DNA of 64,000 nucleotides from Candidatus Omnitrophota bacterium (GTDB lineage: Bacteria > Omnitrophota > Gorgyraeia > Zapsychrales > Aceulaceae): positions 4,921-68,920 of the forward strand of contig JAQUUP010000007.1 of the NCBI GenBank assembly GCA_028693815.1. The letters run 5' to 3'. Below are positions 1-64,000 of this stretch, piece by piece (within the stretch, counting starts at the first letter, position 1; the number at the start of each line of letters is the position of its first letter). Under the pieces are notes generated by a model. That model was not told where the DNA came from, made no database searches, and saw nothing but the letters and a program-made list of their open reading frames with translations. A program made the translations under genes and the position numbers.

Positions 1-122
1 GAACTAAGCCAGCAAAAATTGATAGCGGTGCAGATATTTTAGTTCCGCTTTTTATTGGAAATGAAGAATGGATTAAAGTCGACACAAGAACGGGAACCTA
101 TGTTGAAAGGGTGAAGAAATGA
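1..122 (+). CDS. efp: elongation factor P, C-terminal fragment (5' end outside window)
   Basis: Frame ending at TGA 120-122 translates ...[28 protein letters not shown], the conserved EF-P C-terminus. Its stop overlaps the accB ATG (ATGA); efp-accB-accC is a common conserved arrangement. Confidence 0.75.
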
Positions 123-577
123 ATTTAAAAGAGATTAAAGAAATTATTAAGTTAATGAATGAAAATGATCTTTCTCAAATTGAGCTGGAGAGGGAAGGAT
201 CTAAGATTAAAATTAACAAAGGGCCAACAGGTGCGCCTGTTATTGTTTCAAATCCTGTTGCAGAATATAGAGGTGCTCCTGCGGTTGGTTCTGGGCCAGC
301 GGTCGAGGCTGTTGCAGCGGTGTCTACAGTTTCGGGCTTGAAAGAAGTTAAAGCGCCAATGGTTGGAACATTTTATCGTGCGCCATCGCCAGATGCGCCG
401 CCGTTTGTTGAGGTTGGACAAACTGTTGAAATTGGACAAGTTCTTTGTATTTTAGAGGCGATGAAGCTTATGAATGAAATCAAATCTGAAGTTCGAGGAA
501 AAATTTCTGAAATTAAAGTTGAGAACGCTGAGCCAGTTGAATTTGGCACAGTTATGTTTCTCATTGAACCGGTTTAA
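119..577 (+). CDS. accB: acetyl-CoA carboxylase biotin carboxyl carrier protein
   Basis: 152 aa with an Ala/Pro-rich linker and the biotinyl-lysine motif EAMKLMNEI near the C-terminus; directly upstream of accC. Confidence 0.9.
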
Positions 578-589
578 CATCTTACGCTT

Positions 590-1951
590 ATGTTCTCAAA
601 AATTTTAATTGCTAATCGAGGGGAAATTGCTCTTCGCATTATTCGTGCTTGCAAAGAGCTTGGGGTCAGCACCGTTGCTGTTTATTCTGAGGCAGATCGG
701 GATTCTTTGCATGTCCGGTTTGCTGATGAAGCTGTTTGTATCGGAAGAGCCCCAAGCAAAGAAAGTTATTTAAATATTCCAGCTATTATTTCTGCTGCCG
801 AGATAGCAAATGTTGAAGCTATTCATCCTGGATATGGATTTTTAGCAGAAAACGCACATTTTGCTGAGATTTGCGAATCATGCCACATTACTTTTATTGG
901 GCCAACGCCTGAATCAATGCGTATGATGGGAGACAAAGTTTCTGCCCGAAATGTTATGAAAAAAGCGGGTGTGCCTGTCACTCCAGGTGGAAATTCTATT
1001 GTTAAGAATAAAGAAGAAGCCATGAAGCTTGTTAAAACAATTAAGTATCCTGTTATTATTAAAGCAACAGCAGGCGGTGGTGGCAAGGGGATGCGTGTAT
1101 GTCATAACGACGTGACCCTCGTGAGTTCTTTAACTATGGCCCAAACAGAGGCTGAGGCAAGTTTTGGGAACCCAGATGTTTATATTGAGAAATTTATTAC
1201 GAATCCTCGGCATATCGAAATTCAACTTTTATCAGATAATTATGGAAACACAATTCATCTTGGCGAGAGGGATTGCAGCATTCAAAGACGACATCAGAAG
1301 CTTTTAGAAGAGGCGCCTTCTCCAGCGTTAAGTAGTAAGTTGCGCAAGAAAATGGGAGAGATGGCTGTGAAGGGTGCAAAGGCTGTTAACTATCGGGGTG
1401 TTGGAACTGTAGAATTCTTGCTAGACGAAGATGGTTCTTTTTATTTCATGGAAATGAATACACGCGTCCAGGTTGAGCATCCCGTCACAGAGATGGTTAC
1501 CGGTGTTGATATTGTAAAAGAACAGATTCGCGCTGCTGCTGGAGAAAAGCTTAAAATTAAACAGGAAGATGTTAAAATTTCTGGGGCTGCTATTGAATGC
1601 CGTATTAATGCTGAGGATCCTGATAATAATTTTATGCCATGTCCAGGAAGAATTGAAGAGCTTAATTTGCCCGGAGGTCCAGGCGTTCGCGTTGATACAC
1701 ATATTTATCCGAAATATATGATTAGTCCATTTTATGATTCGATGGTTGCAAAACTTATTGTCCACGGGAAAACAAGAGCAGAAGCTATTAAAACATTGGT
1801 TAGAGCGTTAGATGAATTTTATATTGCGCCAATTAAGACGACAGTTAATTTTCATAAAAGAATTCTTCAGAATCCAGATTTCTTAAAAGGAACCGTTTCT
1901 ACAAATTTCTTAGAGAAAATGGCAAAGACAGAAACCGATTTACACAAATAA
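590..1951 (+). CDS. accC: acetyl-CoA carboxylase biotin carboxylase subunit
   Basis: 453 aa, ATP-grasp fold. N-terminal [25 protein letters not shown] and the conserved [14 protein letters not shown] motif. Confidence 0.92.
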
Positions 1952-1974
1952 CTTTTGAATATTTCATTAAGGAG

Positions 1975-2337
1975 ATGCTTAAAATGAAACAAGATCAACA
2001 AGTTGACTATGGGTCTATTCAAATTCACAAAAAAGTTTTAGCTGATATTGTTTTGTCTGTTGTGCACGAGGCAGAAGGAATTGCTGTTGCTTCAGAAAGC
2101 TTTATGGGAGGTCTTTTAAATATTTTTCGTAAAAGAAATTATTCCGGAATCATTGTCACGATTGATAAGGATAACGAAGTTAGCATTGAGGTTCGAATTT
2201 GTGTTCAGTATGGTGTTAATATTCCAGACGCATCTCGTCAGCTTCAAGATGCTATCCGCGATGCGATTGAGAAAACAACAGATATTAACTTAAAAGATGT
2301 CCATATTAATATTCAGGGTATCGAAGGGGGGGCTTAA
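1975..2337 (+). CDS. Asp23/Gls24 family alkaline-shock protein
   Basis: 120 aa small acidic protein with the Asp23-family pattern (IADIV...VHEAEGI...VQYGVNIPD). Confidence 0.7.
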   Translation: MLKMKQDQQVDYGSIQIHKKVLADIVLSVVHEAEGIAVASESFMGGLLNIFRKRNYSGIIVTIDKDNEVSIEVRICVQYGVNIPDASRQLQDAIRDAIEKTTDINLKDVHINIQGIEGGA

Positions 2338-2948
2338 TGAGAGTGTTTACTCGTCTTGCTATGTTGTTTTATAGTGTTATTATTTTGTTTGTTGGAAGTC
2401 TTGTTGTTTCATTTACAACACACACGATAGCACTGATAGAGGCTAATGACTATCTTGATGCTGTCTATAATGATACGAATTTATGTTTTGTGATTAGTGT
2501 TATTTCAGTGGTTGTTATGTTTTTAAGTCTTCTTTTTGCACGCATTATTATTGGTGGTCAGCAAAAGGAAAAAGTGATTGCGTTTGATAATCCTTCAGGA
2601 CGCGTTAGCATTTCATTGAGTGCTTTAGAGGATATGATTAAGCGTGCAGTTGCTAAAATTTCTGAAGTTAAAGAAATTAAGCCAAGTATTTTGGCTACAA
2701 AAAAAGGTATCGAGGTTACGTCGCGACTGGTTTTAAAATCGGATGTGAGTATTCCAGATATGACAGCGCGGTTGCAGGAATTAATCAAGGGACGGGTTCA
2801 AGATGTTTTAGGTATTGAAGAAAATGTCAGTGTCAAGATTCATGTCACGAAAATTGTTCCTTCGTCTGGAAAAGAACAGAGCCGAAAAAGTGATGAAGTA
2901 GAACAGAAAGAGAATCTTTCCGTTCCTTTTCAGGGATATCGTAAATAG
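2337..2948 (+). CDS. membrane-anchored Asp23-like protein (AmaP-like)
   Basis: N-terminal TM helices followed by a C-terminal Asp23-like domain; overlapping stop/start (TAATG) with the upstream Asp23 gene. Confidence 0.5.
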   Translation: MRVFTRLAMLFYSVIILFVGSLVVSFTTHTIALIEANDYLDAVYNDTNLCFVISVISVVVMFLSLLFARIIIGGQQKEKVIAFDNPSGRVSISLSALEDMIKRAVAKISEVKEIKPSILATKKGIEVTSRLVLKSDVSIPDMTARLQELIKGRVQDVLGIEENVSVKIHVTKIVPSSGKEQSRKSDEVEQKENLSVPFQGYRK

Positions 2949-2962
2949 AACAACAGGTAAGG

Positions 2963-3991
2963 GTGTTTATGAAAAAGATAGGCATTTTAACTGGCGGTGC
3001 TGATTGTCCAGGGTTAAATTCTGTTATCCGAGCTATTGTCCGAAAAGGAATGCAAGAAGGTTATGTGATCACTGGAGTTAAGAACGGATGGCTCGGACTT
3101 ATCGACAATGACATGAAAGTATTGGATTTAAAGCAAACATCTGGCATTCTTGATCGGGGTGGAACGCTTCTTGGAACAAGTCGTATTAATCCATTAGATA
3201 ATCCGGAACAAATAAAAAAGATTGAAGAAAACTATAAGCGCAGCGGAATTGATGCGCTTATTGTTGTTGGGGGCGAGGTGACCCTTAATGTCGCTGTTGA
3301 ACTTTATCGAAGAAAAGTGATTAAAGTGATCGGCGTCCCAAAGTCTATTGATAATTCGTTATCCGGAACAGATTATGCTTTTGGGTTTGATACTGCTGTT
3401 AATGTTGCAACTGAATGCATTGATCGATTGCATACAACAGCAGAAAGCCATCATCGTATTATGGTTATTGAGGTTATGGGTCGATATACAGGCTGGGTAG
3501 CCCTTGAGTCTGGCATTGCAGGAGGTGCTGATATTATCATGGTTCCGGAAATACTTGTTGATCTCGAAGAGGTTTGCGAGTCTATTCAAAGGAGACATCA
3601 AAGAGGAAAGACGTTTAGCATTATTGTTGTTGCTGAGGGTGCACAGTGCAAAGATCATCCAGAGTTTAATGAGAGTTTAGGAAAGAAATTTCGATTTGGT
3701 GGCGTTGGTGAATTTATTGCAAAAGCCATTGAAAAACAAACAGGGTATGACACGCGCGTAAGTGTTTTGGGCTACATTCAGAGAGGCGGAACACCATCTG
3801 CGTATGATCGAGTTATTGGAACGCGTTTTGGAGTTCATGCGGTTAATTTGGCAAAAGAAGAAAAGTTTGGTCAGATGGTGAGTCTTCATCATAATGTGAT
3901 TCAATCAGTTCCTATTGAACGTGCTATTGAGAAACGAAAAACAGTTAATATGGAAATTTATGATATGGCAAAATGTTTTTTTGCTGAATAA
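2963..3991 (+). CDS. pfkA: 6-phosphofructokinase (ATP- or PPi-dependent)
   Basis: KIGILTGGADCPGLNSVIRAIV N-terminus, GGEVT and MVIEVMGRYTGW motifs of the PFK-A family. Confidence 0.88.
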   Translation: MFMKKIGILTGGADCPGLNSVIRAIVRKGMQEGYVITGVKNGWLGLIDNDMKVLDLKQTSGILDRGGTLLGTSRINPLDNPEQIKKIEENYKRSGIDALIVVGGEVTLNVAVELYRRKVIKVIGVPKSIDNSLSGTDYAFGFDTAVNVATECIDRLHTTAESHHRIMVIEVMGRYTGWVALESGIAGGADIIMVPEILVDLEEVCESIQRRHQRGKTFSIIVVAEGAQCKDHPEFNESLGKKFRFGGVGEFIAKAIEKQTGYDTRVSVLGYIQRGGTPSAYDRVIGTRFGVHAVNLAKEEKFGQMVSLHHNVIQSVPIERAIEKRKTVNMEIYDMAKCFFAE

Positions 3992-4009
3992 AAAAATAGA
4001 AAGATTTTT

Positions 4010-4582
4010 ATGAAAGAAATAATCCGTCAAATTGTTTCAGATTCTATCGCGGTTAAACAAAAAGCAGTTGAAGATAATATTGATACGCTTGTTAGGGCGG
4101 TTGATGCTATTGGAAAAACGCTTAAAAAAGACGGGAAGATTATTTTGTTTGGAAACGGAGGGTCTGCGGCAGACAGCCAACACGTAGCAGCAGAGTTTAT
4201 TGGACGGTTTCAGAAAGAACGAAAATCAATTCCTGCGATTGCTTTAACGACAGACACGTCTATTTTGACAGCGTTGGCTAATGATTATAGTTTTGATGTT
4301 GTTTTTTCGCGTCAGCTAGAGGGTCTAGGTACGTCTAAAGATATCGCAATCGGCTTGTCAACAAGCGGAAACTCTAAGAATGTTTTTGAGGCGATTAAGA
4401 CGGCAAAGAAAATTGGAATGAAAACAATTTCATTGACCGGCGGAACTGGCGGGTTGATTGCTAGGGCGTCTGATATCAGTATTATTGTTTCATCAAAAAA
4501 TACGGCGAGAGTGCAAGAATCTCACATTTGCTTGGCTCATGTTATTTGTGAGCTTGTCGAAAGAAAGTTTAGCAAGAAATGA
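4010..4582 (+). CDS. gmhA: D-sedoheptulose-7-phosphate isomerase (SIS domain)
   Basis: 190 aa SIS domain with LFGNGGSAADSQHVAAEF and the GmhA signature; followed by a heptose nucleotidyltransferase. Confidence 0.85.
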   Translation: MKEIIRQIVSDSIAVKQKAVEDNIDTLVRAVDAIGKTLKKDGKIILFGNGGSAADSQHVAAEFIGRFQKERKSIPAIALTTDTSILTALANDYSFDVVFSRQLEGLGTSKDIAIGLSTSGNSKNVFEAIKTAKKIGMKTISLTGGTGGLIARASDISIIVSSKNTARVQESHICLAHVICELVERKFSKK

Positions 4583-5064
4583 ATACTCAAAAGAAAATTG
4601 TAAGTCTAGATATTCTAAAGAAGAAAATTGTTATTTTTCGAAAAAAAGGCAAGAGAATTATTTTTACGAATGGATGTTTTGATCTTTTACATATTGGCCA
4701 TGTTAATTATTTAGAAAAGATTAAAGGCCAAAATGATATTTTAATTGTTGCCGTTAATAGCGATGCTTCTGTGAAGAAAATAAAGGTGACCGGCAGGCCT
4801 GTTCAATCGCAAAGATCACGCGCGGGTGTTATTGCAGGTCTTGAGGCTGTTGATTTTGTTATAATTTTTTCTGAAGAAACGCCATATAATGTTATTAAAG
4901 CTTTAAAGCCAGATGTTCTTTTAAAGGGCGCAGATTGGAAGTCAAAGGGAGTTGTCGGTCAAGATATCGTTGAGTCGAGCGGGGGAAGTGTTAAGTTTGT
5001 TAAATATTTAAAAGGTTTTTCAACAACAAGTATTATTGAGACAGTTTTAAAGAAATGCGTATAA
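4579..5064 (+). CDS. D-glycero-beta-D-manno-heptose-1-phosphate adenylyltransferase (RfaE domain II / HldE C-domain-like)
   Basis: 161 aa cytidylyltransferase-like fold with FTNGCFDLLHIGHVNYLE (H-x-G-H motif); 4-bp overlap with gmhA. Confidence 0.8.
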   Translation: MNTQKKIVSLDILKKKIVIFRKKGKRIIFTNGCFDLLHIGHVNYLEKIKGQNDILIVAVNSDASVKKIKVTGRPVQSQRSRAGVIAGLEAVDFVIIFSEETPYNVIKALKPDVLLKGADWKSKGVVGQDIVESSGGSVKFVKYLKGFSTTSIIETVLKKCV

Positions 5065-5477
5065 TCGAAAAGAAAAAGATATTGCGTGTTATTGATGCAA
5101 ATTTAAATAGAGCAAAAGAAGGATTAAGGATTTGCGAAGATATTGCGCGTTTTGTTCTTGATCAAAAAAATGAAACTGAGCAGTATAAGGATATTCGTCA
5201 CCAATTAACACAAGCATGTTTTTTTATAGTCGGAAGCAAAAAGAATATTATTTGTGCACGAGATATTATAAAAGATGTTGGCAAAAAGACAGTTGCCTCT
5301 GAACTTAAAAGAAAAGGCATTAAAGATATTTTCTATGCTAATTCTCAGCGTAGCAAGGAATCAATTCGCGTTTTGGAAGAGTTTACAAAATTGATAGATC
5401 CAAAAAAAGCTTTAGTGTGCAAGAAAATGCGTTATTCTGTTTATGAGCTAGAGCGAAAGATTGTTTGTTTGTTTTGA
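5055..5477 (+). CDS. hypothetical protein (conserved VIDANLNRAKEGLRICEDIARF N-terminal helix)
   Basis: 140 aa ORF overlapping the upstream gene by 10 bp; no family assigned with confidence. Confidence 0.45.
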   Translation: MRIIEKKKILRVIDANLNRAKEGLRICEDIARFVLDQKNETEQYKDIRHQLTQACFFIVGSKKNIICARDIIKDVGKKTVASELKRKGIKDIFYANSQRSKESIRVLEEFTKLIDPKKALVCKKMRYSVYELERKIVCLF

Positions 5478-5496
5478 TAAAATGATTGAGGGAAAT

Positions 5497-5568
<72 letters not shown>

Positions 5569-5577
5569 TTTAAAATA

Positions 5578-6252
5578 TTGATGAGACTAGGCACAAAAAG
5601 ATTTTATTTGATAGTATTGTCGCTATTGTATTTAGCCGTAGGCGGTTGTGCAACGTATTCAAGCGATTCTTTGAAAAACTTGAGTTGTTCGCAAAAAGGA
5701 ATTTATCATAAGGTTAGAGGGAAAGAAACTCTTTGGCGGATTGCTAAAGCATACGACTTGACGGTCGAAGACCTTGTGAGTGCAAATAATATTCCTAATG
5801 CGGCTCAGATTCAGGAAAATCAGTTAATTTTTATTCCTGGAGCAAGCGAGCAGAAAAAAGTTATTTCGATGCAAGAGGCCTTTGTTGATAATGAATTCAG
5901 ATGGCCAATAAAAGGAAGGGTGATTTCTTATTTTGGCAATCAAAAAATGAATGCTGCCAATAATGGGATTGATATCGAATCTGAATTCGGGAAAGATGTT
6001 TGTGCGTCTCGCGGCGGAAGAATTGTTTTTGCAGACTATCTTCCGGGTTATGGTCAGACCGTGATGATTGACCATGGTGATGCGTACTTGACGGTGTATA
6101 GTCAAGATTCAGATATTTTAGTTTCTGTTGGAGATCTTGTTGTATCAGGAGATCCAATTGCAAAAGTCGGGAAAAAAGATATGGTGGCGTTTTTGCATTT
6201 TGAGATTAGAAAGAAATCTGTTGCGAGTAATCCGTTATATTTTTTGCCGTAA
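5578..6252 (+). CDS. LysM-domain M23 family peptidase lipoprotein (NlpD-like)
   Basis: Signal peptide plus lipobox (LAVGGC), LysM (YHKVRGKETLWRIAKAY...) and C-terminal M23 peptidase motifs (GIDIE..., TVMIDHG). Confidence 0.8.
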   Translation: MMRLGTKRFYLIVLSLLYLAVGGCATYSSDSLKNLSCSQKGIYHKVRGKETLWRIAKAYDLTVEDLVSANNIPNAAQIQENQLIFIPGASEQKKVISMQEAFVDNEFRWPIKGRVISYFGNQKMNAANNGIDIESEFGKDVCASRGGRIVFADYLPGYGQTVMIDHGDAYLTVYSQDSDILVSVGDLVVSGDPIAKVGKKDMVAFLHFEIRKKSVASNPLYFLP

Positions 6253-6267
6253 ATGTAGAAAGAAATC

Positions 6268-7896
6268 ATGGATTTAGAAAAACTTTTTTTTGATAGAAAA
6301 AATATTTTAGAAATTCTTAAAAAACGCGTGATTGATTTAAAAGACGGGTATCGTCAAAACGTTGCGCTTTTAGGTCCGCATTACATTGGAAAAACTTCCA
6401 TTTTTCGCAAGTTTATTTCTGACTTGGACGATCCAGAGTTAATTACGATTTATTTAGATTTAGATCAAAAAGATTTTAAGCATATTTTTTCTAATTTTGT
6501 CGGAAGCATTCTTTATAATTTTGCAAAATTAAAGCAACTTGTTCTTTATGATGATCTTAATCTTTTAATGGAAGCGACAAGGCATGAGCTTCCACAAACT
6601 ATTGAAGCGATTAAGCGAATCCAGAGCAATATTGAGAAGAAACGATTTGCAGAAAGCTATCGACAGCTTATTTCTCTACCGGAAGTTTTTTCTTTAGAAT
6701 CAAAAATGTTTTGCTTAATTATTTTAGATGAGTTTCATAATCTTGAAGATTTGGGCATTGTTGATGTTTTTCAAGAATTAGGCAAGAGGATTATGACACA
6801 AAAAAGATGCTTGTATTTAATGGCAAGTTCTATGCAAAATATTGCTCGAAAAATTCTTTCTGAGAAATTGTCGCTTTTATTTGGTCATTTTGAAATTATC
6901 AACATTCTTCCATTTGATTTAGAAACAAGTCAGAATTTTATTGATGAATGTCTTTCTGGCGTTCAGATGAATCGTGATTTAGGAAGTTTTTTAATCGATT
7001 TTACAGGAGGTCATCCATTTTATCTTAGTATTTTGAATAGAGAAATTAAGAACCTAGCGTTAGTGTATGGGCAATCTGAAGTTTTTTTGCCGCTTTTATC
7101 CAAAGTTATTGAAAATACAATTTTTGATAAATGGGGCGTTTTAAGTCGTCATTTTGAAATTATGATTAGTCAATTGTCGCAAGGCAAAAATAATCGGGAA
7201 GTTTGTAGTTTGTTGATTGCACTTGCGAATAATCATCACAAAACAGAAGACATTGCTTCAAACACTGACCTTCGAAAGAGCTTTATTTTGCAAAAGATGT
7301 CTATTTTGATTGAACTTGGTATTGTTGAGAAATGTACAAGTTTTTATTATTTGAGAGATAAACTATTTAAATATTGGATAAAATATATTTTTCAAAAGAG
7401 GCTTAATTCGATCGGATGTGATTTTGAACGTCAAAAACAATGTTTTTCTTCTGAGCTCAGTGAATCGATTTTGAGCTTTCAATTGGTTTCCAAAAAAGAT
7501 TTATCTTTGCGCGTCATGGATCTTTTAAAATGTTTTGATAATGAATCATTTAATTTTCAAGGGCGACGATATCGTTTGCCATGTTTTTACAAAATTAAAC
7601 CATTAAAGATGAAAAGTGTTTCTCGAAAAGATTTGGATATTATCAAAGCATACTCTTCAGATGAGGCATGGTTTATTGTGCTTAATGAAGAGCCTTTGTC
7701 TGAAGGTGATGTTAATGCTTTTTTAAGTGAATCAAAAAAATTGAGCCAAAAACCGCATCGACGCGTTATCATTTCTCCTAAAAATTTGGAAAATAGCGCA
7801 CGGCTTAAAGCACTTCAAGAAAAGACATGGATTTGGAACGAAGGGGAGTTAAATTTATTGTTAAATATGTACGATAAACCTTATATTGTAAAATGA
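6268..7896 (+). CDS. AAA-type ATP-binding protein ('archaeal ATPase' + DUF234-like)
   Basis: 542 aa; Walker A LLGPHYIGKTS and Walker B LIILDEF; long alpha-helical C-terminus. First gene of an overlapping gene series. Confidence 0.6.
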   Translation: MDLEKLFFDRKNILEILKKRVIDLKDGYRQNVALLGPHYIGKTSIFRKFISDLDDPELITIYLDLDQKDFKHIFSNFVGSILYNFAKLKQLVLYDDLNLLMEATRHELPQTIEAIKRIQSNIEKKRFAESYRQLISLPEVFSLESKMFCLIILDEFHNLEDLGIVDVFQELGKRIMTQKRCLYLMASSMQNIARKILSEKLSLLFGHFEIINILPFDLETSQNFIDECLSGVQMNRDLGSFLIDFTGGHPFYLSILNREIKNLALVYGQSEVFLPLLSKVIENTIFDKWGVLSRHFEIMISQLSQGKNNREVCSLLIALANNHHKTEDIASNTDLRKSFILQKMSILIELGIVEKCTSFYYLRDKLFKYWIKYIFQKRLNSIGCDFERQKQCFSSELSESILSFQLVSKKDLSLRVMDLLKCFDNESFNFQGRRYRLPCFYKIKPLKMKSVSRKDLDIIKAYSSDEAWFIVLNEEPLSEGDVNAFLSESKKLSQKPHRRVIISPKNLENSARLKALQEKTWIWNEGELNLLLNMYDKPYIVK

Positions 7897-8375
7897 AAAT
7901 AGGCGTTCTTTCTGATACTCACTCTCGCGCGTTATCTAAGAAAGTTTTAGATGATTTTAAAACAGTTGATTTAATCATTCATGCTGGAGATTTTTGTTCG
8001 GCTGAAGATCTTAACAGTTTAAAAAGAATCGGAAGAGTAGAAGCGGTTTACGGCAATATGGATGGGTCTGGCTTGCGCAATATTTTGCCAAAAAGCCAAA
8101 TTATTAATTGCGAATCATTTTCTATTGGTTTATTTCACGGAGAAGGTGCGCCAAAGTTTTTGCTGGATCGTGTTAAAAAAGAATTTAAAGGAAAGAAAGT
8201 TGATGCTATTATTTTTGGGCACTCACATCATCCTATGAATGAAAAGATAGACAACGTTCTTTTTTTTAATCCAGGTAGTGCGACGGATACCATTTTTGCG
8301 CCGTTTCGTTCTTATGGTATTTTAGATATTACGGATCATATCGAAGGAAGGATTGTAAACATTGATGAAAGCTAA
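7893..8375 (+). CDS. YfcE/MJ0936-family metallophosphoesterase
   Basis: 160 aa; KIGVLSDTH, IHAGDF and GHSH metal-binding motifs; start overlaps the upstream stop (ATGA). Confidence 0.8.
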   Translation: MKIGVLSDTHSRALSKKVLDDFKTVDLIIHAGDFCSAEDLNSLKRIGRVEAVYGNMDGSGLRNILPKSQIINCESFSIGLFHGEGAPKFLLDRVKKEFKGKKVDAIIFGHSHHPMNEKIDNVLFFNPGSATDTIFAPFRSYGILDITDHIEGRIVNIDES

Positions 8376-8862
8376 AAGGCTTTGGGCCCCTTGGCGCTCT
8401 AAATATGTAACAGCGATACACGAGAAAGCAAAGGGTTGTGTTTTCTGCGGCATTTTTTCAAGTAAAGCAGATAAGAAAAATTATATTTTTAAAAGGACAA
8501 AGCATTGCTTTGCAGTCTTAAATATTTTTCCTTATAACAATGGGCATATTTTAATTATTCCTAATCGACATGTTAATGATTTAAAAAAGTTGAAAAAGGA
8601 AGAAAAATATGATTTATTTGATCTTTTGGAAGAATCAAAAGATCTTTTGGAAGAGGTTTTAAGTCCCCAGGGATACAATATTGGCATCAATATCGGACGT
8701 ATTGCTGGAGCGGGATTTCCGGGACATCTCCACATCCATGTGGTGCCGCGCTGGAAGGGTGATGTAAATTTTATGCCAGTTATAACAGATTTAAAAGTTA
8801 TATCTCAATCCTTAGAAACATTATACGAAAAATTGATTTATGCGGACAAGAGAAGAAATTGA
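8362..8862 (+). CDS. HIT family hydrolase/nucleotidyltransferase (Ap4A phosphorylase-like)
   Basis: 166 aa with histidine triad HLHIHVVPRW; overlaps both neighbours. Confidence 0.75.
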   Translation: MMKAKRLWAPWRSKYVTAIHEKAKGCVFCGIFSSKADKKNYIFKRTKHCFAVLNIFPYNNGHILIIPNRHVNDLKKLKKEEKYDLFDLLEESKDLLEEVLSPQGYNIGINIGRIAGAGFPGHLHIHVVPRWKGDVNFMPVITDLKVISQSLETLYEKLIYADKRRN

Positions 8863-10024
8863 ACAATTAGAAGTAAGAAATTTAGCTCCTTATGCGATGT
8901 GTAGCAGGGATTCTGCAGGGCGCGTTTATGCGGAATCTCTTGATGATAAGCGCACATGTTATCAGAGAGACCGTGATCGTATTGTGCATTTGAGGGCGTT
9001 TCGAAATCTTGAATATAAAACGCAAGTTTTCCCTATTTTTGAAGGAGATTATTATCGAACGCGCTTAACACATACATTGGAAGTGGCCCAAATTGCAAGA
9101 ACGATTGGTCGTAATTTGATGCTCAATGAGGATTTAATTGAAGCTGTTGCCCTTGCCCATGACCTCGGTCATCCACCTTTTGGTCATGCAGGAGAAAAAG
9201 CTCTTGATGAAATTATGAGCGAAGAAAAACTTGAAGGATTTTTTAGCCGTATTACTGGAAAGCATAAACCTAAGGGATTCAATCACAATAAGCGAAGCTA
9301 TGAAATTGTGACGCGCGAAAGACGCTATCCGAATTTTGAAGGATTAAATTTAACAAAAGAAGTTTTGGTTGGTATTCTCAAACATAAAACTGTCTATGAT
9401 ATTCCTTCAAGCGAGGAAGAATTCTTAAAAGAATTCCCAACTTTAGAAGCGCAAGTTGTTAATGTTGCTGATGAGCTTGCGTATCTTGATCATGATATTG
9501 ATGACGGGCTTGCGTCGGGATATATTAAAAAAGAAGACTTGGCAGAAAGCAAGCTTTGGACAACAACATTGGATCAAGTTCGAAAAACAACAAAAAGTAC
9601 AAATGAAATTATTGAACGCAATCAAATTGTCAAGAATCTTATTAATATACAGGTTGTTGATCTTTTACAGAATTCAGATAAAGCGATTGAAGAAAGAAAT
9701 TTTAAGTCTGTTTTGGATGTTAAAACGCTCGGAGAAACTGTTATTAAGTTTAGCGATGAAATGGATCAAGAGCGATGTAAACTTCAAAAGTTAATTAATG
9801 AGAAATTATACCACCATTATCGTGTTGAGCGCATGACAATGAAAGCTAAAAGAGTTGTGCATCGACTTTTTGATATTTATAGTAGTAATTTGAATCAGTT
9901 GCCATATGAGATTTATGATAGACATGTTCAATATGGCAAGCAAGAGGAACGAGAAGTTATCTGTAATTTTATTTCTGATATGACTGATCGTGCAGCTCTA
10001 TCAGAATATAAGAAATTGATTTAA
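8840..10024 (+). CDS. dgt: dGTP triphosphohydrolase-like HD-domain protein
   Basis: 394 aa; YQRDRDRIVH...FRNLEYKTQVF N-terminus and HD motif HDLGHPPFGH; 23-bp overlap with the HIT gene. Confidence 0.8.
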   Translation: MRTREEIEQLEVRNLAPYAMCSRDSAGRVYAESLDDKRTCYQRDRDRIVHLRAFRNLEYKTQVFPIFEGDYYRTRLTHTLEVAQIARTIGRNLMLNEDLIEAVALAHDLGHPPFGHAGEKALDEIMSEEKLEGFFSRITGKHKPKGFNHNKRSYEIVTRERRYPNFEGLNLTKEVLVGILKHKTVYDIPSSEEEFLKEFPTLEAQVVNVADELAYLDHDIDDGLASGYIKKEDLAESKLWTTTLDQVRKTTKSTNEIIERNQIVKNLINIQVVDLLQNSDKAIEERNFKSVLDVKTLGETVIKFSDEMDQERCKLQKLINEKLYHHYRVERMTMKAKRVVHRLFDIYSSNLNQLPYEIYDRHVQYGKQEEREVICNFISDMTDRAALSEYKKLI

Positions 10025-10025
10025 T

Positions 10026-11108
10026 ATGACAAATTTAAAAACGTATTATTGTTTATCTTCTCGAGAAAAATACAAGCGTGTTATTGCAGCTGTTCATATG
10101 GTTTATCGTTTGGTTAATTCGACATATAACACAAAAGAGCTTTTGATTCGATTGACGCGTATTATTTGTCAGCTTGTTGGCGCAAGTTCTTCTCGTGTTC
10201 ATGTTCTGGACGAGCAAACAGGAAAATTGAAATTTATTGCTATTTTTAATGGTAGAGTTAATATTCTCTTAGAAAAGAAGTCTGATTTTAAAAAAGTATC
10301 CAAAGATGAAAAGACTGTTGTTAGAGGTGGGGTAGTTATCCGTAACCGTTTTATTGGCTTGCCGCTTGTTAGTGATGAAAATATTGGCGCTGTTTTTATG
10401 TGTCGCAAAAGAACAGAACTCCCCTTTGATGATTTCGACAGAGAAGTGTTGTCTGTTTTAGCAGAACAGGTCGTAACGGCTGTCAAAAATCTTCAACTGC
10501 ATGAGATGCAGCAAAAAGTAATTTTGGATAGCATCAAATCTATGGGAAAATTTTTTGAAAAATATGGTCCGCTGAATAAATCAAATCATGCGCCAAGTTA
10601 TTATAATGTGGTTCGATGTTTAGCTGAAGAGCTTAATATGAAAGAAAAAGATACTCGCTGTCTCGAATATGCTAGTATTTTACACGATGCCGGATCTGTG
10701 GATGTGCCGTGCGATATTTTGTCTAAGACGAGTCGATTGACGCCGAAAGAGTTTAAGGAAATTAGAAAACATCCTCAGAAAAGCGTGGAGCTTATTAAGC
10801 CTGTTGCGTTTCTAAGACCAATTTTACCAATTGTGTTGTATCATCATGAATGGTATAACGGCATGGGTTATCCTTCAGGATTATCTGGTGAAGATATTCC
10901 TATGGGTGCGCGCGTTATGGCCGTTGCGGATGCGTTTGAATCTATGATTTCTGCCCGGCCTTATCGAAAGGGCAAAAGTCTTGCTGAGGCATTGAAAGAA
11001 TTGCAAAGACAAAAAGGATCACAGTTTGATCCAGTGGTGGTTGATGCTTTTTGTAAGATTGCTCGTCAAACAAAATGTAAAAAATACTTGAGCTTTATGG
11101 CTCGATAG
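10026..11108 (+). CDS. GAF-domain HD-GYP phosphodiesterase (c-di-GMP signalling)
   Basis: 360 aa; N-terminal GAF-like region and C-terminal HD-GYP (HDAG...HHEWYNGMGYP). Confidence 0.75.
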   Translation: MTNLKTYYCLSSREKYKRVIAAVHMVYRLVNSTYNTKELLIRLTRIICQLVGASSSRVHVLDEQTGKLKFIAIFNGRVNILLEKKSDFKKVSKDEKTVVRGGVVIRNRFIGLPLVSDENIGAVFMCRKRTELPFDDFDREVLSVLAEQVVTAVKNLQLHEMQQKVILDSIKSMGKFFEKYGPLNKSNHAPSYYNVVRCLAEELNMKEKDTRCLEYASILHDAGSVDVPCDILSKTSRLTPKEFKEIRKHPQKSVELIKPVAFLRPILPIVLYHHEWYNGMGYPSGLSGEDIPMGARVMAVADAFESMISARPYRKGKSLAEALKELQRQKGSQFDPVVVDAFCKIARQTKCKKYLSFMAR

Positions 11109-11123
11109 CCATATAATAAATAT

Positions 11124-11708
11124 ATGAATATAAATTATAAACAGACACAGTTTGAACTTTTTCCTGGAGCTTCTCGAGAGGCTCAAGATGCAGAAAAACC
11201 AAAGTTCTTTTTTTCAAGCATTACTCTAACTTTTGAGAACATTATTGTCTTGACTGTTTTGTTGTTTATGGCTATTATTATATCTTTCTCATTTGGGGTT
11301 GAAAGAGGAAAAAGAGGCGTATTGGTAAAAAGTGATATTTCAAGCCAAAGTCAAGATATTTTGATAAAATCCGAACCTCTAAAGGTGCCAGAGATCCCTG
11401 TTGAGGAAAATAAGATTTCGGTAGCCAACGAGACTCAAGAGTCTGTTGTGCAAAAGGTATCGGAACCTTCTATTTTAAAAGGATTGCCAGAAGATTTTTA
11501 CACTGTTCAGGTTGCTTCATTTAAGACGCGCAAATATGCAGAAAAAGAGGCGTTAATTTTAAAGAAAAAGGGCTATGAGATTTTTATTGTCCAAAAAGGA
11601 AGCCATTTGGTTGTTTGTGCAGGAAAATTTCTTGAGCATGATCAAGCAGAAGGTTTTTCAGTTAAACTAAAGAATAAATATAAAGACTGTTTAGTTAGGA
11701 GATTGTAA
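11124..11708 (+). CDS. SPOR-domain membrane protein (cell-division/septal PG binding)
   Basis: TM helix plus C-terminal SPOR-like FYTVQVASFKTRKYAEKEALILKKKGYEIFIV. Confidence 0.65.
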   Translation: MNINYKQTQFELFPGASREAQDAEKPKFFFSSITLTFENIIVLTVLLFMAIIISFSFGVERGKRGVLVKSDISSQSQDILIKSEPLKVPEIPVEENKISVANETQESVVQKVSEPSILKGLPEDFYTVQVASFKTRKYAEKEALILKKKGYEIFIVQKGSHLVVCAGKFLEHDQAEGFSVKLKNKYKDCLVRRL

Positions 11709-11709
11709 A

Positions 11710-11940
11710 ATGTCGATTCATCCATCACTTAAAATTGATTCTGCGGGCACTCAGCACAAGACTGTTTTGTCGAGAATTCAACGCATTAAAGATTTAATGA
11801 CAAAAGGTAAGTGGCAAGAGGGCAGCAATGTCACATCTTTACCAAAGACTAAAATTGTCAAAGTGAAAGCTCGAAAGACAAAGGCCGCAGATAAGCCTGC
11901 TGAGGGCGACGCAAAGAAAGCCGAAAAGGCAACGAAGTAG
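11710..11940 (+). CDS. small lysine-rich basic protein, hypothetical
   Basis: 76 aa with a KTKAADKPAEGDAKKAEKATK tail; tight spacing to neighbours suggests a real gene. Confidence 0.4.
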   Translation: MSIHPSLKIDSAGTQHKTVLSRIQRIKDLMTKGKWQEGSNVTSLPKTKIVKVKARKTKAADKPAEGDAKKAEKATK

Positions 11941-11954
11941 ATCCTTGTTTTGGG

Positions 11955-12566
11955 ATGAACATGGTTAGCTTCTTTATTATTGCGCTTATTTTCTTTTTTT
12001 CTATTATTCTTCATGAATGCGCCCACGGTTGGGTGGCATATCGCCTAGGAGACCCCACTGCGAAAGAGCAGGGGCGTTTAACGCTTAACCCTATTAAGCA
12101 CGTTGATTTTTTTGGAACAATTGTTTTGCCATTGATGCTGGTTGTCATTGGTTCTCCTATTATTTTAGGTTGGGCGAAGCCTGTTCCTGTTAATTTCTCA
12201 AGACTTCGTAATCCAAAAAAAGATATGATGCTCGTAGGCCTTTCAGGTCCGATGACGAATATTTGCTTGGCTTTTATTCTAAGCATTATTTTGAAAAGTA
12301 ATATCTTTCCATTTGTTAGTCATGTTCTTCAAATCGGCGTTGTGCTCAATCTTGTTTTAGCTATTTTTAATCTTATTCCTATTCCACCTTTGGACGGATC
12401 CCGTTTTGTTATGGGGCTTTTATCCGCACGATATGCATACTATTATGCAAAACTTGAGAGATATGGAATTGTTATTGTTTTTCTGTTATTATATTTTGGA
12501 GTTTTAAATCGTGCTGTTTGGCCTGTTGTTGCTCAATTGTCCAGTTATTTAGGAGTTCAGATATGA
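11955..12566 (+). CDS. site-2 protease family zinc metalloprotease (peptidase M50)
   Basis: Polytopic membrane protein with HEXXH (HECAHG) and the downstream LDG motif (IPPLDGSRF). Confidence 0.75.
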   Translation: MNMVSFFIIALIFFFSIILHECAHGWVAYRLGDPTAKEQGRLTLNPIKHVDFFGTIVLPLMLVVIGSPIILGWAKPVPVNFSRLRNPKKDMMLVGLSGPMTNICLAFILSIILKSNIFPFVSHVLQIGVVLNLVLAIFNLIPIPPLDGSRFVMGLLSARYAYYYAKLERYGIVIVFLLLYFGVLNRAVWPVVAQLSSYLGVQI

Positions 12567-13651
12567 AGAATGTATGTGTTTCGCTAAAAGAGAATAGTTA
12601 TAAAATTATTGTTGGACATAATATTTTATCTAAAATTGGTAATCAAATAAAATTTCTTAAAATTGGAGATGATGCCGTCATTATCACCAATCCTTTAATT
12701 AAAAAACTTTATGGTAACGCATTAAGTAAAAGTTTAAAGAAATCTAAAATATCTGCTAAATTCTTTTGCGTCCCTGATACAGAAAAAAGTAAATCTCAAA
12801 AAGTTGCGTTTGACGTTATTCAAAAAATTGCTCAATATGATGTGAAGAAAAAGATTTTTGTTATTGCGTTTGGAGGCGGTGTTGTTGGCGATTTAGCTGG
12901 GTTTGTGGCTGCTTTATATAAAAGAGGCATCCCGTTTATTCAAGTGCCAACCACATTTTTAGCGCAAGTTGATTCAGCCATTGGCGGCAAGGTAGCTATT
13001 GATTTGCCGGCTGGAAAAAATTTGGTAGGTGCGTTCTATCAACCTAAGTTAGTTTTTAGCGATGTTGCTGTTCTCAAAACTTTGAGCCAGAGGCAAATCA
13101 GAAATGGTTTGGCTGAGTCTGTTAAGTATGGAGTTATCAAGGACAAGGATTTGTTTGTCTATATTAGTTGTAATTATAAGAAATTGTTATCGCTTGATTT
13201 GCCTGCGTTGAGCCATGTTGTTTTAAAATGCAGCCATATTAAAGCAGATGTTGTTTCTAGAGATGAGAAAGAAAAAAAAGGTATTCGAACTATTCTAAAT
13301 TTTGGGCATACGATTGGTCATGCTATTGAAACAGTTAGCTCTTATGATCGGTATCAGCACGGAGAAGCAGTCAGCATTGGGATGCGCGCAGCAGGCTCTA
13401 TTGCCTGCGCTATGGGCTTGTTTAGCCAAAAAGATTTAGATGCCCTTGAAAGTCTTTTGTCTCAAATTGGGTTACCTGAAAAAATAAAGAATGTTAATGT
13501 TTCTAGCCTGATGAAGATTATGGTGCATGACAAAAAGAATATTTCCAAAAAGAATCGATTCGTGCTTCCGCAGAAAATAGGGCAGGTTTGTGTTTTAGAG
13601 GGGGTTTCTTTGCCCCTGATTCAGAAAACAGTCAAGTTTTATTGCGCTTAA
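12563..13651 (+). CDS. aroB: 3-dehydroquinate synthase
   Basis: Gly-rich NAD loop GGGVVGDLAGF, KTLSQRQIRNGLAE and HTIGHAIE metal-binding motifs. Start trimmed to the Met of MKNVCVSL inside the longer track ORF. Confidence 0.85.
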   Translation: MKNVCVSLKENSYKIIVGHNILSKIGNQIKFLKIGDDAVIITNPLIKKLYGNALSKSLKKSKISAKFFCVPDTEKSKSQKVAFDVIQKIAQYDVKKKIFVIAFGGGVVGDLAGFVAALYKRGIPFIQVPTTFLAQVDSAIGGKVAIDLPAGKNLVGAFYQPKLVFSDVAVLKTLSQRQIRNGLAESVKYGVIKDKDLFVYISCNYKKLLSLDLPALSHVVLKCSHIKADVVSRDEKEKKGIRTILNFGHTIGHAIETVSSYDRYQHGEAVSIGMRAAGSIACAMGLFSQKDLDALESLLSQIGLPEKIKNVNVSSLMKIMVHDKKNISKKNRFVLPQKIGQVCVLEGVSLPLIQKTVKFYCA

Positions 13652-14100
13652 GGATTAAGCTTCAAGACAAACACTTCTCCTTGATTAAAGATTTTCACAC
13701 TATCTTCCGTAATAGCCAAGACTTTTTTGTCACCAATGGCGTCACCCTGCTGAACAATTTTAGCGTTGATTAGTGCTGTATAATGATCGCCTGATTTCAT
13801 GATACCATTTAAATTAAGACCAGAAGAAGAGATTATTTTTTTTTCTGATGTTGTATTTTGATTGGCTGGAGGTAAGATATTTGTATGCTCAATGAACGTA
13901 GGCTTTGAAGCATGGTTAGTGGAAAGAAGAATTGTGCTTAAAACAACAGCACATCCAAAAAAACCACCAACAATAACGAGCATGGCTATTTTGACCCAAG
14001 GATCTTTTTTGAAAGAATCTTTTTGGGCCGGATCACCGCTATGCTTCTGCCTTTCTAAGACAGATTGTGTTTTCTTAAGGGCTTCATTTATGATACTCAT
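13648..14100 (-). CDS. GspB-like membrane protein (partner of ExeA-type ATPase)
   Basis: 150 aa, N-terminal TM; sits directly downstream (on the - strand) of the ExeA-like ATPase with a 4-bp gap. Confidence 0.45.
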   Translation of the reverse strand: MSIINEALKKTQSVLERQKHSGDPAQKDSFKKDPWVKIAMLVIVGGFFGCAVVLSTILLSTNHASKPTFIEHTNILPPANQNTTSEKKIISSSGLNLNGIMKSGDHYTALINAKIVQQGDAIGDKKVLAITEDSVKIFNQGEVFVLKLNP

Positions 14101-14103
14101 ATT

Positions 14104-14904
14104 TTATCCTAGTTCTTCAATACATTTTTTGATAATGTCAAAATCAATCGAAAAAGTCTCTGCGACAAATCCAGCTAAAAGTGCTCTGTCGCAAAGAATA
14201 TTGATTAAGCGAGGTGTTCCGGTTGAATATTGATAAATCTCATTAATGGCTTCATCGGTAAATTGGATTTTTTGATTGGATCCAGCAATTTTGAGTCGAT
14301 GAATTACATATTCTTTAAGTTCTGTTTTTTCAAGTGGCTTAATGTGGCAACGAATAGTAATACGCTGATTAAGTTGGCGCAACGATGTAAGCTTTAGTTT
14401 TTGACACAATTCGGGTTGGCCAACAAGGATAATTTGCAAAAGTTTTTCTTTTTCTGTTTCTAGGTTAGACAAAAGACGGATTTGTTCTAACTGAGATTCT
14501 TTAAGGTTTTGTGACTCATCAATAATCAGAACGACATTGTTGCCGTGGCTTGTCTCGTTAAGCAAAAAATCGTTTAAAGCGTTGATAATTGCTGATTTGT
14601 TCTTGCTTTTAATTTCGATGCCGAAATCTTTTATAACCATTTGCAGAAGTTGAAGTTCGGAGAAGTTTGGATAAAGAATAAATGCAGTTTTTGTTTTTTG
14701 GTCAAGGGTGTTTAGAAGTGCTCGACAAAGCGTTGTCTTACCGGTTCCGATTTCTCCTGTGATGAGAATAATGCCTTTACGCTGTTGAATGCCATAAGTT
14801 AAATGGGAAAATGCTTCGGAGTGATGTGCGCTGGAAAAAAAGAATGAGGGATCGGAAGTAACGTTAAAAGGATTTTCTTTAAGTCCATAAAATTGTTTAT
14901 ACAT
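14104..14904 (-). CDS. ExeA/GspA-like AAA ATPase
   Basis: Canonical N-terminus MYKQFYGLKENPF (ExeA family) and Walker A GEIGTGKTT. Start trimmed to this Met inside the longer track ORF. Confidence 0.75.
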   Translation of the reverse strand: MYKQFYGLKENPFNVTSDPSFFFSSAHHSEAFSHLTYGIQQRKGIILITGEIGTGKTTLCRALLNTLDQKTKTAFILYPNFSELQLLQMVIKDFGIEIKSKNKSAIINALNDFLLNETSHGNNVVLIIDESQNLKESQLEQIRLLSNLETEKEKLLQIILVGQPELCQKLKLTSLRQLNQRITIRCHIKPLEKTELKEYVIHRLKIAGSNQKIQFTDEAINEIYQYSTGTPRLINILCDRALLAGFVAETFSIDFDIIKKCIEELG

Positions 14905-15033
14905 GGGATAAATTATATCATGTGAAGAGGTTTTGTAAAGGTTGTAAATACATGAAAAAAAAGTGGTTGTCGCTCTAAGAAAATATGCTATACTTTTAAT
15001 AGCCACGGAACCTTAACCTTAAGGAGAAGTGGC

Positions 15034-15390
15034 ATGTTTGTTGAAAATCAAGATAAAATAGAAAAACGCGTATTTCGAAGGACTAGCTTTAAAGAGCCTA
15101 TATCTTATTTATTTACAGATCCTGAAGACGATGTGGGTGGTTGTCTTGGATCTGATCTTAGCGAGCGTGGGCTTTGTGTTAATTTTAATCGTTTTGTGCG
15201 TCCAAAAACAGATATGGTTTTCAAATTTCGTTTGTCAGGGGCTTCAGATGTTTTAATGGCAAAAGGACGGGTTGTGTGGGCGCATCGGGTTCCATGTTCA
15301 GACCGTTATCAGTTAGGTATAGAATTTGAAGAAACAAATACAAGAGTTCAAGAAGACATCCGCCAATACGTTGGATCTCATATCAAGTAA
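15034..15390 (+). CDS. PilZ-domain protein
   Basis: 118 aa with RRTSF (RxxxR) and DLSERGLCV (DxSxxG) c-di-GMP-binding motifs. Confidence 0.65.
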   Translation: MFVENQDKIEKRVFRRTSFKEPISYLFTDPEDDVGGCLGSDLSERGLCVNFNRFVRPKTDMVFKFRLSGASDVLMAKGRVVWAHRVPCSDRYQLGIEFEETNTRVQEDIRQYVGSHIK

Positions 15391-15451
15391 TATCATCCTA
15401 TAAAGTAATAATTATACTAGTTTTATTCTTAGGAAAGGAGTAGAAGTACAC

Positions 15452-15616
15452 ATGGCTAAAGCAACAGAAGAACAGGTGACCAATTGTCCTGCCTGCAAAA
15501 AGCATCTTAAAAAATCGAAGAAGTATTATCGAAATGGACAATATTTTTGTAATAAAAATTGCTGGAACAAAGTAAACAAATCAGCACAGGAAGAGTCTCA
15601 AGAAGAAAAGGGGTAA
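15452..15616 (+). CDS. small zinc-ribbon protein (54 aa; not in ORF track)
   Basis: ATG preceded by AGGAAAGGAG; CPAC...C-N-K-N-C pairs of cysteines; lies between the two PilZ genes. Confidence 0.4.
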   Translation: MAKATEEQVTNCPACKKHLKKSKKYYRNGQYFCNKNCWNKVNKSAQEESQEEKG

Positions 15617-15623
15617 TAAGAAA

Positions 15624-16001
15624 ATGATTATGTCTTCTAACGAAAGACGAAGGGATCCTCGCGTAGATAATAATGTTCCTGTTAAAATTTCGAGCGAGGA
15701 TTTTGATGTTGTTACTGAAAGCAAGAATTTAAGCTCTTCAGGGGCTTATTGTTTGGTGGACAAGCCTTTGGAACCTATGACCAAGCTTAAGATTCAGCTT
15801 TTACTCCCAGTGAAGCAAAAGAATAAAACGATTGTAAAGAAAATATCTTGTTGTGGAGTTGTGGTGCGTTCACAACCGCAAGAAGATAAAAAGTGCTTTA
15901 GCACGGCAATTTATTTTAATGACATCAAAGACAAAGATAAAAAAGTCATTACCCAGTATATTGATGTGCTCCTAAAGAATAAGATTTCAACTAATAATTA
16001 A
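15624..16001 (+). CDS. PilZ-domain protein
   Basis: 125 aa with RRDPRV and SSSGAYC motifs. Confidence 0.6.
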   Translation: MIMSSNERRRDPRVDNNVPVKISSEDFDVVTESKNLSSSGAYCLVDKPLEPMTKLKIQLLLPVKQKNKTIVKKISCCGVVVRSQPQEDKKCFSTAIYFNDIKDKDKKVITQYIDVLLKNKISTNN

Positions 16002-16023
16002 ATTTTAAAAAAGGTCTGTTATT

Positions 16024-16185
16024 ATGGAAAATGGTGTCACGGTGTCAATAACGCCTCTTCAGATTTTATTGTCTTTGGCTTTTCAGGCTTGGATTGTTAT
16101 TTTTCCAATTATTATTATTAGAAAATTAAATTCTATTTCAGAATTATTGCAATCGCAGTATGAAGACGAATCCGAAGAGTCTTAA
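16024..16185 (+). CDS. possible small membrane protein (53 aa), low confidence
   Basis: Hydrophobic ORF MENGVTVSITPLQILLSLAFQAWIVIFPIII... in the 158-bp gap; its end overlaps the rluA start in another frame. Confidence 0.2.
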   Translation: MENGVTVSITPLQILLSLAFQAWIVIFPIIIIRKLNSISELLQSQYEDESEES

Positions 16186-16870
16186 AGCAGCACACATTAA
16201 GCTAGTTCCGATTTTATATAAAGATGATCAGTATGTTGTTTTCGATAAGCCTGCAGGTTTACTTGTAATTCCTACCCCTCAAAAAGAACAGCGAACATTA
16301 GAAAGTATTGTTAATGGCTACGATATTGATAAGAAAGAGGCTAAGCTCTATCCATGCCATCGTTTAGATCGCGATACTTCGGGTGCAATTATTTTTGCGT
16401 GGGGAAAAAATAATCAAAGGCGCATGATGGATCTTTTTAAGAACCGTAGTGTTAAGAAAATATATTTGGCGATTGCACATGGGATTTTAAAGAAAAAAAG
16501 CGATCAGATTAAAGCGGTGATAAAAGATTTTGATGCGCAAAAGTATCATTCAAAATCAAAAGGGCGTTTTGCTCAAACAGATTATCGCGTGATTGGCCAA
16601 GGTAAAGAGTTTAGTTTTCTTGAAGTTTTTCCTAGGACCGGTAGGACAAATCAAATCCGCATTCATTTAAGCCAGATTGGCCATCCGCTTGTTGGCGAAA
16701 GAAAATATGCATTTGCAAAAGATTATTTGTTAAAATTTAGGCGCACAGCGTTGCATGCGCATATATTGGAATGCCAAAATCCAATTACAGGCAAGATGAT
16801 TAAAGCCAAGGCCCCGTTGCCTGAGGACATGGAAAAGTTTTTATTAAATTATGATTATCAAGGAGTATAA
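16160..16870 (+). CDS. RluA-family pseudouridine synthase
   Basis: HRLDRDTSG catalytic motif and FDKPAGLLV N-terminal region. Confidence 0.85.
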   Translation: MKTNPKSLKAAHIKLVPILYKDDQYVVFDKPAGLLVIPTPQKEQRTLESIVNGYDIDKKEAKLYPCHRLDRDTSGAIIFAWGKNNQRRMMDLFKNRSVKKIYLAIAHGILKKKSDQIKAVIKDFDAQKYHSKSKGRFAQTDYRVIGQGKEFSFLEVFPRTGRTNQIRIHLSQIGHPLVGERKYAFAKDYLLKFRRTALHAHILECQNPITGKMIKAKAPLPEDMEKFLLNYDYQGV

Positions 16871-16871
16871 T

Positions 16872-17186
16872 ATGACAGAAGCGATTATAAAAAATATGAC
16901 TTTAGATCAATTGACAACGCTTTGCCATGATACGGCTGTAGAAAAAGGGTTTTGGGATCAGGAGCGTAATATTGGGGAGGCATTAATGCTCGTTGTGACT
17001 GAATTGGCTGAAGCAATGGAATCTTATCGTATTGAAGATCAAGATAATTTTAAAGTAGAAATCGCTGATACATTTATTCGTCTTTTTGATCTGTGCGGCG
17101 GGTTAGGCATTGATATTGCTGAAGAGATTGAAAAGAAATCTGAAAAGAATAAAAAACGTCCGTATAAGCATGGAAAAATTTGCTAA
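16872..17186 (+). CDS. MazG-like nucleotide pyrophosphohydrolase domain protein
   Basis: About 105 aa; EALMLVVTELAEAMES helix with the EExxE-like pattern; AAGGAG RBS 8 nt upstream. Confidence 0.65.
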   Translation: MTEAIIKNMTLDQLTTLCHDTAVEKGFWDQERNIGEALMLVVTELAEAMESYRIEDQDNFKVEIADTFIRLFDLCGGLGIDIAEEIEKKSEKNKKRPYKHGKIC

Positions 17187-17197
17187 GGAGGAAACAT

Positions 17198-17689
17198 ATG
17201 CTTAAATTAAAACAAAGGAATTATAGCCGGAGCATTGGGTTTGTGTTTTTAGGATTATTATTTGTTATTTCTTCAGGGTGCGTTACTGTGAAAATGCCAC
17301 AGTATATAAGTCCGGAGAAATCGTATCAGAGGTCATTTTATGCGGGTTACAAGGAAGCGCTTAACGCAACGATTGTTGCGCTTGAGAAAACAGGATGGAA
17401 AATTTCGAAAGAAACGCATCCTTTTGTTTTTGAGAAGGACGAAATGTCTCGCGATAATGAGATTCGCCAAGTTTTAATTCTTACAAATATTCGGCAAAAA
17501 GCAATGCTTTTAGGTTCACGGTATACGACGATTAATGTTTTAGTTAGAGAAAGCGGACAAAAAACAAATATTGAAATTCGCTATTTTTCAACATTATCAA
17601 CTGCGATAAAGAATTTTGACAGCTATCAAAACGACAGTCTTGTTGATCAAATATTTAAGCTCATCGCTGATCAATTAGAAACAAAATAA
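17198..17689 (+). CDS. hypothetical lipoprotein
   Basis: Signal peptide with lipobox ISSGC; AAGGAGG RBS upstream. Confidence 0.5.
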   Translation: MLKLKQRNYSRSIGFVFLGLLFVISSGCVTVKMPQYISPEKSYQRSFYAGYKEALNATIVALEKTGWKISKETHPFVFEKDEMSRDNEIRQVLILTNIRQKAMLLGSRYTTINVLVRESGQKTNIEIRYFSTLSTAIKNFDSYQNDSLVDQIFKLIADQLETK

Positions 17690-17703
17690 AATATCATTGC
17701 TTT

Positions 17704-19689
17704 ATGGATCAATTTGTCTTAAAGAGTCTATTTTCTCCTGTTTCAGAACAGGAGAAGGCGACTAAAGTTTTAAGTGCAAATCTTCAAAAGGGTGTTAATT
17801 CCCAAGTTCTTCTAGGTGTAACCGGAAGTGGAAAAACTTTTACGCTTGCCAACGTTATTAAAGAAGTTAATCGTCCAGTTCTGGTCATTTCCCATAATAA
17901 AACATTAGCGGCACAGCTTTTTGGGGAGTTTAAAGAATTCTTTCCCGATAACGCGGTTGAATATTTTGTTAGTTATTATGACTATTATCAGCCTGAGGCG
18001 TATATCCCGCAGACGGATGTGTATATTGAAAAAGATGCTTCTATCAATGATCAGCTTGATCAGCTGCGATTGTCTGCAACAACATCCTTAATGTCCCGCC
18101 GCGACACGATTGTCGTTTCCAGTGTTTCATGTATTTATAATTTAGGGTCTCCTAAAGAATATAAAGATTTTTTGCTGTGTCTTGAGAAAAGTCAGAAAAT
18201 GGAGCGCGATGCATTTCTTATGAAACTTGTTGATATCCAATACGAGCGAAATGATTACGAGTTTTCTCGTGGAAAATTTCGTGTTCGCGGCGATGTTGTT
18301 GAAGTTTTTCCTGCCTATCGAAGGGATGCGCTTCGTATTCAGTTTCTTGGTGATGAGATTGAGAAAATTTCTCAAATTGACCCGATAACAGGTGATGTGC
18401 TTTTAAATTTAGAAAAGATTGCGATTTATCCAGCAAAACACTTTGTCATGTCTTCGGATGCTGTTGAGTTAGGCATTGTGCGTATTGAGCGGGAGCTTGA
18501 AATCCAGCTTAAGGTTTTAAGGGAGAAAGGAAAACTTTTAGAGGCGCAACGCCTTGATTCACGAACGCGTTATGATATGGAAATGCTAAGGGAGGCTGGA
18601 TATTGCCATGGAATTGAGAATTATTCTAGATTGCTTTCTGACCGCCCTGAAGGTAGTCGGCCGTATACGCTTTTAGATTATTTTCCAAAAGATTTTTTAG
18701 TTATTATTGATGAGTCGCACGTGACAATCCCGCAGCTTAATGGCATGTACGAGGGGGATCGATCACGTAAAAAAACATTGGTTGAGCATGGATTTCGTTT
18801 ACCATCATGCTTGGATAATCGTCCCTTGAAATTTAAAGAGTTTTCTGATGTGATCGGTCAGAGGATTTATGTTTCGGCAACCCCTGGAGCGCTTGAGATT
18901 AAAGAAAGCAAAGGCAAAATTGTTGAGCAGATTATTCGTCCAACTGGAATTATTGATCCTGTTGTGGATATTAGGCCTACTGAAGGTCAAATTGATGATT
19001 TGGCTAAAGAAATTCTTAAACGTGCCAAACGAGACGAGCGTGTTTTAGTTACAACTCTGACTAAGCAGATGTCAGAAGATTTGACGAGTTATCTTGAAAA
19101 GAAGAAAATCAAAGTTAAATATATGCATTGCGATATTGAGACTATTGATCGTGCAAGGATTTTGCAGAATCTTCGCATGAAACACTTTGATTGTTTGGTT
19201 GGCGTGAATTTACTAAGAGAAGGACTTGATCTTCCCGAGGTTTCGTTGGTTGCAATTTTGGATGCTGATAAGCAAGGATTTTTGCGGTCGGAAAAAGCGC
19301 TTATTCAGGTTTCTGGTCGGGCTGCACGAAATGTCAACGGGAGGGTTATTATGTATGCCGACACTATTAGTCCTGCGATGAGAGCGATGATGAAGGAAAG
19401 CGATCGTCGAAGAAAAATTCAAGTTGCATTTAATGAAAAGAATAATATTAAGCCACAAACAATCAAAAAGGCAATTCAAAAAGGAATTGAAGAATTTGAG
19501 AAGGCTAAAGAGCTGGTTTTGGATGTTTCTGGCCAAAATCAAGAGCAATATAGTTTCTCAAATTTAGTAGCAGAGCTTGAAAGAGAAATGGATTTGGCGG
19601 CGCGTAATTTGCTTTTTGAAAAAGCAGCGCTTATTAGAGATAAGATAAAGGAGCTAAAAGCAAATGAATCATTCGTTTCTAAGAAGTAA
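17704..19689 (+). CDS. uvrB: excinuclease ABC subunit B
   Basis: 661 aa; LLGVTGSGKTFT Walker A, helicase motifs and a C-terminal UvrB/UvrC interaction coiled coil. Confidence 0.93.
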   Translation: MDQFVLKSLFSPVSEQEKATKVLSANLQKGVNSQVLLGVTGSGKTFTLANVIKEVNRPVLVISHNKTLAAQLFGEFKEFFPDNAVEYFVSYYDYYQPEAYIPQTDVYIEKDASINDQLDQLRLSATTSLMSRRDTIVVSSVSCIYNLGSPKEYKDFLLCLEKSQKMERDAFLMKLVDIQYERNDYEFSRGKFRVRGDVVEVFPAYRRDALRIQFLGDEIEKISQIDPITGDVLLNLEKIAIYPAKHFVMSSDAVELGIVRIERELEIQLKVLREKGKLLEAQRLDSRTRYDMEMLREAGYCHGIENYSRLLSDRPEGSRPYTLLDYFPKDFLVIIDESHVTIPQLNGMYEGDRSRKKTLVEHGFRLPSCLDNRPLKFKEFSDVIGQRIYVSATPGALEIKESKGKIVEQIIRPTGIIDPVVDIRPTEGQIDDLAKEILKRAKRDERVLVTTLTKQMSEDLTSYLEKKKIKVKYMHCDIETIDRARILQNLRMKHFDCLVGVNLLREGLDLPEVSLVAILDADKQGFLRSEKALIQVSGRAARNVNGRVIMYADTISPAMRAMMKESDRRRKIQVAFNEKNNIKPQTIKKAIQKGIEEFEKAKELVLDVSGQNQEQYSFSNLVAELEREMDLAARNLLFEKAALIRDKIKELKANESFVSKK

Positions 19690-21403
19690 TACTTTTGTTT
19701 TTCTTCTTCTTACGGCTGTTGTATTCTTGGTTTTCGGCAACGCACTTTTTAATGAATATTCTTATGATGACCATTATTTAATTTTAAATAATCAATATAT
19801 TCAAGATTTCTCGCATTTTAAAGATTTTCTTTTTAATGACGTTACTGTGATGACATCTATTGAAAAATCGAGCGGGTATTATCGACCAGTCTCGATGATT
19901 TTCTTGGTTTTGAATTATAAGCTGTGGGGCTTTAATGCGTTTGGTCTTCATTTGATGAGTGTGATTATTCATCTTTTAAACTGTTTTTTTGTTTTCCTTA
20001 TTATTAAGCAAATTGCTAAGAATTTCTGGATTTCTTTTTTATCTTCTTTAATTTTTGCCGTTCACCCCATTCACGTTGAGGCGGTAGCTCCAATTTTTAA
20101 TTATATGGGAATTTTGGCATCATTCTTTGCACTTTTTTCGTTTTGGGCGTTCGTTAAAAGCGATTCAATGCGCAACTTAAAATATGTTATTTTATCTGTG
20201 GTGCTTTTTTTATTTTCTGTGTTTTCAAAAGAAGAGGCTATTATCTTGCCTGGAATTTTTGTGTTGTATGATTTTTATTTTTGCTCAGGTTATTCTGTTT
20301 TAAGTGTTTTGCGTAAATGGAAACAATATTTATTTCTAATTGCGCCGGCTATTCTTTATATTGCTTTGAGGTTCCTTGTTTTTGGCAAGCAGGCAGCTTT
20401 AGGGTTTTGGAATATGAATATTGAATTTAATATTGCGACTAATAACAATGCTTGGGATCAGGTTGCTATTATTTTTTATGTATTTTTTAAATACTTTTCA
20501 ATCTTAATTTTTCCTGTGAACTTAACGGCTTTTTATTTGATCAAACCAGCAACAAGCTTGATGCCGATCGAGATTTTTGTGTCTATATTTTCTGTTTTAT
20601 TTCTAGTTGGGTATGCGATTCTTTCTGCCAGAAGAAATTCGATTGTCTCTTTCTTTATAGGGTGGTTCTTTGTTAGCAGCATTATGATTTCTAATATTAT
20701 TCCAATTGGAGGGCTTTTTTCAGAGCGGTTTATGTATTTCCCGTCTGTGGCATATTGTTTTTTTATCGGATATTTTTTTTATAGATTGCCAATTTTTTTA
20801 AAAGACGTAGATAATCGGAAAAGAAGTTTTTTTGCAGTTATTGGATTTTTAGTGATATTTATTTTGTATGCACAAAAAACTGTTGCGCGTAATTATGTTT
20901 GGAAAAATGATATTACGCTTTGGTCAGATACGGCTAAAAAAACGCCTGAAAGCTATCGTCCTTATTTAAGTTTAGCTGATGCATATCATTTTTATGGGGA
21001 GCAGTATTATGATAAAGCTCTTGATGCATATCTTAAAGTGCTTGAATATCCTGAGGCGCCTAAATTGCGTGTTCAAAATAGCATTGGTAAGTTTTATGGG
21101 ATGCAAAATAATCATCAAAAGGCTCTAGAGTATTTTAAAGCAGCACTTGTAGAAAACCCTGAAGATGTTGACACTCTTTATAATGTTGGGGTTACGTATT
21201 ATTTTTTGAATCAAAATGATGAGGCAGCAAGATATTTTGAAAAAGTCAATTTTATAGACAAAGATTATCCTTGGGGTTACTATGGTCTAGGTTTAGTGTT
21301 TCAGAAAAAAGGTCAAAATAGAAAAGCAAAAGAACTTTTTGCAAAAGCACTTGAGCTTGACCCAGAATTTAAGAGCGCTCAAATTGCTTGGGAGGCTTTG
21401 TAG
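19664..21403 (+). CDS. GT-C-like polytopic membrane protein with C-terminal TPR repeats (PMT/TMTC-like, DUF1736-type)
   Basis: More than 10 TM helices with an early YSYDDHY acidic loop motif, then 4-5 TPR repeats. Confidence 0.5.
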   Translation: MNHSFLRSNTFVFLLLTAVVFLVFGNALFNEYSYDDHYLILNNQYIQDFSHFKDFLFNDVTVMTSIEKSSGYYRPVSMIFLVLNYKLWGFNAFGLHLMSVIIHLLNCFFVFLIIKQIAKNFWISFLSSLIFAVHPIHVEAVAPIFNYMGILASFFALFSFWAFVKSDSMRNLKYVILSVVLFLFSVFSKEEAIILPGIFVLYDFYFCSGYSVLSVLRKWKQYLFLIAPAILYIALRFLVFGKQAALGFWNMNIEFNIATNNNAWDQVAIIFYVFFKYFSILIFPVNLTAFYLIKPATSLMPIEIFVSIFSVLFLVGYAILSARRNSIVSFFIGWFFVSSIMISNIIPIGGLFSERFMYFPSVAYCFFIGYFFYRLPIFLKDVDNRKRSFFAVIGFLVIFILYAQKTVARNYVWKNDITLWSDTAKKTPESYRPYLSLADAYHFYGEQYYDKALDAYLKVLEYPEAPKLRVQNSIGKFYGMQNNHQKALEYFKAALVENPEDVDTLYNVGVTYYFLNQNDEAARYFEKVNFIDKDYPWGYYGLGLVFQKKGQNRKAKELFAKALELDPEFKSAQIAWEAL

Positions 21404-21404
21404 A

Positions 21405-22175
21405 TTGAAGAAAGAATTATTGTTAGTGGATATTGGAAACACTTCGACAACGATCGCGATTGCAAAGAATAATAAGATTGTTTTGTTTGCATCTGTGGAT
21501 ACTGGGTTGTCGGCACCGCTGTTTAAAAAAACATTTTTATCCGCTATTCTAAAGGCTAAGAAAAAATATAAGAATTTAAATCAAGGCATTATTTGTAGTG
21601 TTGTGCCAAAAGTGTCCTTTTTGGTCGTATTTATTTTAAAAAAAGAGATATGTCAAATGCCTTTAATTGTTGGAAAAAATCTTAAGGTTCCAATTGAGAA
21701 TTGTTATCAAGAGCCTCGTCAGGTTGGTCAAGATCGATTAGTTTGCGGCTATGCGGCTCGCCAATTGTATGGATGTCCTGTTATTATTATTGATTTAGGG
21801 ACGGCGATTACAATTGATATTGTATCTTGCCAAGGTGGTTATGAGGGTGGTGTTATTGTCCCTGGGATTCGTCTTACAGCACAGTCTCTTTTTCATAGTA
21901 CTGCTCTTTTGCCAAATGTTAAAATTGCTCCGCCAAAATCTTTGATTGGTCGCACGACTAATGAAAGTATTTTAAGTGGAATTTTTCATGGATATGGTGC
22001 CCTTCTAGATGGACTTATTTTAAGAATTTCAAAGGAACTTAAGAAAAAACCTCGCATTATTTTAACTGGTGGACACGCCAAACTGATGAAAAAATTTGTG
22101 CATAAAAGAGTCGATGCTATCGACGATAAGCTCGTTTTTAAAGGAATGATGTTAGCCTTCCAATCCAGATTATAA
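21405..22175 (+). CDS. coaX: type III pantothenate kinase
   Basis: LLVDIGNTSTTIAI N-terminus and IIIDLGTAITIDIV motif; likely TTG start just after the upstream stop (the longer ATG frame overlaps the upstream gene). Confidence 0.8.
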   Translation: MKKELLLVDIGNTSTTIAIAKNNKIVLFASVDTGLSAPLFKKTFLSAILKAKKKYKNLNQGIICSVVPKVSFLVVFILKKEICQMPLIVGKNLKVPIENCYQEPRQVGQDRLVCGYAARQLYGCPVIIIDLGTAITIDIVSCQGGYEGGVIVPGIRLTAQSLFHSTALLPNVKIAPPKSLIGRTTNESILSGIFHGYGALLDGLILRISKELKKKPRIILTGGHAKLMKKFVHKRVDAIDDKLVFKGMMLAFQSRL

Positions 22176-22209
22176 TTTCAGTCTTCTTAAAACATCTTTA
22201 AAAAAAATC

Positions 22210-22264
22210 TTGACATTTTTTCTATTTTTTGCAATAGTAGCACTCTTGAAAGGTAAGTGCTAAT
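22210..22264 (+). promoter_or_regulatory. groESL promoter (-35 TTGACA) with CIRCE/HrcA operator inverted repeat
   Basis: TTGACA at 22210-22215; TAGCACTC-N9-aAGTGCTAA at 22238-22264 matches CIRCE TTAGCACTC-N9-GAGTGCTAA. Confidence 0.75.
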
Positions 22265-22336
22265 TTCGAACTTGTCTTTTTAGGGATAAAAGGTTAAGGC
22301 ATATAACAAGATACACACTTTAAAGGAGGTGTCGCA

Positions 22337-22630
22337 ATGCAACTCAAACCATTGGCAGACAGAATTATCGTTAAGCCACTTGAGGCAGAGGAAAAGACAA
22401 AGGGAGGGATTATTCTCCCAGATACAGCAAAAGAAAAGCCACAAGAAGGCAAGATTGTTGCTGTTGGAAAAGGAAAAGTGCTTGATGATGGCAGCGTTCA
22501 GGTGATGGAAGTCAAAGTTGGCGATCGCGTTTTGTATGGCAAATATAGTGGTACAGAAATCAAAACTAAAGAAGATGAAGATCTTTTGATTATGAGAGAA
22601 GAGGATGTTTTAGCAGTTTTTACTAAGTAA
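22337..22630 (+). CDS. groES: co-chaperonin GroES
   Basis: 97 aa; [12 protein letters not shown]... canonical. Confidence 0.93.
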
Positions 22631-22724
22631 TGTGGATAAATTTAAATTGAGAACCTAGAGCCATTTTGGCTTTTAGGGTGAACCTTCGGGAGAGGATTTT
22701 TCAACAATTGTTCTGAAGAATTAA

Positions 22725-24374
<1,650 letters not shown>

Positions 24375-24425
24375 AATTGCGTTTAAAATAAACGTAAAAA
24401 CATCTATTTTTAAGGAAAATAATGT

Positions 24426-24460
24426 GGGCAAGGGTCTTTTAAGACCCTTGCCCATTTTCT
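24426..24460 (+). terminator. Rho-independent terminator after groEL
   Basis: GGGCAAGGGTC-TTTTAA-GACCCTTGCCC hairpin followed by ATTTTCT. Confidence 0.75.
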
Positions 24461-24578
24461 CATAGATATATATTTATATTGACTTTTTAGGCATATATAA
24501 GTATATTATATGTTTATAAGTTTACAAAACTGCCTTCCGCAGGAATCAAAATATATATATTCAAGGAGGTTACGTAAA

Positions 24579-25739
24579 ATGGCAGAATGGATCGGAATTG
24601 GAAGAAGAGCAAGGCGTTGTTATGGGTTTGATGAGGTTGCCTTGGTGCCTGGACGTATCACTGTTAACCCAAATGAGGTTGATGTTAGCTGGAAATTAGG
24701 AAAAATGAAGTTTAAAACTCCCATTTTGGCTGCTGCCATGGATGGGGTTGTGGATGTTGATTTTGCTATTGCGATGGGTAAATTAGGGGGCATTGCGGTC
24801 TTAAACCTTGATGGTGTTCAAACCCGATACGAAAACCCAAAAGAAGTTTTGAGTCAAATCGCCAATGCTTCTGCTGACGAAGCGACAAAGCTAGTTCAAA
24901 ATCTTTATTTACCTCCTATCAAAGAAAAGTTGATTGCTCAACGTATTGAGCAAATTAAAAAAGCTAAAGTACCAGCATTTGTTAGCTGTATTCCTCAAAA
25001 TGCTAAACATTTTGGGGCTATTGCTCAAGAAGCAGGATGCGATGTTTTTATTGTTCAGTCTACCGTTGCAACTGTTGAACATATTTCAAGTGAATATAAG
25101 GTTTTAGATATTAAGAATTTCTGTGAATCTACGAAAATGTCAGTTATCGTTGGAAACAGTGTGACTTACGAAGTTGCTCTTGAGCTTATGGAGCAGGGCA
25201 TTGATGCACTTTTGGTTGGCATTGGTCCAGGGGCAGCTTGTACAACACGTGGTGTTTTAGGTATTGGCATTCCACAAATTACATCTACAGTTGATAGTGC
25301 AGCCGCACGAGATCATTTTTATACGCGTCATGGTAAATATATTCCAATTATTACTGATGGTGGCATGCGTATTGGAGGAGAAATTTGTAAAGCTTTTGCA
25401 GCTGGTGCTGATGCGGTTATGGTTGGATCTGCTTTTGCCCGAGCTAAAGAAGCTCCAGGTGGAGGATGTCATTGGGGCATGGCAACTTCAAACGCGAATC
25501 TTCCCAGAGGGACACGTGTGCGCGTAGGAACGACCGGAACATTAAAACAGATTCTTGTTGGGCCAGCAAAAGTTGATGATGGTTCACAAAATCTTGTTGG
25601 CGCGCTAAGAACATCTATGGGTTCTTTGGGAGCAAGGAATATTAAAGAGATGAATGATGTAGAAATTATTATTGCTCCTTCTATACAGACAGAGGGCAAA
25701 GTTTTTCAGATTGGCCAAAAAATCGGCATGGGCAAATAA
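24579..25739 (+). CDS. guaB: IMP dehydrogenase family protein lacking a CBS subdomain
   Basis: IMPDH barrel motifs (catalytic loop GIGPGAACTTR, GGMRIGGEICKAFAAGADAVMVGS) in only about 386 aa; directly upstream of guaA. Start trimmed to the Met of MAEWIGIGRR inside the longer track ORF. Confidence 0.75.
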   Translation: MAEWIGIGRRARRCYGFDEVALVPGRITVNPNEVDVSWKLGKMKFKTPILAAAMDGVVDVDFAIAMGKLGGIAVLNLDGVQTRYENPKEVLSQIANASADEATKLVQNLYLPPIKEKLIAQRIEQIKKAKVPAFVSCIPQNAKHFGAIAQEAGCDVFIVQSTVATVEHISSEYKVLDIKNFCESTKMSVIVGNSVTYEVALELMEQGIDALLVGIGPGAACTTRGVLGIGIPQITSTVDSAAARDHFYTRHGKYIPIITDGGMRIGGEICKAFAAGADAVMVGSAFARAKEAPGGGCHWGMATSNANLPRGTRVRVGTTGTLKQILVGPAKVDDGSQNLVGALRTSMGSLGARNIKEMNDVEIIIAPSIQTEGKVFQIGQKIGMGK

Positions 25740-25828
25740 TCCTTTGGCCTTTGGCCCTTAGGATAACCTCTTGGGATATACAGACTGGAAATTACCCGGG
25801 GGTTTAATCAAAGAATCGAGGAATTTTT

Positions 25829-27373
25829 ATGAAAAATAAGGACATTATTTTAGTCTTAGATTTTGGATCACAATACACACAGCTTATTGCACGACGTATT
25901 CGCGAAAGCAAGGTTTTTAGCAAGATTGTTCCTTATAATATTTCAATTGAGGAGATTGCAGAAATAAAACCAAAGGGACTTGTGTTTTCTGGTGGGCCTT
26001 TGAGTGTTTATGACAAAGACGCTCCTCTGCCAAAAAAAGAAATCTTTGATTTAAAAATTCCTATATTAGGCATTTGTTATGGCGCGCAGCTTATTACTCA
26101 TATGTTTGGTGGAAAGGTCAAGAAAACAAACGAAAGAGAATATGGCCGTGCTGAGCTTTTTGTGGACAGTCCTAGAGGAATTTTCTTTAATCTTCCAAGC
26201 AATTTAACATCATGGATGAGTCATGGCGATGAAGTTAAAAAGTTACCAACAGGATTCCGTTCAATTGCTCATACATTATCAACACCGAATGCAGCGATTG
26301 CTCATGTTCAAAAGAAGATTTATGGCGTTCAATTCCATCCAGAAGTTGTGCATACTCAGCGGGGACATCAAATTTTGGCTAACTTCTTATTTCAGGTGTG
26401 CGGATGTTTGCCGCGCTGGACTATGGATAAATTAGTTAAAGAAAAAATTAAAGAGATCAAAGCTCTTGTGAAAGATAAAAAAGTAGTTATGGGTTTAAGT
26501 GGCGGGGTTGATTCATCTGTTGCCGCTGTTTTAATTAATGAAGCGATTGGAAAAAGATTAAGTTGTGTCTTTGTTGACAACGGCCTTTTACGTAAAAATG
26601 AAGCGGCTTCTGTTGAAAAAACATTTAAGACAAATTTTAAAATAAATCTTTCATGTGTTGATGCGCAAAAACGCTTTTTGAATCGTTTAAAAAATGTTAC
26701 TGATCCAGAGCAAAAGCGTAAAATTATTGGCGATGAATTTATTAAAGTTTTTCAAGAGGCTTCTTCTCGAAGCAAAAAAGTAGAATTTTTAGGACAAGGA
26801 ACGCTTTATCCTGATGTTATTGAATCTTTTTCTCCGTCTGGAGGTCCATCGGTAACAATTAAAAGTCATCATAATGTTGGCGGGCTGCCAAAAAAAATGA
26901 AACTAAAGCTTATTGAACCTTTTCGGGAGTTATTCAAAGATGAGGTTCGCCAAATCGGAAAATATTTAGGCGTTCCGGATAGTATCCTTAAGCGTCAACC
27001 GTTTCCAGGGCCTGGTCTTGCGATCCGTATTATTGGTGAGGTTACTCAGGAGCGATTAGACATTTTACGCGAAGCAGACGATCGTGTTTTAGATGAGATT
27101 AGAAAAGCAGGACTTTATGATCAAATTTGGCAGTCGTTTGCAATTTTACTTCCGATTAAATCTGTTGGCGTAATGGGTGATAAGAGAACATATGAAAACG
27201 CGGTTGCAATTCGGGCTGTCACAAGTGTTGATGGCATGACCGCAGACTGGGTACCGTTGTCTCATGATGTATTGGCAAAGATTTCCAATCGCATCATCAA
27301 CGAAGTGCCTGGTGTTAATCGTGTTGTTTACGATGTAAGCTCAAAGCCTCCTGCGACCATTGAATGGGAATAG
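25829..27373 (+). CDS. guaA: GMP synthase (glutamine-hydrolysing)
   Basis: GATase class I ([10 protein letters not shown]), PP-loop SGGVDSSV, C-terminal ...TIEWE. Confidence 0.93.
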
Positions 27374-27430
27374 TTTTTAAAGAATATTTTTCAAAAACAT
27401 TTTCAAAAACTATAACTCCCGTATTAAATC

Positions 27431-30400
27431 ATGTATCATTCTGATTTTGTCCATCTTCATGTCCACACACAGTATAGTCTTCTCGACGGAGCTTGTCGGG
27501 TTAAGGATTTAGTTCAGAAAGCTGCTGAATATCGCATGCCAGCTCTTGGTATTGCTGATCATGGAAACATGTTTGGTGCGATTACTTTTTATCAAACCGC
27601 TGTTCGTCTAGGCGTTAAACCTATCATTGGTTGTGAATGCTATGTTGCACCAGCTAGCCGTTTTGACAAAACTCCTTCTACGGGCAGACGAGGCATGTCG
27701 CATCTTGTGCTATTCGCTAAAGATGAGGAGGGCTATCGTCATTTGATGAAACTGGTTTCGTCTGCTTATCTTGATGGATTTTATTATAAACCAAGAATTG
27801 ATAAGGAAATTTTGTCTCAATATTCGAAGGGTCTTTTAGCAACATCCGCATGTCTTAAAGGAGAGGTCGCGCAGGCTTTACGTCATGAGGGGTTTAATGA
27901 AGCGCTGAAAGTGGCTGATGAATTGCATCAAATTTTGGGCGAAGGCAATTTTTATTTGGAGCTTATGGAAAATGGTATTCCTGAGCAGAAAAAAGTAAAC
28001 GAAGGTCTTCTTAAAGTTTCTAAAGAATTAAACATTCCAGTTGTCGCTACGAACGATGTGCATTATCTTGAGCGCTCACAAGCATCAGCTCATGAGGCAC
28101 TTTTGTGTGTTCAGACTCAGACTACCCTTGATGACCCTAATCGCATGCGGATGTCTACCGATGAATTTTATTTTAAAAGTCCTGAAGAAATGAAGAAAGC
28201 TTTTAGTTATGCGCCGCAGGCTATTTCGAATACATTGGAAATTGCAGAAAAATGCAACCTTGAGTTAACGTTTGATAAGATTCACCTTCCTCGATTTGTT
28301 CCGCCTTCAGGAGAGACTAAAGAAGATTTTTTAGAAAAGCTTTGCGAGCAAGGTATTCTTCGTCGTTACAAAGAACGTACTAAAGAAATTGATGAGCGTC
28401 TTGAGCACGAACTTAAGATCATCAAAAAAATGGGTTTTGTAAGTTACTTTTTAATTGTTTGGGATTTTATTCATTTTGCGAAACAAAATGGTATTCCTGT
28501 TGGTCCGGGACGAGGATCAGCCGCAGGAAGCTTGGTCAGTTATCTTATCGGTATTACAGATTTGGATCCTTTGAAATATGGTCTTCTCTTTGAACGATTT
28601 CTCAATCCTGATCGTGCGGGGATGCCGGATATTGATATTGATTTTTGTTATGAGCGACGGCCAGAGGTCATTGAATACGTTACTAACAAATACGGAAAAG
28701 ATAGCGTAGCGCAGATTATTACGTTTGGAACGATGCAGGCACGCGCTGCGATTAGAGATGTTGGGCGCGTAATGAATGTTCCATATGCTGATGTTGACAA
28801 GATTGCAAAGCTTATTCCTAATGAACTTAATATTAAGATTCAAGATGCACTCATCAAAGAACCGCAATTGCAACAGCTTTATGATGAAAACGAGCAAACC
28901 GCTAAGCTTATTGAAACAGCTAAAGTTTTAGAAGGCTTAAATCGCCACGCTTCGACGCATGCCGCTGGTGTTGTGATCTCTGACAAGCCTCTTACGGATC
29001 ACGTACCTCTTTTTAAAACGAGTGATGATCAGATTACTACGGGTTATTCTATGGATGGTATTGCAAAGATTGGTCTTTTAAAAATGGATTTTTTAGGACT
29101 TAAGACTTTAACGGTTATCGATAAAGCGCTTAAACTTGTTAAGAAAATTCGTGGCATTGATTTAACTGTCGAGGATATTCCCCCGGATGATTTAAAGACG
29201 TATGATCTTTTAAGTCGGGCTAATAGCTTTGGTATATTCCAGCTTGAAAGTTCTGGCATGCGTGAGCTTCTAAAGCGAATCAAGCCAAATCAATTTGAAG
29301 ATTTAATCTCTATTCTAGCGCTTTATCGACCAGGTCCAATTGGAAGCGGTATGCTTGATGATTATATCAATCGAAAGAGGAGCGGTGGCCATGTGCATTA
29401 TGATCACCCTAAGCTTGAGGCGATTCTGAAAGAGACTTATGGTATTATTATTTTTCAAGAGCAAGTTATGAAGATTGCAAGCGATTTAGCTGGATTTAGC
29501 ATGACACAGGCCGATCATTTAAGACGCGCAATGAGTAAAAAGATTTCCGAAGTTATGAATAAGATGCGTATTGATTTTATTGCTGGTTGTAAAAAGACAT
29601 CCCAAATTAAAGAGCCGTTAGCGAATCGTTTGTTTGATTTGATTGATTATTTCTCTGGTTATGGATTTAATCGAAGTCATTCGGCTGCGTATGCCCTTAT
29701 TTCGTACCGTACCGCATATTTAAAAGCTAATTTTCCGATTGAATTTATGTGTGCTCTGCTGACTAGCGAAAAAGATAATACGGATAAAGTCGTTGAATAT
29801 GTTAAAGAGTCAGAGGCTATGGGAATCAAGATTTTGCCACCAGATGTGAATACCAGTGATTTAGAGTTTAGTGTGGATAGTGAGAATTCTATTCGTTTTG
29901 GGTTGATTGCTGTTAAAAATATTGGAGGCGCTGCCATTGAATCAATTTTGGAAAAGCGAAAAGACGGCCCGTACAAAGATATTTTTGATCTTTGTAAGCG
30001 TGTTGATTTGCGTACTGTTAATCATAAAGTTTTTGAAAGCTTAATCCGTTGTGGTGCTCTTGATCATTTCGGTGTCCATCGATCGCAACTCATGGCTGTT
30101 TTGGACAACGCGCTTGAATCTGGCGCAAAATTGCAAAAAGAAAAAAGTTCAGGACAGTTTTCATTTTTTGATATGAATGGTATGGAAGATTTTACAAAGG
30201 ATATGGAAACATTTCCAGAAATTGATGAATGGCCAAAAAGAAAAGTTTTAACTGACGAAAAAGAATTGCTTGGATTCTATGTGTCTGGGCATCCTTTGGC
30301 GCATTATCAAATAGAAATTAAAGAGTTCACGGATTATTCAACCCAAGAATTAAATAAGGCTACTGAAAACCAGGAAGTTAAATTGATTGGATTGATCAGT

Positions 30401-30865
30401 CATATTAAATTGACTAATACACGAAGAACGGGCGAGCGTATGGCTATATTAAAATTTGAAGACATGGAAGGAGAAATTGAAGTTGTTGTCTTCCCGTCGA
30501 CGTATCCTGCTGTTGCGCCTTTTCTAAAGGAGGGGGATGTGGTTATCTTAAGAGGTCGCGTTAGTCTTCGTGATGCTGCGCCAAAGATTATTGCAGGGGA
30601 TATTCAGGATGTTAAAAAAGCGTATGAATTAGTAAAGACGATCAATATCGATCTTTCGGGCGTTAATGAAAATGGTCTCGAAGTCCTAAAAGAAAAATTG
30701 TCTCGTTTTCCAGGAGCAATTCCTGTGTATTTGCACTTGAATACGAATGAACACAAAAGTGTTCAAATTTTAGTTGGTGAAGATCTCTATATTGATCCTA
30801 GTGAATCATTGATGGATGATTTGAAGGGGTTGTTGGGAGAAAATCGAATTAGTTTGAAACTTTAA
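27431..30865 (+). CDS. dnaE: DNA polymerase III alpha subunit
   Basis: 1144 aa; PHP domain (FVHLHVHTQYSLLDG), polymerase core, OB fold. Confidence 0.93.
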   Translation: MYHSDFVHLHVHTQYSLLDGACRVKDLVQKAAEYRMPALGIADHGNMFGAITFYQTAVRLGVKPIIGCECYVAPASRFDKTPSTGRRGMSHLVLFAKDEEGYRHLMKLVSSAYLDGFYYKPRIDKEILSQYSKGLLATSACLKGEVAQALRHEGFNEALKVADELHQILGEGNFYLELMENGIPEQKKVNEGLLKVSKELNIPVVATNDVHYLERSQASAHEALLCVQTQTTLDDPNRMRMSTDEFYFKSPEEMKKAFSYAPQAISNTLEIAEKCNLELTFDKIHLPRFVPPSGETKEDFLEKLCEQGILRRYKERTKEIDERLEHELKIIKKMGFVSYFLIVWDFIHFAKQNGIPVGPGRGSAAGSLVSYLIGITDLDPLKYGLLFERFLNPDRAGMPDIDIDFCYERRPEVIEYVTNKYGKDSVAQIITFGTMQARAAIRDVGRVMNVPYADVDKIAKLIPNELNIKIQDALIKEPQLQQLYDENEQTAKLIETAKVLEGLNRHASTHAAGVVISDKPLTDHVPLFKTSDDQITTGYSMDGIAKIGLLKMDFLGLKTLTVIDKALKLVKKIRGIDLTVEDIPPDDLKTYDLLSRANSFGIFQLESSGMRELLKRIKPNQFEDLISILALYRPGPIGSGMLDDYINRKRSGGHVHYDHPKLEAILKETYGIIIFQEQVMKIASDLAGFSMTQADHLRRAMSKKISEVMNKMRIDFIAGCKKTSQIKEPLANRLFDLIDYFSGYGFNRSHSAAYALISYRTAYLKANFPIEFMCALLTSEKDNTDKVVEYVKESEAMGIKILPPDVNTSDLEFSVDSENSIRFGLIAVKNIGGAAIESILEKRKDGPYKDIFDLCKRVDLRTVNHKVFESLIRCGALDHFGVHRSQLMAVLDNALESGAKLQKEKSSGQFSFFDMNGMEDFTKDMETFPEIDEWPKRKVLTDEKELLGFYVSGHPLAHYQIEIKEFTDYSTQELNKATENQEVKLIGLISHIKLTNTRRTGERMAILKFEDMEGEIEVVVFPSTYPAVAPFLKEGDVVILRGRVSLRDAAPKIIAGDIQDVKKAYELVKTINIDLSGVNENGLEVLKEKLSRFPGAIPVYLHLNTNEHKSVQILVGEDLYIDPSESLMDDLKGLLGENRISLKL

Positions 30866-30873
30866 GAAAGGTT

Positions 30874-31140
30874 ATGTCATATTTTATGTGGAGCAGGCAA
30901 GCCCAAGGTATTTTTAATAAACTGATCAAAAAAACACCAGCGTTTATTCGTAGCGTGGTAAAAGATAAAGTTTCCAAGAAAGCTGAAAGTTTTGCTCAAG
31001 AAAATAATAGGGAGCAAGTTGAAGAAAAAGATGTCGTAGATGCTTTTTTTGCCGAAACCCCTTTTGGATTTCATGGAGCAATGAAATGCGATATGGAAGA
31101 ATTTGGCATTAATTACGAAAAGTATGGGTACGAGAGGTAG
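30874..31140 (+). CDS. PCP_red-like small protein (W-x2-A...P-x-F-I-R...VK motif)
   Basis: 88 aa; WSRQAQ...PAFIRSVVKDKVSKKAESFA resembles the PF08369 pattern. The opposite-strand 115-aa ORF was judged a shadow. Confidence 0.4.
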   Translation: MSYFMWSRQAQGIFNKLIKKTPAFIRSVVKDKVSKKAESFAQENNREQVEEKDVVDAFFAETPFGFHGAMKCDMEEFGINYEKYGYER

Positions 31141-31265
31141 ATAAGACTTGTATTTTTTTAGGGAGTTCCTTGCTTTACTTGAGGAATCTAGAAAATAGAT
31201 TATTTTCTGGATTAATTCGCCCATAGTTTTACATTCTTTGATATTCTGAAGAGCTAAGGCTCAAA

Positions 31266-31357
31266 GGAAACCCCACGTCGCTAAAAAGCGCTCCTGGGAT
31301 AAATTCGGGCAGATAATTTACGATCGTTAACGCTCCGTAAATTATGCCCTCATTTAA
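31266..31357. repeat. structured intergenic repeat, copy A (upstream of cupin gene)
   Basis: GGAAACCCCACGTCGCTAAAAAGCGCTCCTGGGATAAATTC, then a 10-bp perfect inverted repeat ATAATTTACG...CGTAAATTAT, then CTCATTTAAGG. Confidence 0.7.
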
Positions 31358-31366
31358 GGAAAAGAA

Positions 31367-31684
31367 ATGAGTTTTGAACCAAAAGTAACTGTGTTAGCTG
31401 ATTTGGTGAGTTATCAAGATGGATCGGTTGTCAGTAAAACTTTAATCAAAAAAGAGACGGGCACTGTCACATTGTTTGCCTTTGATCAAGGGCAAGGATT
31501 AAGCGAGCATATAGCTCCTTTTGATGCTTTGGTTTGCGTGTTAGATGGTCAAGCTGAAATTATGATTTCAAATAATCTGTATGTTTTAAAAGCAGGAGAG
31601 ATGATTATATTACCAGTTAATGAACCGCATTCTTTAAAAGCGATTAAGAAATTTAAGATGATGTTGACGATGATTCGATCATAA
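31367..31684 (+). CDS. cupin-domain protein
   Basis: 105 aa small-barrel pattern (VLDGQAEI...GEMIILPVNEPH). Confidence 0.6.
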   Translation: MSFEPKVTVLADLVSYQDGSVVSKTLIKKETGTVTLFAFDQGQGLSEHIAPFDALVCVLDGQAEIMISNNLYVLKAGEMIILPVNEPHSLKAIKKFKMMLTMIRS

Positions 31685-31770
31685 AAATAGGGTAAGTTTT
31701 TAAAGTGGCAATTATTTCTAGAAATAGGATAAATTCTTAAGAAAATTTTCGATAATCTGTTGAATTAAAA

Positions 31771-34026
31771 ATGAAATTTAAAGAAATATTTGGAATAACA
31801 ACTAGCGTTCGTCAAACGTTTCGCTTTTTATTTATTAATTTCTTTAAATTTATAGTTCCTTTTGGTGTATGGGTTTTTATCTTTCGAGAAATTCTAACGG
31901 GAAGCTCTCCTGTTGATGGTGATGCTCTGGGACATTATGCATACGTTAAGTATTTTGTAGATAATCTTCGGGTTGGCAGCTTTCCTCTCTGGAATCCTTT
32001 TTTGTTACTTGGACTTCCTCAAATTTTTTATAATAGTTTTATTGGAATTTTTAATCCTATTTGGCTTGCAACCTTTTTTCTGAATTTACTTGGCGTAAAG
32101 ATTTATTTTGCTTATATCTACACAATTATTTTGTATTTCTTTGTTGGGGTATTTGGATTTTATCTTTTTGCGAAAGCTTATTTTCAGCAAAAGCGATCTG
32201 CATATATTGCGTTTCTTTTATTGTTATTTTCTTCTTTTGGAATTCCTATTCTTTGTGATCTTAAAAATATAGTCATTTTTGTTCCAGTTATTTGGTTTTT
32301 TTATTTTTGGTTACGTTTTTATCAAGAGCAAAAAATAGTTCATTTTGTTGGATTGACTTTTGTCCTAATGATAATTGCAGTATCTTATTTTCCTCCGTAT
32401 GGGTTTTCGCTTGTGTTGCTAACAGCGATATTGACTGGATTATTTTTTCCTCGGTCGTTGCTTATTTCTATTAAGTCGGTTGGCGGTTTCTTTAAGAAAC
32501 ATAAATTAGTTTTTTTTATATGTTGTTTCGTTGGCGTGATTTCCCTCTTTCCTTCAATTAAAGTGCTCGATGTTGCAAGAAATAAAGAGGTTGTTTTTCC
32601 TTTTAGAGCAGGGAATCAGCAAGATGTTGATCAGAAAGGTCCGGAAGTCGATTTGGTTCGATCGCAGGGGCTGATGTCTACGACTAGAGGGTTTGTAAAC
32701 GATTATTTAAGTATCGGTCCTTGGCATTTGTTTTATCGAGATATAACTCCTTTTTATGTTTCGATATTTGCTTATATTCTAATATTGCTCGGCGCTTTTA
32801 ATGTCTTAACAAGATCACTGATGATTAAAATTTTGCTTTGGGTAATTTTATTCTTTATTATGTTTATTCCAGCGGGCCCTGTTCACAAGCTTTTGTTTTA
32901 TGGGTTCCCCGGTTTTAATTTGATACAGGGCGTTAAATCTTTTATGCCAGCGTTTATCATGGTTTTTATTTTGTTAGCTGTGGAACAGGAAAAAAAGATT
33001 GTTGAAGAGAAATTTCTTTTATCTAGAAAAACAGCGTTGGTTTTTGTTCTTTTTGTTCATTTAGGTGTTTTCTTTTTTGTTTTAACGCGTCCCGAGAGTA
33101 TTTTTTCTTCCTATGTCTCGATTATTTTAAGTCTAGTTTATTTTATTTTGATTCTTTTTCGAAAAAGCAACACGACTATTCTTATGGCATTGGTGTGTGC
33201 TTGCATATTGTTGCAGCCTTTAGAAGTTTTATGGCGTTATGATTCCAAGCCCTACGAAGGCCCGAAGCTTGCTTCTGAAATACTCTTTTATCCTAATGCA
33301 TTGCCAACATTTGCTTACCAACGTCCACTTGCAGCGAGTTCTTTGGAGCCGCGCGAAGAGAATCTTCAATACGATGTTTCTATGCATGATGCTCCAGGAA
33401 TTGTTCTAAGCAGAGATTTTCCGACTCGATGGTCATATTCTCTTCTTCAAAAGAGTCCTTCGACAGCATTGAGGGAATATATTCAGAATAAGTTTTATTT
33501 ATATGATAATGTTGTTATTTCTGATTTTTTAGAGAGTGATATTGCTGAAGAAGTCTTAGCTAGAAAGAAAAATGTTGCTGTTGTACATGTAGAATCCAAT
33601 AAGAGTGGAAAAGGCGATATTTTGGATTTTAAAAGTTTGTTGTTAACAGATAGTAAAAATATTCTATCCCAGGCTCAAGCTGTCGAAGCGCCAAGCCGTT
33701 ATTTTGAGGTTGTTTCTTTTGGTGTAAACTCTTTGGAGATTCGGACTAATTTTGATAAGGATAAATTTTTGGTTTATACTGATAGTTACCAGTCTGATTG
33801 GAAGGCTGTTCTTAACAAAAGAACGCAAAGGATATACCGAGCAAATGTTGCTTTTAAAGGTATTTTCTTGCCACGAGGGCCTAATAATCTAACTTTAAGC
33901 TATGCTCCGATGGGAGGAGAATATACATATTGGCTTATTTTTGCTATGTACATAGGGATGTTTTTGTGGTTGATTGTTTTATTTTTTAAAGAAAGAAATG
34001 GTAAGCAAAGAATTGATACAGATTAG
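31771..34026 (+). CDS. large polytopic membrane protein, putative GT-C glycosyltransferase (YfhO-like)
   Basis: 751 aa with more than 12 TM helices plus a C-terminal soluble domain; sits next to a TPR protein and a GT2 polyprenol-phosphate glycosyltransferase. Confidence 0.4.
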   Translation: MKFKEIFGITTSVRQTFRFLFINFFKFIVPFGVWVFIFREILTGSSPVDGDALGHYAYVKYFVDNLRVGSFPLWNPFLLLGLPQIFYNSFIGIFNPIWLATFFLNLLGVKIYFAYIYTIILYFFVGVFGFYLFAKAYFQQKRSAYIAFLLLLFSSFGIPILCDLKNIVIFVPVIWFFYFWLRFYQEQKIVHFVGLTFVLMIIAVSYFPPYGFSLVLLTAILTGLFFPRSLLISIKSVGGFFKKHKLVFFICCFVGVISLFPSIKVLDVARNKEVVFPFRAGNQQDVDQKGPEVDLVRSQGLMSTTRGFVNDYLSIGPWHLFYRDITPFYVSIFAYILILLGAFNVLTRSLMIKILLWVILFFIMFIPAGPVHKLLFYGFPGFNLIQGVKSFMPAFIMVFILLAVEQEKKIVEEKFLLSRKTALVFVLFVHLGVFFFVLTRPESIFSSYVSIILSLVYFILILFRKSNTTILMALVCACILLQPLEVLWRYDSKPYEGPKLASEILFYPNALPTFAYQRPLAASSLEPREENLQYDVSMHDAPGIVLSRDFPTRWSYSLLQKSPSTALREYIQNKFYLYDNVVISDFLESDIAEEVLARKKNVAVVHVESNKSGKGDILDFKSLLLTDSKNILSQAQAVEAPSRYFEVVSFGVNSLEIRTNFDKDKFLVYTDSYQSDWKAVLNKRTQRIYRANVAFKGIFLPRGPNNLTLSYAPMGGEYTYWLIFAMYIGMFLWLIVLFFKERNGKQRIDTD

Positions 34027-34747
34027 TCAAATAAAAGGATGGTTGTTGTTTTTATCGAAAAGATGCCTTTGGGTTTATTTTATTGTAGTGTTTATTTTGG
34101 CTTATTATGCAGGGAAGCCAGATCCAGTTAATACTGTTGTTAATCGTTTAAATTATTTGCGCTTATCAGAGATCTATATTTCAGAATCATTGTCGAAGGA
34201 TCAAAAGATGTCAAAGCGAGAATATTGTTCTGCGATTAAATATTACAAAGAACTTGTTGAATTCATTGGTCCTAAGGATTATCTTTTTGCAAATATGGGA
34301 TTTTGCTGGTATCGTATTGGAGATTACAACAAAGCTCTTGAAATGTATGATCAAGCTATTCGATTAAATCCTGCAATTTATACGTATTATGCAGACAAAG
34401 GGATGATTTACCTTGCTTTAGGAAAACCCCAGGAGGCAATATCTTGGCTTGAACAATCTTTGTCAAAGATTGCACTGAGCACTCAGCATTATGATCGATA
34501 TTTGCAATCTTTGCCGGAGCCGTATAGACAATATGCGATGATAAATCTAAATATTTTGACCGTAAGACTTAAGAATGATTTGTTGTTTTTAAAGCAAAAG
34601 CTATTGGATCTTCATATGGCGAGTGTTAATGAGAAAATGAATGATATCGCGGTAAGTCCAGAAAAGATGCCTTTGCATCTTGATACTTTTTTAGGGAGAA
34701 TTTCTACGGATATAGCTGTGTTGGAAAAGGTTTATGATGGTCCGTGA
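33974..34747 (+). CDS. TPR-repeat protein with N-terminal TM helix
   Basis: TPR-like YYKELVEFIGPKDYLFANMGFCWYRIGDYNKALEMYDQAIRLNP. Confidence 0.55.
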   Translation: MFYFLKKEMVSKELIQISQIKGWLLFLSKRCLWVYFIVVFILAYYAGKPDPVNTVVNRLNYLRLSEIYISESLSKDQKMSKREYCSAIKYYKELVEFIGPKDYLFANMGFCWYRIGDYNKALEMYDQAIRLNPAIYTYYADKGMIYLALGKPQEAISWLEQSLSKIALSTQHYDRYLQSLPEPYRQYAMINLNILTVRLKNDLLFLKQKLLDLHMASVNEKMNDIAVSPEKMPLHLDTFLGRISTDIAVLEKVYDGP

Positions 34748-34800
34748 TCGTTTTTAAGGAATAATCTGATTTTTAATTCTGCTAATAGGCGAGGAGGAAG

Positions 34801-35739
34801 ATGATAAAACAAAAGAAAATATCTATTATTTTTTCTTTCCGAAACGAGGAGAAAACTCTCGAGGAATTATATCGTCGAACACAAGATGTTTTGAAACGTA
34901 GTAATCTTTTATACGAAATGATTTTTGTCAACGATGCCTCAACTGATGGTTCTTTGAATATTTTGACTAACTTAGCGTTAAAAGATCAATCGGTTAAAGT
35001 TATTAATTTATCTCGGCGCTTTGGGTACAATCAAAGTTTTATGGCTGGCTTAGAATTCTTTAGCGGAGATGCAGCCGTTATCTTAGATTCTGATCTTCAG
35101 GATTCGCCTGAAGAAATTCCTCGTCTTATTGAGAAGTGGGAATTAGGAGCTGAGGTTGTTCATGCTGTTCGTCAAGAAAGACTAGGAGAAAATTTCTTTA
35201 AATTGCAGCTGACATCCCTTGCGTATAAAATTATTCGAAAAATTTCCTCTATTGAGCTTTTAGAAAATGCAGGAAATTTTAAGCTTCTTTCTCGGCGAGT
35301 AGTTCAAGAGTTGCTAAGATTAAAGGAGCAGGATCCTTATTTGCGCGGTTTGATCTCTTGGGTTGGATTTAAGCAAGACAAGATATATTATAAAAGACAG
35401 AAGCGTTTTGCCGGGAAGGGTCATTTTCCTGTATTGACTAGTTCTGGGCCAATAAAAGAATTTATCAGTGGAGTGACGTCTTTCTCAGAATTTTTTCCAT
35501 TTTTACCGATCGGGTCAGGACTGATATTTCTAATTTTGGGTCTTGTTGCGGGCTTTAGAGAGCTGATCATTTTTTTGTCTGGCGCAATGTCACCAAGCTG
35601 GATAATTACATTGATTTTGATTGTAGGAGGAGTGCAGTTGATATCTTTGGGATTGGTTGGATTATATATCGGCCGCATATGGAAAGAAGTTGCACGGCGT
35701 CCTCGACATATTGTTGAGAGCACAATTAATGTCTCGTGA
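34801..35739 (+). CDS. GT2 polyprenol-phosphate glycosyltransferase (GtrB/CsbB/DPM1-like)
   Basis: ISIIFSFRNEE...VNDASTDGS...DSDLQD motifs and two C-terminal TM helices. Confidence 0.8.
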   Translation: MIKQKKISIIFSFRNEEKTLEELYRRTQDVLKRSNLLYEMIFVNDASTDGSLNILTNLALKDQSVKVINLSRRFGYNQSFMAGLEFFSGDAAVILDSDLQDSPEEIPRLIEKWELGAEVVHAVRQERLGENFFKLQLTSLAYKIIRKISSIELLENAGNFKLLSRRVVQELLRLKEQDPYLRGLISWVGFKQDKIYYKRQKRFAGKGHFPVLTSSGPIKEFISGVTSFSEFFPFLPIGSGLIFLILGLVAGFRELIIFLSGAMSPSWIITLILIVGGVQLISLGLVGLYIGRIWKEVARRPRHIVESTINVS

Positions 35740-35787
35740 TTGTTTTATGCGCTGAAGCAGGTTGCGGGTGCGCTTTAGGAGAATAAG

Positions 35788-36243
35788 GTGTATATGGACA
35801 TTTCCAAAAGATATAAGATTTTTGTAGTTTTAATAGTTTGTTTGTTCCTTGGATGTAATTCGCAGCTTTCTTCGCCTATACCGGCTAGCACGCAAACGCA
35901 ATATCGAGATGATGCCCAAAAGATTTATTCGGCGTATCAAAATCATCAATCTAATTTTTTTGTTGAATCTAAAGGGCGTGTTGTTAAAATCCTTTTGGAT
36001 GATTTAAAGGGAAGCCGTCATCAACGGTTTATTTTACAATTAGCAAAGGGGCAAACAATTCTTGTTGCACATAATATTGATATTGCTCCTCGAATTAACA
36101 ATTTAAATATCGGAGACGAAGTTTATTTCTACGGCGAGTACGAATGGAATGACAAAGGAGGCGTTGTTCACTGGACGCATCATGATCCAGGGTATCGACG
36201 GATTGGCGGGTGGCTTGAGCATCAAGGGATGAGATATCAATAA
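35788..36243 (+). CDS. hypothetical lipoprotein
   Basis: Lipobox LFLGCNS; conserved-looking C-terminal EYEWNDKGGVVHWTHHDP. Confidence 0.45.
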   Translation: MYMDISKRYKIFVVLIVCLFLGCNSQLSSPIPASTQTQYRDDAQKIYSAYQNHQSNFFVESKGRVVKILLDDLKGSRHQRFILQLAKGQTILVAHNIDIAPRINNLNIGDEVYFYGEYEWNDKGGVVHWTHHDPGYRRIGGWLEHQGMRYQ

Positions 36244-36258
36244 AAGTTAAAATAAAGA

Positions 36259-36771
36259 ATGGAGAAAATTATGTCAAAAGAAATAACCTTTAAAGGAAAT
36301 GTATTGCACGTAACTGGCGTTGATCTTAAAGTCGGAGATAAAGCTCCTGATTTTAAGGTTGTTACAAAAGATTTGAAAGAAGTAGGCTTGGGCGATTATT
36401 CAGGAAAAATAAAGATTCTAACAACGTTCCCCTCGATCGATACGCCGGTTTGCGAGGGGCAAGTCAAAGAGTTTAATGAGAAGGTGTCTAGTTTTGAAAA
36501 TACGGTTGTTTTGGCGATTAGCAAAGATTTGCCTTTTGCGCATAGTCGATTTTGCATGTCATTTTCTATTAATAACGTTGAAACGCTTTCAGATTATAAA
36601 TATTCTTCTGTGGCTGAGAATTATGGGGTTCTAATCGACGAGCTTAAACTTCTAACGCGAGCAGTATTTATTATTGATAAAGACGACATTATTCGATATG
36701 TTCAGTTTGCAAAAGAGATTACAGAGCCTTTAAATTATCAAAAGGTATATGAGGCGCTGAAAGACATTTAA
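36259..36771 (+). CDS. tpx: thiol peroxidase (Tpx-type peroxiredoxin)
   Basis: TFPSIDTPVCEGQVKEFN peroxidatic Cys motif and a resolving Cys further on. Confidence 0.85.
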   Translation: MEKIMSKEITFKGNVLHVTGVDLKVGDKAPDFKVVTKDLKEVGLGDYSGKIKILTTFPSIDTPVCEGQVKEFNEKVSSFENTVVLAISKDLPFAHSRFCMSFSINNVETLSDYKYSSVAENYGVLIDELKLLTRAVFIIDKDDIIRYVQFAKEITEPLNYQKVYEALKDI

Positions 36772-36861
36772 AAAAGATGTATTTGTTAGGTTCAGTTTTA
36801 TTGATTGGTTTTTAGTTTTTGCCTATTTTTTAATAATTCAGTTATTGGAGAATTCCTATAG

Positions 36862-37560
36862 ATGATAAATGTTGCACAGATGATGATTTCTAAATCACCG
36901 ATTTTAGCTATATTTGTTGTTTTCGGGGTTGGATTTGTCGCGTCTTTAAGTTCTTGTACTTTGGTTAGAATTCCGATTGTTTTTGGATATATTTCCGGAG
37001 CTTCTCATTCTAAAAAGCATTCTTTGTTGTTATCCTTATGTTTAGTGGCTGGTCTTGTTTTTAGCTATACATTGGTAGGAATGCTTCTTCTTTTTTTAAA
37101 GAATTTTACTTCGAATTTGGTGCAAATAAGCAGATATATGTATTTAGCGCTAGGATTCTTTTTGCTTGTTGCGGGTTTGTTTTATGCGGGTCTTATTCCT
37201 GCTGTGCATGCACAGGCACATTGTAGCAATAGAACCAATACATTTAAAAGATCTGGATTTATTGGAGCTTTTATTTTTGGCGCTATGTTTGCGTTTTTAG
37301 AAATGCCGGCTTGTCCTTGTTGTGCTTCTGTGCTTTTTGTAATCATTGGCGCTGTCAGTTTGATCAATTCTTGGATTTATTCTTTTATTGTTTTGTTAAG
37401 TTTTGCGCTTGGGCAAAGTTTGCCGATTTTTCTAATAGGATTTTCAACAAATTTGACAAGAATTTTAGCGCCCAAGGTTGCTCAAATCGAAAAGTACATT
37501 CAGTTTGCCGCAGGAACAATTTTAATTGTTATTGCGTTATATTTCTTAATTATTGCATAA
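36862..37560 (+). CDS. DsbD_2/CcdA-like thiol-disulfide membrane protein
   Basis: 6-TM protein with Cys in TM1 and a CPCC motif; adjacent to tpx. Confidence 0.4.
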   Translation: MINVAQMMISKSPILAIFVVFGVGFVASLSSCTLVRIPIVFGYISGASHSKKHSLLLSLCLVAGLVFSYTLVGMLLLFLKNFTSNLVQISRYMYLALGFFLLVAGLFYAGLIPAVHAQAHCSNRTNTFKRSGFIGAFIFGAMFAFLEMPACPCCASVLFVIIGAVSLINSWIYSFIVLLSFALGQSLPIFLIGFSTNLTRILAPKVAQIEKYIQFAAGTILIVIALYFLIIA

Positions 37561-37568
37561 GGATTTTT

Positions 37569-38135
37569 ATGAAAACGAACGAAAATACTTGTAGTTGTGG
37601 ACATGGCTCTACGGGTCAATTAAAACTATGGCATCGATGGGCTTTGGTTGGATATGTCATTGTTGTTAGTTTTTTTGCGATGAAGCCTCTGATTGTTCGT
37701 CAGCTTTTATCTCGTGCGGTGTCATATTCATCTGCTGGTTTGCATGATAATGCCATAAGAATTTATAAAAAAGCGATCTTAATTGAAAGTCGCAACGCTA
37801 ATCTTTGGGGCGATCTTGGGTATGAGTATCGAACAATCGAAGATATTGATAGAGCTACTGACGCTTACCGCCAATCAATAAAGATTGATCCAACCAACAA
37901 AGAGGCTTGTTTGAGTTTAGGCCTAATTTTGATGGGTCAAGAAAGGTACGGGGAAGCTGTTTTTTATTTCGAACAAATAAGACGATTAGGGCCAGAAAGC
38001 AATAAAGACTTTAAAATGAATACCGTTGCCTACCATAAGGCTTCTTTGAGAATGTTGTCAACATGTTATGACGCTTTAGGTGAAGTAAAAAACAAAGAAG
38101 GCATATTAAGAGATCTTGAGCGTTATTATCCTTAG
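37569..38135 (+). CDS. TPR-repeat protein with Cys-rich N-terminus and one TM helix
   Basis: MKTNENTCSCGHG..., then TPR repeats (AIRIYKKAILIESRNANLWGDLGYEY...). The track ORF from 37311 overlaps the preceding gene, so the start was trimmed. Confidence 0.55.
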   Translation: MKTNENTCSCGHGSTGQLKLWHRWALVGYVIVVSFFAMKPLIVRQLLSRAVSYSSAGLHDNAIRIYKKAILIESRNANLWGDLGYEYRTIEDIDRATDAYRQSIKIDPTNKEACLSLGLILMGQERYGEAVFYFEQIRRLGPESNKDFKMNTVAYHKASLRMLSTCYDALGEVKNKEGILRDLERYYP

Positions 38136-38169
38136 AATAATTTCATTTTAGGACTTATTTAAATACCGC

Positions 38170-38198
38170 TTGACACCCTAAGCTCCTGTTGATACGAT
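38170..38198 (+). promoter_or_regulatory. sigma70-like promoter upstream of HU gene
   Basis: TTGACA (38170-38175), 17-bp spacer, TACGAT (38193-38198). Confidence 0.45.
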
Positions 38199-38222
38199 AC
38201 TTATGACTGGGAGGTGGAATTA

Positions 38223-38495
38223 ATGACAAAGAAAGATATCGTTTTAAGGATTACAGATTCGACTGGAATTAAGCAGGTTGATGTTAAAAGAGTTGTTCAA
38301 AAGACGTTTGATACGGTTATTGAAAGCCTTATTCGAAACGAAAAAGTTGAATTGCGTAATTTTGGTGTGTTTAAGATCAAAGAGCGAAAAGCACGTTTTG
38401 GCAGAAATCCTCGCACAGGCGAGAGCGTTCCTGTCCCCCCTAGAAAAGTCGTCGTGTTCAAGCCTGGCCTTGAAATGAAAGAAAAAATTAAATAA
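38223..38495 (+). CDS. HU/IHF family DNA-binding protein
   Basis: About 90 aa; FGVFKIKERKARFGRNPRTGESV... arm motif of HU/IHF. Confidence 0.85.
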   Translation: MTKKDIVLRITDSTGIKQVDVKRVVQKTFDTVIESLIRNEKVELRNFGVFKIKERKARFGRNPRTGESVPVPPRKVVVFKPGLEMKEKIK

Positions 38496-38536
38496 ATTTT
38501 TTAAATTTTGACTAAGATATAAATATAAATATAAAG

Positions 38537-38567
38537 GGCGGAGAAGAGAGCTTCTCCGCCCTTACCA
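38537..38567. terminator. GC-rich hairpin downstream of HU gene (putative terminator)
   Basis: AAAGGGCGGAGAAG-agag-CTTCTCCGCCCTT; no clean T-tract on the + strand, an A/T tract on the other side. Confidence 0.4.
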
Positions 38568-38585
38568 CTATAGGTGCAGATAGTT

Positions 38586-39878
38586 ATGAGCAATAAAGAA
38601 ATTTCAATTCCACGCGGAACCGCTGATATTTTTGGTGACGAAGTCTTGCAATGGTCTTTGATTGAACAAAAGGCTCGGGAAATTCTACAAAACTATAATT
38701 ACAAAGAAATTCGCACCCCAATGTTCGAAGAAGTTGATTTATTCGCTCGCTCAATGGGAAAGACTAGCGATGTGGTTCAAAAGCAAATGCTTACGCTTGA
38801 AAGAAATACGCGTGAAGGTGAAATGGGTGAGTCTCAAAGTACGTTTGCTCTAAGGCCAGAAGGCACTGCTTCAGTTGTGCGGTCATATATTGAAAACAGT
38901 ATTGATCGAAAAGAACCGCTGACAAAGTTATTTTATATTGGTTCGATGTTTCGTGGTGAACGCCCACAAAAAGGGCGCTTGCGTCAGTTTAATCAAATTG
39001 GCGTTGAGGCTATTGGTCCAGATAGCCAGAACGCTTATTTAGACGCAGAAGTGATTTCTCTTGCGATGAATTTGCTTGCGAGCTTTGGCGTTAAAGACGC
39101 GACTTTGAAAATTAATAGTCTTGGAACGCCTGAAGACAAAGAAAAATTTGCTCAAGCATTAAGAGAACAGCTAAAAGATAAGAAATCTTCTTTATGTGAA
39201 AATTGTCAACAACGTTTTGATCGTAATATTTTTCGTGTTTTAGATTGTAAAAATAGAGATTGCAAAAAAGAAATAGAAGCTCTTGAAATTAAGAGTAGCT
39301 ATTTATCCAAAGAAAGCCAAGAGTATTATAATGATGTTAAAAAAGCTTTAGCCGGGATTGGTGTCGCGTATCAGGAAACACCTGATTTGGTGCGGGGACT
39401 TGATTATTATACAGGAGTTGTTTTTGAGATTACAAGTCAGTCTCTTGGAAGTCAGGATGCGCTTGGTGCAGGTGGGCGATATAACGGGCTAGTCGAGCAG
39501 CTTGGTGGAACTAAGGGCGTTGATGCGGTTGGATTTTCGCTTGGGATTGAAAGAATTTTGCTTGCGATCAATGAAACCGCGCAACAAGAGATAAGCACCG
39601 ATGTCTGTCTTGTTGCTTTAGATGAAAATGCGTTTGAAAAAGCTTTTAGCATTTTAAATGAGTTAAGGGCCAGCGGAGTCAAAAGCGACATTGTGTATCG
39701 AGCAGCTTCTGTTAAGGCTCAAATGAGAACTGCCAACAAGACAGGGGCCAAATATGTTTTGATTCTTGGTCAAGATGAAATTAGTAAAGGAATCATTACT
39801 CTTAAAAATATGCAAATTGGTGAGCAAGAAGAAATTCAGATTAGCAAAATTGTTGAATTTATAAAATCGATTTTATAG
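38586..39878 (+). CDS. hisS: histidine--tRNA ligase
   Basis: Class II aaRS motifs (FRGERPQKGRLRQF; GGGRYNGL) and a C-terminal anticodon-binding domain. Confidence 0.92.
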   Translation: MSNKEISIPRGTADIFGDEVLQWSLIEQKAREILQNYNYKEIRTPMFEEVDLFARSMGKTSDVVQKQMLTLERNTREGEMGESQSTFALRPEGTASVVRSYIENSIDRKEPLTKLFYIGSMFRGERPQKGRLRQFNQIGVEAIGPDSQNAYLDAEVISLAMNLLASFGVKDATLKINSLGTPEDKEKFAQALREQLKDKKSSLCENCQQRFDRNIFRVLDCKNRDCKKEIEALEIKSSYLSKESQEYYNDVKKALAGIGVAYQETPDLVRGLDYYTGVVFEITSQSLGSQDALGAGGRYNGLVEQLGGTKGVDAVGFSLGIERILLAINETAQQEISTDVCLVALDENAFEKAFSILNELRASGVKSDIVYRAASVKAQMRTANKTGAKYVLILGQDEISKGIITLKNMQIGEQEEIQISKIVEFIKSIL

Positions 39879-39896
39879 AAAGATTAATTTAAAATA

Positions 39897-39993
39897 GAGG
39901 ATACTCCACGTCGCCACAGAAGGCTCCTGGAGTAAGTTCAACTGACCAGCTTACGTTCCTCGCGAAGCTCGTCCATAAACTGGAGTTTCATTT
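39897..39993. repeat. structured intergenic repeat, copy B (abuts aspS start codon)
   Basis: GAGGATACTCCACGTCGCC...GGCTCCTGGAGTAAGTTCAACT, then hairpin AGCTT...AAGCT, then ACTGGAGTTTCATTT | ATG. Confidence 0.7.
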
Positions 39994-41373
39994 ATGTTAA
40001 GAACACACACGTGCGGCGAATTAAATAAAACGCACAAAGATCAAGAGGTTACGCTTTGCGGCTGGGTGCATCGAAGACGTGATCATGGAAAACTTATTTT
40101 TATTGATGTTCGAGATCGTTACGGTTTTACGCAGGTTGTTTTTGTTCCATCGGTTAGCAAAGATGCTCATGAAAAAGCACAACAGCTTGGCCCAGAGTTT
40201 GTTGTTAAAATTACAGGCACAGTTAATGTTCGTCCAGAAAAGAATGTTAATGCAGATATCCCAACAGGGACGATTGAGCTTTGTGCGACTGGTCTTGAGA
40301 TTTTAAACGCATCAGAGGTGCCTGTTTTTGAAATTGATGATGAGGGCGATGTTTCAGAAGAATTACGTCTTGCTTATCGTTATCTGGATTTAAGGCGCCA
40401 AAAACTTCAGACGTCTTTAAGTTTGCGTCACAAGCTTTGCTCGACGATTCGAAATTTTCTAGATAATGAAAGCTTTATTGAGATTGAAACGCCTGTTTTG
40501 ACTAAGTCCACGCCTGAGGGAGCAAGGGATTTCTTAGTACCTTCTCGATTAAATCCAGGTGAGTTTTTTGCATTGCCGCAGTCACCGCAGTTGTTTAAGC
40601 AAATCTTGATGGTTTCTGGAATGGATAAATATTATCAGATCGTCAAATGTTTTCGCGATGAAGATCTTCGAGCTGATCGCCAGCCGGAATTTACTCAGTT
40701 GGATATGGAGATGTCTTTTGTTGAACAAGATGATATTTTTGATTTGACGGAAAGAATGTTTAAAAAAGTTTTTAAAGAAGTTAAAGGGATTGATATCCCG
40801 ACACCTTTTCCTCGAATGACACATGCCGAGGCGATGGAAAAATACAAAAGCGATAAGCCAGACATAAGAAAAGAGGGTCAAGAATTTGCATTTCTTTGGG
40901 TTGTTGATTTCCCATTATTTAAGTATAATGATCAAGACAAGCGTTGGGAAAGCGAGCATCATCCGTTTACGTCATTTTATGAAGAAGACGAAAAACTTTT
41001 AGATGGAAAAGATTTAAACAAGATTCGCTCACGCTCGTATGACCTTGTTTTAAACGGAAATGAGATTGGAAGCGGATCTGTTCGTATTCATAAACAAGAT
41101 GTACAAAAAAAGATATTTGATATAATAGGGTTTGATGAGCAAGAAGCTGAAAAGCGTTTTGGGTTTTTGTTGAAAGCGTTTAAATATGGAGCGCCGCCAC
41201 ATGCGGGCGTTGCTTATGGGATTGATCGGCTGGTTGCACTTTTAACGGGTCTAGATTCAATTCGAGATACTATTGCTTTTCCAAAGACACAAAAAGGAAA
41301 TTGCCTTTTGACAGATGCGCCGACACCTATTGATACAAAACAGCTTAAAGATTTAGGATTAAAGGAATTATAA
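39994..41373 (+). CDS. aspS: aspartate--tRNA ligase, short archaeal/eukaryal-type (no GAD insertion)
   Basis: 459 aa; N-terminal OB fold, class II motifs (FRDEDLRADRQPEFTQLD; GAPPHAG), no bacterial insertion domain. Confidence 0.88.
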   Translation: MLRTHTCGELNKTHKDQEVTLCGWVHRRRDHGKLIFIDVRDRYGFTQVVFVPSVSKDAHEKAQQLGPEFVVKITGTVNVRPEKNVNADIPTGTIELCATGLEILNASEVPVFEIDDEGDVSEELRLAYRYLDLRRQKLQTSLSLRHKLCSTIRNFLDNESFIEIETPVLTKSTPEGARDFLVPSRLNPGEFFALPQSPQLFKQILMVSGMDKYYQIVKCFRDEDLRADRQPEFTQLDMEMSFVEQDDIFDLTERMFKKVFKEVKGIDIPTPFPRMTHAEAMEKYKSDKPDIRKEGQEFAFLWVVDFPLFKYNDQDKRWESEHHPFTSFYEEDEKLLDGKDLNKIRSRSYDLVLNGNEIGSGSVRIHKQDVQKKIFDIIGFDEQEAEKRFGFLLKAFKYGAPPHAGVAYGIDRLVALLTGLDSIRDTIAFPKTQKGNCLLTDAPTPIDTKQLKDLGLKEL

Positions 41374-41395
41374 TTTAGGAGTCCTTGATTTGTCC

Positions 41396-41609
41396 CTTTA
41401 GGGCGCGGGATTCGCAGGATAATCTAAGATAAAATTGGTAGTTTCGAAAATAAAGTTTTCGGAATAAATTCGCACAGATTTTTTGCGAGACAATATTTAT
41501 TAATTTCATTAACCCCGCTTGAGCGGGGTAAATTCGCAGACGGCCTTTGGCCTATGATTTATGTCACAAATGTGACATAAATCATCTGCTCATTTAAAGG
41601 AGGAGAAAG
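41396..41609. repeat. structured intergenic repeat region, copy F
   Basis: GGAATAAATTCGCACAG..., 7-bp hairpin ACCCCGC-ttga-GCGGGGT followed by TAAATTCGCAG, GGCCtttGGCC, a 12-bp perfect palindrome GATTTATGTCAC-aaa-GTGACATAAATC (41556-41583), then CTCATTTAAAGGAGG. Confidence 0.6.
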
Positions 41610-42146
41610 ATGGCTAGAAAAATGATTGGAATTATTGGTGTTATTTTGTTGGCATTTGTTGCTACAAGTTGTACTGTTCGAAGTTACGTTCAGGAGAGAA
41701 ATCGTGTTGACCAAGAAATGCCCGGAAACGCTGGGTGTCTTCAAGGGTCATGTCAGCCTGTTGATCGAAGTAATATTCGGAAAACAAGAAAAACTTATGT
41801 TTTAGAGTTTACTAAAAATCCAAAGAATGTCGAAACTCAAGATAATATGTCCGAAGATATTTATTCGGAGACTTATGTTGAAGACGACAGCGATTCGTAC
41901 ACAAAATCTTCATATAAAAAATCAGAATCTGTTGTGATTTATAATAATGAAGAGCCGGTGGCAAAGGAAGAAACTGTTTATGTCGATTATGTTGTTCAAG
42001 AAGGTGATACGTTGCAGAAGATTTCAAAGAAATCTTATGATACATATAAGCGATGGTATGAGATTTATGAGATTAATAAAGATGTGCTTCCTAATCCGGA
42101 TCGCATTAAACCAGGTAAAGTGATTAAAATACCACAACCGAAATAA
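41610..42146 (+). CDS. LysM-domain lipoprotein
   Basis: Lipobox ATSC; C-terminal LysM (YVVQEGDTLQKISKK...IKPGKVIKIP). Confidence 0.7.
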   Translation: MARKMIGIIGVILLAFVATSCTVRSYVQERNRVDQEMPGNAGCLQGSCQPVDRSNIRKTRKTYVLEFTKNPKNVETQDNMSEDIYSETYVEDDSDSYTKSSYKKSESVVIYNNEEPVAKEETVYVDYVVQEGDTLQKISKKSYDTYKRWYEIYEINKDVLPNPDRIKPGKVIKIPQPK

Positions 42147-42162
42147 CGGCGCAAAATATCTT

Positions 42163-43116
42163 ATGGAAAAAAATATCGAACTTAATAACAATCAGGACCT
42201 TCAGCTGCTTTTCGGAAAATATGATCAGAATTTAAAATTGATTGAGAAAGAGCTAGGCGTTCAGATCGTTCGAACAGAAAGCGGTTTAAAAGTAGTAGGA
42301 GAAGAATATAAGATCGACCGTGTTAGCGGGCTCTTGGATTATCTTTTAGATTTTGTGAAGAAGGGCCAAGATGTTAAGCGTTACGACATTGTTTATGCTT
42401 TAAAGCTCTCTGGGTCTGATGAAGGTGTTGATTTTAAGCGTTTATCTAAACGTAAAATTCCTGTTGCTGCTAAAAAAGGGGCAGTTGTTACCCCTAAAAC
42501 AAAAGGTCAAGTAGAGTATGTTGAAACGATTAAGTTTCATGATATTGTGTTTGGCGTTGGTCCTGCAGGAACTGGAAAAACATATTTGGCTGTGGCTATG
42601 GCAGTCAATGCTCTCAAAAAAGGATTGGTTCGTCGAATTATTTTAACGCGACCAGCGGTTGAGGCCGGTGAGAGCCTTGGTTTTTTGCCAGGGGATATGG
42701 TCGAGAAAGTTTCACCTTATGTCCGGCCTTTATACGATGCGCTTTATGATATGCTTGAATCTGAGCGAGTTGATGAATATGTTGAAAAAGGAACCATTGA
42801 AATTGCTCCTTTAGCGTACATGAGAGGACGCACACTTAATGATGCCTTTGTTATTTTAGATGAAGCGCAAAATTGCACGTCTGATCAGATGAAAATGTTT
42901 TTAACCAGGCTTGGGTTTGATTCTAAGGCTGTTATTACAGGTGATATCACGCAAAGCGACTTGCCGTCGAGTGAAGAGCCAGGGCTAGTATCCGCGGAAA
43001 GAATTTTGAAAGATGTTGAAGGAATTAGATTTGTTCATCTTACAGGAGAGGATGTTGTTCGACACGAGCTCGTTCAGCGTATTATAGAGGCATATGAAAG
43101 ATCGAATTCTAAATAA
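42163..43116 (+). CDS. phoH: PhoH-family ATPase
   Basis: GPAGTGKTYLAVAMAV Walker A, DEAQN, and a PhoH C-terminus. Confidence 0.9.
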   Translation: MEKNIELNNNQDLQLLFGKYDQNLKLIEKELGVQIVRTESGLKVVGEEYKIDRVSGLLDYLLDFVKKGQDVKRYDIVYALKLSGSDEGVDFKRLSKRKIPVAAKKGAVVTPKTKGQVEYVETIKFHDIVFGVGPAGTGKTYLAVAMAVNALKKGLVRRIILTRPAVEAGESLGFLPGDMVEKVSPYVRPLYDALYDMLESERVDEYVEKGTIEIAPLAYMRGRTLNDAFVILDEAQNCTSDQMKMFLTRLGFDSKAVITGDITQSDLPSSEEPGLVSAERILKDVEGIRFVHLTGEDVVRHELVQRIIEAYERSNSK

Positions 43117-44497
43117 TCTAAATTTGCTACAAGCGGTGATCGCGATTGTTTTAATGTTGGCATTAGGATTTTTTTGCTATGTTGTCAATTTTTCGCTATC
43201 TATTCCTCTTTTGATTCTGCTTTTAGGGCTATATCTAAAGGGATACAAGAACATTGATACAAAATTGTTTTTGCATTTCGGTTTTCTTTTAGCATTGATT
43301 GTTTTTGTTACGCACGCCCTTTTGACTTATACGACAATTTCCGCACTTTATGTTCCGGTTGCGGCGGTGGCAATGATTGTGATGCTTTTGTACAATGATT
43401 TGCAGCTTGCTTTTGTTATGTCATTTGCGTCAAGTATTTTGGTTGGGTTGGTTGCTGGTAATCGATTGGACTTAACGATTGTTTATTTTTGTGGAAGTTT
43501 AATGGGTGCTTTTTGTGTACGCGATTCAAGGACACGTTCTGAGCTTTTAAACGCTGCGTTCTTTGTTGGGATTTTGCAGGTTTTATGTATCGTGCTTTTA
43601 AATCCTTCTAAAGAGTTTTTGTTTTCTAGAGAGTTTGTCCTTGTTTATTTGCGTGCTTTGTTTTTTAATGGTTTTATTTCTGCAGCGGTTGTTCTGGTAA
43701 CATTAAAAATATTTGAAAATCTTTTTGGAGTTATGACCAATTTTAGCCTTTTGGAGCTATCTGATTTTAATCATCCTTTGTTAAGATTGATGATTTTAGA
43801 ATCTCCGGGGACATATCATCATAGTTTATTTGTTAGCAATTTATCCGAAACAGCGGCTGATGCGATTGGTGCTAATTCTCTTCTGGCGCGTGTGGGTGGA
43901 TATTATCATGATATAGGAAAACTTGAGAAACCTCAATATTTCACTGAGAATCAGATTTTTGAGGGTAATCGACACGACAAGCTTGAGCCATCAATGAGTC
44001 GGCTTGTTATTCTGAATCATGTTAAAGATGGAATGGAGCTCGCTAAGAAATACAAACTAAATCCGATTATTTCTGATTTTATTCTTCAGCATCATGGTAC
44101 AAGTGTGATGCATTATTTTTATCAACGTGCAATTTCTGAGGTATCAGATGGGCAAACAGTTGACGAACAAACATTTCGATATCCTGGCCCAAAGCCACAA
44201 ACGCGAGAGACGGCCATTGTTCTTTTAGCGGATTCCGTTGAGGGTGCCTGTCGATCTCTTGATGAGCCGACACCAACACGCATTGATGATACAGTGCGAA
44301 AAGTGGTCAACAATAAATTTATTGATGGACAACTCGACGAGTGTAATCTTACGCTTAAAGATCTTGATCGAATTAGTGCTACATTTTCTCGCGTATTAAG
44401 TGCGATGTATCATAGTCGAATCAAATATCCAGAAAAAACAGATGGCTATACAGCTAACCGTAAAAAATCTACAGAAGAAAATTCCAATAAATCTTAA
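43094..44497 (+). CDS. 7TM receptor with intracellular HD hydrolase (7TMR-HD / YqfF-like)
   Basis: 7 N-terminal TM helices, then an HD domain (YYHDIGK); conserved phoH-HD-ybeY order. Confidence 0.8.
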   Translation: MKDRILNNLNLLQAVIAIVLMLALGFFCYVVNFSLSIPLLILLLGLYLKGYKNIDTKLFLHFGFLLALIVFVTHALLTYTTISALYVPVAAVAMIVMLLYNDLQLAFVMSFASSILVGLVAGNRLDLTIVYFCGSLMGAFCVRDSRTRSELLNAAFFVGILQVLCIVLLNPSKEFLFSREFVLVYLRALFFNGFISAAVVLVTLKIFENLFGVMTNFSLLELSDFNHPLLRLMILESPGTYHHSLFVSNLSETAADAIGANSLLARVGGYYHDIGKLEKPQYFTENQIFEGNRHDKLEPSMSRLVILNHVKDGMELAKKYKLNPIISDFILQHHGTSVMHYFYQRAISEVSDGQTVDEQTFRYPGPKPQTRETAIVLLADSVEGACRSLDEPTPTRIDDTVRKVVNNKFIDGQLDECNLTLKDLDRISATFSRVLSAMYHSRIKYPEKTDGYTANRKKSTEENSNKS

Positions 44498-44882
44498 TCT
44501 CATTAAGCAAAAGATTGTCAGCATTCTTTGTTCTGAGAATGTTTTGGATGCTGATCTCTCTGTCGTGTTCTTGACAGACCAGCGGATTCGAACGCTTAAT
44601 AAGAAATATCTTAACCATGATTATGCAACGGATGTGTTGTCATTTGATTTATTATCCCATCAGAAAATAAGTAAGAATAAATATCTTGAAGGTGAGATTT
44701 TTGTATCGGCTGAGACTGCATATCGAAATGCGAAGATATATGGCTCGACTGCTTCACAAGAACTCATGCTTTATGTGGTTCATGGAATTTTGCATTTATT
44801 AGGATATAACGATAAAACCGTGCTAGATATAAAGAAGATGCGCGCAAAAGAACAACAAATATTTAATTTTCTTAAGAAATGA
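44442..44882 (+). CDS. ybeY: rRNA maturation RNase YbeY
   Basis: HGILHLLGYNDKT zinc-binding motif. Start trimmed to the Met of MAIQLTVKNLQ; the longer frame overlaps the HD gene. Confidence 0.85.
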   Translation: MAIQLTVKNLQKKIPINLNLIKQKIVSILCSENVLDADLSVVFLTDQRIRTLNKKYLNHDYATDVLSFDLLSHQKISKNKYLEGEIFVSAETAYRNAKIYGSTASQELMLYVVHGILHLLGYNDKTVLDIKKMRAKEQQIFNFLKK

Positions 44883-45613
44883 TTCTTCAAGCTGAAGGTA
44901 TTGTTTTAAAGACTTTTGATTTTCGAGAGACGAGCCGTATCGCAACATTTTTTACAAAAGAATACGGCAAGGTCAAAGGGGTTTTAAAAGGAATCCGAAA
45001 AGATCACAAAAAATTTGGAAGTAACATTGACCAGTTCTCGGTCAATGACATTGTTTATTACACTCACCGTAATTCTGATTTACATCTTATTAGCCAGTGT
45101 GATTTAAAAGCGTTTTTCTTTCCGATTCGACAAGATATGAAAAGAACTTTGGCGGCAAGTTATTCGTTAGAATTGGTAGATTCTATCATGCCGGTTGAAG
45201 AGCCAAACAAAGATATTTATAGGCTTTTATTGTATTATTTAAATACACTGGAACATACCGATGATATTAATAAGTTGGTGCATATATTTCAAATTAAGAT
45301 TTTATTGCTCTCTGGGTTTCGTCCATTTTTAGATTCGTGCGTGGTTTGCCAGAACAAAATAACGCCTCGTATGCGTTTTAGCATGAAATTGGGAGGTTTG
45401 ATTTGTGAAGACTGTCGATCCAATGATCATTCGGCCAATATGGTTTCAAGAGGGACTATTGCTTCGCTAGTGCATATTGAAAAAAGTAGCTGGGAGAAAG
45501 CTTTGCGATTGAATCTTTCGGTGATGACGGAGAAAGAATTAAAATATATTCTTAATAATTTTCTTATATTTCATCTCGAGCGTCACATCAAAGCGACAAA
45601 GTATTTAAAATAA
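44879..45613 (+). CDS. recO: DNA repair protein RecO
   Basis: Begins ILQAEGIVLKTFDFRETSRI; OB fold plus C-terminal Cys4 zinc finger (CVVCQN...CEDC). Confidence 0.85.
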   Translation: MILQAEGIVLKTFDFRETSRIATFFTKEYGKVKGVLKGIRKDHKKFGSNIDQFSVNDIVYYTHRNSDLHLISQCDLKAFFFPIRQDMKRTLAASYSLELVDSIMPVEEPNKDIYRLLLYYLNTLEHTDDINKLVHIFQIKILLLSGFRPFLDSCVVCQNKITPRMRFSMKLGGLICEDCRSNDHSANMVSRGTIASLVHIEKSSWEKALRLNLSVMTEKELKYILNNFLIFHLERHIKATKYLK

Positions 45614-45695
45614 GGACATGACTTAGAGAGCTTTTGCGAATCTAAGTCATAAGTCCGAATTTATTCCGAGCGCAAGCGAGGAATCGCAAAAGGTG
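45614..45695. repeat. inverted-repeat element between convergent recO and helicase genes, copy G (likely bidirectional terminator / repeat relative)
   Basis: GACTTAGA-gagcttttgcgaa-TCTAAGTC and CGAATTTATTCCG (reverse complement of the CGGAATAAATTCG motif seen in copy F). Confidence 0.45.
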
Positions 45696-47876
45696 CTAGA
45701 ATTTAGAGCGATTGAGCTGAGAAAGGATTTCTTTGGCAAGTGTTTTGCCGATTTGATCGACGCTGGAAAGATCATCAAGAGAAACAAATTTTAGCTCAGA
45801 AAGTCTCTTGTGTCCTTTTTCAAAAAGATTGCGCGCACGAACGCGCCCCACGCCTTTAAGCGAGACAAGCTCTAGAAGTTCTTCCCGAATACCATAACGA
45901 ACGCGATTTCTTAAATCTTCGGTTTCAAAGGTGAGGCGTTTGAATTTAAAAAGTTCTGCAATCACACTGGCTGCGTGAAAAATCCACCGAACACTTTCGG
46001 TATGACGATGAATATCCCCAGGACCCATGTTAAATTTTTCACAAATATTTTCTTCTTTTTCTTCATCAATCCAGCAAGACAAAAACCATGCTGTTTTAAG
46101 TGTTGTCATATAAAAAAACATGTCGTCAAGCTCGGCAACATCGTTTCGTGTCATAACAAAATCTTCTCGATATTCGGCTGCAAAATTTTCAAGATCATCA
46201 TAGATCGACTTTGCAAGGTTGACTGTTCGTTCAGTGTCAGGGCAACAACAAATGAGATGTAAAAGCCCGACAACGGTGAGAGGGGCTTTGTTTTCATGAA
46301 TTTTCTTAAGCCCATTGCGAAGGATAATGCCTGTAATTGGATCAATATAGAGTCGGCTAACGCAATGGCCAAAGGCGGTTGCAAAATAACGAAAACCACT
46401 TTTTTCAACTAATTGTTCTTCTTCTAGAAATTCAAAAATTTCACTGATCATTTCAATCAGATGAGAAGTTTGTCTTTGGTGTGCCAAAAACGTGTGAGAG
46501 ATAAATTCAAACATTTCATTGATGTCATGGACGTGTCCGGCTGAAATTGCTGCCAAGACGTGCATGCGAAGCGCAGATTCATTTCCTAGCTTTGAGATGA
46601 CTGGCTCAGGGTCAGCATTAATATAGCGATCAAATAACAGTTGAGACTCAGAGAGCGACTTGGCGATAATAACAGCCTCGCCATATTCATCATACCCAGG
46701 TCGTCCAGCACGCCCAGCGCATTGTTTGTATTCGCTAGCTGGAATGTATGCGGCTCCGACGCCTGCTTGATAGCGCTTGGTATCGCGCAAGATTGTCCGT
46801 CGCGCAGGAAGATTAACGCCCGCGGCTAATGTTGGTGTTGAGCAAATGATTTTGATAATGTTTTGCTTAAAACTGTCCTCAATTAATTTTCGTTGGTGAG
46901 GCCTAAGACCTGCGTGATGAAATGCTACGCCATGCTCAACAACATTAGCTAGTTTTCTACAGATTTTTGTTGATTCGCCAGAGCCTGACAAGACATTTCT
47001 GGCGATGGATTTTAGTTTCTTTTTTTCTTCTGGGCTTAAGATACTGTCAACGGCTTTGCATAAAGATAAGCTTGAAGCTTGTGCAGAACGCCGGCTATTG
47101 ACGAAAACAAGAATTTGACCTTTTGAGCGAAGAGTGTCGAGTGCAAGTTTGCTTAAATCGTCAGGCAGCTCTTCTTTAACAAGACGCCGGCCTGCGTTTT
47201 TAAATGTAATTTGTTCGCCAAAATAAACGCCTTCTCTTAACGGCACAGGTCGCCATGTGCTTTGGACGAATTTAGCACCCAGCCAAAGGGCAATTTCATC
47301 AGCATTTTTTACCGTTGCGCTTAATGCTAAGATTTGTGAATTCGGATTAAGTTGCTTGATGCGTGCTGTTAAGATTTCTAAAGTTGGACCACGAGACTCA
47401 TCGTTGATAAAATGAATTTCGTCTAAAACCACAACCGATAATTCATCAATCAGCCATTTGGCTCGAGAACGTAACAGTGAGTCGACTTTTTCAGCTGTTG
47501 CAATGATAATTTGATATTGATTAAGACGCTTGCTCGGACTATCAAGGTCACCGATGGCAATGCCAACTTTAATCCCAAGTGGGCTGTATTTTTTCTTGAA
47601 TTCTTCGTATTTTTCACTGGCCAATGCTTTTAAAGGGGCAATATAGAGGCAGCGGCCATTTGTTTGGATGATGGCTTTGATCATGCACAGTTCTGCAATC
47701 AACGTTTTTCCAGCGGCTGTTGGGATTGCCAAAAGAAGATTTTCTCCGTCTAGAGCACCTTTTTCTATTGCTTCGGCTTGCGGAGGGTAGAACTCTTTTA
47801 TTTGGCCGTTTAAAGTTGCAGCTTGAATAAATTCTTCTGGAAGCTTATAAGTTTTAAGAGTTTTTCGAATGTCCAT
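45696..47876 (-). CDS. Hel308/Ski2-like superfamily-2 DNA helicase
   Basis: 726 aa; N-terminus YPPQAEAIEKGALDGENLLLAIPTAAGKT, DEIH box, winged-helix/ratchet, and C-terminal helix-hairpin-helix (GVGRVRARNL). Confidence 0.85.
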   Translation of the reverse strand: MDIRKTLKTYKLPEEFIQAATLNGQIKEFYPPQAEAIEKGALDGENLLLAIPTAAGKTLIAELCMIKAIIQTNGRCLYIAPLKALASEKYEEFKKKYSPLGIKVGIAIGDLDSPSKRLNQYQIIIATAEKVDSLLRSRAKWLIDELSVVVLDEIHFINDESRGPTLEILTARIKQLNPNSQILALSATVKNADEIALWLGAKFVQSTWRPVPLREGVYFGEQITFKNAGRRLVKEELPDDLSKLALDTLRSKGQILVFVNSRRSAQASSLSLCKAVDSILSPEEKKKLKSIARNVLSGSGESTKICRKLANVVEHGVAFHHAGLRPHQRKLIEDSFKQNIIKIICSTPTLAAGVNLPARRTILRDTKRYQAGVGAAYIPASEYKQCAGRAGRPGYDEYGEAVIIAKSLSESQLLFDRYINADPEPVISKLGNESALRMHVLAAISAGHVHDINEMFEFISHTFLAHQRQTSHLIEMISEIFEFLEEEQLVEKSGFRYFATAFGHCVSRLYIDPITGIILRNGLKKIHENKAPLTVVGLLHLICCCPDTERTVNLAKSIYDDLENFAAEYREDFVMTRNDVAELDDMFFYMTTLKTAWFLSCWIDEEKEENICEKFNMGPGDIHRHTESVRWIFHAASVIAELFKFKRLTFETEDLRNRVRYGIREELLELVSLKGVGRVRARNLFEKGHKRLSELKFVSLDDLSSVDQIGKTLAKEILSQLNRSKF

Positions 47877-48110
47877 AGTTTTTTAAGCGTTTCAATGTAA
47901 AAATAATGACTAGTTCTAACACAAATGGGTAGTTGTGTCAAACTTCAAGGGTCTCCTTAATAATAGTGAAAACGGCTTTTGTATCGTGCACGTAAAAGTT
48001 AGGAAACTAATATTTAGATAGATATTTATTAGGATTCTTATTATAATTCAAGATAATTATAAATTTTTGATCTTTTGTTTTTTGGCCCCCGTCAGTTTCT
48101 GTGATCATGA

Positions 48111-49010
48111 ATGATTACGGGAACAAATATGGAGATTTTTATGCCGCTGATTCAACCAATCATTCGACCTCCATCTGAAGCCAACAGTTTACTTTTACAG
48201 GTGACGGTTGGATGTTCTTCCAATACATGTACCTTTTGCGGCGCGTACGCATCAAAGCAATTTGGTATGATGGAATTTTCAGATATAGCCCAAGATATAG
48301 AGCAGGCTGCTCGTTATTATCCTGAAACAAGAAAGGTATTCTTGCTCGACGGAGATGCTTTAGCTGTAAGCAATGAGAAGCTCGTTCCTATTTTAAGGCT
48401 TATCAATGAAAGTTTTCCAAAATTAAGCCGTATTGCAAGCTATGCGAATGGTTACAACATGACAAAAAGAACGCATGAAGAATTAAAAGAATTGCGCGAT
48501 AACAATTTAAGCTTGATTTATATGGGGCTTGAAAGCGGCAGTCAAAAAGTTTTAGATTTGTGCAAAAAACGCGCAACAGTTCAAGAGATGATAAAAGCCG
48601 TACGAGTTTCAGATGATGCAGGCATAAAATCATCGATTATTGTTCTTTTAGGGTTGGGTGGAAAAAAGTATTCTGAAATCCACACAAAAGAAACTGCAGC
48701 GGCCCTTAATAAAATGCAGCCAAGATATTTATCTTTTCTTTCTCTTATGTTGATAGAGGGCACTCCGTTGTGCAAGCAAGCAGAGGCTGGTGAGCTTGAA
48801 GAGCTTGATTCAGAAGGATTTCTAAAAGAGGCTTATGATATTGTTAGAGGGCTTGATTTAAATAAAACAATATTTCGCTCAAACCATGCTTCAAATTATT
48901 TGCCTTTAGAGGGGCGTTTACCAAAAGATAAGCAAAAGTTGCTCGACGCGTTTAAGGCAGGAATTAATGGCAACACATCTTTAAGGAGTGAGATTTCTAG
49001 AGGATTGTAG
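48111..49010 (+). CDS. radical SAM domain protein (non-canonical CX4CX2C cluster motif)
   Basis: VGCSSNTCTFCGAY, GLESGSQKVLD; 299 aa; divergent from the helicase gene. Confidence 0.65.
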   Translation: MITGTNMEIFMPLIQPIIRPPSEANSLLLQVTVGCSSNTCTFCGAYASKQFGMMEFSDIAQDIEQAARYYPETRKVFLLDGDALAVSNEKLVPILRLINESFPKLSRIASYANGYNMTKRTHEELKELRDNNLSLIYMGLESGSQKVLDLCKKRATVQEMIKAVRVSDDAGIKSSIIVLLGLGGKKYSEIHTKETAAALNKMQPRYLSFLSLMLIEGTPLCKQAEAGELEELDSEGFLKEAYDIVRGLDLNKTIFRSNHASNYLPLEGRLPKDKQKLLDAFKAGINGNTSLRSEISRGL

Positions 49011-49052
49011 AGAAAAAATGTCAGGATACAGAGTGAGGAAGGCTCATTTGTG

Positions 49053-49081
49053 TTGACCTTATTAGGCGTGTACTCTATAAT
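49053..49081 (+). promoter_or_regulatory. near-consensus sigma70 promoter upstream of dtd
   Basis: TTGACC, 17 bp, TATAAT (49076-49081); about 120 nt upstream of the dtd ATG, with a possible short uORF (49102-). Confidence 0.55.
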
Positions 49082-49200
49082 TTAATAATATAAATGATCG
49101 CATGTTTTTATGGAGCAACGACGACATAAAACATATGCGAGAATTTATCCCGAGATATTCTAAGAAAGAATATATCGGGATTATATCTGAAAGCTTATTT

Positions 49201-49647
49201 ATGAAAATTGTTATTCAAAGAGTTAAGCAAGCGAGTGTTACGGTTTCTCAGAAGATTATTGGCAAAATTGATCAGGGAATTTTGGTTTTGTTGGCTATTG
49301 CCAAAGACGATGATGCAAGTGATATTGAATATTTGGTTAATAAGCTTGTGGATTTAAGAATTTTTGAAGATCAAGACGGCAAAATGAATGCTTCTGTTTT
49401 AGATATTAAAGGTGAATTCTTAGTTGTATCGCAGTTCACACTTTTAGCGGATTGTAAAAAAGGCAGAAGGCCTTCTTTTGATAAGGCGGCTGATCCAAAA
49501 AAGGCCAAAGAGCTCTACGAGCAATTTGTTGAAGTTTTGCGCAAAAAAGGATGCAAGGTCGAAACCGGAGAGTTTGGCGCGACGATGGATGTCGCGCTTG
49601 TTAATGATGGGCCCGTGACGTTTACGCTAGAGAGCGCAGAAAATTAA
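49201..49647 (+). CDS. dtd: D-aminoacyl-tRNA deacylase
   Basis: 149 aa, [13 protein letters not shown]..., SQFTL motif, C-terminal [10 protein letters not shown]. Confidence 0.88.
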
Positions 49648-49975
49648 TGGAAACCCCACGTCGCTTAAAAAGCGCTCCTGGGGTAAATTCAACCTAAGAC
49701 TTGCGTCGCATTTTATAAAATGATGATGCTCCGCAAGTCAAAGGATTCATTTATGATGGATGTCGCACTTGTCAATGATGGGCCTGTGACGTTCACGCTA
49801 GAGAGCGCAGAAAATTAATGGAAACCCCACGTCGCTTAAAAAGCGCTCCTGGGGTAAATTCAACCTAAGACTTGTGTCGCATTTTATAAAATGATGATGC
49901 TCCGCAAGTCAAAGGATTCATTTATGATGGATGTCGCGCTTGTTAACGATGTGCCTGTGACGCTGATTATAGAGA
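49584..49975. repeat. 171-bp tandem duplication (2 full + 1 partial copy) of the dtd 3' end plus an intergenic repeat element
   Basis: Unit starts at 49584, 49755 and 49926 (GATGGATGTCGC...); copies about 95% identical; the third copy diverges after about 45 bp. Confidence 0.9.
49753..49818 (+). pseudogene. duplicated dtd C-terminal fragment ([21 protein letters not shown])
   Basis: In-frame copy of the last 20 codons of dtd preceded by ATG-ATG and the element's RBS. A further degraded copy lies at 49924-49995. Confidence 0.6.
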
Positions 49976-50088
49976 GTAAGGGTGTTGGTATCTAGTATCT
50001 AGAAAGGGAAAAAGCGGCAGGGAACGGGTGATAGGCATTTTTGTTATTATTAGACAAGAAATTGAGAAGAAGAAAAAGGAGGGGTACA

Positions 50089-50397
50089 ATGGGCAAAAAA
50101 GAACAATTAGTATCGGCGATAATGGGAGGTTTTGCGATTGCAACTTTTATTTCTTTTGTTGAATTTACTATTTATAAGGATGATTCTGTTAATTTCTTAG
50201 TAGCTAAATTTCTTTTTTATTTTGCATCTTTCATTATAGTAATGTATTTCTCTGTATCTCAGCAAAAGAAACGAATGGATAAGTGGAAAGAAAACCACTA
50301 TTCAAAATTAAATCAAGAAGAATTCAGGTGTTTTAAGTGCAAAGCTCTTATTAATCAAGATGACGAAAAATGTCCTCAGTGTGGATGGAAATGGTAA
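50089..50397 (+). CDS. small membrane protein with C-terminal zinc ribbon
   Basis: Two TM helices, then CFKC...CPQC; AAGGAGG RBS before MGKKEQ. Confidence 0.5.
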   Translation: MGKKEQLVSAIMGGFAIATFISFVEFTIYKDDSVNFLVAKFLFYFASFIIVMYFSVSQQKKRMDKWKENHYSKLNQEEFRCFKCKALINQDDEKCPQCGWKW

Positions 50398-50430
50398 AGA
50401 ATTCCAGTGACCCGTCTAGGGTAATTTAAA

Positions 50431-50706
50431 ATGAAGAAAATTATAATAGCGCTTATTATTTTTAGTTTTTGTGGATGCGGTCTGGTGCCTGCTTATAGAC
50501 GAGCTCAGCCTGATTTTCAAAAAGCTGCAAATATGATGCTTTATGGTGGCTCAAAAAATATGGTTCGATCAGATTGGGGAGAACCCGATAAGAAGGAAAT
50601 TCTTGAAGATGGCACAGAAGCATGGACGTATTATAATCGTCAAGATGGTAGAACTTTTATTTTTTATTTTAATAAAAAAGCAAGGCTTGTAAGAGCTAAA
50701 ATTTAA
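50431..50706 (+). CDS. small lipoprotein, BamE/SmpA-OmlA-like
   Basis: Lipobox FCGC; about 70-aa mature domain with MVRSDWGEPDKKEI...EAWTY, like SmpA_OmlA. Confidence 0.4.
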   Translation: MKKIIIALIIFSFCGCGLVPAYRRAQPDFQKAANMMLYGGSKNMVRSDWGEPDKKEILEDGTEAWTYYNRQDGRTFIFYFNKKARLVRAKI

Positions 50707-50791
50707 TAAGGCGGCTGGTGCTTTTTAAGGTTTTCTTAATTAGGTACGTGTCCCCGGAACTATGCTCAGGACAGAAAGAAGAGGATAACAG

Positions 50792-51754
50792 ATGAAGAAA
50801 TTTCTACTTGCCACAGGTATTGTGTTGATTGTTTTTGCTGTCTTGATGTTTTTAATTGACGCTTCTTCAATGTGCATGATATCTGTTATTTGCATGATCA
50901 TTGGTGGATGTATGTTGGGTTATAGCGATTGGCTTGCCATTAATGATATTAGAAAAGAAGTCAGTGCTAGTTCAGTATTTTGTTTCTTATTAGCTCTAAC
51001 AACAGCGGCATTGATTGCTTTATCAACGCGTATCGGAATTATCGTCGAATTAGTGACTCCTTTTCTGGTCCTAGCTTCGCTGGTGACTGGTGGTATTTTC
51101 TTTTTTTTCTACAAGAAAAAAGGTGGGCTGCTGTGCTTTAAGTCTGTAGCTATAACAGGAGTATCACTTAGTGTATTCATGTCAATGATGGTTATTCTTG
51201 GCATTATTGATAATTTTTCGAATTTTCCAGAAAGTTATAACGATCGAGCTTCACAATATAAGTATTGGAAAGCCAGTGAATATGTTTCACGAGACAAATG
51301 GGATGCTGCGATCAAAGAACTTGATGAGGCGATAGCCTTGTCACCCGACGATGGCCGCTATTATGAAAAACGGGGTTACGCTTATCTTAGCAAGGGTGAT
51401 GATGATAAAGCCATGTCTGATTATAAAATGATGGAGCTCTATTCTAATGAAAATTCTAGAGGTTTAAGCTATGGAGCTCGTGGTGATGTATATTTGAAAA
51501 GAGGCGAATATGATAAGGCAATAACGGATTATAGCAAGGCCATTGAATTGTCAAAGCACTTTTTGGAGCCTTACTATCAAGGACGCGCTAGAGCATTCTT
51601 TGAGAAGAATGAATACGACAAAGCATGGGAGGATCTTCAAAAGCGAACCCTGTATTTTGAACCGACTCAAGAGGAAGATTTTGTAAAAAAACTTAAAGAA
51701 TGGAATAAGAATAAAACAATTCGCGCGAGTTATCCTGGGCTTGATGGACACTAG
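50792..51754 (+). CDS. membrane protein with C-terminal TPR repeats
   Basis: 4-5 TM helices, then TPR motifs (AIALSPDDGRYYEKRGYAYLSKGDDDKAMSDY...). Confidence 0.55.
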   Translation: MKKFLLATGIVLIVFAVLMFLIDASSMCMISVICMIIGGCMLGYSDWLAINDIRKEVSASSVFCFLLALTTAALIALSTRIGIIVELVTPFLVLASLVTGGIFFFFYKKKGGLLCFKSVAITGVSLSVFMSMMVILGIIDNFSNFPESYNDRASQYKYWKASEYVSRDKWDAAIKELDEAIALSPDDGRYYEKRGYAYLSKGDDDKAMSDYKMMELYSNENSRGLSYGARGDVYLKRGEYDKAITDYSKAIELSKHFLEPYYQGRARAFFEKNEYDKAWEDLQKRTLYFEPTQEEDFVKKLKEWNKNKTIRASYPGLDGH

Positions 51755-51828
51755 ATTTTGGGAGATGTCCCTAATTAAGGATGCGGTGGCGGAGGGTTTA
51801 TCCTGTGCTCAAATAATTATCTTAACTT

Positions 51829-52860
51829 ATGGTTAAAAAACTTTTGAAATCAATTCAACTTAAAGTTTCTCTCGCCGGCAATTATCCGGCGCTGGCTGCG
51901 CGCGTGAAAGGTGAGCTGAGTAGTCTTGAGGTTCTTGTTAAACGAGAGACCATTAAGTCTTATTGGAATATTGGGAAATTCATTCATAGTCATTTGCTGG
52001 AAAATAAGGAAAGAGCCCAATACGGAAATCTATTGTACGAACGGCTTTCTAGAGATGTAGGCAGGGATAGTTCTACTTTAAGGCGGACAGTAAAGTTTTA
52101 TCTTGCGTATCCTCGAATTCAGGCCTCGAGGCCTGAATTGAATTGGACACAATATAAGCAATTAATTACGATTAAAGATAAAGACGAGCGAAAACAGTTA
52201 GAAGAGCAGTTTGTTAAAAAGGGATTTGACGCGCGTAAATCCCAGGCGTTCTTGAATTTCAAAAAAACACAATTAGCTGCCAAAGACGCGCCTGACAAGC
52301 CGGTTGTGCAATTATCATTTGCTCGAGGAAAACTTTTGACGTACAGCTTTATTGAAAGTAAGGAGTCGGATGTGGGATTGCTCCTTGATTTAGGTTTTCG
52401 AATTCGCAGGAACTTCGAAGAGTTAAAGGGCACAAAATTTGTTAAAGGTGATTGCGTTAGGGTTTTAAACAAAAACTCTTTCGTCAAAGCAGACGTTAAA
52501 AAAGAAGAACTTTTTACATATTTCGCGACCATTGAAAAAATCATCGACGGCGATACGTTGACAGTTTTGCTCGACTTAGGGATGGGGTTGTTTGTTCAGC
52601 AGAAATTGAGATTACGAGGAATTGATTGCCCGGAGATGGATACCGATGATGGAGTGAGGGCAAAAAAGTTTGTGCAGACCAAGCTCGGTAAGCTTGATTT
52701 TATTATTGTCAAAACTTACAAAGATTCAAGCGACAAGTACGATCGGTATTTGGCAGATATTTTTTATTTGGTTGATGAGCGCGACCCTGAAAGGGTCGCG
52801 CAAGAAGGCGCTTATCTTAATCAGGTGCTTTTGGACGAACGCTTGGCGTGCGTGTATTGA
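51829..52860 (+). CDS. DUF1016(YhcG)-N domain fused to staphylococcal-nuclease (SNase/thermonuclease) domain
   Basis: N-terminus YWNIGKFI...YGNLLYERLSRDVGRDSSTLRRTVKFYLAYP (DUF1016_N pattern); C-terminus IDGDTLTV...LRLRGIDCPE...DRYLADIF (SNase motifs). Confidence 0.6.
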   Translation: MVKKLLKSIQLKVSLAGNYPALAARVKGELSSLEVLVKRETIKSYWNIGKFIHSHLLENKERAQYGNLLYERLSRDVGRDSSTLRRTVKFYLAYPRIQASRPELNWTQYKQLITIKDKDERKQLEEQFVKKGFDARKSQAFLNFKKTQLAAKDAPDKPVVQLSFARGKLLTYSFIESKESDVGLLLDLGFRIRRNFEELKGTKFVKGDCVRVLNKNSFVKADVKKEELFTYFATIEKIIDGDTLTVLLDLGMGLFVQQKLRLRGIDCPEMDTDDGVRAKKFVQTKLGKLDFIIVKTYKDSSDKYDRYLADIFYLVDERDPERVAQEGAYLNQVLLDERLACVY

Positions 52861-52929
52861 AGGAGGATTTATAAAAAATGATTTTTTATCTATAGACAAG
52901 AGAGGGATAGAATTTTAAGATAAAAAAAT

Positions 52930-53685
52930 ATGAAAACGATTTATTTAAAATTATGGATGACATTGTTTGCTTGCCTTGTTTTTGGTGTTCAGGGTGTTAG
53001 TGCCCAAGACGGTAAGGGAGACTTGATTGCTGGTGGAACGGTTGTGATTTTAGGTCAAAGAATATCGCCACCTTATAAAATTGAAATAAGAAATAACGAG
53101 ACATGGATCAACGACATTCTCGCTGAACCTCTTGTGAACAAAAGGGCTCGAGTCCTGCCAGTTGTCACAGATGATATACGAAAGAAGCATGATTTTATTT
53201 CTCGTCTTACGGACGACTATTTGTATTTTTATAAACGATTTGGACGAGAGAAATTTCAAAAAAAACTTTTAGAAAAATATAAAAAAGATTCTTCTGCGTC
53301 ACAGTTAAATTTTTATAAAGAAGATTTAGAGGTGATTTTTAAAGATGGAGAAAAAGAGTTTTTGATGATGGGCCATTCGAGATCTCTTATTGATCGAAAT
53401 ATTAGTCGTGAAGAATGGGCAAGAACGGTTAAGGAAGGTAATCAAAATGCCCGAAGAGAAAGCATTAAAATGCATGAGCGGCTTCTTAAGCGGGGTGGGA
53501 TGTTGATTTATGATTATGGAAGTATGTCTGCTATGCCGCCTGCTATTGCTCAAAACATTATTGCAGGTTTAAAAAATTTAAAAGAAAATTCTTGGTCTTT
53601 GGAACAAACTCGAGAAGAGCTTAAACGCTTAGGAATTTCGGATCGTGTTTTTGAGCATATTCAAGAAAATTGTGCCTCTTGGTAA
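52930..53685 (+). CDS. secreted hypothetical protein
   Basis: Signal peptide (FGVQGVSAQ); 251 aa, charged, no recognisable family. Confidence 0.45.
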   Translation: MKTIYLKLWMTLFACLVFGVQGVSAQDGKGDLIAGGTVVILGQRISPPYKIEIRNNETWINDILAEPLVNKRARVLPVVTDDIRKKHDFISRLTDDYLYFYKRFGREKFQKKLLEKYKKDSSASQLNFYKEDLEVIFKDGEKEFLMMGHSRSLIDRNISREEWARTVKEGNQNARRESIKMHERLLKRGGMLIYDYGSMSAMPPAIAQNIIAGLKNLKENSWSLEQTREELKRLGISDRVFEHIQENCASW

Positions 53686-53818
53686 TTGTGGGGCTTTGCT
53701 GAAAATTTCTGGGCGAAGAGAATAGGCTAGATGTTTACGAATGTGATGCAAAAGGCATAATAACAAAGAATTGTTCGCTAGATTTTTATTAAACTTATTA
53801 CTTAAAAATTTACTTATG

Positions 53819-54583
53819 ATTAATTTAATAGATACTCACGCACATCTTGATGGGATTGAAGATATTGATTCTGCTTTAAACAGAGCCAAAGAAGCAGGCG
53901 TGACAACAATTATTGCGCAGGGCGTGGACTTAGCATCAAACAAAAAGAATCTAGCCATTAAGCAAAAGTTTTTGGATTTGGATATTCGCCTTGCGTTTGG
54001 GATTCATCCTGGCAATATTATTGATGATGAAATTGAAGAGACTTTTAAATTTATCCGAGACCATAAATCTGATATTGTGGCGATTGGAGAGACAGGACTA
54101 GACTTTTGGTATCGATGGGTTCGAAAAAGTGACGAAAAAAAACAGCAGCAAAAACAAATTCTTGAACGGCAAATTGATTTGGCTAAGGAATTTGATTTGC
54201 CGATTGTGATTCATAGCCGCGGAGCGTGGGCTGATTGTTTTTCGATGGCTGAAAAAAACGATGTTGAAAAAGCTGTGTTTCATTGGTATAGTGGGCCTGA
54301 GGATGTTCTTAAAAGTATATTGAATAAAGGGTATTTTATTTCGGCGACACCTGCTTTGGCGTATAGTCCAGAGCTTCGAGTGGCTGTCAAGCTGGCACCG
54401 ATTGATCAGATTTTGATTGAAACCGATTCGCCGGTTTTTTACCGCATTGGAGAAGGCGGATTTCAAGCTGAACCAAAGGATGTTTTTCGAACATTAGAGT
54501 TCTTAAGTGAGATAAAGAATATTGATTTAGAAAAAGCAGCTAATCTTCTAAATCAAAACGCCAAAAAAGTTTTTGGAGAATAA
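53819..54583 (+). CDS. tatD: TatD-family metal-dependent DNase/hydrolase
   Basis: MINLIDTHAHLD, GETGLDF, HSR, and ETDSP motifs. Confidence 0.85.
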   Translation: MNLIDTHAHLDGIEDIDSALNRAKEAGVTTIIAQGVDLASNKKNLAIKQKFLDLDIRLAFGIHPGNIIDDEIEETFKFIRDHKSDIVAIGETGLDFWYRWVRKSDEKKQQQKQILERQIDLAKEFDLPIVIHSRGAWADCFSMAEKNDVEKAVFHWYSGPEDVLKSILNKGYFISATPALAYSPELRVAVKLAPIDQILIETDSPVFYRIGEGGFQAEPKDVFRTLEFLSEIKNIDLEKAANLLNQNAKKVFGE

Positions 54584-54586
54584 ACG

Positions 54587-55372
54587 ATGTACGAAGTTGT
54601 TAGCAAGCAAGTGATTGGAGATGAATTAAGGCGCATTGAGATTGTCGCTCCTGCGATTTGCACAAAAGCACAGCCTGGCCAGTTTGTCATGGTTGCGCCA
54701 GATGAAAAATCTGCACGTGTTGCCTTAATGATTGCTGGAGTTAATGCTTTAAAGCAAACGATTACTTTGATTTTTAAAGAAGACAGTTTGTCGATGAAAA
54801 GACTTGGATCTTTATGGATTGGGGATTCTGTGTTTGCGTTGTTAGGTCCTTTGGGCAAGCCATCTGAAATTAAGGAATTTGGCAATGTTCTTTGCATTGG
54901 ATATGAAACAGGCGCGGTTTCGCTTCTTACGATTTGCCGGGCTTTGCATAAAGCTGAGAACAAAGTTATTAGCGTGTTGGGAGCTAAGACAAAAAGAGAT
55001 TTATGCCTTCAGCCGCAGATTCATCTGTGTTCTCAGAAATCTTATGTGATGTCTGAAGATGGATCGGTTGGGGAAAGAGGATACATTACCGATGGTTTAG
55101 AGAAGATTTTTGTCGAGCAAGAAATTGATCGTATTTATGTTGCTGGTCCTCTGGCTGTTATTCAGGAAGTTTTAAGTAGTGTACGCGATAAAGGAATTTT
55201 GACAAAAGTTTTGATTAATCCAATGACGATTGATGGATTTGGAATTTGTGGATGCGATTTGATTAAGGTTAAGGACCGGTATGTGTCTATTTCAATTGAA
55301 GGTCCAGAATTTGATGCTGATGAAATAGATTTTGCATTCTTTGAAACAAAAATGAAGAATTTTAAAGCATGA
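54587..55372 (+). CDS. PyrK-like FAD/NAD(P)-binding oxidoreductase subunit with C-terminal [2Fe-2S] motif (NfnA/SudB-like)
   Basis: Ferredoxin-reductase-like fold with a C-terminal FGICGCD cysteine cluster; paired with a GltD-like subunit. Confidence 0.7.
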   Translation: MYEVVSKQVIGDELRRIEIVAPAICTKAQPGQFVMVAPDEKSARVALMIAGVNALKQTITLIFKEDSLSMKRLGSLWIGDSVFALLGPLGKPSEIKEFGNVLCIGYETGAVSLLTICRALHKAENKVISVLGAKTKRDLCLQPQIHLCSQKSYVMSEDGSVGERGYITDGLEKIFVEQEIDRIYVAGPLAVIQEVLSSVRDKGILTKVLINPMTIDGFGICGCDLIKVKDRYVSISIEGPEFDADEIDFAFFETKMKNFKA

Positions 55373-55421
55373 GGATTATTCGAGAAAGGAGACCCCTTCT
55401 CCATAATTTTGGAGCTCATTT

Positions 55422-56825
55422 ATGAAAAGAATTTCAGAAAACATACAACCCGCTCTTAAGCGACTTAAAAGTTTTTGTGAAGTTGTTTTGGGATTTAAAA
55501 AAAATCAAACAGTTTCAGAAGCGCATCGTTGTCCGCAGTGTTCGCATCCAAAGTGTGTTGTGGGGTGTCCTCTAAAAATTGATATTCCTGGTTTTATCCG
55601 TTCATTGCGCGAAGGAAATAGCGCAAAAGCCCTTCATCGCATCAGAGAACAAAATAGTTTGGCTGGAATTTGCGGACGTCTTTGTTCGGCGCCTTGCGAA
55701 CAAACTTGTATTTTAAATGAAGAAGAAGGCGCTGATCCTATTAGCATCAAAGGTCTTGAGCGATTTGCCTTTGATCAAGGACAATCTGCCTTTAAGCAGC
55801 TTTTTAATGCAGAGAGCTCGAATCAAAATAATCGGAAAGTGGCGGTTGTAGGTTCTGGTCCGACGGGTTTAACCGCGGCTTCGGTTTTGGTTGAGGCAGG
55901 ATATCAGACGACAATCTTTGAAGCGTTGCACTTGCCTGGAGGAATTTTGCGCTATGGGATTCCTGAGTTTCGATTACCTAAAAAAGTTTTAGATGACGAA
56001 ATTAAATATATTGAATCTTTAGGCGTTAATATTCAAACAAATTGTCTGATTGGAAGAACGTCTACTATTGCCGATTTAAAAGATTTGGGATATGAAGCTA
56101 TTCTTTTGGCTACGGGTGCGTCCGTTTCTGAGATGCCGGATATTCCTGGAGCACAATTAAAGGGAGTGCATTTTGCTCAAGAATTTTTGATGCGTACAAA
56201 TCTAATCAATGAACAGCAATCTTTTAAATCAGAGATCGCTGATTTGTTTGGTGAAAAAATTGTTGTGATTGGGTCTGACACAATGGCTCTTGATTGTGTG
56301 CGTGTGGCTGTTCGATTGAACAAGCAGGCAACTGTTATTTGTTCTCAAGGAGAAGATGGAATTCAAGCGACCGAAAGCGAACGCGAGCACGCCAAAGAGG
56401 AAGGCGTTCATCTGGAAGTTTTAACGAGCCCAATTGAAATCTTATCTGATGAAAACAATTGCGTGAAAGCTGTTCGGTGCATTCGAATGGATTTTGCGGA
56501 TAAAGATGGTAAAGGATTGTGGAAAGTGGTTCCTGTTAAGAATTCTGAGTTTATTATCGAGGCGGATACGATCATTCTTTCTGACATGGGGACATCGAAT
56601 TCATTAATTATGCGAGAAGTTAATGATTTGAAAATAAGCAAGAATAATTCTATTTGGATCAAAAAGAATGAATACAGTACATCTGTTGATGGCGTTTTTG
56701 CCGCAGGTGGAGTTGTGGATAAATCTCTTAGTTTGATTGATGCCCTTTATCAGGGTAAGACGGCGGCACAAAAGATTGATTCGTATATCCAAGAAAAAAA
56801 TAAAAATGAAGAAACAAACGCTTAA
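55422..56825 (+). CDS. glutamate-synthase-small-subunit-like NAD(P)H:ferredoxin oxidoreductase (NfnB/SudA/GltD-like)
   Basis: Two [4Fe-4S] Cys clusters (CPQCSHPKCVVGCP; CGRLCSAPCEQTC), then FAD/NAD Rossmann folds (VAVVGSGPTGLTAA). Confidence 0.8.
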   Translation: MKRISENIQPALKRLKSFCEVVLGFKKNQTVSEAHRCPQCSHPKCVVGCPLKIDIPGFIRSLREGNSAKALHRIREQNSLAGICGRLCSAPCEQTCILNEEEGADPISIKGLERFAFDQGQSAFKQLFNAESSNQNNRKVAVVGSGPTGLTAASVLVEAGYQTTIFEALHLPGGILRYGIPEFRLPKKVLDDEIKYIESLGVNIQTNCLIGRTSTIADLKDLGYEAILLATGASVSEMPDIPGAQLKGVHFAQEFLMRTNLINEQQSFKSEIADLFGEKIVVIGSDTMALDCVRVAVRLNKQATVICSQGEDGIQATESEREHAKEEGVHLEVLTSPIEILSDENNCVKAVRCIRMDFADKDGKGLWKVVPVKNSEFIIEADTIILSDMGTSNSLIMREVNDLKISKNNSIWIKKNEYSTSVDGVFAAGGVVDKSLSLIDALYQGKTAAQKIDSYIQEKNKNEETNA

Positions 56826-57684
56826 AGATATAGTAGATAAAAAAACTTCTGGTGAAAAGATCACGATGCTTACGGCTTACGATTATCCGATGGCTAGGAT
56901 CATTGATCAGGCGGGTATCGATATTATTTTGGTCGGCGATTCTGTTGCCAATGTTGTTTTAGGATTAGATTCCACAAAAGCGATGACCATGGATCAGATG
57001 ATTTATCATGCCAGTGCTGTTCGAAGAGGGGCCCCAAATGCATTGGTTGTTGGCGACATGCCGTTTGAGTCATATCAAGTTGATAGTGTTAGGGCTGCTT
57101 GTAATGCAAAGCGTTTTGTTAATGAAGCAGGCTGTGATGCTATTAAATTAGAATGGTTTGATCAGTGCTTAGACGTGGCGAAAGAAATTATAAAGTCAGA
57201 AGTTTCTGTGATGGGGCACATCGGCTTAACGCCGCAAACAGCCGATCGCTTAGGGGGTTTTAAAGTTCAAGGAAAAGATGCTGAGTCGGCAAAACATTTA
57301 ATCGATCAAGCTCAGGCGTTGGAGCAAGCAGGGTGTTTTAGTTTAGTTTTAGAATGTATTCCAGATAAAATTGCTCAGATGATCACAGAAAAGTTGAGTA
57401 TTCCAACAATTGGCATTGGCGCAGGGCCTCATTGCGATGGGCAGGTTTTGGTGACACATGACATTTTAGGATTTTTTGATCGTTTCAAACCAAAATTTGT
57501 TAAGCAATACATGGATTTAAGCTCGATGATTACTGGCGCGGTTACGCTTTACCGTAATGAAGTTTTATTGAGTCAGTTTCCAAGCAAAGAGCAGAGTTTC
57601 ATTATAAAGGATGAGGAGATGGATAAGTTAAGACGAAACCCCGCGTCGCTTAAAAACGCTCCTGGGGTAAATTCGCACGAATAA
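56806..57684 (+). CDS. panB: 3-methyl-2-oxobutanoate hydroxymethyltransferase with C-terminal extension read from repeat element
   Basis: KITMLTAYDYPMARI, GHIGLTPQ motifs; the last 15 codons (...RRNPASLKNAPGVNSHE*) are translated from repeat copy D. Confidence 0.85.
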   Translation: MKKQTLKDIVDKKTSGEKITMLTAYDYPMARIIDQAGIDIILVGDSVANVVLGLDSTKAMTMDQMIYHASAVRRGAPNALVVGDMPFESYQVDSVRAACNAKRFVNEAGCDAIKLEWFDQCLDVAKEIIKSEVSVMGHIGLTPQTADRLGGFKVQGKDAESAKHLIDQAQALEQAGCFSLVLECIPDKIAQMITEKLSIPTIGIGAGPHCDGQVLVTHDILGFFDRFKPKFVKQYMDLSSMITGAVTLYRNEVLLSQFPSKEQSFIIKDEEMDKLRRNPASLKNAPGVNSHE

Positions 57685-57727
57685 CTTTGCACTCCTTGTA
57701 GTCGTGCAAGCTATGTGCTCATTTAAA
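57635..57727. repeat. structured intergenic repeat, copy D (overlaps panB 3' end)
   Basis: GAAACCCCGCGTCGCTTAAAAACGCTCCTGGGGTAAATTCGCACGA..., hairpin GCACGA...TCGTGC, then GTGCTCATTTAAAA. Confidence 0.7.
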
Positions 57728-57730
57728 AAA

Positions 57731-57930
57731 GTTCTGATTCGCCCCGCTAGGCCGCGGGGCTTACAGGGGAATCCTCAGTTCGTCGATTCCTTGAGGATTA
57801 ATTCGCCTGACAGATTTACAGTCACTGATGCTCTGTAAATCTGAGGCTCATTAAAATTCGCGCAGGCTGACTTGACGTCTCGCCAAAGCTCGACGTAAGT
57901 CAGGCGCTTATTATAGGAGTTTCATTTAAA
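57731..57930. repeat. inverted-repeat-rich repeat-family member, copy D2
   Basis: GCCCCGC-taggcc-GCGGGGC; AATCCTCA...TGAGGATT followed by AATTCGCC; 11-bp perfect IR CAGATTTACAG...CTGTAAATCTG; CATTAAAATTCGCGC; CTGACTTGACGTC...GACGTAAGTCAG; ends ATAGGAGTTTCATTTAAAC. Confidence 0.6.
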
Positions 57931-57938
57931 CAAAAATT

Positions 57939-58040
57939 GAGGATACTCCGCGTCGCCCAAAAAAGAATGAAGGGCTCCTGGAGTAAATTCAACTAACAAT
58001 TTACGAGCCGCTTTCGCGCTCGTAAATAGGAGTTTCATTT
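57939..58040. repeat. structured intergenic repeat, copy E (abuts start codon of 58041 gene)
   Basis: GAGGATACTCCGCGTCGCCC...GGGCTCCTGGAGTAAATTCAACT, 9-bp IR TTTACGAGC...GCTCGTAAA, then TAGGAGTTTCATTT | ATG. Confidence 0.7.
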
Positions 58041-58352
58041 ATGAAAAAATGTCCGTTTTGTGCAGAAGAAATTCAAGATGAAGCAATCAAGTGTCGGTAT
58101 TGTAACGAGCTTTTAAATAAAGAAGAGAAGACAGCCTGGTATTTAAAACCATCGATTTTAGTGCTTGGTTTTTTGACGGTTGGTCCGCTTATGTTGCCTT
58201 TGGTTTGGATTAATCCGAAATATGATCAGAAAAAGAAATTTATTATTACGATTGTTATTCTTTTGATCACATATTTTGCTTTTAAAATAATGGCGCACTC
58301 TGTTCAACAGCTTCAAGAGCATTATAAGGTTCTTTTTGATATGCTTGGATAG
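58041..58352 (+). CDS. small membrane protein with N-terminal zinc ribbon
   Basis: CPFC...CRYC, then two TM helices. Confidence 0.55.
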
Positions 58353-58528
58353 TTTTAATCTGCACACGCTTTTCCTAAAGTAAAAGATCTTTATTTTTTT
58401 CTTAAGAAAATATTCTTAGATAATTTCAACAAAAAACACTTAATGTGTTTTTTGTTGTTTTGTTGGTGACTTGGTCTTTTAAAGGGCGTATAATAAAAAA
58501 AGTCCAAATTGATAAGGAAAATCTTTGA

Positions 58529-58927
58529 ATGGAAAATGAGCCTGTAAAAAAAGATATGGGAAGTATCCCAGAACCTCAAGCGACGCAAGATGTCGAAAGC
58601 AGTTCTTCTTTGGTGCAGGATTTCTTTATTGTTGGATTTGGTATTTTAATTGTTGTCTTGGCTTTCTTTTTGTATCATGCGATCGTTGGCTTGGACCTAG
58701 AAGTTGTTATGCCGAGAGGGTGTAAGAAGGTCATTGATATGTATGGCCATATAATCAGCACGCCTGATAATAAAATTCCAGGGCAGCATATTACACAATA
58801 TATTCGGATTGCCATTATTATGGGTTTTGCAGCGATTGGTGCGTTTTTCTTTTCTTTTGTTATTATAAAATGGATTAAAAATAACAAAAAATTGACATTC
58901 AGACCAAAGCCGTTTGATAAGGCCTAA
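58529..58927 (+). CDS. hypothetical membrane protein
   Basis: 132 aa, two predicted TM helices; putative TATAAT at about 58487 upstream. Confidence 0.4.
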   Translation: MENEPVKKDMGSIPEPQATQDVESSSSLVQDFFIVGFGILIVVLAFFLYHAIVGLDLEVVMPRGCKKVIDMYGHIISTPDNKIPGQHITQYIRIAIIMGFAAIGAFFFSFVIIKWIKNNKKLTFRPKPFDKA

Positions 58928-59006
58928 GACAGATTATCTCCGTCGTAAGCTTACTAAATATGATATACTTAAGAGTAAGGAGGATTTGTCTTGAAGAAAG
59001 AGGCGT

Positions 59007-59261
59007 TTGATTATGGATGTGAATATACTGCCGACAACATTAGTTTGGTTTTTTCTCATTGGGGGTCTTGTGCTCGTGGCTGTCGTAGCTTGGGCTACCC
59101 AAGTTGCTGCGATTTCTTCAAAAAACCGAGAAAAATATAAAAGCCAGAAGATTGTAGAAAATTATTACGAAGGAAAGAGTGAGTCTGTCAAAGCTTCTGC
59201 TGTGAGTGCACAGATTTTAAAGCGTTGGAAGCAAAATTTAAGCGATGTTGATGATGATTAG
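59007..59261 (+). CDS. hypothetical single-pass membrane protein
   Basis: 84 aa; N-terminal TM then a charged tail. Confidence 0.35.
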   Translation: MIMDVNILPTTLVWFFLIGGLVLVAVVAWATQVAAISSKNREKYKSQKIVENYYEGKSESVKASAVSAQILKRWKQNLSDVDDD

Positions 59262-59368
59262 AATTTTGTTGTAATCCTGCCTTTCAAGGGCTTTAAGCCT
59301 CTTTACAATATTTCATCTTGCGGTACAATACATCTGTTTATTCTAGGACCTAAAATACAAGGAAATAT

Positions 59369-59812
59369 ATGAGTTGTGATCAGGGGCAAGTTGTTGCGTT
59401 ATGCTTAAGCCAAGAGAAGCATGTTGCAAAATCTTCGGTTGAAAAATGTTTTTTCAAAAAAGATTTTGGGATTGTTGGAGACGCCCATGGTGGCTCAGGG
59501 ATGCGTCAAGTTAGTCTTTTGTCAAAGGCATCAATTCAAAAGATGGCCGCGACGGGTCTTACCTTAGCTCACGGTGCCTTTGCTGAGAACATGGTTGTTG
59601 ACGGCATTGATTTTAAAGAAATTTTGATTGGAACTCGTCTGCGTGTTGGAAACGCGGTCGTGCTTGAAGTTGTTCAGATTGGCAAGCCATGTCATAGCCC
59701 GTGCTCAATTTATCATTCTGCAGGATATTGCGTTATGCCAAAAGAGGGAATTTTTGCTAAAGTTTTAGAATCTGGGGAAGTTAGAGTCTTAGATTTTGTT
59801 TCGATTAGCTAA
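59369..59812 (+). CDS. MOSC-domain protein
   Basis: 147 aa with GDAHGGSG...ENMVVDG...IGKPCH pattern typical of MOSC beta-barrel proteins. Confidence 0.6.
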   Translation: MSCDQGQVVALCLSQEKHVAKSSVEKCFFKKDFGIVGDAHGGSGMRQVSLLSKASIQKMAATGLTLAHGAFAENMVVDGIDFKEILIGTRLRVGNAVVLEVVQIGKPCHSPCSIYHSAGYCVMPKEGIFAKVLESGEVRVLDFVSIS

Positions 59813-59885
59813 TTAATAGCAAGCATCTATCAATATAATCAAAATGCTTGATTTCTTGATAATTTTTCGATAAAATACCGGTTCA

Positions 59886-61193
59886 ATGTCTCAAGATAAC
59901 TTAATGGAAAAAATAGTATCTCTGTGTAAGCGCAGAGGATTTGTCTTTCAGTCTTCCGAGATTTATGGCGGGTTGAGCAGCGTTTGGGATTATGGTCCTC
60001 TGGGCGTAGAGCTTAAGCGTAATGTCAAGGATGCCTGGTGGAAGACTGTCGTGCATGATCGAGACGATGTGGTTGGTTTGGATGCAGGCATTCTAATGCA
60101 TCCGGACGCTTGGAAAGCTTCGGGCCATATTGATGGGTTTTCAGATGTTTTGGTGGATTGCAAATCTTGCAAGAAACGTTTTCGCAAAGATCATGTTGGC
60201 GATCAATGCCCAGAATGTGGGGCTAAAGATTTTACAGAGGGTCGGGCATTTAATCTGATGATGAAAACGCATCTCGGAGCTGCCGAAGACAGCAGTAGTC
60301 TAAGCTATCTTCGCCCGGAAACGGCACAAGGTATTTTTGTTAATTTTTCTAATGTCGTTGATACGACGCGAAAACGTCTTCCGTTTGGAATTGCTCAAAT
60401 TGGAAAATCATTTCGCAATGAAATTACTCCCGGAAATTTTATTTTTAGAACTCGGGAATTTGAACAAATGGAAATCGAATATTTCACAAATCCAGAGCAA
60501 GCGGACGAGATTCATCAAAAATGGATCGAGGAGCGCTTTGCTTGGTATGTTGATTTAGGAATCAAAAAAGATTCACTTCGTCTTAGAAAGCATGCATCAG
60601 ATGAGCTAGCGCATTACGCCAAGGGATGTACGGATATCGAATATGAGTTTCCTTTTGGCTGGTCCGAGCTTGAAGGCATTGCCAATCGAACTGATTTTGA
60701 TTTAAAACAACACTCCCAATCTTCAGGAAAAGACCTGCAGTACCAAGACAATCTTACCAATACAAAATTCTTCCCATATATCATTGAGCCTTCCGGAGGT
60801 GTCGATCGCGCAACACTTGCGTTTTTAGTTGATGCCTATTGCGAAGAACAAGTCAAAGATGCGACGCGTGTTGTTTTAAAGTTTAGTCCAAAATTAGCTC
60901 CGATCAAGGTTGCTGTGTTACCGCTTTTAAAGAAAAATTCAGATATTGTTTCGATGGCAAAATTGATTAAAAAAGATTTGTCAAAAAGCTTTACTGCGGT
61001 GTATGATGATACCGCTTCGATCGGGAAACTTTATAGACGGCAGGACGAAATTGGAACATCTTTTTGCTTAACAGTCGATGTGGATTCTTTGAGTGACCAA
61101 AAAGTAACGGTGCGGGACCGAGATACGATGATACAAGAGCGTATTCCTGTGGGCAGTTTGAAAGAATATTTATCAAAAAAACTTATTATTTAA
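59886..61193 (+). CDS. glyQS: glycine--tRNA ligase, dimeric (alpha2) type
   Basis: N-terminus IVSLCKRRGFVFQSSEIYGGLSSVWDYGPLGVELKRN; class II core and a C-terminal anticodon-binding domain. Confidence 0.9.
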   Translation: MSQDNLMEKIVSLCKRRGFVFQSSEIYGGLSSVWDYGPLGVELKRNVKDAWWKTVVHDRDDVVGLDAGILMHPDAWKASGHIDGFSDVLVDCKSCKKRFRKDHVGDQCPECGAKDFTEGRAFNLMMKTHLGAAEDSSSLSYLRPETAQGIFVNFSNVVDTTRKRLPFGIAQIGKSFRNEITPGNFIFRTREFEQMEIEYFTNPEQADEIHQKWIEERFAWYVDLGIKKDSLRLRKHASDELAHYAKGCTDIEYEFPFGWSELEGIANRTDFDLKQHSQSSGKDLQYQDNLTNTKFFPYIIEPSGGVDRATLAFLVDAYCEEQVKDATRVVLKFSPKLAPIKVAVLPLLKKNSDIVSMAKLIKKDLSKSFTAVYDDTASIGKLYRRQDEIGTSFCLTVDVDSLSDQKVTVRDRDTMIQERIPVGSLKEYLSKKLII

Positions 61194-61214
61194 TAGAAGG
61201 GTAGGTTTGTAAAG

Positions 61215-63191
61215 ATGGCAGGCAAAACAAGTAAGTATGTTTATTTTTTTGGTGGTGGAAAAGCAGAGGGCAAAGCTTCAATGAAGGAGCTTTTTGGTGG
61301 AAAAGGTGCTAATTTAGCGGAGATGTCAAGCATTGGCGTTCCAGTGCCAGCAGGTTTTACGATTACGACAGAAGTTTGCGCATATTATGATAAGAATAAT
61401 AAAAAGAAACCAGCAGGGTTAGATAAAGAAATTGATGCAAATATCACTAAGATTGAAAAAGTGATGGGTGCAAAATTTGGAGATAAGAATAATCCTCTTT
61501 TGGTTTCTGTTCGAAGTGGCGCTGCCGTTTCTATGCCGGGTATGATGAATACAGTTTTGAATCTTGGTATCAATGATGATGCAGTTGAAGGTCTAGCTAA
61601 GAAAACAAATAATGAGCGCATGGCTTGGGATTCTTATAGACGTTTCATTAATATGTTTGGCGATGTTTGCATGGGTGTTGACCATGAGCATTTTGAGCAT
61701 GAGCTAACGCGTATTAAGAAAAAGTATAACCGAAAATTAGATTGCGAATTAACAACTCAAGAATTAAAAGAAGTTGTTGATGCTTATAAAGAAGTATACA
61801 GAAAGAGTGTTGGAAAGGATTTCCCAACAGCCGCACGCGAGCAACTTTCTTATGCGATTGATGCTGTTTTAGGTTCATGGAATATTCCAAGAGCGGTTGC
61901 TTATAGAAATATTAATAAGCTTTTTGGGCTTAAAGGAACAGCAGTTAATGTTCAGTCCATGGTTTATGGAAATATGGGCGATAATTCTGGAACAGGTGTT
62001 GCGTTTACACGTAATCCTGCTGATGGAACAAACAAATTCTTTGGTGAGTATTTGATTAATGCCCAAGGGGAAGACGTTGTGGCTGGTATTCGTACCCCTG
62101 ATCCGATTTCAACTTTGAAAACGAAAATGCCAAAGATTTATAAAGAGCTTGATACGATTCGATTAAAGCTTGAGCGACATTATCGTGATATGCAAGACGT
62201 TGAGTTTACGATTCAAGAAGGCAAGCTTTATATGCTTCAGACGAGAACCGGAAAAAGAACTGGTTTAGCGGCTGTTAAGATTGCTGTTGATATGGTTAAA
62301 GAGAAATTGATTAAGCCAGAAGAGGGATTGATGAGAGTTGAAGGCGATCATTTGAATCAACTTCTTTTCCCAATTCTTGATCCTAAGGCAAAGCTTGAGG
62401 CTATTTCTGCAAAACGCGTTTTGGCCAGAGGTTTGCCAGCAGGTCCAGGAGCATCAAACGGACAAATTGTTTTTACGGCTGATGATGCTGTGAAGTGGGC
62501 TGAAAATGGCAAAAAAGTTATTTTGGTTCGAAAAGAAACTTCTCCAGAAGATGTTTCTGGTATGTGGGCTGCTCAAGCAATTTTGACATCAACAGGAGGA
62601 ATGACTTCGCATGCAGCTGTTGTTGCTCGAGGTTGGGGCAAATGTTGTGTGGTTGGTTGTGCGGCTTTGGATATTGACTATAAAACAAAGACAATCAAGG
62701 TTGATGGAAAAGTTTTAGAAGAAGGCGCCGAGGTTTCTATCGATGGTTCAACAGGAGAAATTGTTTTAGGACATGTTGAGACATCTTCTTCGCCAGTTGT
62801 TTCAGGGATTATTGACAAAAATAAAGCTGCACTAAAACATCCAATTTGCCAGATTTTCTTGGAAGTGATGAAATGGGCAGATAAAGCACGAGAAATCAAG
62901 GTTCGCACCAATGCGGATTCTCCAAAAGATGCACAAAATGCACGTGCGTTTGGCGCAGAAGGTATTGGCCTTTGCCGAACAGAGCATATGTTTTTTGAGG
63001 GCGATCGTATTTGGGCTATTCGAGAAATGATTCTTGCCAACGATGTCGCTGGTCGAGAAGCAGCTCTTAAGAAACTTCTTCCATATCAAAGAAAAGATTT
63101 TGAAGGTATTTTTAAGGCTATGGATGGATTACCTGTTACAGTGCGTCTTTTAGACCCACCTTTACATGAGTTCTTGCCTCACGATGCCTAA
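61215..63191 (+). CDS. ppdK: pyruvate, phosphate dikinase, N-terminal 658 codons, ending at an in-frame TAA
   Basis: PEP-utilizer/PPDK motifs (GGMTSHAAVVARGWGKCCVVGC; ...RLLDPPLHEFLPHDA*). Confidence 0.85.
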   Translation: MAGKTSKYVYFFGGGKAEGKASMKELFGGKGANLAEMSSIGVPVPAGFTITTEVCAYYDKNNKKKPAGLDKEIDANITKIEKVMGAKFGDKNNPLLVSVRSGAAVSMPGMMNTVLNLGINDDAVEGLAKKTNNERMAWDSYRRFINMFGDVCMGVDHEHFEHELTRIKKKYNRKLDCELTTQELKEVVDAYKEVYRKSVGKDFPTAAREQLSYAIDAVLGSWNIPRAVAYRNINKLFGLKGTAVNVQSMVYGNMGDNSGTGVAFTRNPADGTNKFFGEYLINAQGEDVVAGIRTPDPISTLKTKMPKIYKELDTIRLKLERHYRDMQDVEFTIQEGKLYMLQTRTGKRTGLAAVKIAVDMVKEKLIKPEEGLMRVEGDHLNQLLFPILDPKAKLEAISAKRVLARGLPAGPGASNGQIVFTADDAVKWAENGKKVILVRKETSPEDVSGMWAAQAILTSTGGMTSHAAVVARGWGKCCVVGCAALDIDYKTKTIKVDGKVLEEGAEVSIDGSTGEIVLGHVETSSSPVVSGIIDKNKAALKHPICQIFLEVMKWADKAREIKVRTNADSPKDAQNARAFGAEGIGLCRTEHMFFEGDRIWAIREMILANDVAGREAALKKLLPYQRKDFEGIFKAMDGLPVTVRLLDPPLHEFLPHDA

Positions 63192-63203
63192 GGGCAAGAA
63201 GAG

Positions 63204-63926
63204 ATGGCAAAGCGTTTAAACATAACACCAGAAGCGGTTAAAGCAAAAGTAGATTCTCTTCACGAGATGAATCCTATGTTTGGTCATCGTGGATGCCGAT
63301 TGTCGATTACTTATCCTGAAATTTGCAAAATGCAGGTAACAGCGATTATGGAAGCGGCATGCAACATGGCTAAGAAAGAAATTAAAGTTCTTCCAGAGAT
63401 CATGATTCCTTTGATTGGAACAAAGGCAGAATATGATATTCTAGAAGCGATTTCTCGTAATACGGCCGAAGAGATTATCAAAGCTAAAGGTGTTAAGGTT
63501 AATTATCTTGTTGGAACCATGATGGAAATTCCTCGTGCAACACTTGTTGCCGACAAGGTTGCTGAAAAAGCAGAGTTTTTCTCATTTGGTACCAATGATC
63601 TTACACAGATGACGTTTGGCTATAGTCGTGATGACGTAGCAACATTTTTACCTGAATATATTGATAAGAAAATTGTTAGAGATGATCCGTTTGCTTCTAT
63701 TGATCAGGAAGGTGTAGGTGAACTTGTTATCACAGCGGTGAAACGTGGTCGATCGACACGCAAGAATTTAAAGTGTGGTGTTTGCGGCGAGCATGGTGGG
63801 GACCCAGCGAGTGTTAAGTTTTTTGTTAGAGCCGGTCTTAATTATGTTAGTTGTTCACCCTATCGTGTGCCAATTGCACGTTTAGCAGCAGGACAAGCAG
63901 CGCTTGAAGCTAAAAAGAAAAAATAA
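63204..63926 (+). CDS. ppdK: pyruvate, phosphate dikinase, C-terminal PEP/pyruvate-binding domain (same frame as upstream part)
   Basis: Continues in the same reading frame: MAKRLNITPEAVKAKVDSLHEMNPMFGHRGCRLSITYPEI...; TIM-barrel motifs GTNDLTQ, CGEHGGDP. Confidence 0.85.
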   Translation: MAKRLNITPEAVKAKVDSLHEMNPMFGHRGCRLSITYPEICKMQVTAIMEAACNMAKKEIKVLPEIMIPLIGTKAEYDILEAISRNTAEEIIKAKGVKVNYLVGTMMEIPRATLVADKVAEKAEFFSFGTNDLTQMTFGYSRDDVATFLPEYIDKKIVRDDPFASIDQEGVGELVITAVKRGRSTRKNLKCGVCGEHGGDPASVKFFVRAGLNYVSCSPYRVPIARLAAGQAALEAKKKK

Positions 63927-63941
63927 ACAAAGGACATTGTA

Positions 63942-64000
63942 TTGGATCCTATACGCGCATATTTTAAAGACGTTCGACATATTCCTCTTTTGACAGCAGA
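63942..64000 (+). CDS. probable sigma-70 family factor, N-terminal fragment (runs off window)
   Basis: TTG start after AAGGAC; LDPIRAYFKDVRHIPLLTA resembles sigma-70 region 1.2. Confidence 0.4.
   Translation, partial: MDPIRAYFKDVRHIPLLTA

Follow-up and report, generated by a model that had tools for sequence, protein, structure and literature searches.

Intergenic repeats of about 100–150 nt such as ERIC, Correia (NEMIS) and BOX are co-transcribed with their neighbours, form stable RNA hairpins and affect mRNA processing and stability in an orientation-dependent manner. ERIC and Correia carry terminal inverted repeats and TA duplications, and BOX elements are modular, with iterated middle modules. 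The RNase III hairpins of phage T7, conserved structures of ~60–100 nt with internal loops, occupy intercistronic positions just ahead of the following ribosome-binding site; they are fixed in a single genome and do not move. The CGTC-tagged REP/BIME sequences (Di Nocera et al. 2013, PMC3733652) are multicopy extragenic palindromic repeats of 20–40 nt, mostly arranged as head-to-head dimers, with a stem of 8–9 bp that starts with A–T and is followed by a CCA tail. No dedicated transposase is known for them, and the phyla reported to carry them do not include Omnitrophota (PMC3733652). For IS608, PMC3201880 and PMC5027513 describe pairing of guide and cleavage-site sequences, subterminal hairpins and a lagging-strand preference.

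The repeat presented here, an apparently undescribed two-hairpin element of Omnitrophota of ~85–105 nt per unit, was analyzed in a 64,000-nt stretch of DNA, referred to as the window (Candidatus Omnitrophota bacterium, GCA_028693815.1, contig JAQUUP010000007.1, positions 4,921–68,920, forward strand). It can probably be considered a family of small structured repeats that move or proliferate non-autonomously, REP/ERIC-like and co-transcribed in operon spacers.

Copies in the Window and Their Distribution

The pattern CGTCGC-N(4-30)-CTCCTGGRRTAARTTC has six matches in the window, every one of them on the + strand (31276, 39909, 49659, 49830, 57644 and 57951); none was expected, and 100 shuffles gave none. 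The covariance model R1 identifies 10 full copies, eight on the + and two on the − strand, and 2–3 partial modules besides, all within 31–58 kb (Table 1). The six clear copies of a preliminary description of this DNA (A, B, C1, C2, D and E) were placed correctly to within 3 nt and score 71–95 bits; its looser relatives F, G and D2 are also recovered (31, 49.7 and 46 bits), G on the minus strand, which had gone unstated. The mean identity among the window copies is 49% and their divergence equals that between copies of different genomes, a pattern that would not be expected from a single recent burst.

Table 1. Repeat copies and related modules in the window.
Feature	Coordinates	Strand	Description	Support
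Copy A	31264..31356	+	Full two-hairpin element, DUF2621 gene/cupin gene spacer; TCATTTA then AGGAAAAGAAATG	R1 95.3 bits; fold z −3.2
Copy B	39897..39994	+	hisS–aspS spacer; GGAG within P2 3' strand; last base overlapped by aspS ATG	R1 71.1 bits
F1	41435..41505	+	Degenerate module: hairpin, TAAATTCGCAC, truncated second hairpin, TTTCATTAA at end	Weak R1 match 41435–41499, 9.4 bits, E 4.2; fold
F2	41506..41596	+	P1 simplified, CCCCGC-TTGA-GCGGGG; P2 canonical, TAAATTC-GCAG...CTGC-TCATTTA; then AAGGAGG and LysM gene start	R1 31 bits; fold z −8.2
Copy G	45607..45690	−	Gap separating stop codons of convergent recO (+) and Hel308-like helicase (−)	R1 49.7 bits; fold z −3.8
Additional copy	49091..49187	−	Absent from preliminary description; antisense to both + neighbours, radical SAM and dtd; P1 without CGUC loop	R1 43.5 bits; fold z −5.9
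Tandem structure, dtd 3' end	49584..49995	+	171-nt direct repeat	97% identity
Copy C1	49647–49753	+		R1 79 bits
Copy C2	49818–49924	+		R1 76.9 bits
Copy D	57632..57725	+	Overlaps 3' end of panB ORF 56737..57684 (Pfam); stop codon 57682–57684 inside P2	R1 87.7 bits
Accessory module	57738..57764	+	GATTCG, then GC hairpin CCCCGC-TAGGCC-GCGGGG	Read directly
D2a	57765..57854	+	Diverged full element; terminates in TCATTAA	R1 46.3 bits; fold z −2.6
D2b	57855..57927	+	Second-hairpin-only module: AATTC-GCGC...GCGC, then TTATTATAGGAGTTTCATTTA	Partial R1 match 57855–57912, model positions 39–91, 14.7 bits; fold
Copy E	57939..58041	+	B subfamily; GGAGTTTCATTTA runs up to ATG of zinc-ribbon membrane protein gene	R1 75.5 bits; fold z −3.9

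The tandem structure consists of a 68-nt dtd tail with C1, the tail with C2, and a third, more diverged tail (84%); each tail copy begins at an ATG overlapping TCATTTA, and two mini-ORFs of 21 and 23 protein letters are present. The CTAGGYC-loop hairpin of the accessory module corresponds to the distal P1 in the GC-rich Omnitrophota copies (cf. L034, L038 and L018).

Exact-pattern scans covered 185,579 species genomes, JGI metagenomes and viral contigs. In these collections true copies are found only in Omnitrophota MAGs and metagenome contigs, two of the MAGs being labelled Planctomycetales, and the viral contigs gave no match. No Rfam family, a check suggested earlier, matches the repeat. 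In the metagenome sample Ga0080064 four copies, of which two share a contig, are 93–96% identical to one another, and in L042, at a distant locus, the element is likewise located between hisS and aspS.

Secondary Structure

On the folding strand the unit starts with a 5' RAGGAWA motif. The first hairpin, P1, comprises the outer stem AYCCCR/UGGGRU followed by a bulged C, a G–C pair and a symmetric UC/UC internal loop; beyond this loop, a hairpin whose length varies is closed by G–C and C–G pairs. The second, P2, is opened by UAAAU-UC and closed by UC-AUUUA on a covarying 4-bp base, and in most copies a third loop, CG(A)UC...CUC-CG, lies higher in it. P1, P2 and the UC/UC loops are all reproduced when copy A is folded as a single sequence. 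The preliminary description recognized a compensatory change in a six-bp outer stem, and the C–G to U–A change is genuine; the stem is not perfect in copy A, which contains a C.A mismatch. The TAAATTC described as invariant reads TAAGTTC in copy B, and the second hairpins, described as differing in sequence in every copy, are not unrelated: they have a YUUAYG...CRUAAR core and identical UC/UC internal loops in common.

In an alignment of 19 sequences 96.1% of the cells are paired, as compared with at most 44% with slid partners. The corresponding values for 51 distinct copies from ~20 Omnitrophota genomes or metagenome contigs are 95.7% and at most 42%; both sides have changed in 18 of the 23 pairs, and on no measure did any of 500 shuffles attain the observed value. 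G.U occurs 58 times and A.C three times in paired positions, and the fold is therefore a property of one strand. U66, C67, U208 and C209 are almost invariant. It is thus strongly supported that the two-hairpin fold is strand-specific and kept by compensatory substitutions, in agreement with the earlier proposal of a modular family with a selected secondary structure.

Filled and Empty Sites

The hisS–aspS site is empty in all seven syntenic relatives of the window (L052, L053, L054, L055, L056, L057 and L058; AspRS 75–94% identical): the gap of 115 nt in the window is 27, 26, 27 or 9 nt long in the relatives, or the genes overlap. Relative to L052 and L053, both empty, the window carries a ~170-nt insertion at the aspS–LysM site (F), and at the recO–helicase site (G), also empty in these two, the stop codons are 2 nt apart. 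The alignments show clean insertions of ~88, ~82 and ~170 nt, the boundaries of which are not nucleotide-exact owing to intergenic divergence. At another locus pair L015 is filled and L020 empty, and L024:631-722 is a 93-nt in-frame insertion within an ORF of 1337 aa, the L053 site being empty. No terminal inverted repeats or target-site duplications were found for the element, the latter having been proposed as a sign of mobility. Each intergenic insertion has a heptamer T(C/T)ATTT(A/T) directly on its 3' side that was there beforehand and becomes the last half-helix of P2; TYATTTW already borders the insertion point on the 3' side in four of four intergenic empty sites (background: upstream of 9/79 gene starts and 4.4% of random 38-nt windows), and is absent from the intragenic one (L024 vs. 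L053).

Within the 21-kb syntenic locus of L052 R1 finds one copy only, L052:3011-3103, which is the counterpart of copy A, follows the same DUF2621 gene and differs from A by several compensatory changes. In L053, L055, L056, L057 and L058 no copy reaches significance with R1. The preliminary description had staked its reading on covariation and on conserved position in related genomes: covariation is strong, but position is mostly unconserved, B, F and G being absent in relatives and copy A alone having a counterpart. Its MITE/REP-like alternative is favoured by the filled and empty sites; judging from these comparisons, the repeat is no gene-specific leader and appears to behave as a small mobile element lodged between, and once within, housekeeping genes, mostly shortly before the ribosome-binding site of the following gene.

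Genomic Context and the Tail

According to rough ORF-based gene calls, 26 sense and 4–5 antisense copies are located between co-directional genes, seven copies in convergent gaps and one in a divergent gap. The genes downstream (aspS, radA, serC, thrS, ilvE, rplS, rpsU, kdpB/C, phoU) are unrelated, which, as already maintained, argues against a single-ligand riboswitch. Whereas 23 of 50 copies end at most 3 nt from a Shine-Dalgarno sequence (SD) or overlap an ATG, no start follows 25 of them. The conserved tail stands family-wide as (GTGC)TCATTTA; a GGAGTT before it is confined to B, E and D2b, copy C reading AAGGATTCATTTA. The view that this tail supplies the SD, making every copy a portable leader cassette, applies to one subfamily only: 16 of 50 copies have their SD (AGGAGG) beyond the tail, the two minus-strand window copies do not fit, and at aspS the GGAGTTTTATTTATG ribosome-binding site pre-exists in element-free relatives.

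Comparison with Known Elements

The P2-only modules D2b and F1 are reminiscent of the modularity of BOX. Unlike ERIC and Correia, the Omnitrophota element has neither terminal inverted repeats nor TA duplications, and the UC/UC-loop architecture and the TCATTTA end are known from none of the three. It resembles the T7 RNase III hairpins in size, loops and placement, and appears mobile where the T7 sites are fixed. With the CGTC REPs (PMC3733652) it shares its multicopy, extragenic, palindromic character, the preference for gaps between unidirectional or convergent ORFs, with rare divergent and occasional intragenic copies, a plausible transcription and RNA-level activity, and inner hairpins with an unpaired CGUC in front and a short pyrimidine tail behind. 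However, the unit is larger and contains two nested hairpins, the inner stems start with G–C, C–G and are 2–8 bp long, the tail is UCC instead of CCA, and the tagged hairpins are arranged head-to-tail within the unit. IS200/IS605 elements and PATEs (PMC3201880, PMC5027513) have in common with it the lack of terminal inverted repeats and of target-site duplication, hairpins near both ends on one strand, a strand bias, and insertion beside a short sequence that pairs with an internal one; the target–hairpin geometry differs, the terminal helix of the Omnitrophota element being an ordinary Watson–Crick continuation of the hairpin, and no TnpA was found in the 525 kb searched.

Origin and Possible Role

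That the repeat derives from an IS200/IS605 (PATE/REP) single-strand-DNA transposon, with an HUH/Y1 enzyme that reads the end hairpins on one strand and the internal TAAAT at the foot of P2 pairing with the ATTTA cleavage or target site, is possible though rather unlikely; since it concerns the mechanism of mobility, it is compatible with the mobile-repeat explanation. The missing inverted repeats and duplications, the strand-specific folding, the same loop motif in P1 and P2 and the insertion next to a specific heptamer complementary to internal sequence are consistent with such an origin. The folding strand is also the G-rich + strand in 8/10 full window copies, and a G-rich strand would be expected to serve as lagging-strand template. 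However, relative to the folding strand the element inserts on the 5' side of the heptamer, while the insertion point of IS608 is 3' of its target; the intragenic site lacks the heptamer; copy G and the one at 49091 occupy the opposite strand within one replichore; and tblastn with IS608 TnpA (an approximate query) against 525 kb gave no transposase or recombinase match, a weak negative. A cis-regulatory 5' leader or intercistronic RNA, targeted by a phylum-specific RNA-binding protein, RNase or sRNA, retained to control the gene downstream and spreading only secondarily, is distinctly unlikely. The copies adjoining an SD or ATG, the fold on the sense strand, three near-identical UC/UC loops per unit resembling repeated protein-binding sites, the occupied hisS–aspS site in two distant genomes and the structure-keeping change between A and the L052 copy all point to it, but against it are the empty orthologous sites in seven relatives, the half of the copies away from any start, the antisense, convergent 3'-gap and intragenic copies, the lack of a common theme among downstream genes and the aspS ribosome-binding site present without the element.

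Very unlikely is a portable translation cassette, in which folding of P1 and P2 would bring an unpaired 5' AAGGA beside the start codon as a structure-bridged SD, so that a gene whose ATG abuts TCATTTA would need no local SD for its translation. A 5' GGA is indeed present in 7/7 ATG-abutting, 7/16 SD-followed and 6/28 other copies (ATG-abutting vs. SD-followed, Fisher p = 0.019), and the 15 nt next to the ATG contain no SD in the copies of L012, L015 and L020. Yet the seven ATG-abutting copies all belong to one AT-rich lineage and include a tandem and an orthologous pair, hence only ~4 independent cases, and P2 itself contains an SD-like GGAG or AGGA in B, E and C. The near-invariant nucleotides clustered in the internal loops and junction, the dispersed, at times tandem copies and their intercistronic position would suit a new self-cleaving ribozyme or dedicated processing site separating cistrons; this is extremely unlikely, as no Rfam ribozyme family matches and many copies with degenerate P1 loops would be without a catalytic core. 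Barely conceivable is a portable promoter, suggested by TTGACG, 15 nt, TAAGTT in the distal P2 of GC-rich lineages, ~7 nt before TCATTTA, near which transcription would start: 15 nt is a short spacer for −35/−10 boxes, a scan of the + strand window copies found no sigma-70-like site inside any, the would-be box positions covary as base pairs, and in copy C the −10 box is destroyed (CGCAAGTC).

For the family of mobile, co-transcribed repeats favoured here, an insertion into these compact genomes might survive only where it falls between a stop codon and the SD that follows, so that copies would fill intercistronic gaps and abut ribosome-binding sites. Being mostly in the sense orientation, they would be transcribed inside operon mRNAs, where the two stable hairpins probably act as processing or stability determinants, like REP, ERIC and the phage T7 RNase III sites, and probably influence access to the downstream ribosome-binding site as well. 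The occupancy of hisS–aspS in both the window and L042 and the compensated differences between A and L052:3011 could reflect selection for a local function.

Copies in the window

The pattern CGTCGC-N(4-30)-CTCCTGGRRTAARTTC was matched six times in the window, always on the plus strand, and not once in 100 dinucleotide-preserving shuffles of it. The short motifs taken singly, TAAATTCR (21 matches versus 15.6 expected) and GAGTTTCATTT with one mismatch allowed (7 versus 4.3 expected), were not significant, so the evidence for the repeats is their combined architecture. R1, a covariance model of the element (the two-hairpin repeat, P1 followed by P2) built from 19 copies, detected ten full-length copies as well as partial modules; all copies lie between 31 and 58 kb, with none found by R1 in the first 31 kb. 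The six clear copies of the preliminary description were located where it had placed them and its repeat family was extended: among the looser relatives, G proved to be a full copy on the minus strand, and F and D2 each contain a copy scored by the model.

Table. Positions of element copies, empty sites and associated features (window coordinates unless preceded by the designation of a locus from another genome or metagenome)
Feature	Position	Strand	R1 (bits)	Remark
Copies A, B, C1, C2, D, E		+	71-95	six clear copies
Copy G	45607-45690	minus	49.7	
D2a, part of D2	57765-57854	+	46	
F2, part of F	41506-41596	+	31	
Additional copy	49091-49187	minus	43.5	absent from the preliminary description
Partial modules	57855-57912; 41435-41499			detected by R1
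Filled site	L015:1605-1688			empty at the orthologous site of L020
In-frame copy	L024:631-722			93 nt, 31 codons
Orthologue of the L024 giant gene	L053:17800-21380+			without element
Copy at dtd 3' end	L010:1657-1744	minus		another Omnitrophota MAG
Copies with extra P2-loop modules	L018:2527-3043; L046:11160-11318; L050:190-336; L040:474-608; L032:2103-2244			
GATTCG + GC hairpin module	57738-57764; 41386-41420; L052:11390-11420			adjoins elements
aspS empty site	L053, L056			GGAGTT-TTATTTA-TG
LysM empty site	L052, L053			TCATTTA (L052), TTATTTA (L053)
recO/helicase empty site		minus		TTATTTT
radA-PIN empty site	L020			TTATTTA
GGAGCTCATTTATG	55409-55424			5' of a gltD-like gene (55422..56825)
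Sigma-70-type promoter	49053-81			TTGACC, 17 nt, TATAAT
Terminator-like call	49152-49138	minus		marginal
panB ORF	56737-57684			
dtd tail + element duplication	49584-49995			171-nt tandem duplication
LacI-type gene tail repeat	L018:2395-2545			
tRNA	5497-5568			

Fold of the element

RNAalifold and the hand-drawn structure concur in two hairpins. P1 consists of an outer stem, AYCCCR/UGGGRU, a bulged C, a G-C pair and a symmetric UC/UC internal loop, within which G-C and C-G pairs close a hairpin of 2-8 bp. P2 begins directly after P1 with UAAAU, a second UC/UC loop, a covarying 4-bp stem (GCAC/GUGC, AACU/AGUU, GGGC/GCCC and others) and a long stem with the core YUUAYG/CRUAAR, and ends in UC-AUUUA; beyond the core most copies carry a third loop, CG(A)UC...CUC-CG. 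In the alignment of 51 distinct copies, which was fitted to R1, standard pairs fill 95.7% of cells versus at most 42% with the 3' partners shifted 1-3 columns out of register, changes on both sides are seen in 18 of the 23 pairs, and none of 500 shuffles matches the observed value on any measure; in a MAFFT alignment independent of the model, 96.1% of cells are paired versus at most 44% after sliding. Since G.U pairs number 58 and A.C pairs 3, the fold belongs to the described strand and not to its complement. U66, C67, U208 and C209 are almost invariant, and single-sequence folds of the window copies show the same architecture (z from -1.5 to -8.2). The fold is selected and strand-specific, and the compensatory changes, the pairing and the shuffles uphold the selected secondary structure that had been proposed.

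The element is a covariance-supported motif with three identical UC/UC internal loops, which would imply a dedicated trans-acting partner such as a transposase, an RNase or an RNA-binding protein. CGTC stands ahead of the inner P1 hairpin in at least 48 of 57 aligned copies (columns 13-16), and CGTC, TGTC or CGATC stands again ahead of the distal P2 hairpin. The inner stems open with G-C and C-G pairs, measure 2-8 bp, carry loops of 4-13 nt and are followed by a UCC tail, the whole forming two tagged hairpins arranged head-to-tail and nested within outer helices.

Some copies hold extra conserved hairpin modules in the P2 loop, e.g., CCAAGCAATCAAGCTTGG and GTGCCGCA..TGCGGC, in units of 135-517 nt that could be bigger parent forms or nested insertions; the 517-nt composite element of L018 gave no interpretable fold and no Rfam match. 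The GATTCG module has a CTAGGCC-type loop at the D2 copy and is also present 3' of aspS in L052, a relative without F. In GC-rich Omnitrophota, the CTAGGYC-loop form of this hairpin also serves as distal P1 of element copies.

Presence and absence at orthologous sites

Syntenic loci were obtained from seven AspRS orthologues of 75-94% identity (L052-L058). The hisS-aspS gap in these relatives is 27, 26, 27 or 9 nt, or an overlap, versus 115 nt with copy B in the window, and the aspS-LysM spacer, ranging from an overlap to 70 nt in the seven, is 236 nt with F1 and F2; the recO and helicase stop codons, 2 nt apart in L052 and L053, are separated by 82 nt with G. With filters off, R1 detected a single copy along the 21 kb of the L052 locus, next to DUF2621 on its 3' side and so the positional counterpart of A, one copy in L054, 5' of guaB, and no significant copy in L053, L055, L056, L057 or L058. 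Beyond these loci, the element of L015 is missing from the orthologous site of L020, and the copy of L024 is inserted in frame within a 1337-aa ORF whose orthologue in L053 is without it. Alignments of the hisS-aspS, aspS-LysM and recO-helicase spacers show clean insertions; presence/absence polymorphism was seen at five sites: hisS-aspS, aspS-LysM, recO-helicase, radA-PIN and one inside the giant gene.

Gain (or loss) of the family therefore takes place at the DNA level, and the element has expanded in the lineage of the window, where it marks recent genome change (10-11 copies in 27 kb versus 0-1 in the syntenic relatives). Four copies on contigs of one metagenome sample (Ga0080064; two on one contig) are 93-96% identical, and the window copies have a mean identity of 49%, the same as copies from different genomes; recent bursts and old, diverse lineages therefore both exist. 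With a selected fold and empty orthologous sites, the REP/MITE-like alternative of the preliminary description holds, and position is not conserved at the B, F and G sites, which are empty in the relatives checked. In the Omnitrophota MAG of L010 an element adjoins the dtd 3' end in the opposite orientation, which suggests that this end is a recurrent insertion site.

Ends and insertion point

The ends of the element, 5' RAGGAWAYCCC and 3' GYGCTCATTTA, are not mutual reverse complements; no terminal inverted repeats were found when the 5' and 3' ends of copies were compared, and a check for flanking direct repeats gave no target-site duplication in five filled-versus-empty alignments. In all four intergenic empty sites, the insertion point is bordered directly on its 3' side by the heptamer T(C/T)ATTT(A/T), and a heptamer of this class occurs in 4.4% of random 38-nt windows. 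At filled sites it is mostly TCATTTA, paired with the UAAAU of the element. The intragenic empty site is devoid of it, and the intragenic copy, that of L024, ends in TCATAAA. We conclude that a heptamer similar to the element's own end either guides insertion or is the sequence through which it recombines; owing to sequence divergence, the boundaries are not nucleotide-exact.

Two other readings of the site were rejected. One is site-specific recombination in which an ATTTA core would be duplicated; the left junctions of B, G and the L015 copy are without this core. The other takes TCATTTA for a general ribosome-binding-site motif, but it or a variant stands 5' of only 9 of 79 gene starts. The GGAGCTCATTTATG sequence 5' of the gltD-like gene, with no element upstream, could be a vacant target or an element end left behind on its own.

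Gene context

The element prefers transcribed spacers in sense orientation and placement immediately 5' of ribosome-binding sites. The Pfam-based gene order in the window, with copies in brackets, is dnaE, DUF2621, (A), cupin; hisS, (B), aspS, (F1, F2), LysM lipoprotein, phoH, HD, ybeY, recO, (G, minus), Hel308-like helicase (minus); radical SAM, (antisense copy), dtd, (C1, C2); and panB, (D, hairpin, D2a, D2b, E), zinc-ribbon protein. By rough ORF calls, co-directional gaps hold 26 sense and 4-5 antisense copies, convergent gaps 7 and divergent gaps 1. Among 50 unique copies, the start codon overlaps the last A of TCATTTA in 7, an SD-like sequence follows within 3 nt in 16, another element comes next in 2, and neither start codon, SD nor element adjoins in 25; the stop codon of the upstream gene is often no more than 7 nt from the 5' end. 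As had been noted for the window, the downstream genes are unrelated; they are housekeeping genes, among the 50 copies aspS twice, radA, serC, serA, thrS, ilvE, rplS, rpsU, kdpB, kdpC and phoU (names assigned by reading N-terminal sequences, except for Pfam-annotated window genes). The earlier view of a portable leader whose tail supplies the Shine-Dalgarno sequence stands for one subfamily only.

The panB ORF crosses P1 of copy D and stops within P2, the element thereby supplying ~17 terminal codons (RNPASLKNAPGVNSHE) to a product of 315 residues whose Pfam domain extends no further than residue 283. Such spurious ORF extensions are a practical problem for annotation, as are mini-ORFs (those of the dtd tails) and copies inserted in frame within giant genes. 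Just 5' of dtd and the antisense copy is a near-consensus (11/12) sigma-70-type promoter, whose use would place the complement of the element in the 5' UTR of dtd.

Relation to known families and rival readings

Among described classes, the CGTC-tagged REP superfamily comes closest, with an unpaired CGTC (or TGTC/CCTC) tag at one end of a short palindrome, a unit of 20-40 bp, an 8-9-bp stem starting with two A-T pairs, a 4-5-nt loop, a CCA tail and mostly head-to-head dimers (PMC3733652). Common to both are the unpaired CGTC tag ahead of a short GC hairpin, a pyrimidine tail of few nucleotides, occasional intragenic copies and the genomic distribution (for REPs, transcribed regions outside genes, where the neighbours are unidirectional or convergent); no dedicated transposase is known for those REPs, and none was found here in the 525 kb searched. 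Because it departs from these REPs in unit size, stem rules, tail and dimer arrangement, the element is not filed in the superfamily. Unlike a classical MITE, it has no terminal inverted repeats or fixed-length target-site duplication, although it shares with mobile repeats in general the presence/absence polymorphism at orthologous sites, and its in-frame copy resembles Rickettsia palindromic elements and intragenic REPs. The comparison with PATEs, IS200/IS605-derived miniature elements that have subterminal hairpins, no TIR/TSD and insertion beside a fixed short target, is mixed: hairpins are present and TIR/TSD absent, with TYATTTW at the four intergenic empty sites and not at the intragenic one. 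We rate it as a new variant of the REP/MITE-like kind.

A gene-specific leader or riboswitch would agree with the double occupation of hisS-aspS (in the window and in L042) and with the compensatory differences between copy A and the L052 copy, but is contradicted on several counts: the sites 5' of aspS and the LysM gene are vacant in the relatives checked, some copies are antisense, lie at gene 3' ends or sit within a gene, and the downstream genes are unrelated. Transposition as single-stranded DNA in the manner of IS200/IS605 is attractive, given the lack of TIR/TSD, the one-stranded hairpins and a target complementary to an internal guide (PMC3201880, PMC5027513); however, the geometry differs, TYATTTW being located 3' on the folding strand, and a tblastn search of 525 kb with an IS608 TnpA query, a weak test, gave no match. 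In REP/REPIN systems a single-copy RAYT (Y1 transposase) gene is flanked by the repeats; that search gave no candidate for such a gene either. GC skew is uniformly and strongly positive along the window (1-64000; +0.13 to +0.23, with G 22% versus C 15% on the plus strand). Because of this skew, the location of nearly all listed ORFs at 27-59 kb on the plus strand and the tolerance of G.T wobbles in DNA hairpins too, orientation cannot separate RNA-level from ssDNA-level selection. A self-cleaving ribozyme found no support.

Other functions were tried and rejected. A promoter is unsupported, the plus-strand copies containing no sigma-70-like site and the bases of the would-be -10 box covarying as paired positions; no U tract follows P2 as in an intrinsic terminator, and the sole terminator-like call overlapping a copy spans the P1/P2 junction of the antisense one. 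Integron attC sites appear a poor fit: no R'/R'' boxes were seen by eye, and the flanking housekeeping genes are syntenic and also occur in relatives that lack the element. As to small-peptide coding, an ATG is found at the beginning of copy C only.

Proposed action

Spacers in the relatives measure 2-70 nt and therefore only insertions between stop codon and SD would leave both genes working; placement would largely follow from selection in compact genomes. An inserted element would be transcribed within operon mRNAs, where its two stable hairpins would, by analogy with REP/ERIC elements and the RNase III sites of T7, act in the same manner. Copies of the B/E subfamily, with the SD GGAG in the P2 3' strand and ATG directly after the helix, should impede initiation unless processed or melted.

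That the element both picks its site by base pairing and serves as a self-contained translation module at operon junctions appears improbable to us. Pairing of the internal UAAAU(UC), at the base of P2, with a T(C/T)ATTTA already present just 5' of a ribosome-binding site would select the site, the recognised target would become the closing half-helix of the element, and the unpaired 5' AAGGA would fold beside the start codon as a structure-bridged Shine-Dalgarno sequence. Such bridging is suggested by the 5' GGA in all seven ATG-abutting copies versus 13 of 44 others, an association confounded by lineage and non-independent copies. If either target pairing or SD bridging were true, it would be a new manner for a selfish element to persist in compact-genome operons; both together would make a mobile RNA/DNA element mending the translational damage made by its own insertion.

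Distribution

Omnitrophota is an uncultured phylum known nearly wholly from metagenome-assembled genomes. Exact-pattern scans revealed true copies only in Omnitrophota MAGs, including Ca. Aceula lacicola and Ca. Aceula meridiana, in a few MAGs labelled otherwise (two as Planctomycetales and one unclassified) and in metagenome contigs. The remaining nine genome matches, without the rest of the element, are due to chance, and the viral contigs scanned with the same pattern held no copy. The AspRS of the window matches an NCBI protein of 'Candidatus Omnitrophica bacterium' at 100% identity and its Ca. Aceula lacicola counterpart at 94%. Searching the whole window against Rfam 15 at the gathering threshold returned tRNA only, and the E-value mode, applied to four regions (window 57500-58100 and 31220-31400, L018:2350-3300 and L034:6720-6920), gave chance-level matches only, with E of at least 0.5 and scores far under gathering. 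Full-text literature searches on Omnitrophota repeats and structured RNAs retrieved no description of such a repeat; neither in Rfam 15 nor in the literature searched was an RNA or repeat family of this phylum encountered. The element is a structured mobile repeat, apparently undescribed so far, within a well-known general category, its unusual points being the loop motif and the target rule.

Duplications at gene tails

The tandem duplication at the dtd 3' end has as its unit the last 68 nt of this gene plus an element; the units are 97% identical, and a third dtd tail, 84% identical, follows the pair. Each tail starts at an ATG overlapping TCATTTA, giving rise to mini-ORFs of 21 and 23 aa, and the third (..IIESKGVGI before the stop) resembles the native dtd C-terminus in L052 (..VLDSK before the stop). 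In L018 a 19-nt stretch, the 3' end of a gene for a LacI-type regulator (TCGTTCGGCAATCCACCT plus stop), is repeated after a first element and followed by a second, different one. These tandem duplications of gene tail plus element, variable in length, suggest slippage or template switching at hairpins. Additionally, dtd and tatD, which overlap (ATGA) in L052 (L052:18201), are separated in the window by ~3.8 kb (50041-53685 region; probable tatD at 53771) with five genes, i.e., a zinc-ribbon protein, a small lipoprotein-like ORF, a TPR protein and two others, and this insertion starts directly after the element/tail array.

Follow-up and report, generated by a model that had tools for sequence, protein, structure and literature searches.

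A tandem array of dtd gene tails and a hairpin repeat in an Omnitrophota genome as a probable recombination scar

In a genome of Candidatus Omnitrophota, the gene dtd for D-aminoacyl-tRNA deacylase is followed by two further copies of its own 3' end, and a hairpin-forming repeat stands between the copies. Such an arrangement raises the question of whether the array is real, how it came about, and whether the additional gene ends, each of which begins with ATG-ATG behind a signal resembling a ribosome-binding site, have a role of their own. All coordinates given below refer to the window, i.e. the whole stretch of 64,000 nucleotides that was analysed.

The dtd locus and its array

The dtd gene (49201-49647, + strand) is intact and encodes 148 aa, ending in the tail designated type A below; the protein matches Pfam PF02580 (Tyr_Deacylase) over positions 2-144 of 144 (7.8e-62). 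Its sequence is 100% identical to P0001, a protein labelled at NCBI as Candidatus Omnitrophica MAG, and its nearest species representative, Candidatus Aceula lacicola (Omnitrophota), shares 78% Dtd identity. The gene order hisS-aspS-LysM-PhoH-HD-YbeY-RecO-helicase(-)-dtd-tatD-...-panB-zinc ribbon is conserved with relatives. The interval between dtd and tatD differs: in Ca. Aceula lacicola the dtd stop overlaps the tatD start, a second relative has a 936-aa TPR gene between the two, and in the source genome they are kept apart by the array and some 4 kb of additional genes. These genes (50089-53685, + strand, with tatD starting at 53817) encode a zinc-ribbon membrane protein, a putative lipoprotein, a TPR protein, a DUF1016_N-SNase nuclease and a 251-aa protein, and are missing at the corresponding position in relatives. 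A consensus scan gave a promoter-like site upstream of dtd (TTGACC-17-TATAAT, 49053-49081, + strand) and no terminator-like site between dtd and the array.

Using Tandem Repeats Finder, a single long-period array was detected at 49584-49962 (period 171, 2.2 copies, 95% matches, no indels, score 709); every other array of the window has a period of 16 or less. In a repeat search of the window, the segments 49584-49754 and 49755-49925 were 97% identical, differing at the five positions 49596, 49602, 49614, 49623 and 49704 (unit 1 numbering), and the first 51 nt of the unit were recovered as three in-register copies (100/92/84%, spacing 171/171). Each unit is made up of the dtd 3' end (66 nt) and a two-hairpin element, termed E (105 nt). 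The two 42-nt halves of E have exactly two occurrences each in array form, with a chance expectation of 0 in shuffled sequences. The copies are adjacent, head-to-tail, of constant period and of an identity far above chance, as in a tandem segmental duplication, which confirms the 171-bp tandem repeat of dtd 3' end plus repeat element described in an earlier note on this DNA. No additional dtd-tail copy was found in the window by tblastn.

All parts of the array lie on the + strand. The functional 3' end of dtd, tail T1 (49582-49647), consists of a 39-nt 5' part shared by all tails and the type-A end TTTACGCTAGAGAGCGCAGAAAATTAA. The following element E1 (49648-49752) matches the exact patterns, scores 68.5 bits with the covariance model of hairpin 1, and ends with AAAGGATTCATTT right before an ATG. 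Its two hairpins (hairpin 1 at 49649-49690; stem of hairpin 2 at 49698-49739) have a predicted RNA folding energy of -40.1 kcal/mol (z = -4.66). Tail T2 (49753-49818) is a mini-ORF which encodes the T1 peptide from the second codon onward. It is followed by E2 (49819-49923), which has one change compared to E1 (T at 49875 for C at 49704), converting a G-C pair of the hairpin-2 stem to G-U. Tail T3 starts with the 39 nt common to T1 and T2 (49924-49962), in which it has two private changes, one of them replacing G by V in the GPVT motif, and continues with the type-B end CTGATTATAGAGAGTAAGGGTGTTGGTATCTAG (49963-49995; LIIESKGVGI before the stop), a different yet canonical Dtd C-terminal coding end. 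The order is thus dtd body, T5' (the 39 nt)-A end-E, T5'-A end-E, T5'-B end, variable genes, tatD.

The source data are a short-read metagenome-assembled genome, the T1-T2 differences resemble allelic, synonymous variation, and the locus occurs in one sample only; all this would suit an assembly artefact, in which a repeat was collapsed or expanded or strain variants were stitched in tandem. The array was compared with Logan, a separate k=31 assembly, whose contigs keep every 31-mer only once by construction (PMC12424806). Two Logan contigs of run SRR22315505 are 100% identical to the window. One stops at 49653, exactly 30 nt past the last T1-specific SNP (49623), and the other restarts at 49908, exactly 30 nt ahead of the first SNP telling T3 from T2 (49938). 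Since these breaks are located exactly k-1 from copy-specific SNPs, both branches of the repeat must be present in the reads, and the independent assembly branches at precisely the points expected from the array. Between copies 1 and 3, no run of identical bases exceeds 21, so that the graph would be linear if copy 2 were absent. Furthermore, element sequence lies within 15 nt of a T2-specific base at the E-to-T2 junction and, hence, the junction k-mers must occur in the reads. The SNPs 49623, 49704, 49767 and 49875 are spaced 63-108 nt (63-81 within a unit), which is close enough for ordinary reads to phase them. Against these observations, an assembly artefact is the least credible of all explanations considered. 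The array thus exists in the chromosome, although it may contain more identical units than were assembled. The concern about an assembly error raised in the earlier note is thereby mostly settled for the existence of the array, but not for its exact copy number.

Exact matching of Dtd, the two mini-ORFs and the gene downstream gave one Logan sample only, containing the same strain. A single metagenome scan, made with the tail-to-element junction, yielded only a chance match within a GC-rich coding region, and no second strain or species with the array locus was found in these searches. Among 80 other dtd loci, there was no real case of a second dtd tail or homologous mini-ORF; the sole candidate (L045) was rejected as an N-gap scaffold artefact.

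Element E and its family

Element E is composed of hairpin 1 with the conserved core CGTCGC...GCTCCTGGRGTAAATTC, followed by hairpin 2 and the sequence GGA(G)TTTCATTT. The covariance model of hairpin 1 identified six copies in the window, starting at 31262, 39895, 49645, 49816, 57630 and 57937, all on the + strand and all with 63-70 bits, whereas the next best match reached 13.8 bits; calling the 105 bp a repeat element, as had been done from inspection, is thus justified. In 134,616 bases from relatives, the model found nothing. For the hairpin-2 module, a pattern search gave eight overlapping matches in the window, corresponding to seven distinct modules, and none across 886,751 bases from other loci. 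The stems of hairpin 2 vary in sequence among copies and fold strongly (z-scores down to -6.8), and several of the loops contain the words TCGC...GCTC. The words TAAATTC and TCATTTA mark the junctions of the element.

Outside the array, family member B (31262-31356, + strand, 68.1 bits), comprising hairpin 1 and hairpin 2, is located upstream of a cupin gene. Member G (39895-40014, + strand, 67.6 bits) lies between hisS and aspS and ends with GGAGTTTCATTT right before the aspS ATG; in Ca. Aceula lacicola, the 27-nt hisS-aspS spacer lacks it. Diverged E-family modules are present between aspS and the LysM gene (41380-41596, + strand; z = -6.78 for 41531-41596), and a cluster of four to five modules, lettered C, D, E and F, occupies the interval between panB and a zinc-ribbon gene (57630-58040, + strand), the modules at 57728-57925 being more diverged. 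A reverse-oriented hairpin module of the family is found in the dtd leader (49091-49145, - strand; pattern AATTC...TCATTTA, fold z = -2.41). In total, eight of the nine modules matching a pattern or the covariance model are co-oriented with transcription. At sites occupied by E, relatives have short or overlapping stop/start junctions (hisS/aspS, panB/zinc ribbon). Module C replaces the last panB codons, leading to the C-terminus ...DKLRRNPASLKNAPGVNSHE before the stop. Copies F and G adjoin the ATG of the next gene and provide its Shine-Dalgarno sequence, so the arrangement GGA(G)-TTTCATTT-ATG precedes aspS and a zinc-ribbon gene.

With dispersed intergenic copies, stable imperfect hairpins and modular clusters, E behaves like a lineage-specific modular repeat of the REP/BIME or BOX kind. 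No gene for a REP-associated tyrosine transposase (RAYT) is present in the 64-kb window. Terminal inverted repeats are absent from E, whose 5' end GGAAACCCC and 3' end GGATTCATTT are non-complementary. No target-site duplication was seen, either as a duplicated word in the flanks of copies B, C, F and G or in comparison with the empty sites of relatives, and E was rejected as a MITE on these two grounds. Neither does conserved sequence extend further than about 12 nt upstream of hairpin 1, and transposition of E was rejected for all three reasons. In Rfam searches, a tRNA is the sole match of the window above the gathering score, and nothing better than E = 2.9 was obtained for 49560-50100. 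The hairpin-1 pattern is absent from the viral contigs, and a search for E-encoded peptides among 5.8 billion proteins gave no candidate.

Pfam scans of 47 ORFs of at least 90 aa, which include the majority of the gene-like ORFs of the window, revealed no integrase, transposase, reverse transcriptase or Cas domains. A CRISPR array was rejected, in agreement with the earlier note: instead of repeats of about 23-50 nt alternating with equally short unique spacers, all 171 nt of the unit recur, would-be spacer included, the units number no more than 2.3, and no Cas domain was detected in the scanned ORFs. A diversity-generating retroelement was likewise rejected, as no reverse transcriptase domain was detected and the differences between copies are T/C, G/A and G/T at mixed positions instead of being limited to adenines of a template repeat.

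Two dtd endings and the origin of the array

The mini-ORFs at 49753-49818 and 49924-49995 each follow AAAGGA, 7 nt and then ATG. The reading frames are as first described, with ATG-ATG in frame behind a signal which is Shine-Dalgarno-like (AAAGGA), and the phrase "ready-made translation signal" used for it is correct as sequence, given that aspS and the zinc-ribbon gene use a matching arrangement. In the predicted fold, the Shine-Dalgarno sequence is paired inside hairpin 2. The ATG-ATG itself is no novelty of the array: relatives read ...AMMDV... at this point and, hence, the ATGATG of T2 and T3 represents ancestral dtd codons, in place of which T1 has ACG-ATG. The functional enzyme uses T1. 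Tail T3 is presumably dead due to the replacement of the Gly of the Gly-cisPro motif by V. Tail T2 appears to be an intact by-product and could be translated, given that E supplies it with the Shine-Dalgarno/ATG arrangement also found at aspS. Compared to T1, it has four synonymous third-codon differences within the shared peptide and zero nonsynonymous ones. We infer that the mini-ORFs are without function.

The third tail had been described as a decaying copy. The shared start of the tail was verified, but decay does not describe its divergence. Within the first 39 nt, all three tails are equidistant (four differences each for T1-T2, T1-T3 and T2-T3), each tail having two private changes (positions 2 and 33 in T1, 15 and 21 in T2, 24 and 29 in T3, the last being the G to V change in the catalytic GPVT motif). 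From nt 40 onward, T3 abruptly becomes unalignable, whereas T1 and T2 differ at one position in 27 nt plus one in the 105 nt of E. What follows in T3 is a canonical Dtd ending. The consensus after GPVT in 119 homologues is [FVIL]-I-[IL]-E-S-[RK], and LIIESK of the type-B end fits this profile at six of six positions. Among the 127,966 hexapeptides of a six-frame translation of the window, LIIESK ranks at the top against the Dtd C-terminal profile; FTLESA of the type-A end is in the top 21 and contains two rare residues, T and A, each present in 3 of 120 homologues. A homologue resembling the type-B end, P0037, terminates with ...GPVTLILESKVAGV before its stop and has a length equal to T3. Judged by these profiles, the locus carries two genuine Dtd endings, type A twice, each before E, and type B once, in disabled form.

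With A and B both genuine, one of them must have come from another dtd allele or lineage, and different dtd 3' ends must have recombined at least once. The array is, with a probability of roughly 55%, a recombination scar at the dtd 3' end which arose by tail replacement, and not a dedicated system. Both E-to-tail junctions are identical (TCATTT/ATGATGGAT) and E abuts start codons elsewhere, from which a single illegitimate join is inferred. In this join, an E/start-codon junction would have recombined with the conserved Met-Met codons of dtd by ATG microhomology, giving tail-E-tail. Either DNA with the A end and E, entering by homology within dtd at its left side, might have displaced the native B end, or the B end might have arrived at the edge of the imported variable downstream genes. 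The second A unit would then have come from replication slippage or unequal crossover, acting on the repeated 39-42 nt or on E. How these events took place, in which order, and which of the endings is foreign are thus reconstructions from the product, and the microhomology of just 3 nt counts against the proposed join. The earlier suggestion of unequal crossover or slippage between elements fails for the first event, as the left boundary is inside dtd, where there is no element.

The distribution of changes adds a complication. Six of eight private changes are concentrated in the 39-nt part (binomial p = 0.013), and units 1 and 2 show only two differences across the 132 nt of their A end and E. 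From one recent duplication, such a concentration would not be expected; hence, gene conversion, constraint on E or allelic exchange is needed in addition. That all T1-T2 differences are synonymous hints that T2 may have been under protein-level selection for some time, which is unexpected for a pure by-product. The uneven changes, the synonymous differences and the kept G-U pair fit gene conversion of the A end and E, a structural constraint on E, exchange of dtd alleles or some selection on T2 alike, with counts too small to choose.

A purely intragenomic origin would have slippage or unequal crossover triplicate the dtd tail and the element, with the last copy decaying by neutral mutation, partial deletion or both. 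The copies are indeed in register and head-to-tail, E contains strong hairpins, which are structures known to promote replication slippage, and the diverged copy T3 is at the edge, where copies of tandem arrays are usually most diverged. However, T3 is no more diverged than T1 and T2 over 39 nt and then changes abruptly; its end comes close to the family consensus exactly where T1 and T2 are atypical, which neutral decay should not achieve, and the left boundary is within dtd instead of in the element. This origin is thus considered unlikely. A mobile gene-tail cassette is considerably less probable still. Here, the 171-bp unit or a larger island would integrate site-specifically at the dtd 3' end with a replacement tail, and successive integrations would stack the displaced tails. 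An incoming tail that restores an intact dtd with the displaced one remaining downstream, the two identical E-to-tail junctions, the region 3' of dtd varying among relatives and synonymous T1-T2 differences, as expected of tails evolved in different hosts, all agree with it. Integrase or recombinase domains are lacking in the scanned ORFs of the window, though, and the direct repeats enclose only 105 bp and no gene-bearing region, without a tail copy or element near tatD; moreover, the other E copies have neither a flanking gene-tail duplication nor a target-site duplication.

Slightly less credence is given to a selected function, in which either the T2 peptide with the Dtd Gly-cisPro segment is translated and useful, or the doubled hairpins regulate or stabilise the RNA of dtd or of the downstream genes. 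The 21-aa fragment comes from a dimer-interface strand and would hardly fold or act alone, pairing inside hairpin 2 occupies the Shine-Dalgarno sequence in the predicted structure, the disabling G to V change in T3 means that not all tails are maintained, and the survey of 80 other dtd loci yielded only the scaffold artefact. These points have to be set against a Shine-Dalgarno/ATG arrangement identical to that of real genes, the orientation of eight of nine modules with transcription, a sole E1-E2 difference which preserves pairing as G-U, and the four of four synonymous T1-T2 differences, for which we estimate P of about 0.03 under neutrality (synonymous fraction 0.23-0.33), all being very small numbers. 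The boldest reading, ranked only just ahead of an assembly artefact, takes E for a new orientation-specific intercistronic hairpin element which captures the 3' end of the upstream gene and re-inserts before ATG codons, such that 171-bp cassettes swap protein C-termini and T2 expresses a free 21-aa Gly-cisPro peptide. Nothing positive was obtained in support of mobility of E or expression of the peptide. As a side observation, the identical TCATTT/ATG junctions, the rewritten panB end and the exclusively synonymous T1-T2 differences are consistent with such a capture.

Significance and comparison with known systems

Ordinary recombination around a lineage-specific hairpin repeat probably accounts for the locus, and no new biological system is indicated. 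As a scar of tail replacement, it is a clean natural example of a housekeeping gene which swaps its C-terminal coding end yet stays intact. It also illustrates that a dispersed hairpin repeat with a ribosome-binding site can turn a displaced or duplicated gene end into a potentially translatable mini-ORF, and it bears on repeat-driven micro-rearrangements in the little-studied Omnitrophota. Annotators may mistake such arrays for CRISPR-like periodicity or small genes. The more promising lead is the E family, which is unmatched in Rfam, lineage-specific, variable in its stems, conserved in its loop words and the source of start signals for aspS and other genes.

Several known systems share features with the array. 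Integrative elements reportedly insert at the 3' ends of tRNA, tmRNA or protein genes, accompanied by att duplication. They resemble the array in that a substitute 3' end keeps the gene intact and the displaced end forms a direct repeat; at dtd, the gene is full-length and the type-B end lies downstream, as if incoming DNA had restored the target 3' end. In contrast to such elements, no integrase was detected at 49648-53800 or in the other scanned ORFs, the repeats enclose a 105-bp non-coding element and do not flank an island, and the unit is tandemly duplicated, hence, an integrative element with att duplication was rejected. Homology-facilitated illegitimate recombination, said to occur during uptake of foreign DNA, joins one end by homology and the other by microhomology of a few bases, and can leave related but non-identical anchor copies adjacent to each other, like the two dtd endings. 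The process was reportedly demonstrated by experiment in naturally transformable bacteria, whereas at dtd only its presumed product is seen.

Tandem duplications with join points in the REP/BIME repeats of enterobacteria have reportedly been described as well. As at dtd, a dispersed, hairpin-forming intergenic repeat is found at the join of a head-to-tail duplication, which expands and contracts by homologous exchange. There, the duplicated segments lie between two REP copies and range from kilobases to hundreds of kilobases, whereas the unit at dtd measures 171 bp, and only one side of its join is in the element, the other being inside coding sequence. The pneumococcal BOX elements and the Rickettsia palindromic elements are modular intergenic repeats, some copies of which extend into reading frames and change protein ends. 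E is likewise lineage-specific, hairpin-forming, modular and intergenic, and alters the C-terminus of panB; it differs in having its own sequence, in lacking terminal inverted repeats, in being mostly oriented with transcription, and in that several copies supply a Shine-Dalgarno sequence before a start codon.

Lineage-specific hairpin repeats of the window

The modular hairpin repeats of the window are found at 31262-31356, 39895-40014, 41380-41596, 49091-49145 (minus strand), 49648-49923 and 57630-58040 and form a lineage-specific family. No match for this family was obtained in Rfam, and it was not found in approximately 887 kb of dtd loci from other genomes. In hairpin 1, the core CGTCGC...GCTCCTGGRGTAAATTC is conserved. 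The stems of hairpin 2 are variable and compensating, and TCGC...GCTC occurs in several of its loops. The words TAAATTC and TCATTTA mark the junctions of the repeats. All six hairpin-1 copies in the window are oriented with transcription.

Element copies at protein ends and start codons

The end of the PanB protein is rewritten by element copy C, which is entered by the panB reading frame (57620-57684). The C-terminus reads ...DKLRRNPASLKNAPGVNSHE* there, and ...DKLKGGQN* or ...SKLKDKQER* in relatives. At dtd, the stop codon overlaps an ATG (TAATG; 49645-49697), which starts a frame of 16 codons running through hairpin 1. The peptide encoded by this frame shares its second half, APGVNS, with the panB extension.

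Copies G (39990-40017) and F (58026-58043) end with GGAGTTTCATTT immediately 5' of the next ATG, which is the start codon of aspS in the case of copy G and of a zinc-ribbon gene in the case of copy F. Since both copies abut the ATG, the Shine-Dalgarno sequences of the two genes lie within the 3' arm of hairpin 2, where they are paired in the predicted fold. Such pairing could allow translational control of aspS and of the zinc-ribbon gene.

Flanks of dtd and further genes

In this genus, the flanks of dtd look like a hot spot at which genes are gained and lost. The genes on either side are missing there in relatives, namely a radical SAM protein gene upstream (48111-49010) and, downstream (50089-53685), genes for a zinc-ribbon membrane protein, a lipoprotein, a TPR protein, a DUF1016_N-SNase nuclease and a 251-aa protein. 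A 7-nt tandem, GTATCTA GTATCTA, lies across the stop codon of the third dtd tail (49988-50002) and may record minor slippage or be a footprint bordering the variable region. An apparent second dtd tail in the comparison locus of a Syntrophaceae MAG (L045, 1948-2168) was rejected as a scaffold artefact, being an N run with identical sequence on both sides.

The gene for pyruvate phosphate dikinase (61215-63926 and beyond) is broken by an in-frame TAA at 63189-63191 (HDA*G), where Ca. Aceula lacicola has Lys (HEAKG); this could reflect a nonsense mutation or recoding, or else an error in sequencing. Minus-strand gene pairs are few in the window. One of them (13648-15006, minus strand) codes for a 300-aa AAA_22 ATPase and for a protein of 150 aa; the latter gave no match in Pfam.

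A possible older form in Ca. Aceula lacicola

The spacer between aspS and the LysM gene of Ca. Aceula lacicola, the closest species representative, contains a short stretch, GATTC-GGCGGTAAGCCGC-...-TTCATTTA (comparison locus L087, 3590-3700). Two to three modules occupy the same position in the window. The stretch may be a proto-module of the hairpin repeat family, in which case the ATTC-hairpin-TCATTTA frame would predate hairpin 1.

Follow-up and report, generated by a model that had tools for sequence, protein, structure and literature searches.

A YhcG/DUF1016-type head fused to a staphylococcal nuclease domain in a large Omnitrophota protein family with a possible role in conflict

A single gene in a 64,000-nt stretch of Omnitrophota DNA (the window) encodes a protein in which a YhcG-type DUF1016_N head, a conserved β-domain and a staphylococcal nuclease (SNase) domain follow one another. 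The gene product is probably a soluble, cytoplasmic, three-module nuclease and, judging from its sequence and predicted structure, probably an HTH-tethered, Ca2+-dependent DNA nuclease. The explanation that best accounts for the whole, which we put forward tentatively and with slightly less than even confidence, is a latent HTH-tethered three-module nuclease belonging to a conflict gene family long resident in Omnitrophota.

The coordinates of the gene in the ORF list match exactly those of an original prediction, which had been made from the letters of the window and had claimed a fusion of DUF1016_N to SNase. The fusion is real, as both Pfam matches exceed their gathering cut-offs: DUF1016_N covers residues 36–137 at 57.3 bits (cut-off 32.8), and SNase (PF00565) covers residues 259–342 at 25.1 bits (cut-off 21). 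Both models are matched by 43/43 aligned family members, with E-values for SNase down to 3e-10. The two domains that had been named thus stand, but the count does not: the protein has three modules rather than two, because a separate conserved β-domain lies between them at residues ~171–225. The head, placed at residues 1–140 in the original prediction, is a helical span of residues ~19–153. The AlphaFold2 model of the 343-aa protein has a mean pLDDT of 86.5, and all three modules are under purifying selection across 258 diverse sequences. GenBank holds a 100% identical protein (P0001) from an NCBI Omnitrophica MAG. The features of the gene are listed below.

51829..52860, + strand: complete ORF with an ATG start, 343 aa plus stop, DUF1016_N / β-domain / SNase
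51829..51882, + strand: N-terminal tail, residues 1–18, variable, low confidence, no signal peptide
51883..52287, + strand: DUF1016_N domain, residues 19–153, all-helical, putative DNA-binding module
52021–52107, + strand: ParB/Noc-like HTH region, helices 65–77 and 81–93 of the predicted model
52288..52338, + strand: linker, residues 154–170, ending in a conserved (F/V)-T-R-G motif
52339..52503, + strand: five-stranded β-domain, residues 171–225, from the secondary structure of the AlphaFold2 model
52387–52398, + strand: L-D-L-G-F motif of the β-domain
52504..52857, + strand: SNase (OB-fold) domain, residues 226–343, with a complete active site
52543–52557, + strand: IDGDT, corresponding to SNase D19/D21
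52609–52635, + strand: RLRGIDCPE, corresponding to SNase R35/D40/E43
52741–52764, + strand: DRYLADIF, corresponding to SNase R87

Profile alignment (hhalign) against canonical PDDEXK YhcG proteins confirmed that the N-terminus is of the YhcG/DUF1016 type (prob 99.4%, E 1.6e-21, ~135 columns), with residues 11–146 of the query aligned to YhcG residues 3–148 and the homology ending at residue 146. YhcG proper carries a C-terminal PD-(D/E)XK nuclease with an E-D-E(I/L/V)K motif (PMC1189080), and in the fusion protein the corresponding Pfam model (YhcG_C, PF06250) was unmatched at E<=1, which bears out the earlier claim that an SNase stands in place of the usual PDDEXK domain. In line with this, 23 PADLOC PDC-S02 models match only the N-domain part (given as residues 36–143 or ~17–159, E 2e-20), and no PDC-S02 model matches the full length or reaches past residue ~159. 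The latter result also counters a reading in which the β-domain is a decayed PD-(D/E)XK remnant, with the SNase appended rather than swapped in; hhalign of the β-domain against YhcG gave a probability of 0.45%, and we rejected this reading. On these alignments, everything past residue 146 replaces the PD-(D/E)XK domain, and the effector is swapped.

In the model, the head consists of one long helix (residues 19–58) before the HTH, the ParB/Noc-like HTH region itself and three further helices. Its resemblance to ParB/Noc-type HTH DNA-binding domains is suggested by four weak, convergent lines of evidence. Pfam HTH_ParB (PF17762) matches 20/43 family members at E<=0.01 (best E 1e-5), with the fusion protein itself at 12.8 bits, below the cut-off of 22.6. 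Noc (7ng0) is the top match of the family profile among PDB sequences (E 0.019), over the HTH and the helices that follow it. Foldseek searches with the N-terminal part returned the Noc DNA-binding domain 6y93 (prob 0.97), ParB and SopB as best matches, with weak E-values of 0.06–0.3, and the N-domain has a net charge of +12. From this sequence and model evidence, the head most likely binds double-stranded DNA, and it may dimerise via its 40-residue N-terminal helix. Paralogs do not seem to be diversifying their recognition helices, as HTH divergence within genomes is not above that between genomes (0.40 versus 0.35, identity-matched).

The C-terminal OB-fold of the AlphaFold2 model superposes on staphylococcal nuclease; Foldseek matched it to the crystal structures with prob 1.00, a target TM of ~0.67 and an rmsd of 2.4–2.7 Å over 117 columns, and the pLDDT of the domain is mostly >90, with one block at 79. 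A phmmer alignment to the SNase structure 4df7 was obtained, and D242, D266, C267, E269, R261 and R306 align with SNase D21, D40, the T41 backbone, E43, R35 and R87, respectively. The segments IDGDTLTV, LRGIDCPE and DRYLADIF, read as SNase motifs in the original prediction, do carry the active-site residues D19/D21, R35/D40/E43 and R87. Across the 258 sequences, D240 is conserved in 100%, D242 in 99%, R261 in 100%, E269 in 94% and R306 in 100%, and the D40 equivalent D266 is D in 81% and N in 18%, that is, D or N in 99%. The active site is, by its sequence, intact. Among profiles, PHROG 452, a phage 'endonuclease' family, comes nearest to the SNase part (E 9e-26), which also matches a PADLOC model whose description says no more than 'SNc+LTD'. 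The NCBIfam equivalogs EcnA and NucI scored below their curated cut-offs (29.9 versus 180 bits and 20 versus 250 bits, respectively), and a literature search on EcnA returned nothing relevant.

The protein could also be a non-catalytic DNA-binding regulator or nucleoid protein that uses the SNase fold as a nucleic-acid-binding OB-fold only. Most SN domains of eukaryotic Tudor-SN only bind, repression could be the task of the HTH head, and a branch of the family on Leptospira plasmids has W in place of the metal ligand equivalent to D40 ('RLHNVWAAE') and scores under the Pfam threshold for SNase. However, the Omnitrophota family, including this gene, keeps its catalytic residues at 94–100% (D or N at the D40 equivalent in 99%), a retention not expected for binding only, and we regard a purely binding role as very improbable.

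The linker starts just past the end of the canonical YhcG homology, in a region where pLDDT falls to 75–78 (residues 141–160), and its (F/V)-T-R-G motif is well kept among the 258 sequences (R166 89%, G167 96%). In the β-domain, the D-x-G-F motif is as invariant as the active site (D187 99%, G189 100%, F190 100%). A β-domain profile found no relative among PDB sequences (best E 1.9), and its weak Pfam matches (DUF1506, OB_RNB and Med18) were all below cut-offs; the PHROG 452 match begins inside this domain, at residue 197. The β-domain is an obligatory part of the machine, and it might couple or regulate the two ends or provide a second DNA contact.

The N-terminal tail is poorly defined in the model (pLDDT <50 at residues 1–10) and variable (column conservation 0.13 over residues 1–18). 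A hydropathy scan, which is a heuristic rather than a dedicated signal-peptide predictor, detected an export feature (signal peptide, lipobox or membrane anchor) neither in the query nor in 98.8% of its 258 relatives. The maximum 10-residue hydropathy of the query N-terminus is 1.08, compared with 2.5–3.6 for secreted and membrane proteins encoded in the same window, and 1.2% of the 258 family members exceed 2.0. Because the protein is without a signal peptide or transmembrane segment while these positive controls score high, its sequence places it probably in the cytoplasm. The chemistry of SNase works best in Ca2+-rich surroundings outside the cell, and homologs bear the name of the thermonuclease YncB. 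An exported enzyme with a complete active site that degrades extracellular or host DNA for feeding or predation, in the manner of Nuc and YncB, deserves mention. We give it very little weight, as exported neighbours are clearly recognized by the scan that finds no export signal here, and as the nuclease is fused to an intracellular-type HTH DNA-binding domain.

SNase chemistry demands far more Ca2+ than the normal bacterial cytoplasm offers, and for this reason the enzyme probably stays latent as long as the cell is healthy; such Ca2+ gating would be an extrapolation from the S. aureus nuclease. In the mechanism that we propose, the ParB/Noc-like head (residues ~19–153) would bind double-stranded DNA, and the SNase domain (residues 226–343) would then cut nucleic acid near the place of binding in a Ca2+-dependent manner. 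The arrangement would resemble that of canonical YhcG or FokI, in which a head that binds DNA is joined to a non-specific cutter.

The architecture had been called novel, with a common, catalogued family named as the finding that would speak against it. Because it turns out to be a large family spread through Omnitrophota, it is not novel in the sense of rare, and the fusion is an uncharacterised variant of known heads and nucleases rather than a one-off. At 90% identity, 1021 clusters match with E<=1e-3. The top 120 all have a length of ~340 aa; both Pfam domains are recorded for 95 of these, and DUF1016_N alone for the others. At E<=1e-30 there are ~484 clusters at 50% identity, of which almost all named ones come from Omnitrophota MAGs, and GTDB species genomes contain at least 415 matching stretches. 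GenBank names relatives 'thermonuclease family protein' or 'DUF1016 N-terminal domain-containing protein', and JGI and NCBI call homologs 'endonuclease YncB (thermonuclease family)'. The exact protein studied here is named in GenBank from its DUF domain only, and its precomputed Pfam record is without the nuclease domain. The SNase fusion is undescribed in the literature that mentions DUF1016, in which no description of the family was found, and a search on Omnitrophota and nucleases gave nothing relevant.

In the window, the gene has as neighbours dtd, membrane proteins, tatD, an oxidoreductase and a Hel308-like helicase. It had been placed immediately downstream of a tandem array, but the array (49584–49962) is 1.9 kb and three ORFs away. 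An ortholog with 86% identity keeps the locus from dtd to the downstream gene, and its dtd-to-gene segment is wholly different, which gives no support to a link with the array or with the membrane-protein neighbours. Counts of promoter and terminator signals around the gene were at shuffle level and uninformative. The window has one tRNA, 46 kb from the gene.

To place the family in context, we surveyed the ±6 kb flanks of the best 80 of at least 415 genome matches. All-against-all clustering of ORFs revealed no neighbour in more than 9 of the 80 loci and none at a fixed position, that is, no conserved partner or immunity gene, and a Pfam census of the 128 immediate flanks found no family above 4 occurrences. 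With no recurrent neighbour in 80 loci, the gene is stand-alone. The 128 flanking genes match 122 different Pfam families, mostly housekeeping, and RM, integrase and transposase families are absent from the 25 most frequent ones listed. Toxin–antitoxin or accessory families are a handful: Polbeta (4), NTP_transf_2 (3, possibly overlapping), DUF4143/AAA_14 (3), PIN_2 (2), ORF6N (2) and Bro-N (2). Neither 50,697 phage records (INPHARED) nor 2.9 million viral contigs (IMG/VR) contained a full-length copy, and both gave SNase-only matches; a BFVD fold search returned SNase-like proteins only. The suggested link to defence islands or mobile elements is accordingly not borne out by the mostly housekeeping flanks, the missing recurrent neighbour and the missing full-length phage copy, and a defence-island or prophage setting for the gene itself was likewise discarded on the 25 most frequent flank families listed and the distance to the tRNA.

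Genomes often contain 2–3 deeply diverged paralogs in unrelated contexts. Those of the same genome fall in separate deep clades, each with orthologs from other genomes, a pattern in keeping with old vertical inheritance and not with turnover, and the chromosomal contigs that carry members are large, reaching 1.2 Mb. This pattern counts against a role in conflict and in favour of a housekeeping one, in which the paralogs would be core Omnitrophota enzymes for repair, recombination, replication restart or chromosome maintenance and the HTH head would position the SNase on chromosomal DNA. The centring of the family on one phylum, its strongly conserved catalytic and DNA-binding-domain residues and its absence from the phage and viral collections searched all suit such a role. 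So do the overwhelmingly housekeeping flanks (SSB and LexA families at 2 loci each; in locus L002, SSB immediately upstream and xseA/xseB also upstream), the dtd, tatD and Hel308-like helicase context in the window and the synteny kept with the 86% ortholog. Against it, gene context is weakly kept: of the between-genome pairs with >=55% identity, only 13% have a gene in common within ±3 positions, a figure that comes with no phylum baseline, is thus ambiguous and was used neither way as proof of vertical inheritance. There is also no recurrent functional partner among the 80 loci, 2–3 diverged copies of one unregulated non-specific nuclease would be unusual for such a function, and all known relatives of the N-domain are tied to mobile elements or RM systems. 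We consider a housekeeping function possible, if on the whole unlikely.

The same distribution bears on a selfish, homing-endonuclease-like gene, modelled on the free-standing GIY-YIG and HNH endonucleases of phages, that settles between conserved genes and propagates by cleaving alleles without it. It would account for a modular DNA-binding head plus nuclease encoded by a single free-standing gene in many unrelated intergenic contexts, for several diverged copies per genome with 0/29 within-genome paralog pairs sharing a flank, and for the segment just 5′ of the window gene, which has been replaced relative to the closest ortholog; its canonical YhcG relatives also ride mobile elements. The copies are, however, old (35–50% identity) and track genome lineages, none was found in the phage and viral collections, where such genes thrive, tblastn found no second copy in the 64-kb window, and SNase is a non-specific cutter. 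These points make a homing gene improbable.

We narrowly favour a stand-alone, DNA-targeting conflict nuclease, acting against invaders or in self-destruction, with a housekeeping role a close second. The DUF1016 N-domain family is tied to RM systems and mobile elements (PMC3424549, PMC9881135, PMC4316617) and is the PADLOC candidate PDC-S02, and plasmid-borne genes for canonical YhcG overlap with those for integrases. The SNase part matches 'SNc+LTD' and the phage family PHROG 452, the diverged paralogs occupy unrelated contexts, and some toxin–antitoxin or accessory families do occur among the 128 flanking proteins. Divergent homologs on Leptospira plasmids adjoin RHS toxin cassettes; as the two copies are 94% identical and parts of one segmental duplication, this adjacency counts as one observation and was rejected as independent evidence. 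Against the favoured role stand the housekeeping flanks without RM, integrase or transposase among the 25 top families listed, the deep paralog clades together with the 86% ortholog at the same dtd-to-downstream-gene locus, the lack of a full-length copy on phages or viral contigs (INPHARED, IMG/VR) and the paralogs without extra divergence in the putative recognition helix. In addition, in the only experimental test of PDC-S02 that we found, a canonical representative did not protect against T4, T5 or T7 (bioRxiv 10.1101/2024.09.26.614923).

A more specific version of the conflict role, to which we assign a low probability, is that Omnitrophota carry 2–4 old, vertically inherited, ParB-HTH-guided SNase paralogs, each a latent, DNA-bound nuclease whose destruction of DNA is triggered by Ca2+. 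The trigger would be Ca2+ entry, for instance when phages or predators breach the envelope or while the cell itself attacks a host, and the invariant D-x-G-F β-domain would act as the switch. If true, this would be a previously unrecognised, phylum-characteristic system and a new form of calcium-gated intracellular DNA destruction, and it would provide a first functional handle on the YhcG/DUF1016 head.

That head is widespread, is a listed defence candidate and was first described 20 years ago. Its presence on a different nuclease fold makes it an autonomous module, independent of PD-(D/E)XK chemistry, and this autonomy together with the ParB/Noc-like HTH signature points to the head as the part that targets DNA, which is a concrete hypothesis for all of the YhcG/DUF1016 family. 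Omnitrophota are an uncultured phylum of very small, possibly host-dependent cells, and the fusion family is a conspicuous multi-copy feature of this lineage for which we found no discussion in the literature. Practical value is modest, as a compact 'binder plus SNase' scaffold; the DUF-only name and the missed nuclease domain of this protein are a caution for annotation pipelines.

Among known systems, FokI (Type IIS) and the I-TevI-type free-standing homing endonucleases tether a DNA-recognition module by a linker to a nuclease that cuts nearby. The analogy is one of working principle only, as the folds of both modules are unrelated to those of the fusion, which has shown no methyltransferase partner, defined recognition site or mobility. 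Intracellular precedents for the SNase fold are the plasmid-stabilisation ParB nuclease of RK2/RP4 and Tudor-SN (SND1), the latter combining SN domains with a small β-barrel (Tudor) domain. Neither has a DUF1016_N/HTH head, and the precedent rests on the SNase fold.

Compared with staphylococcal nucleases and thermonucleases (PF00565, COG1525; S. aureus Nuc, B. subtilis YncB/NucH), the fusion shares the fold (TM 0.67, prob 1.00) and the full catalytic set (equivalents of D19, D21, R35, D40, E43 and R87), with phage PHROG 452 as the nearest family by profile. The classical enzymes are secreted or membrane-anchored and single-domain, whereas the fusion has no export signal and ~225 extra N-terminal residues that form two more domains. 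Its residues ~64–146 can be aligned with Noc, of the ParB/Noc/Spo0J group, over the HTH and the helices behind it. This likeness is remote: the CTP-binding ParB/Srx domain had no Pfam match at E<=1 in the fusion protein, which also has nothing like the C-terminal dimerisation domain of ParB and is not a partition protein.

The closest relative by architecture is canonical YhcG/DUF1016 (COG4804; PF17761 DUF1016_N plus PF06250 YhcG_C; PDC-S02), with a homologous helical N-domain and the same single-gene logic of a helical head plus a nuclease. There, the C-terminal domain is a PD-(D/E)XK nuclease, whereas here it is an SNase OB-fold, preceded by an extra β-domain with the D-x-G-F motif. Canonical YhcG is found at RM loci, with integrases and on plasmids (PMC3424549), in contrast to the chromosomal, mostly housekeeping surroundings of the fusion in Omnitrophota, and the tree of the fusion family shows a pattern that suggests old vertical inheritance.

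The predicted open reading frame, at window positions 51829–52860 on the + strand, starts with ATG and encodes 343 aa. The fusion claimed for it was borne out, as both halves scored above the curated Pfam thresholds: DUF1016_N at residues 36–137 (57.3 bits; gathering cut-off, 32.8) and SNase at residues 259–342 (25.1 bits; cut-off, 21). The Pfam PD-(D/E)XK and YhcG_C models did not match the protein, and the NCBIfam thermonuclease equivalogs gave only sub-threshold matches. Residues 197–318 matched PHROG 452 'endonuclease' (E = 9e-26). Twenty-three PADLOC models of PDC-S02, the anti-phage candidate that corresponds to YhcG, matched the protein, each restricted to residues 17–159, and a PADLOC model labelled 'SNc+LTD' matched the SNase part.

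An AlphaFold2 model built from 43 family sequences (mean pLDDT 86.5, pTM 0.63) contained both domains named in the original prediction, but resolved three modules rather than two.

Modules of the protein in the AlphaFold2 model
Residues 19–58 (long), 65–77, 81–93, 106–112, 118–131 and 135–153: helices of the all-helical N-domain
Residues 171–221: small beta domain of five strands
Residues 230–336: OB-fold and three helices

Foldseek placed the C-domain model on S. aureus nuclease structures (prob 1.00, target TM ~0.67, rmsd 2.4–2.7 Å). In the SNase alignment, D240 and D242 of I-D-G-D-T correspond to D19/D21, R261 to R35, D266 to D40, C267 to T41 (a backbone ligand), E269 to E43 and R306 to R87. 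Across 258 diverse family sequences, D240, R261 and R306 are each conserved in 100%, D242 in 99% and E269 in 94%, while position 266 is D in 81% and N in 18%; because these catalytic equivalents are conserved, the protein is predicted to be an active nuclease. The R-G (R166 89%, G167 96%) and L-D-L-G-F (D187 99%, G189 100%, F190 100%) motifs of the beta domain match the active site in invariance across the same 258 sequences, and the domain is an obligatory part of the protein. A hydropathy scan detected no signal peptide or membrane segment at the N terminus, on a scale on which three neighbouring exported or membrane proteins scored clearly, and a hydrophobic N terminus occurred in just 1.2% of the 258 relatives; a cytoplasmic location is predicted. 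Together, these results establish that the protein is soluble and has three modules: the YhcG-type head, the conserved beta domain and an SNase whose active site is intact.

The breakpoint was mapped by comparing the family alignment with a small profile built from canonical YhcG proteins ('PDDEXK nuclease domain-containing') encoded on four plasmids. Using hhalign, query residues 11–146 aligned with YhcG 3–148 (prob 99.4%, E = 1.6e-21), and nothing aligned past query residue 146. With hhalign, no segment of YhcG resembled the middle beta domain (prob 0.45%), which ruled out a decayed PD-(D/E)XK domain, and a profile search of PDB sequences found no relative of the beta domain. Since the YhcG homology ends at residue 146 and the beta domain is unlike YhcG, all that lies past ~residue 150, namely a linker, the beta domain and SNase, takes the place of the YhcG linker and PD-(D/E)XK nuclease.

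The N-domain was described in 2005 as an unknown helical domain of ~200 aa (PMC1189080). Matches to Pfam HTH_ParB reached E ≤ 0.01 in 20 of the 43 family sequences (best, 1e-5), but only 0.14 in the protein itself. When a profile of the family's residues 1–226 was run against PDB sequences, its best match was Noc (E = 0.019), the alignment covering residues 64–146 and the HTH and following helices of Noc. A separate structure model of residues 1–226 (pLDDT 75.5) had as top Foldseek matches the DNA-bound Noc DNA-binding domain (6y93, prob 0.97), ParB (7bnk, 6sdk) and SopB, and the domain has a net charge of +12. Four independent lines thus weakly suggest a ParB/Noc-type HTH DNA-binding domain, and we infer, with good motivation, that it would bind DNA.

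The architecture had been proposed to be novel, and in this respect the original prediction gave way. A word-indexed search returned relatives in 1,021 clusters at 90% identity (E ≤ 1e-3). The best 120 of these, from Candidatus Omnitrophota MAGs and each ~340 aa long, share 41–86% identity with the protein, apart from one 100% match (P0001) on a 72-kb contig of an NCBI Omnitrophica MAG, which carries only a DUF-domain name in GenBank and whose SNase was missed by the precomputed Pfam record. In the Pfam record of the 120, both domains are present in 95 and DUF1016_N only in 25; their names include 'thermonuclease family protein', 'DUF1016 N-terminal domain-containing protein' and 'endonuclease YncB'. 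An exhaustive search of 1.84 billion representatives at 50% identity gave 6,255 matches at E ≤ 1e-3, 1,407 at ≤ 1e-10 and 484 at ≤ 1e-30, with ~130 of the top 150 being full length (300 aa or more). In GTDB, sampled at one genome per species, relatives are encoded by at least 415 stretches; the scan used two catalytic peptides as its key, so the true number may be higher. Of the best 80 among the 415, nearly all come from Omnitrophota, among them bins that ENA labels 'uncultured Planctomycetales', and a few from Latescibacterota, Spirochaetota, Opitutaceae and Syntrophaceae bins. By these counts the family is large, mostly Omnitrophota and largely 'a common, already catalogued family', the outcome that the original prediction had named as counting against it. 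We found no description of a DUF1016_N–SNase family in the literature, and it is functionally uncharacterised although visible in databases. The fusion is confirmed as an effector replacement but is not unique, being one member of a big, database-visible, undescribed family; the interpretation attached to it in the original prediction is supported in part.

Among the best 80 stretches, at least 17 genomes carry 2–3 copies. In a neighbour-joining tree, same-genome copies fell in separate deep clades, each with orthologs of several genomes: CAZWOH01 and CAYYRJ01 paired in two separate clades, MHGQ01 and DPIG01 were each represented in three, and a few duplications were recent. The paralogs look like old subfamilies inherited within the phylum. 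Their HTH regions showed no preferential excess of divergence, and we thus see nothing to indicate that DNA specificity is being diversified.

The gene lies in a run of + strand genes downstream of a helicase gene.

Features around the nuclease gene
45696–47876, minus strand: Hel308-like DEAD-box helicase with archaeal 'domain 4' and HhH motifs, upstream
+ strand: radical-SAM protein
49102–49647, + strand: dtd
49584–49962: tandem repeat, 171-bp unit, 2.2 copies, 95% identity
+ strand: 118-aa Zn-ribbon membrane ORF
+ strand: 91-aa lipoprotein-like ORF
+ strand: 320-aa TPR membrane protein
51829–52860, + strand: nuclease gene
52930–53685, + strand: 251-aa exported protein with a clear signal peptide and no Pfam family
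+ strand: tatD
+ strand: two oxidoreductase subunits

Synteny with L083, the contig carrying an 86%-identical ortholog, extends to dtd upstream and to the exported protein, directly downstream of the nuclease in both (76% identical in the 66 residues that could be compared). The interval from dtd to the nuclease, holding three small membrane, lipoprotein and TPR ORFs in the window (49963–51754) and one unrelated 358-aa membrane protein in L083 (1014–2186), is a replaced or variable segment between syntenic flanks. Every copy of the 171-bp unit reproduces the dtd terminus (final ~20 codons and stop codon) together with the ~100 bp that follow it, and the end of the third, degenerate copy resembles the native dtd 3′ end of L083, the closest relative; the array looks as if dtd had undergone duplication or insertion at its 3′ end. 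The listed dtd ORF starts 34 codons before its Tyr_Deacylase Pfam match (residue 35, 'MKIVIQRVK'), and the real start is probably an internal ATG near 49204. GC skew is uniformly positive across positions 1–64000 (0.14–0.28), with its only dip at 44001–48000 (0.04–0.09), which coincides with the Hel308-like gene, the sole large minus-strand gene; nearly all large ORFs listed at 37–64 kb are on the + strand.

More distant orthologs adjoin pyrD/pyrF, mgtE, or SSB and trehalose genes, and no neighbour recurred across 80 loci, where the 128 immediate flanks matched 122 Pfam families, at most four times each. Most flanks are housekeeping (PdxA, KsgA, LpxI, aaRS, SSB, LexA, epimerases), with a minority of toxin–antitoxin or accessory families (Polbeta 4 and NTP_transf_2 3, possibly overlapping; DUF4143/AAA_14 3; PIN_2, ORF6N and Bro-N 2 each); the 25 most frequent flank families listed include no RM, integrase or transposase family. 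A gene within ±3 positions was shared by only 13% of the pairs compared between genomes at ≥55% identity and by 0 of 29 pairs within genomes; we draw no conclusion from these raw proportions, which would need reading against the synteny decay usual in the phylum. Searches of 50,697 phage records and of 2.9 million contigs in IMG/VR found no full-length copy. The flank census and these searches give no support to the suggested defence or mobile-element association: the nuclease gene stands alone, and nothing found places it in a phage or a defence island. The housekeeping flanks, the absence from mobile collections and the deep paralog clades that track genomes speak for a possible lineage-specific DNA-housekeeping enzyme, the main rival to the role proposed below. 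SNase-only relatives of the C-domain (28–43% identity) occur in several giant-virus (GVMAG) bins and phage contigs of IMG/VR (L091–L106), and BFVD fold matches include 'TNase-like' proteins of Mimivirus, Pithovirus and cyanophage.

Full-length homologs that form a divergent branch are also encoded by plasmids of a cultured organism, Leptospira weilii (27% identity, 97–98% coverage).

DUF1016_N–beta–SNase genes on plasmid pD13 (NZ_CP040845.1), a 94% identical pair
226–1224: first copy
8977–9975: second copy

Each copy is followed ~420 bp downstream by an RHS-repeat toxin fragment and a small ORF, and one of the two fragments has a NucA/NucB DNase tip; as the pair is one segmental duplication, the RHS adjacency counts as one observation. 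The Leptospira copies retain L-V-D-L-G-F, IDGDT and the R35/E43/R87 equivalents, carry W at the D40-equivalent Ca2+ ligand ('RLHNVWAAE') and do not reach the Pfam cut-off for SNase. This branch may be inactivated or re-purposed, in association with polymorphic-toxin cassettes.

On balance, we narrowly favour a domesticated conflict-type nuclease over DNA housekeeping, because of the associations of the head family, the 'SNc+LTD' match, a closest SNase profile that is a phage family (PHROG 452), the occurrence of several paralogs whose contexts are unrelated, and the RHS neighbours seen in Leptospira. We suggest that the ParB-HTH-like head would bind DNA and that SNase would cut nearby nucleic acid in a Ca2+-dependent manner. 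S. aureus nuclease requires Ca2+ well above normal cytoplasmic levels, and because the SNase need exceeds that level, the enzyme would probably stay latent while the cell is intact. With its breakpoint mapped, its head linked to ParB-HTH domains and its middle domain invariant, the protein offers testable handles on a long-unknown domain, with no mechanistic surprise so far.

Canonical YhcG has been tied to type I RM loci, programmed-inversion loci and conjugative elements (PMC3424549, PMC9881135, PMC4316617), and the sole experimental test that we found of a canonical PDC-S02 gene was negative (bioRxiv 10.1101/2024.09.26.614923). On IncP-type plasmids from Citrobacter and P. aeruginosa (L089:287–2622, L090:290–2631), canonical PDDEXK YhcG overlaps the 3′ end of a site-specific integrase gene by 4 bp, suggesting an integrase–YhcG operon on these elements; L089 also encodes a 'thermonuclease family protein' just upstream, on the opposite strand. 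Whereas canonical YhcG on plasmids overlaps integrase genes or adjoins parA, the Omnitrophota fusion has mostly housekeeping flanks. The fusion is best classed as an effector replacement within a type already known, in which a YhcG head is joined to a nuclease.
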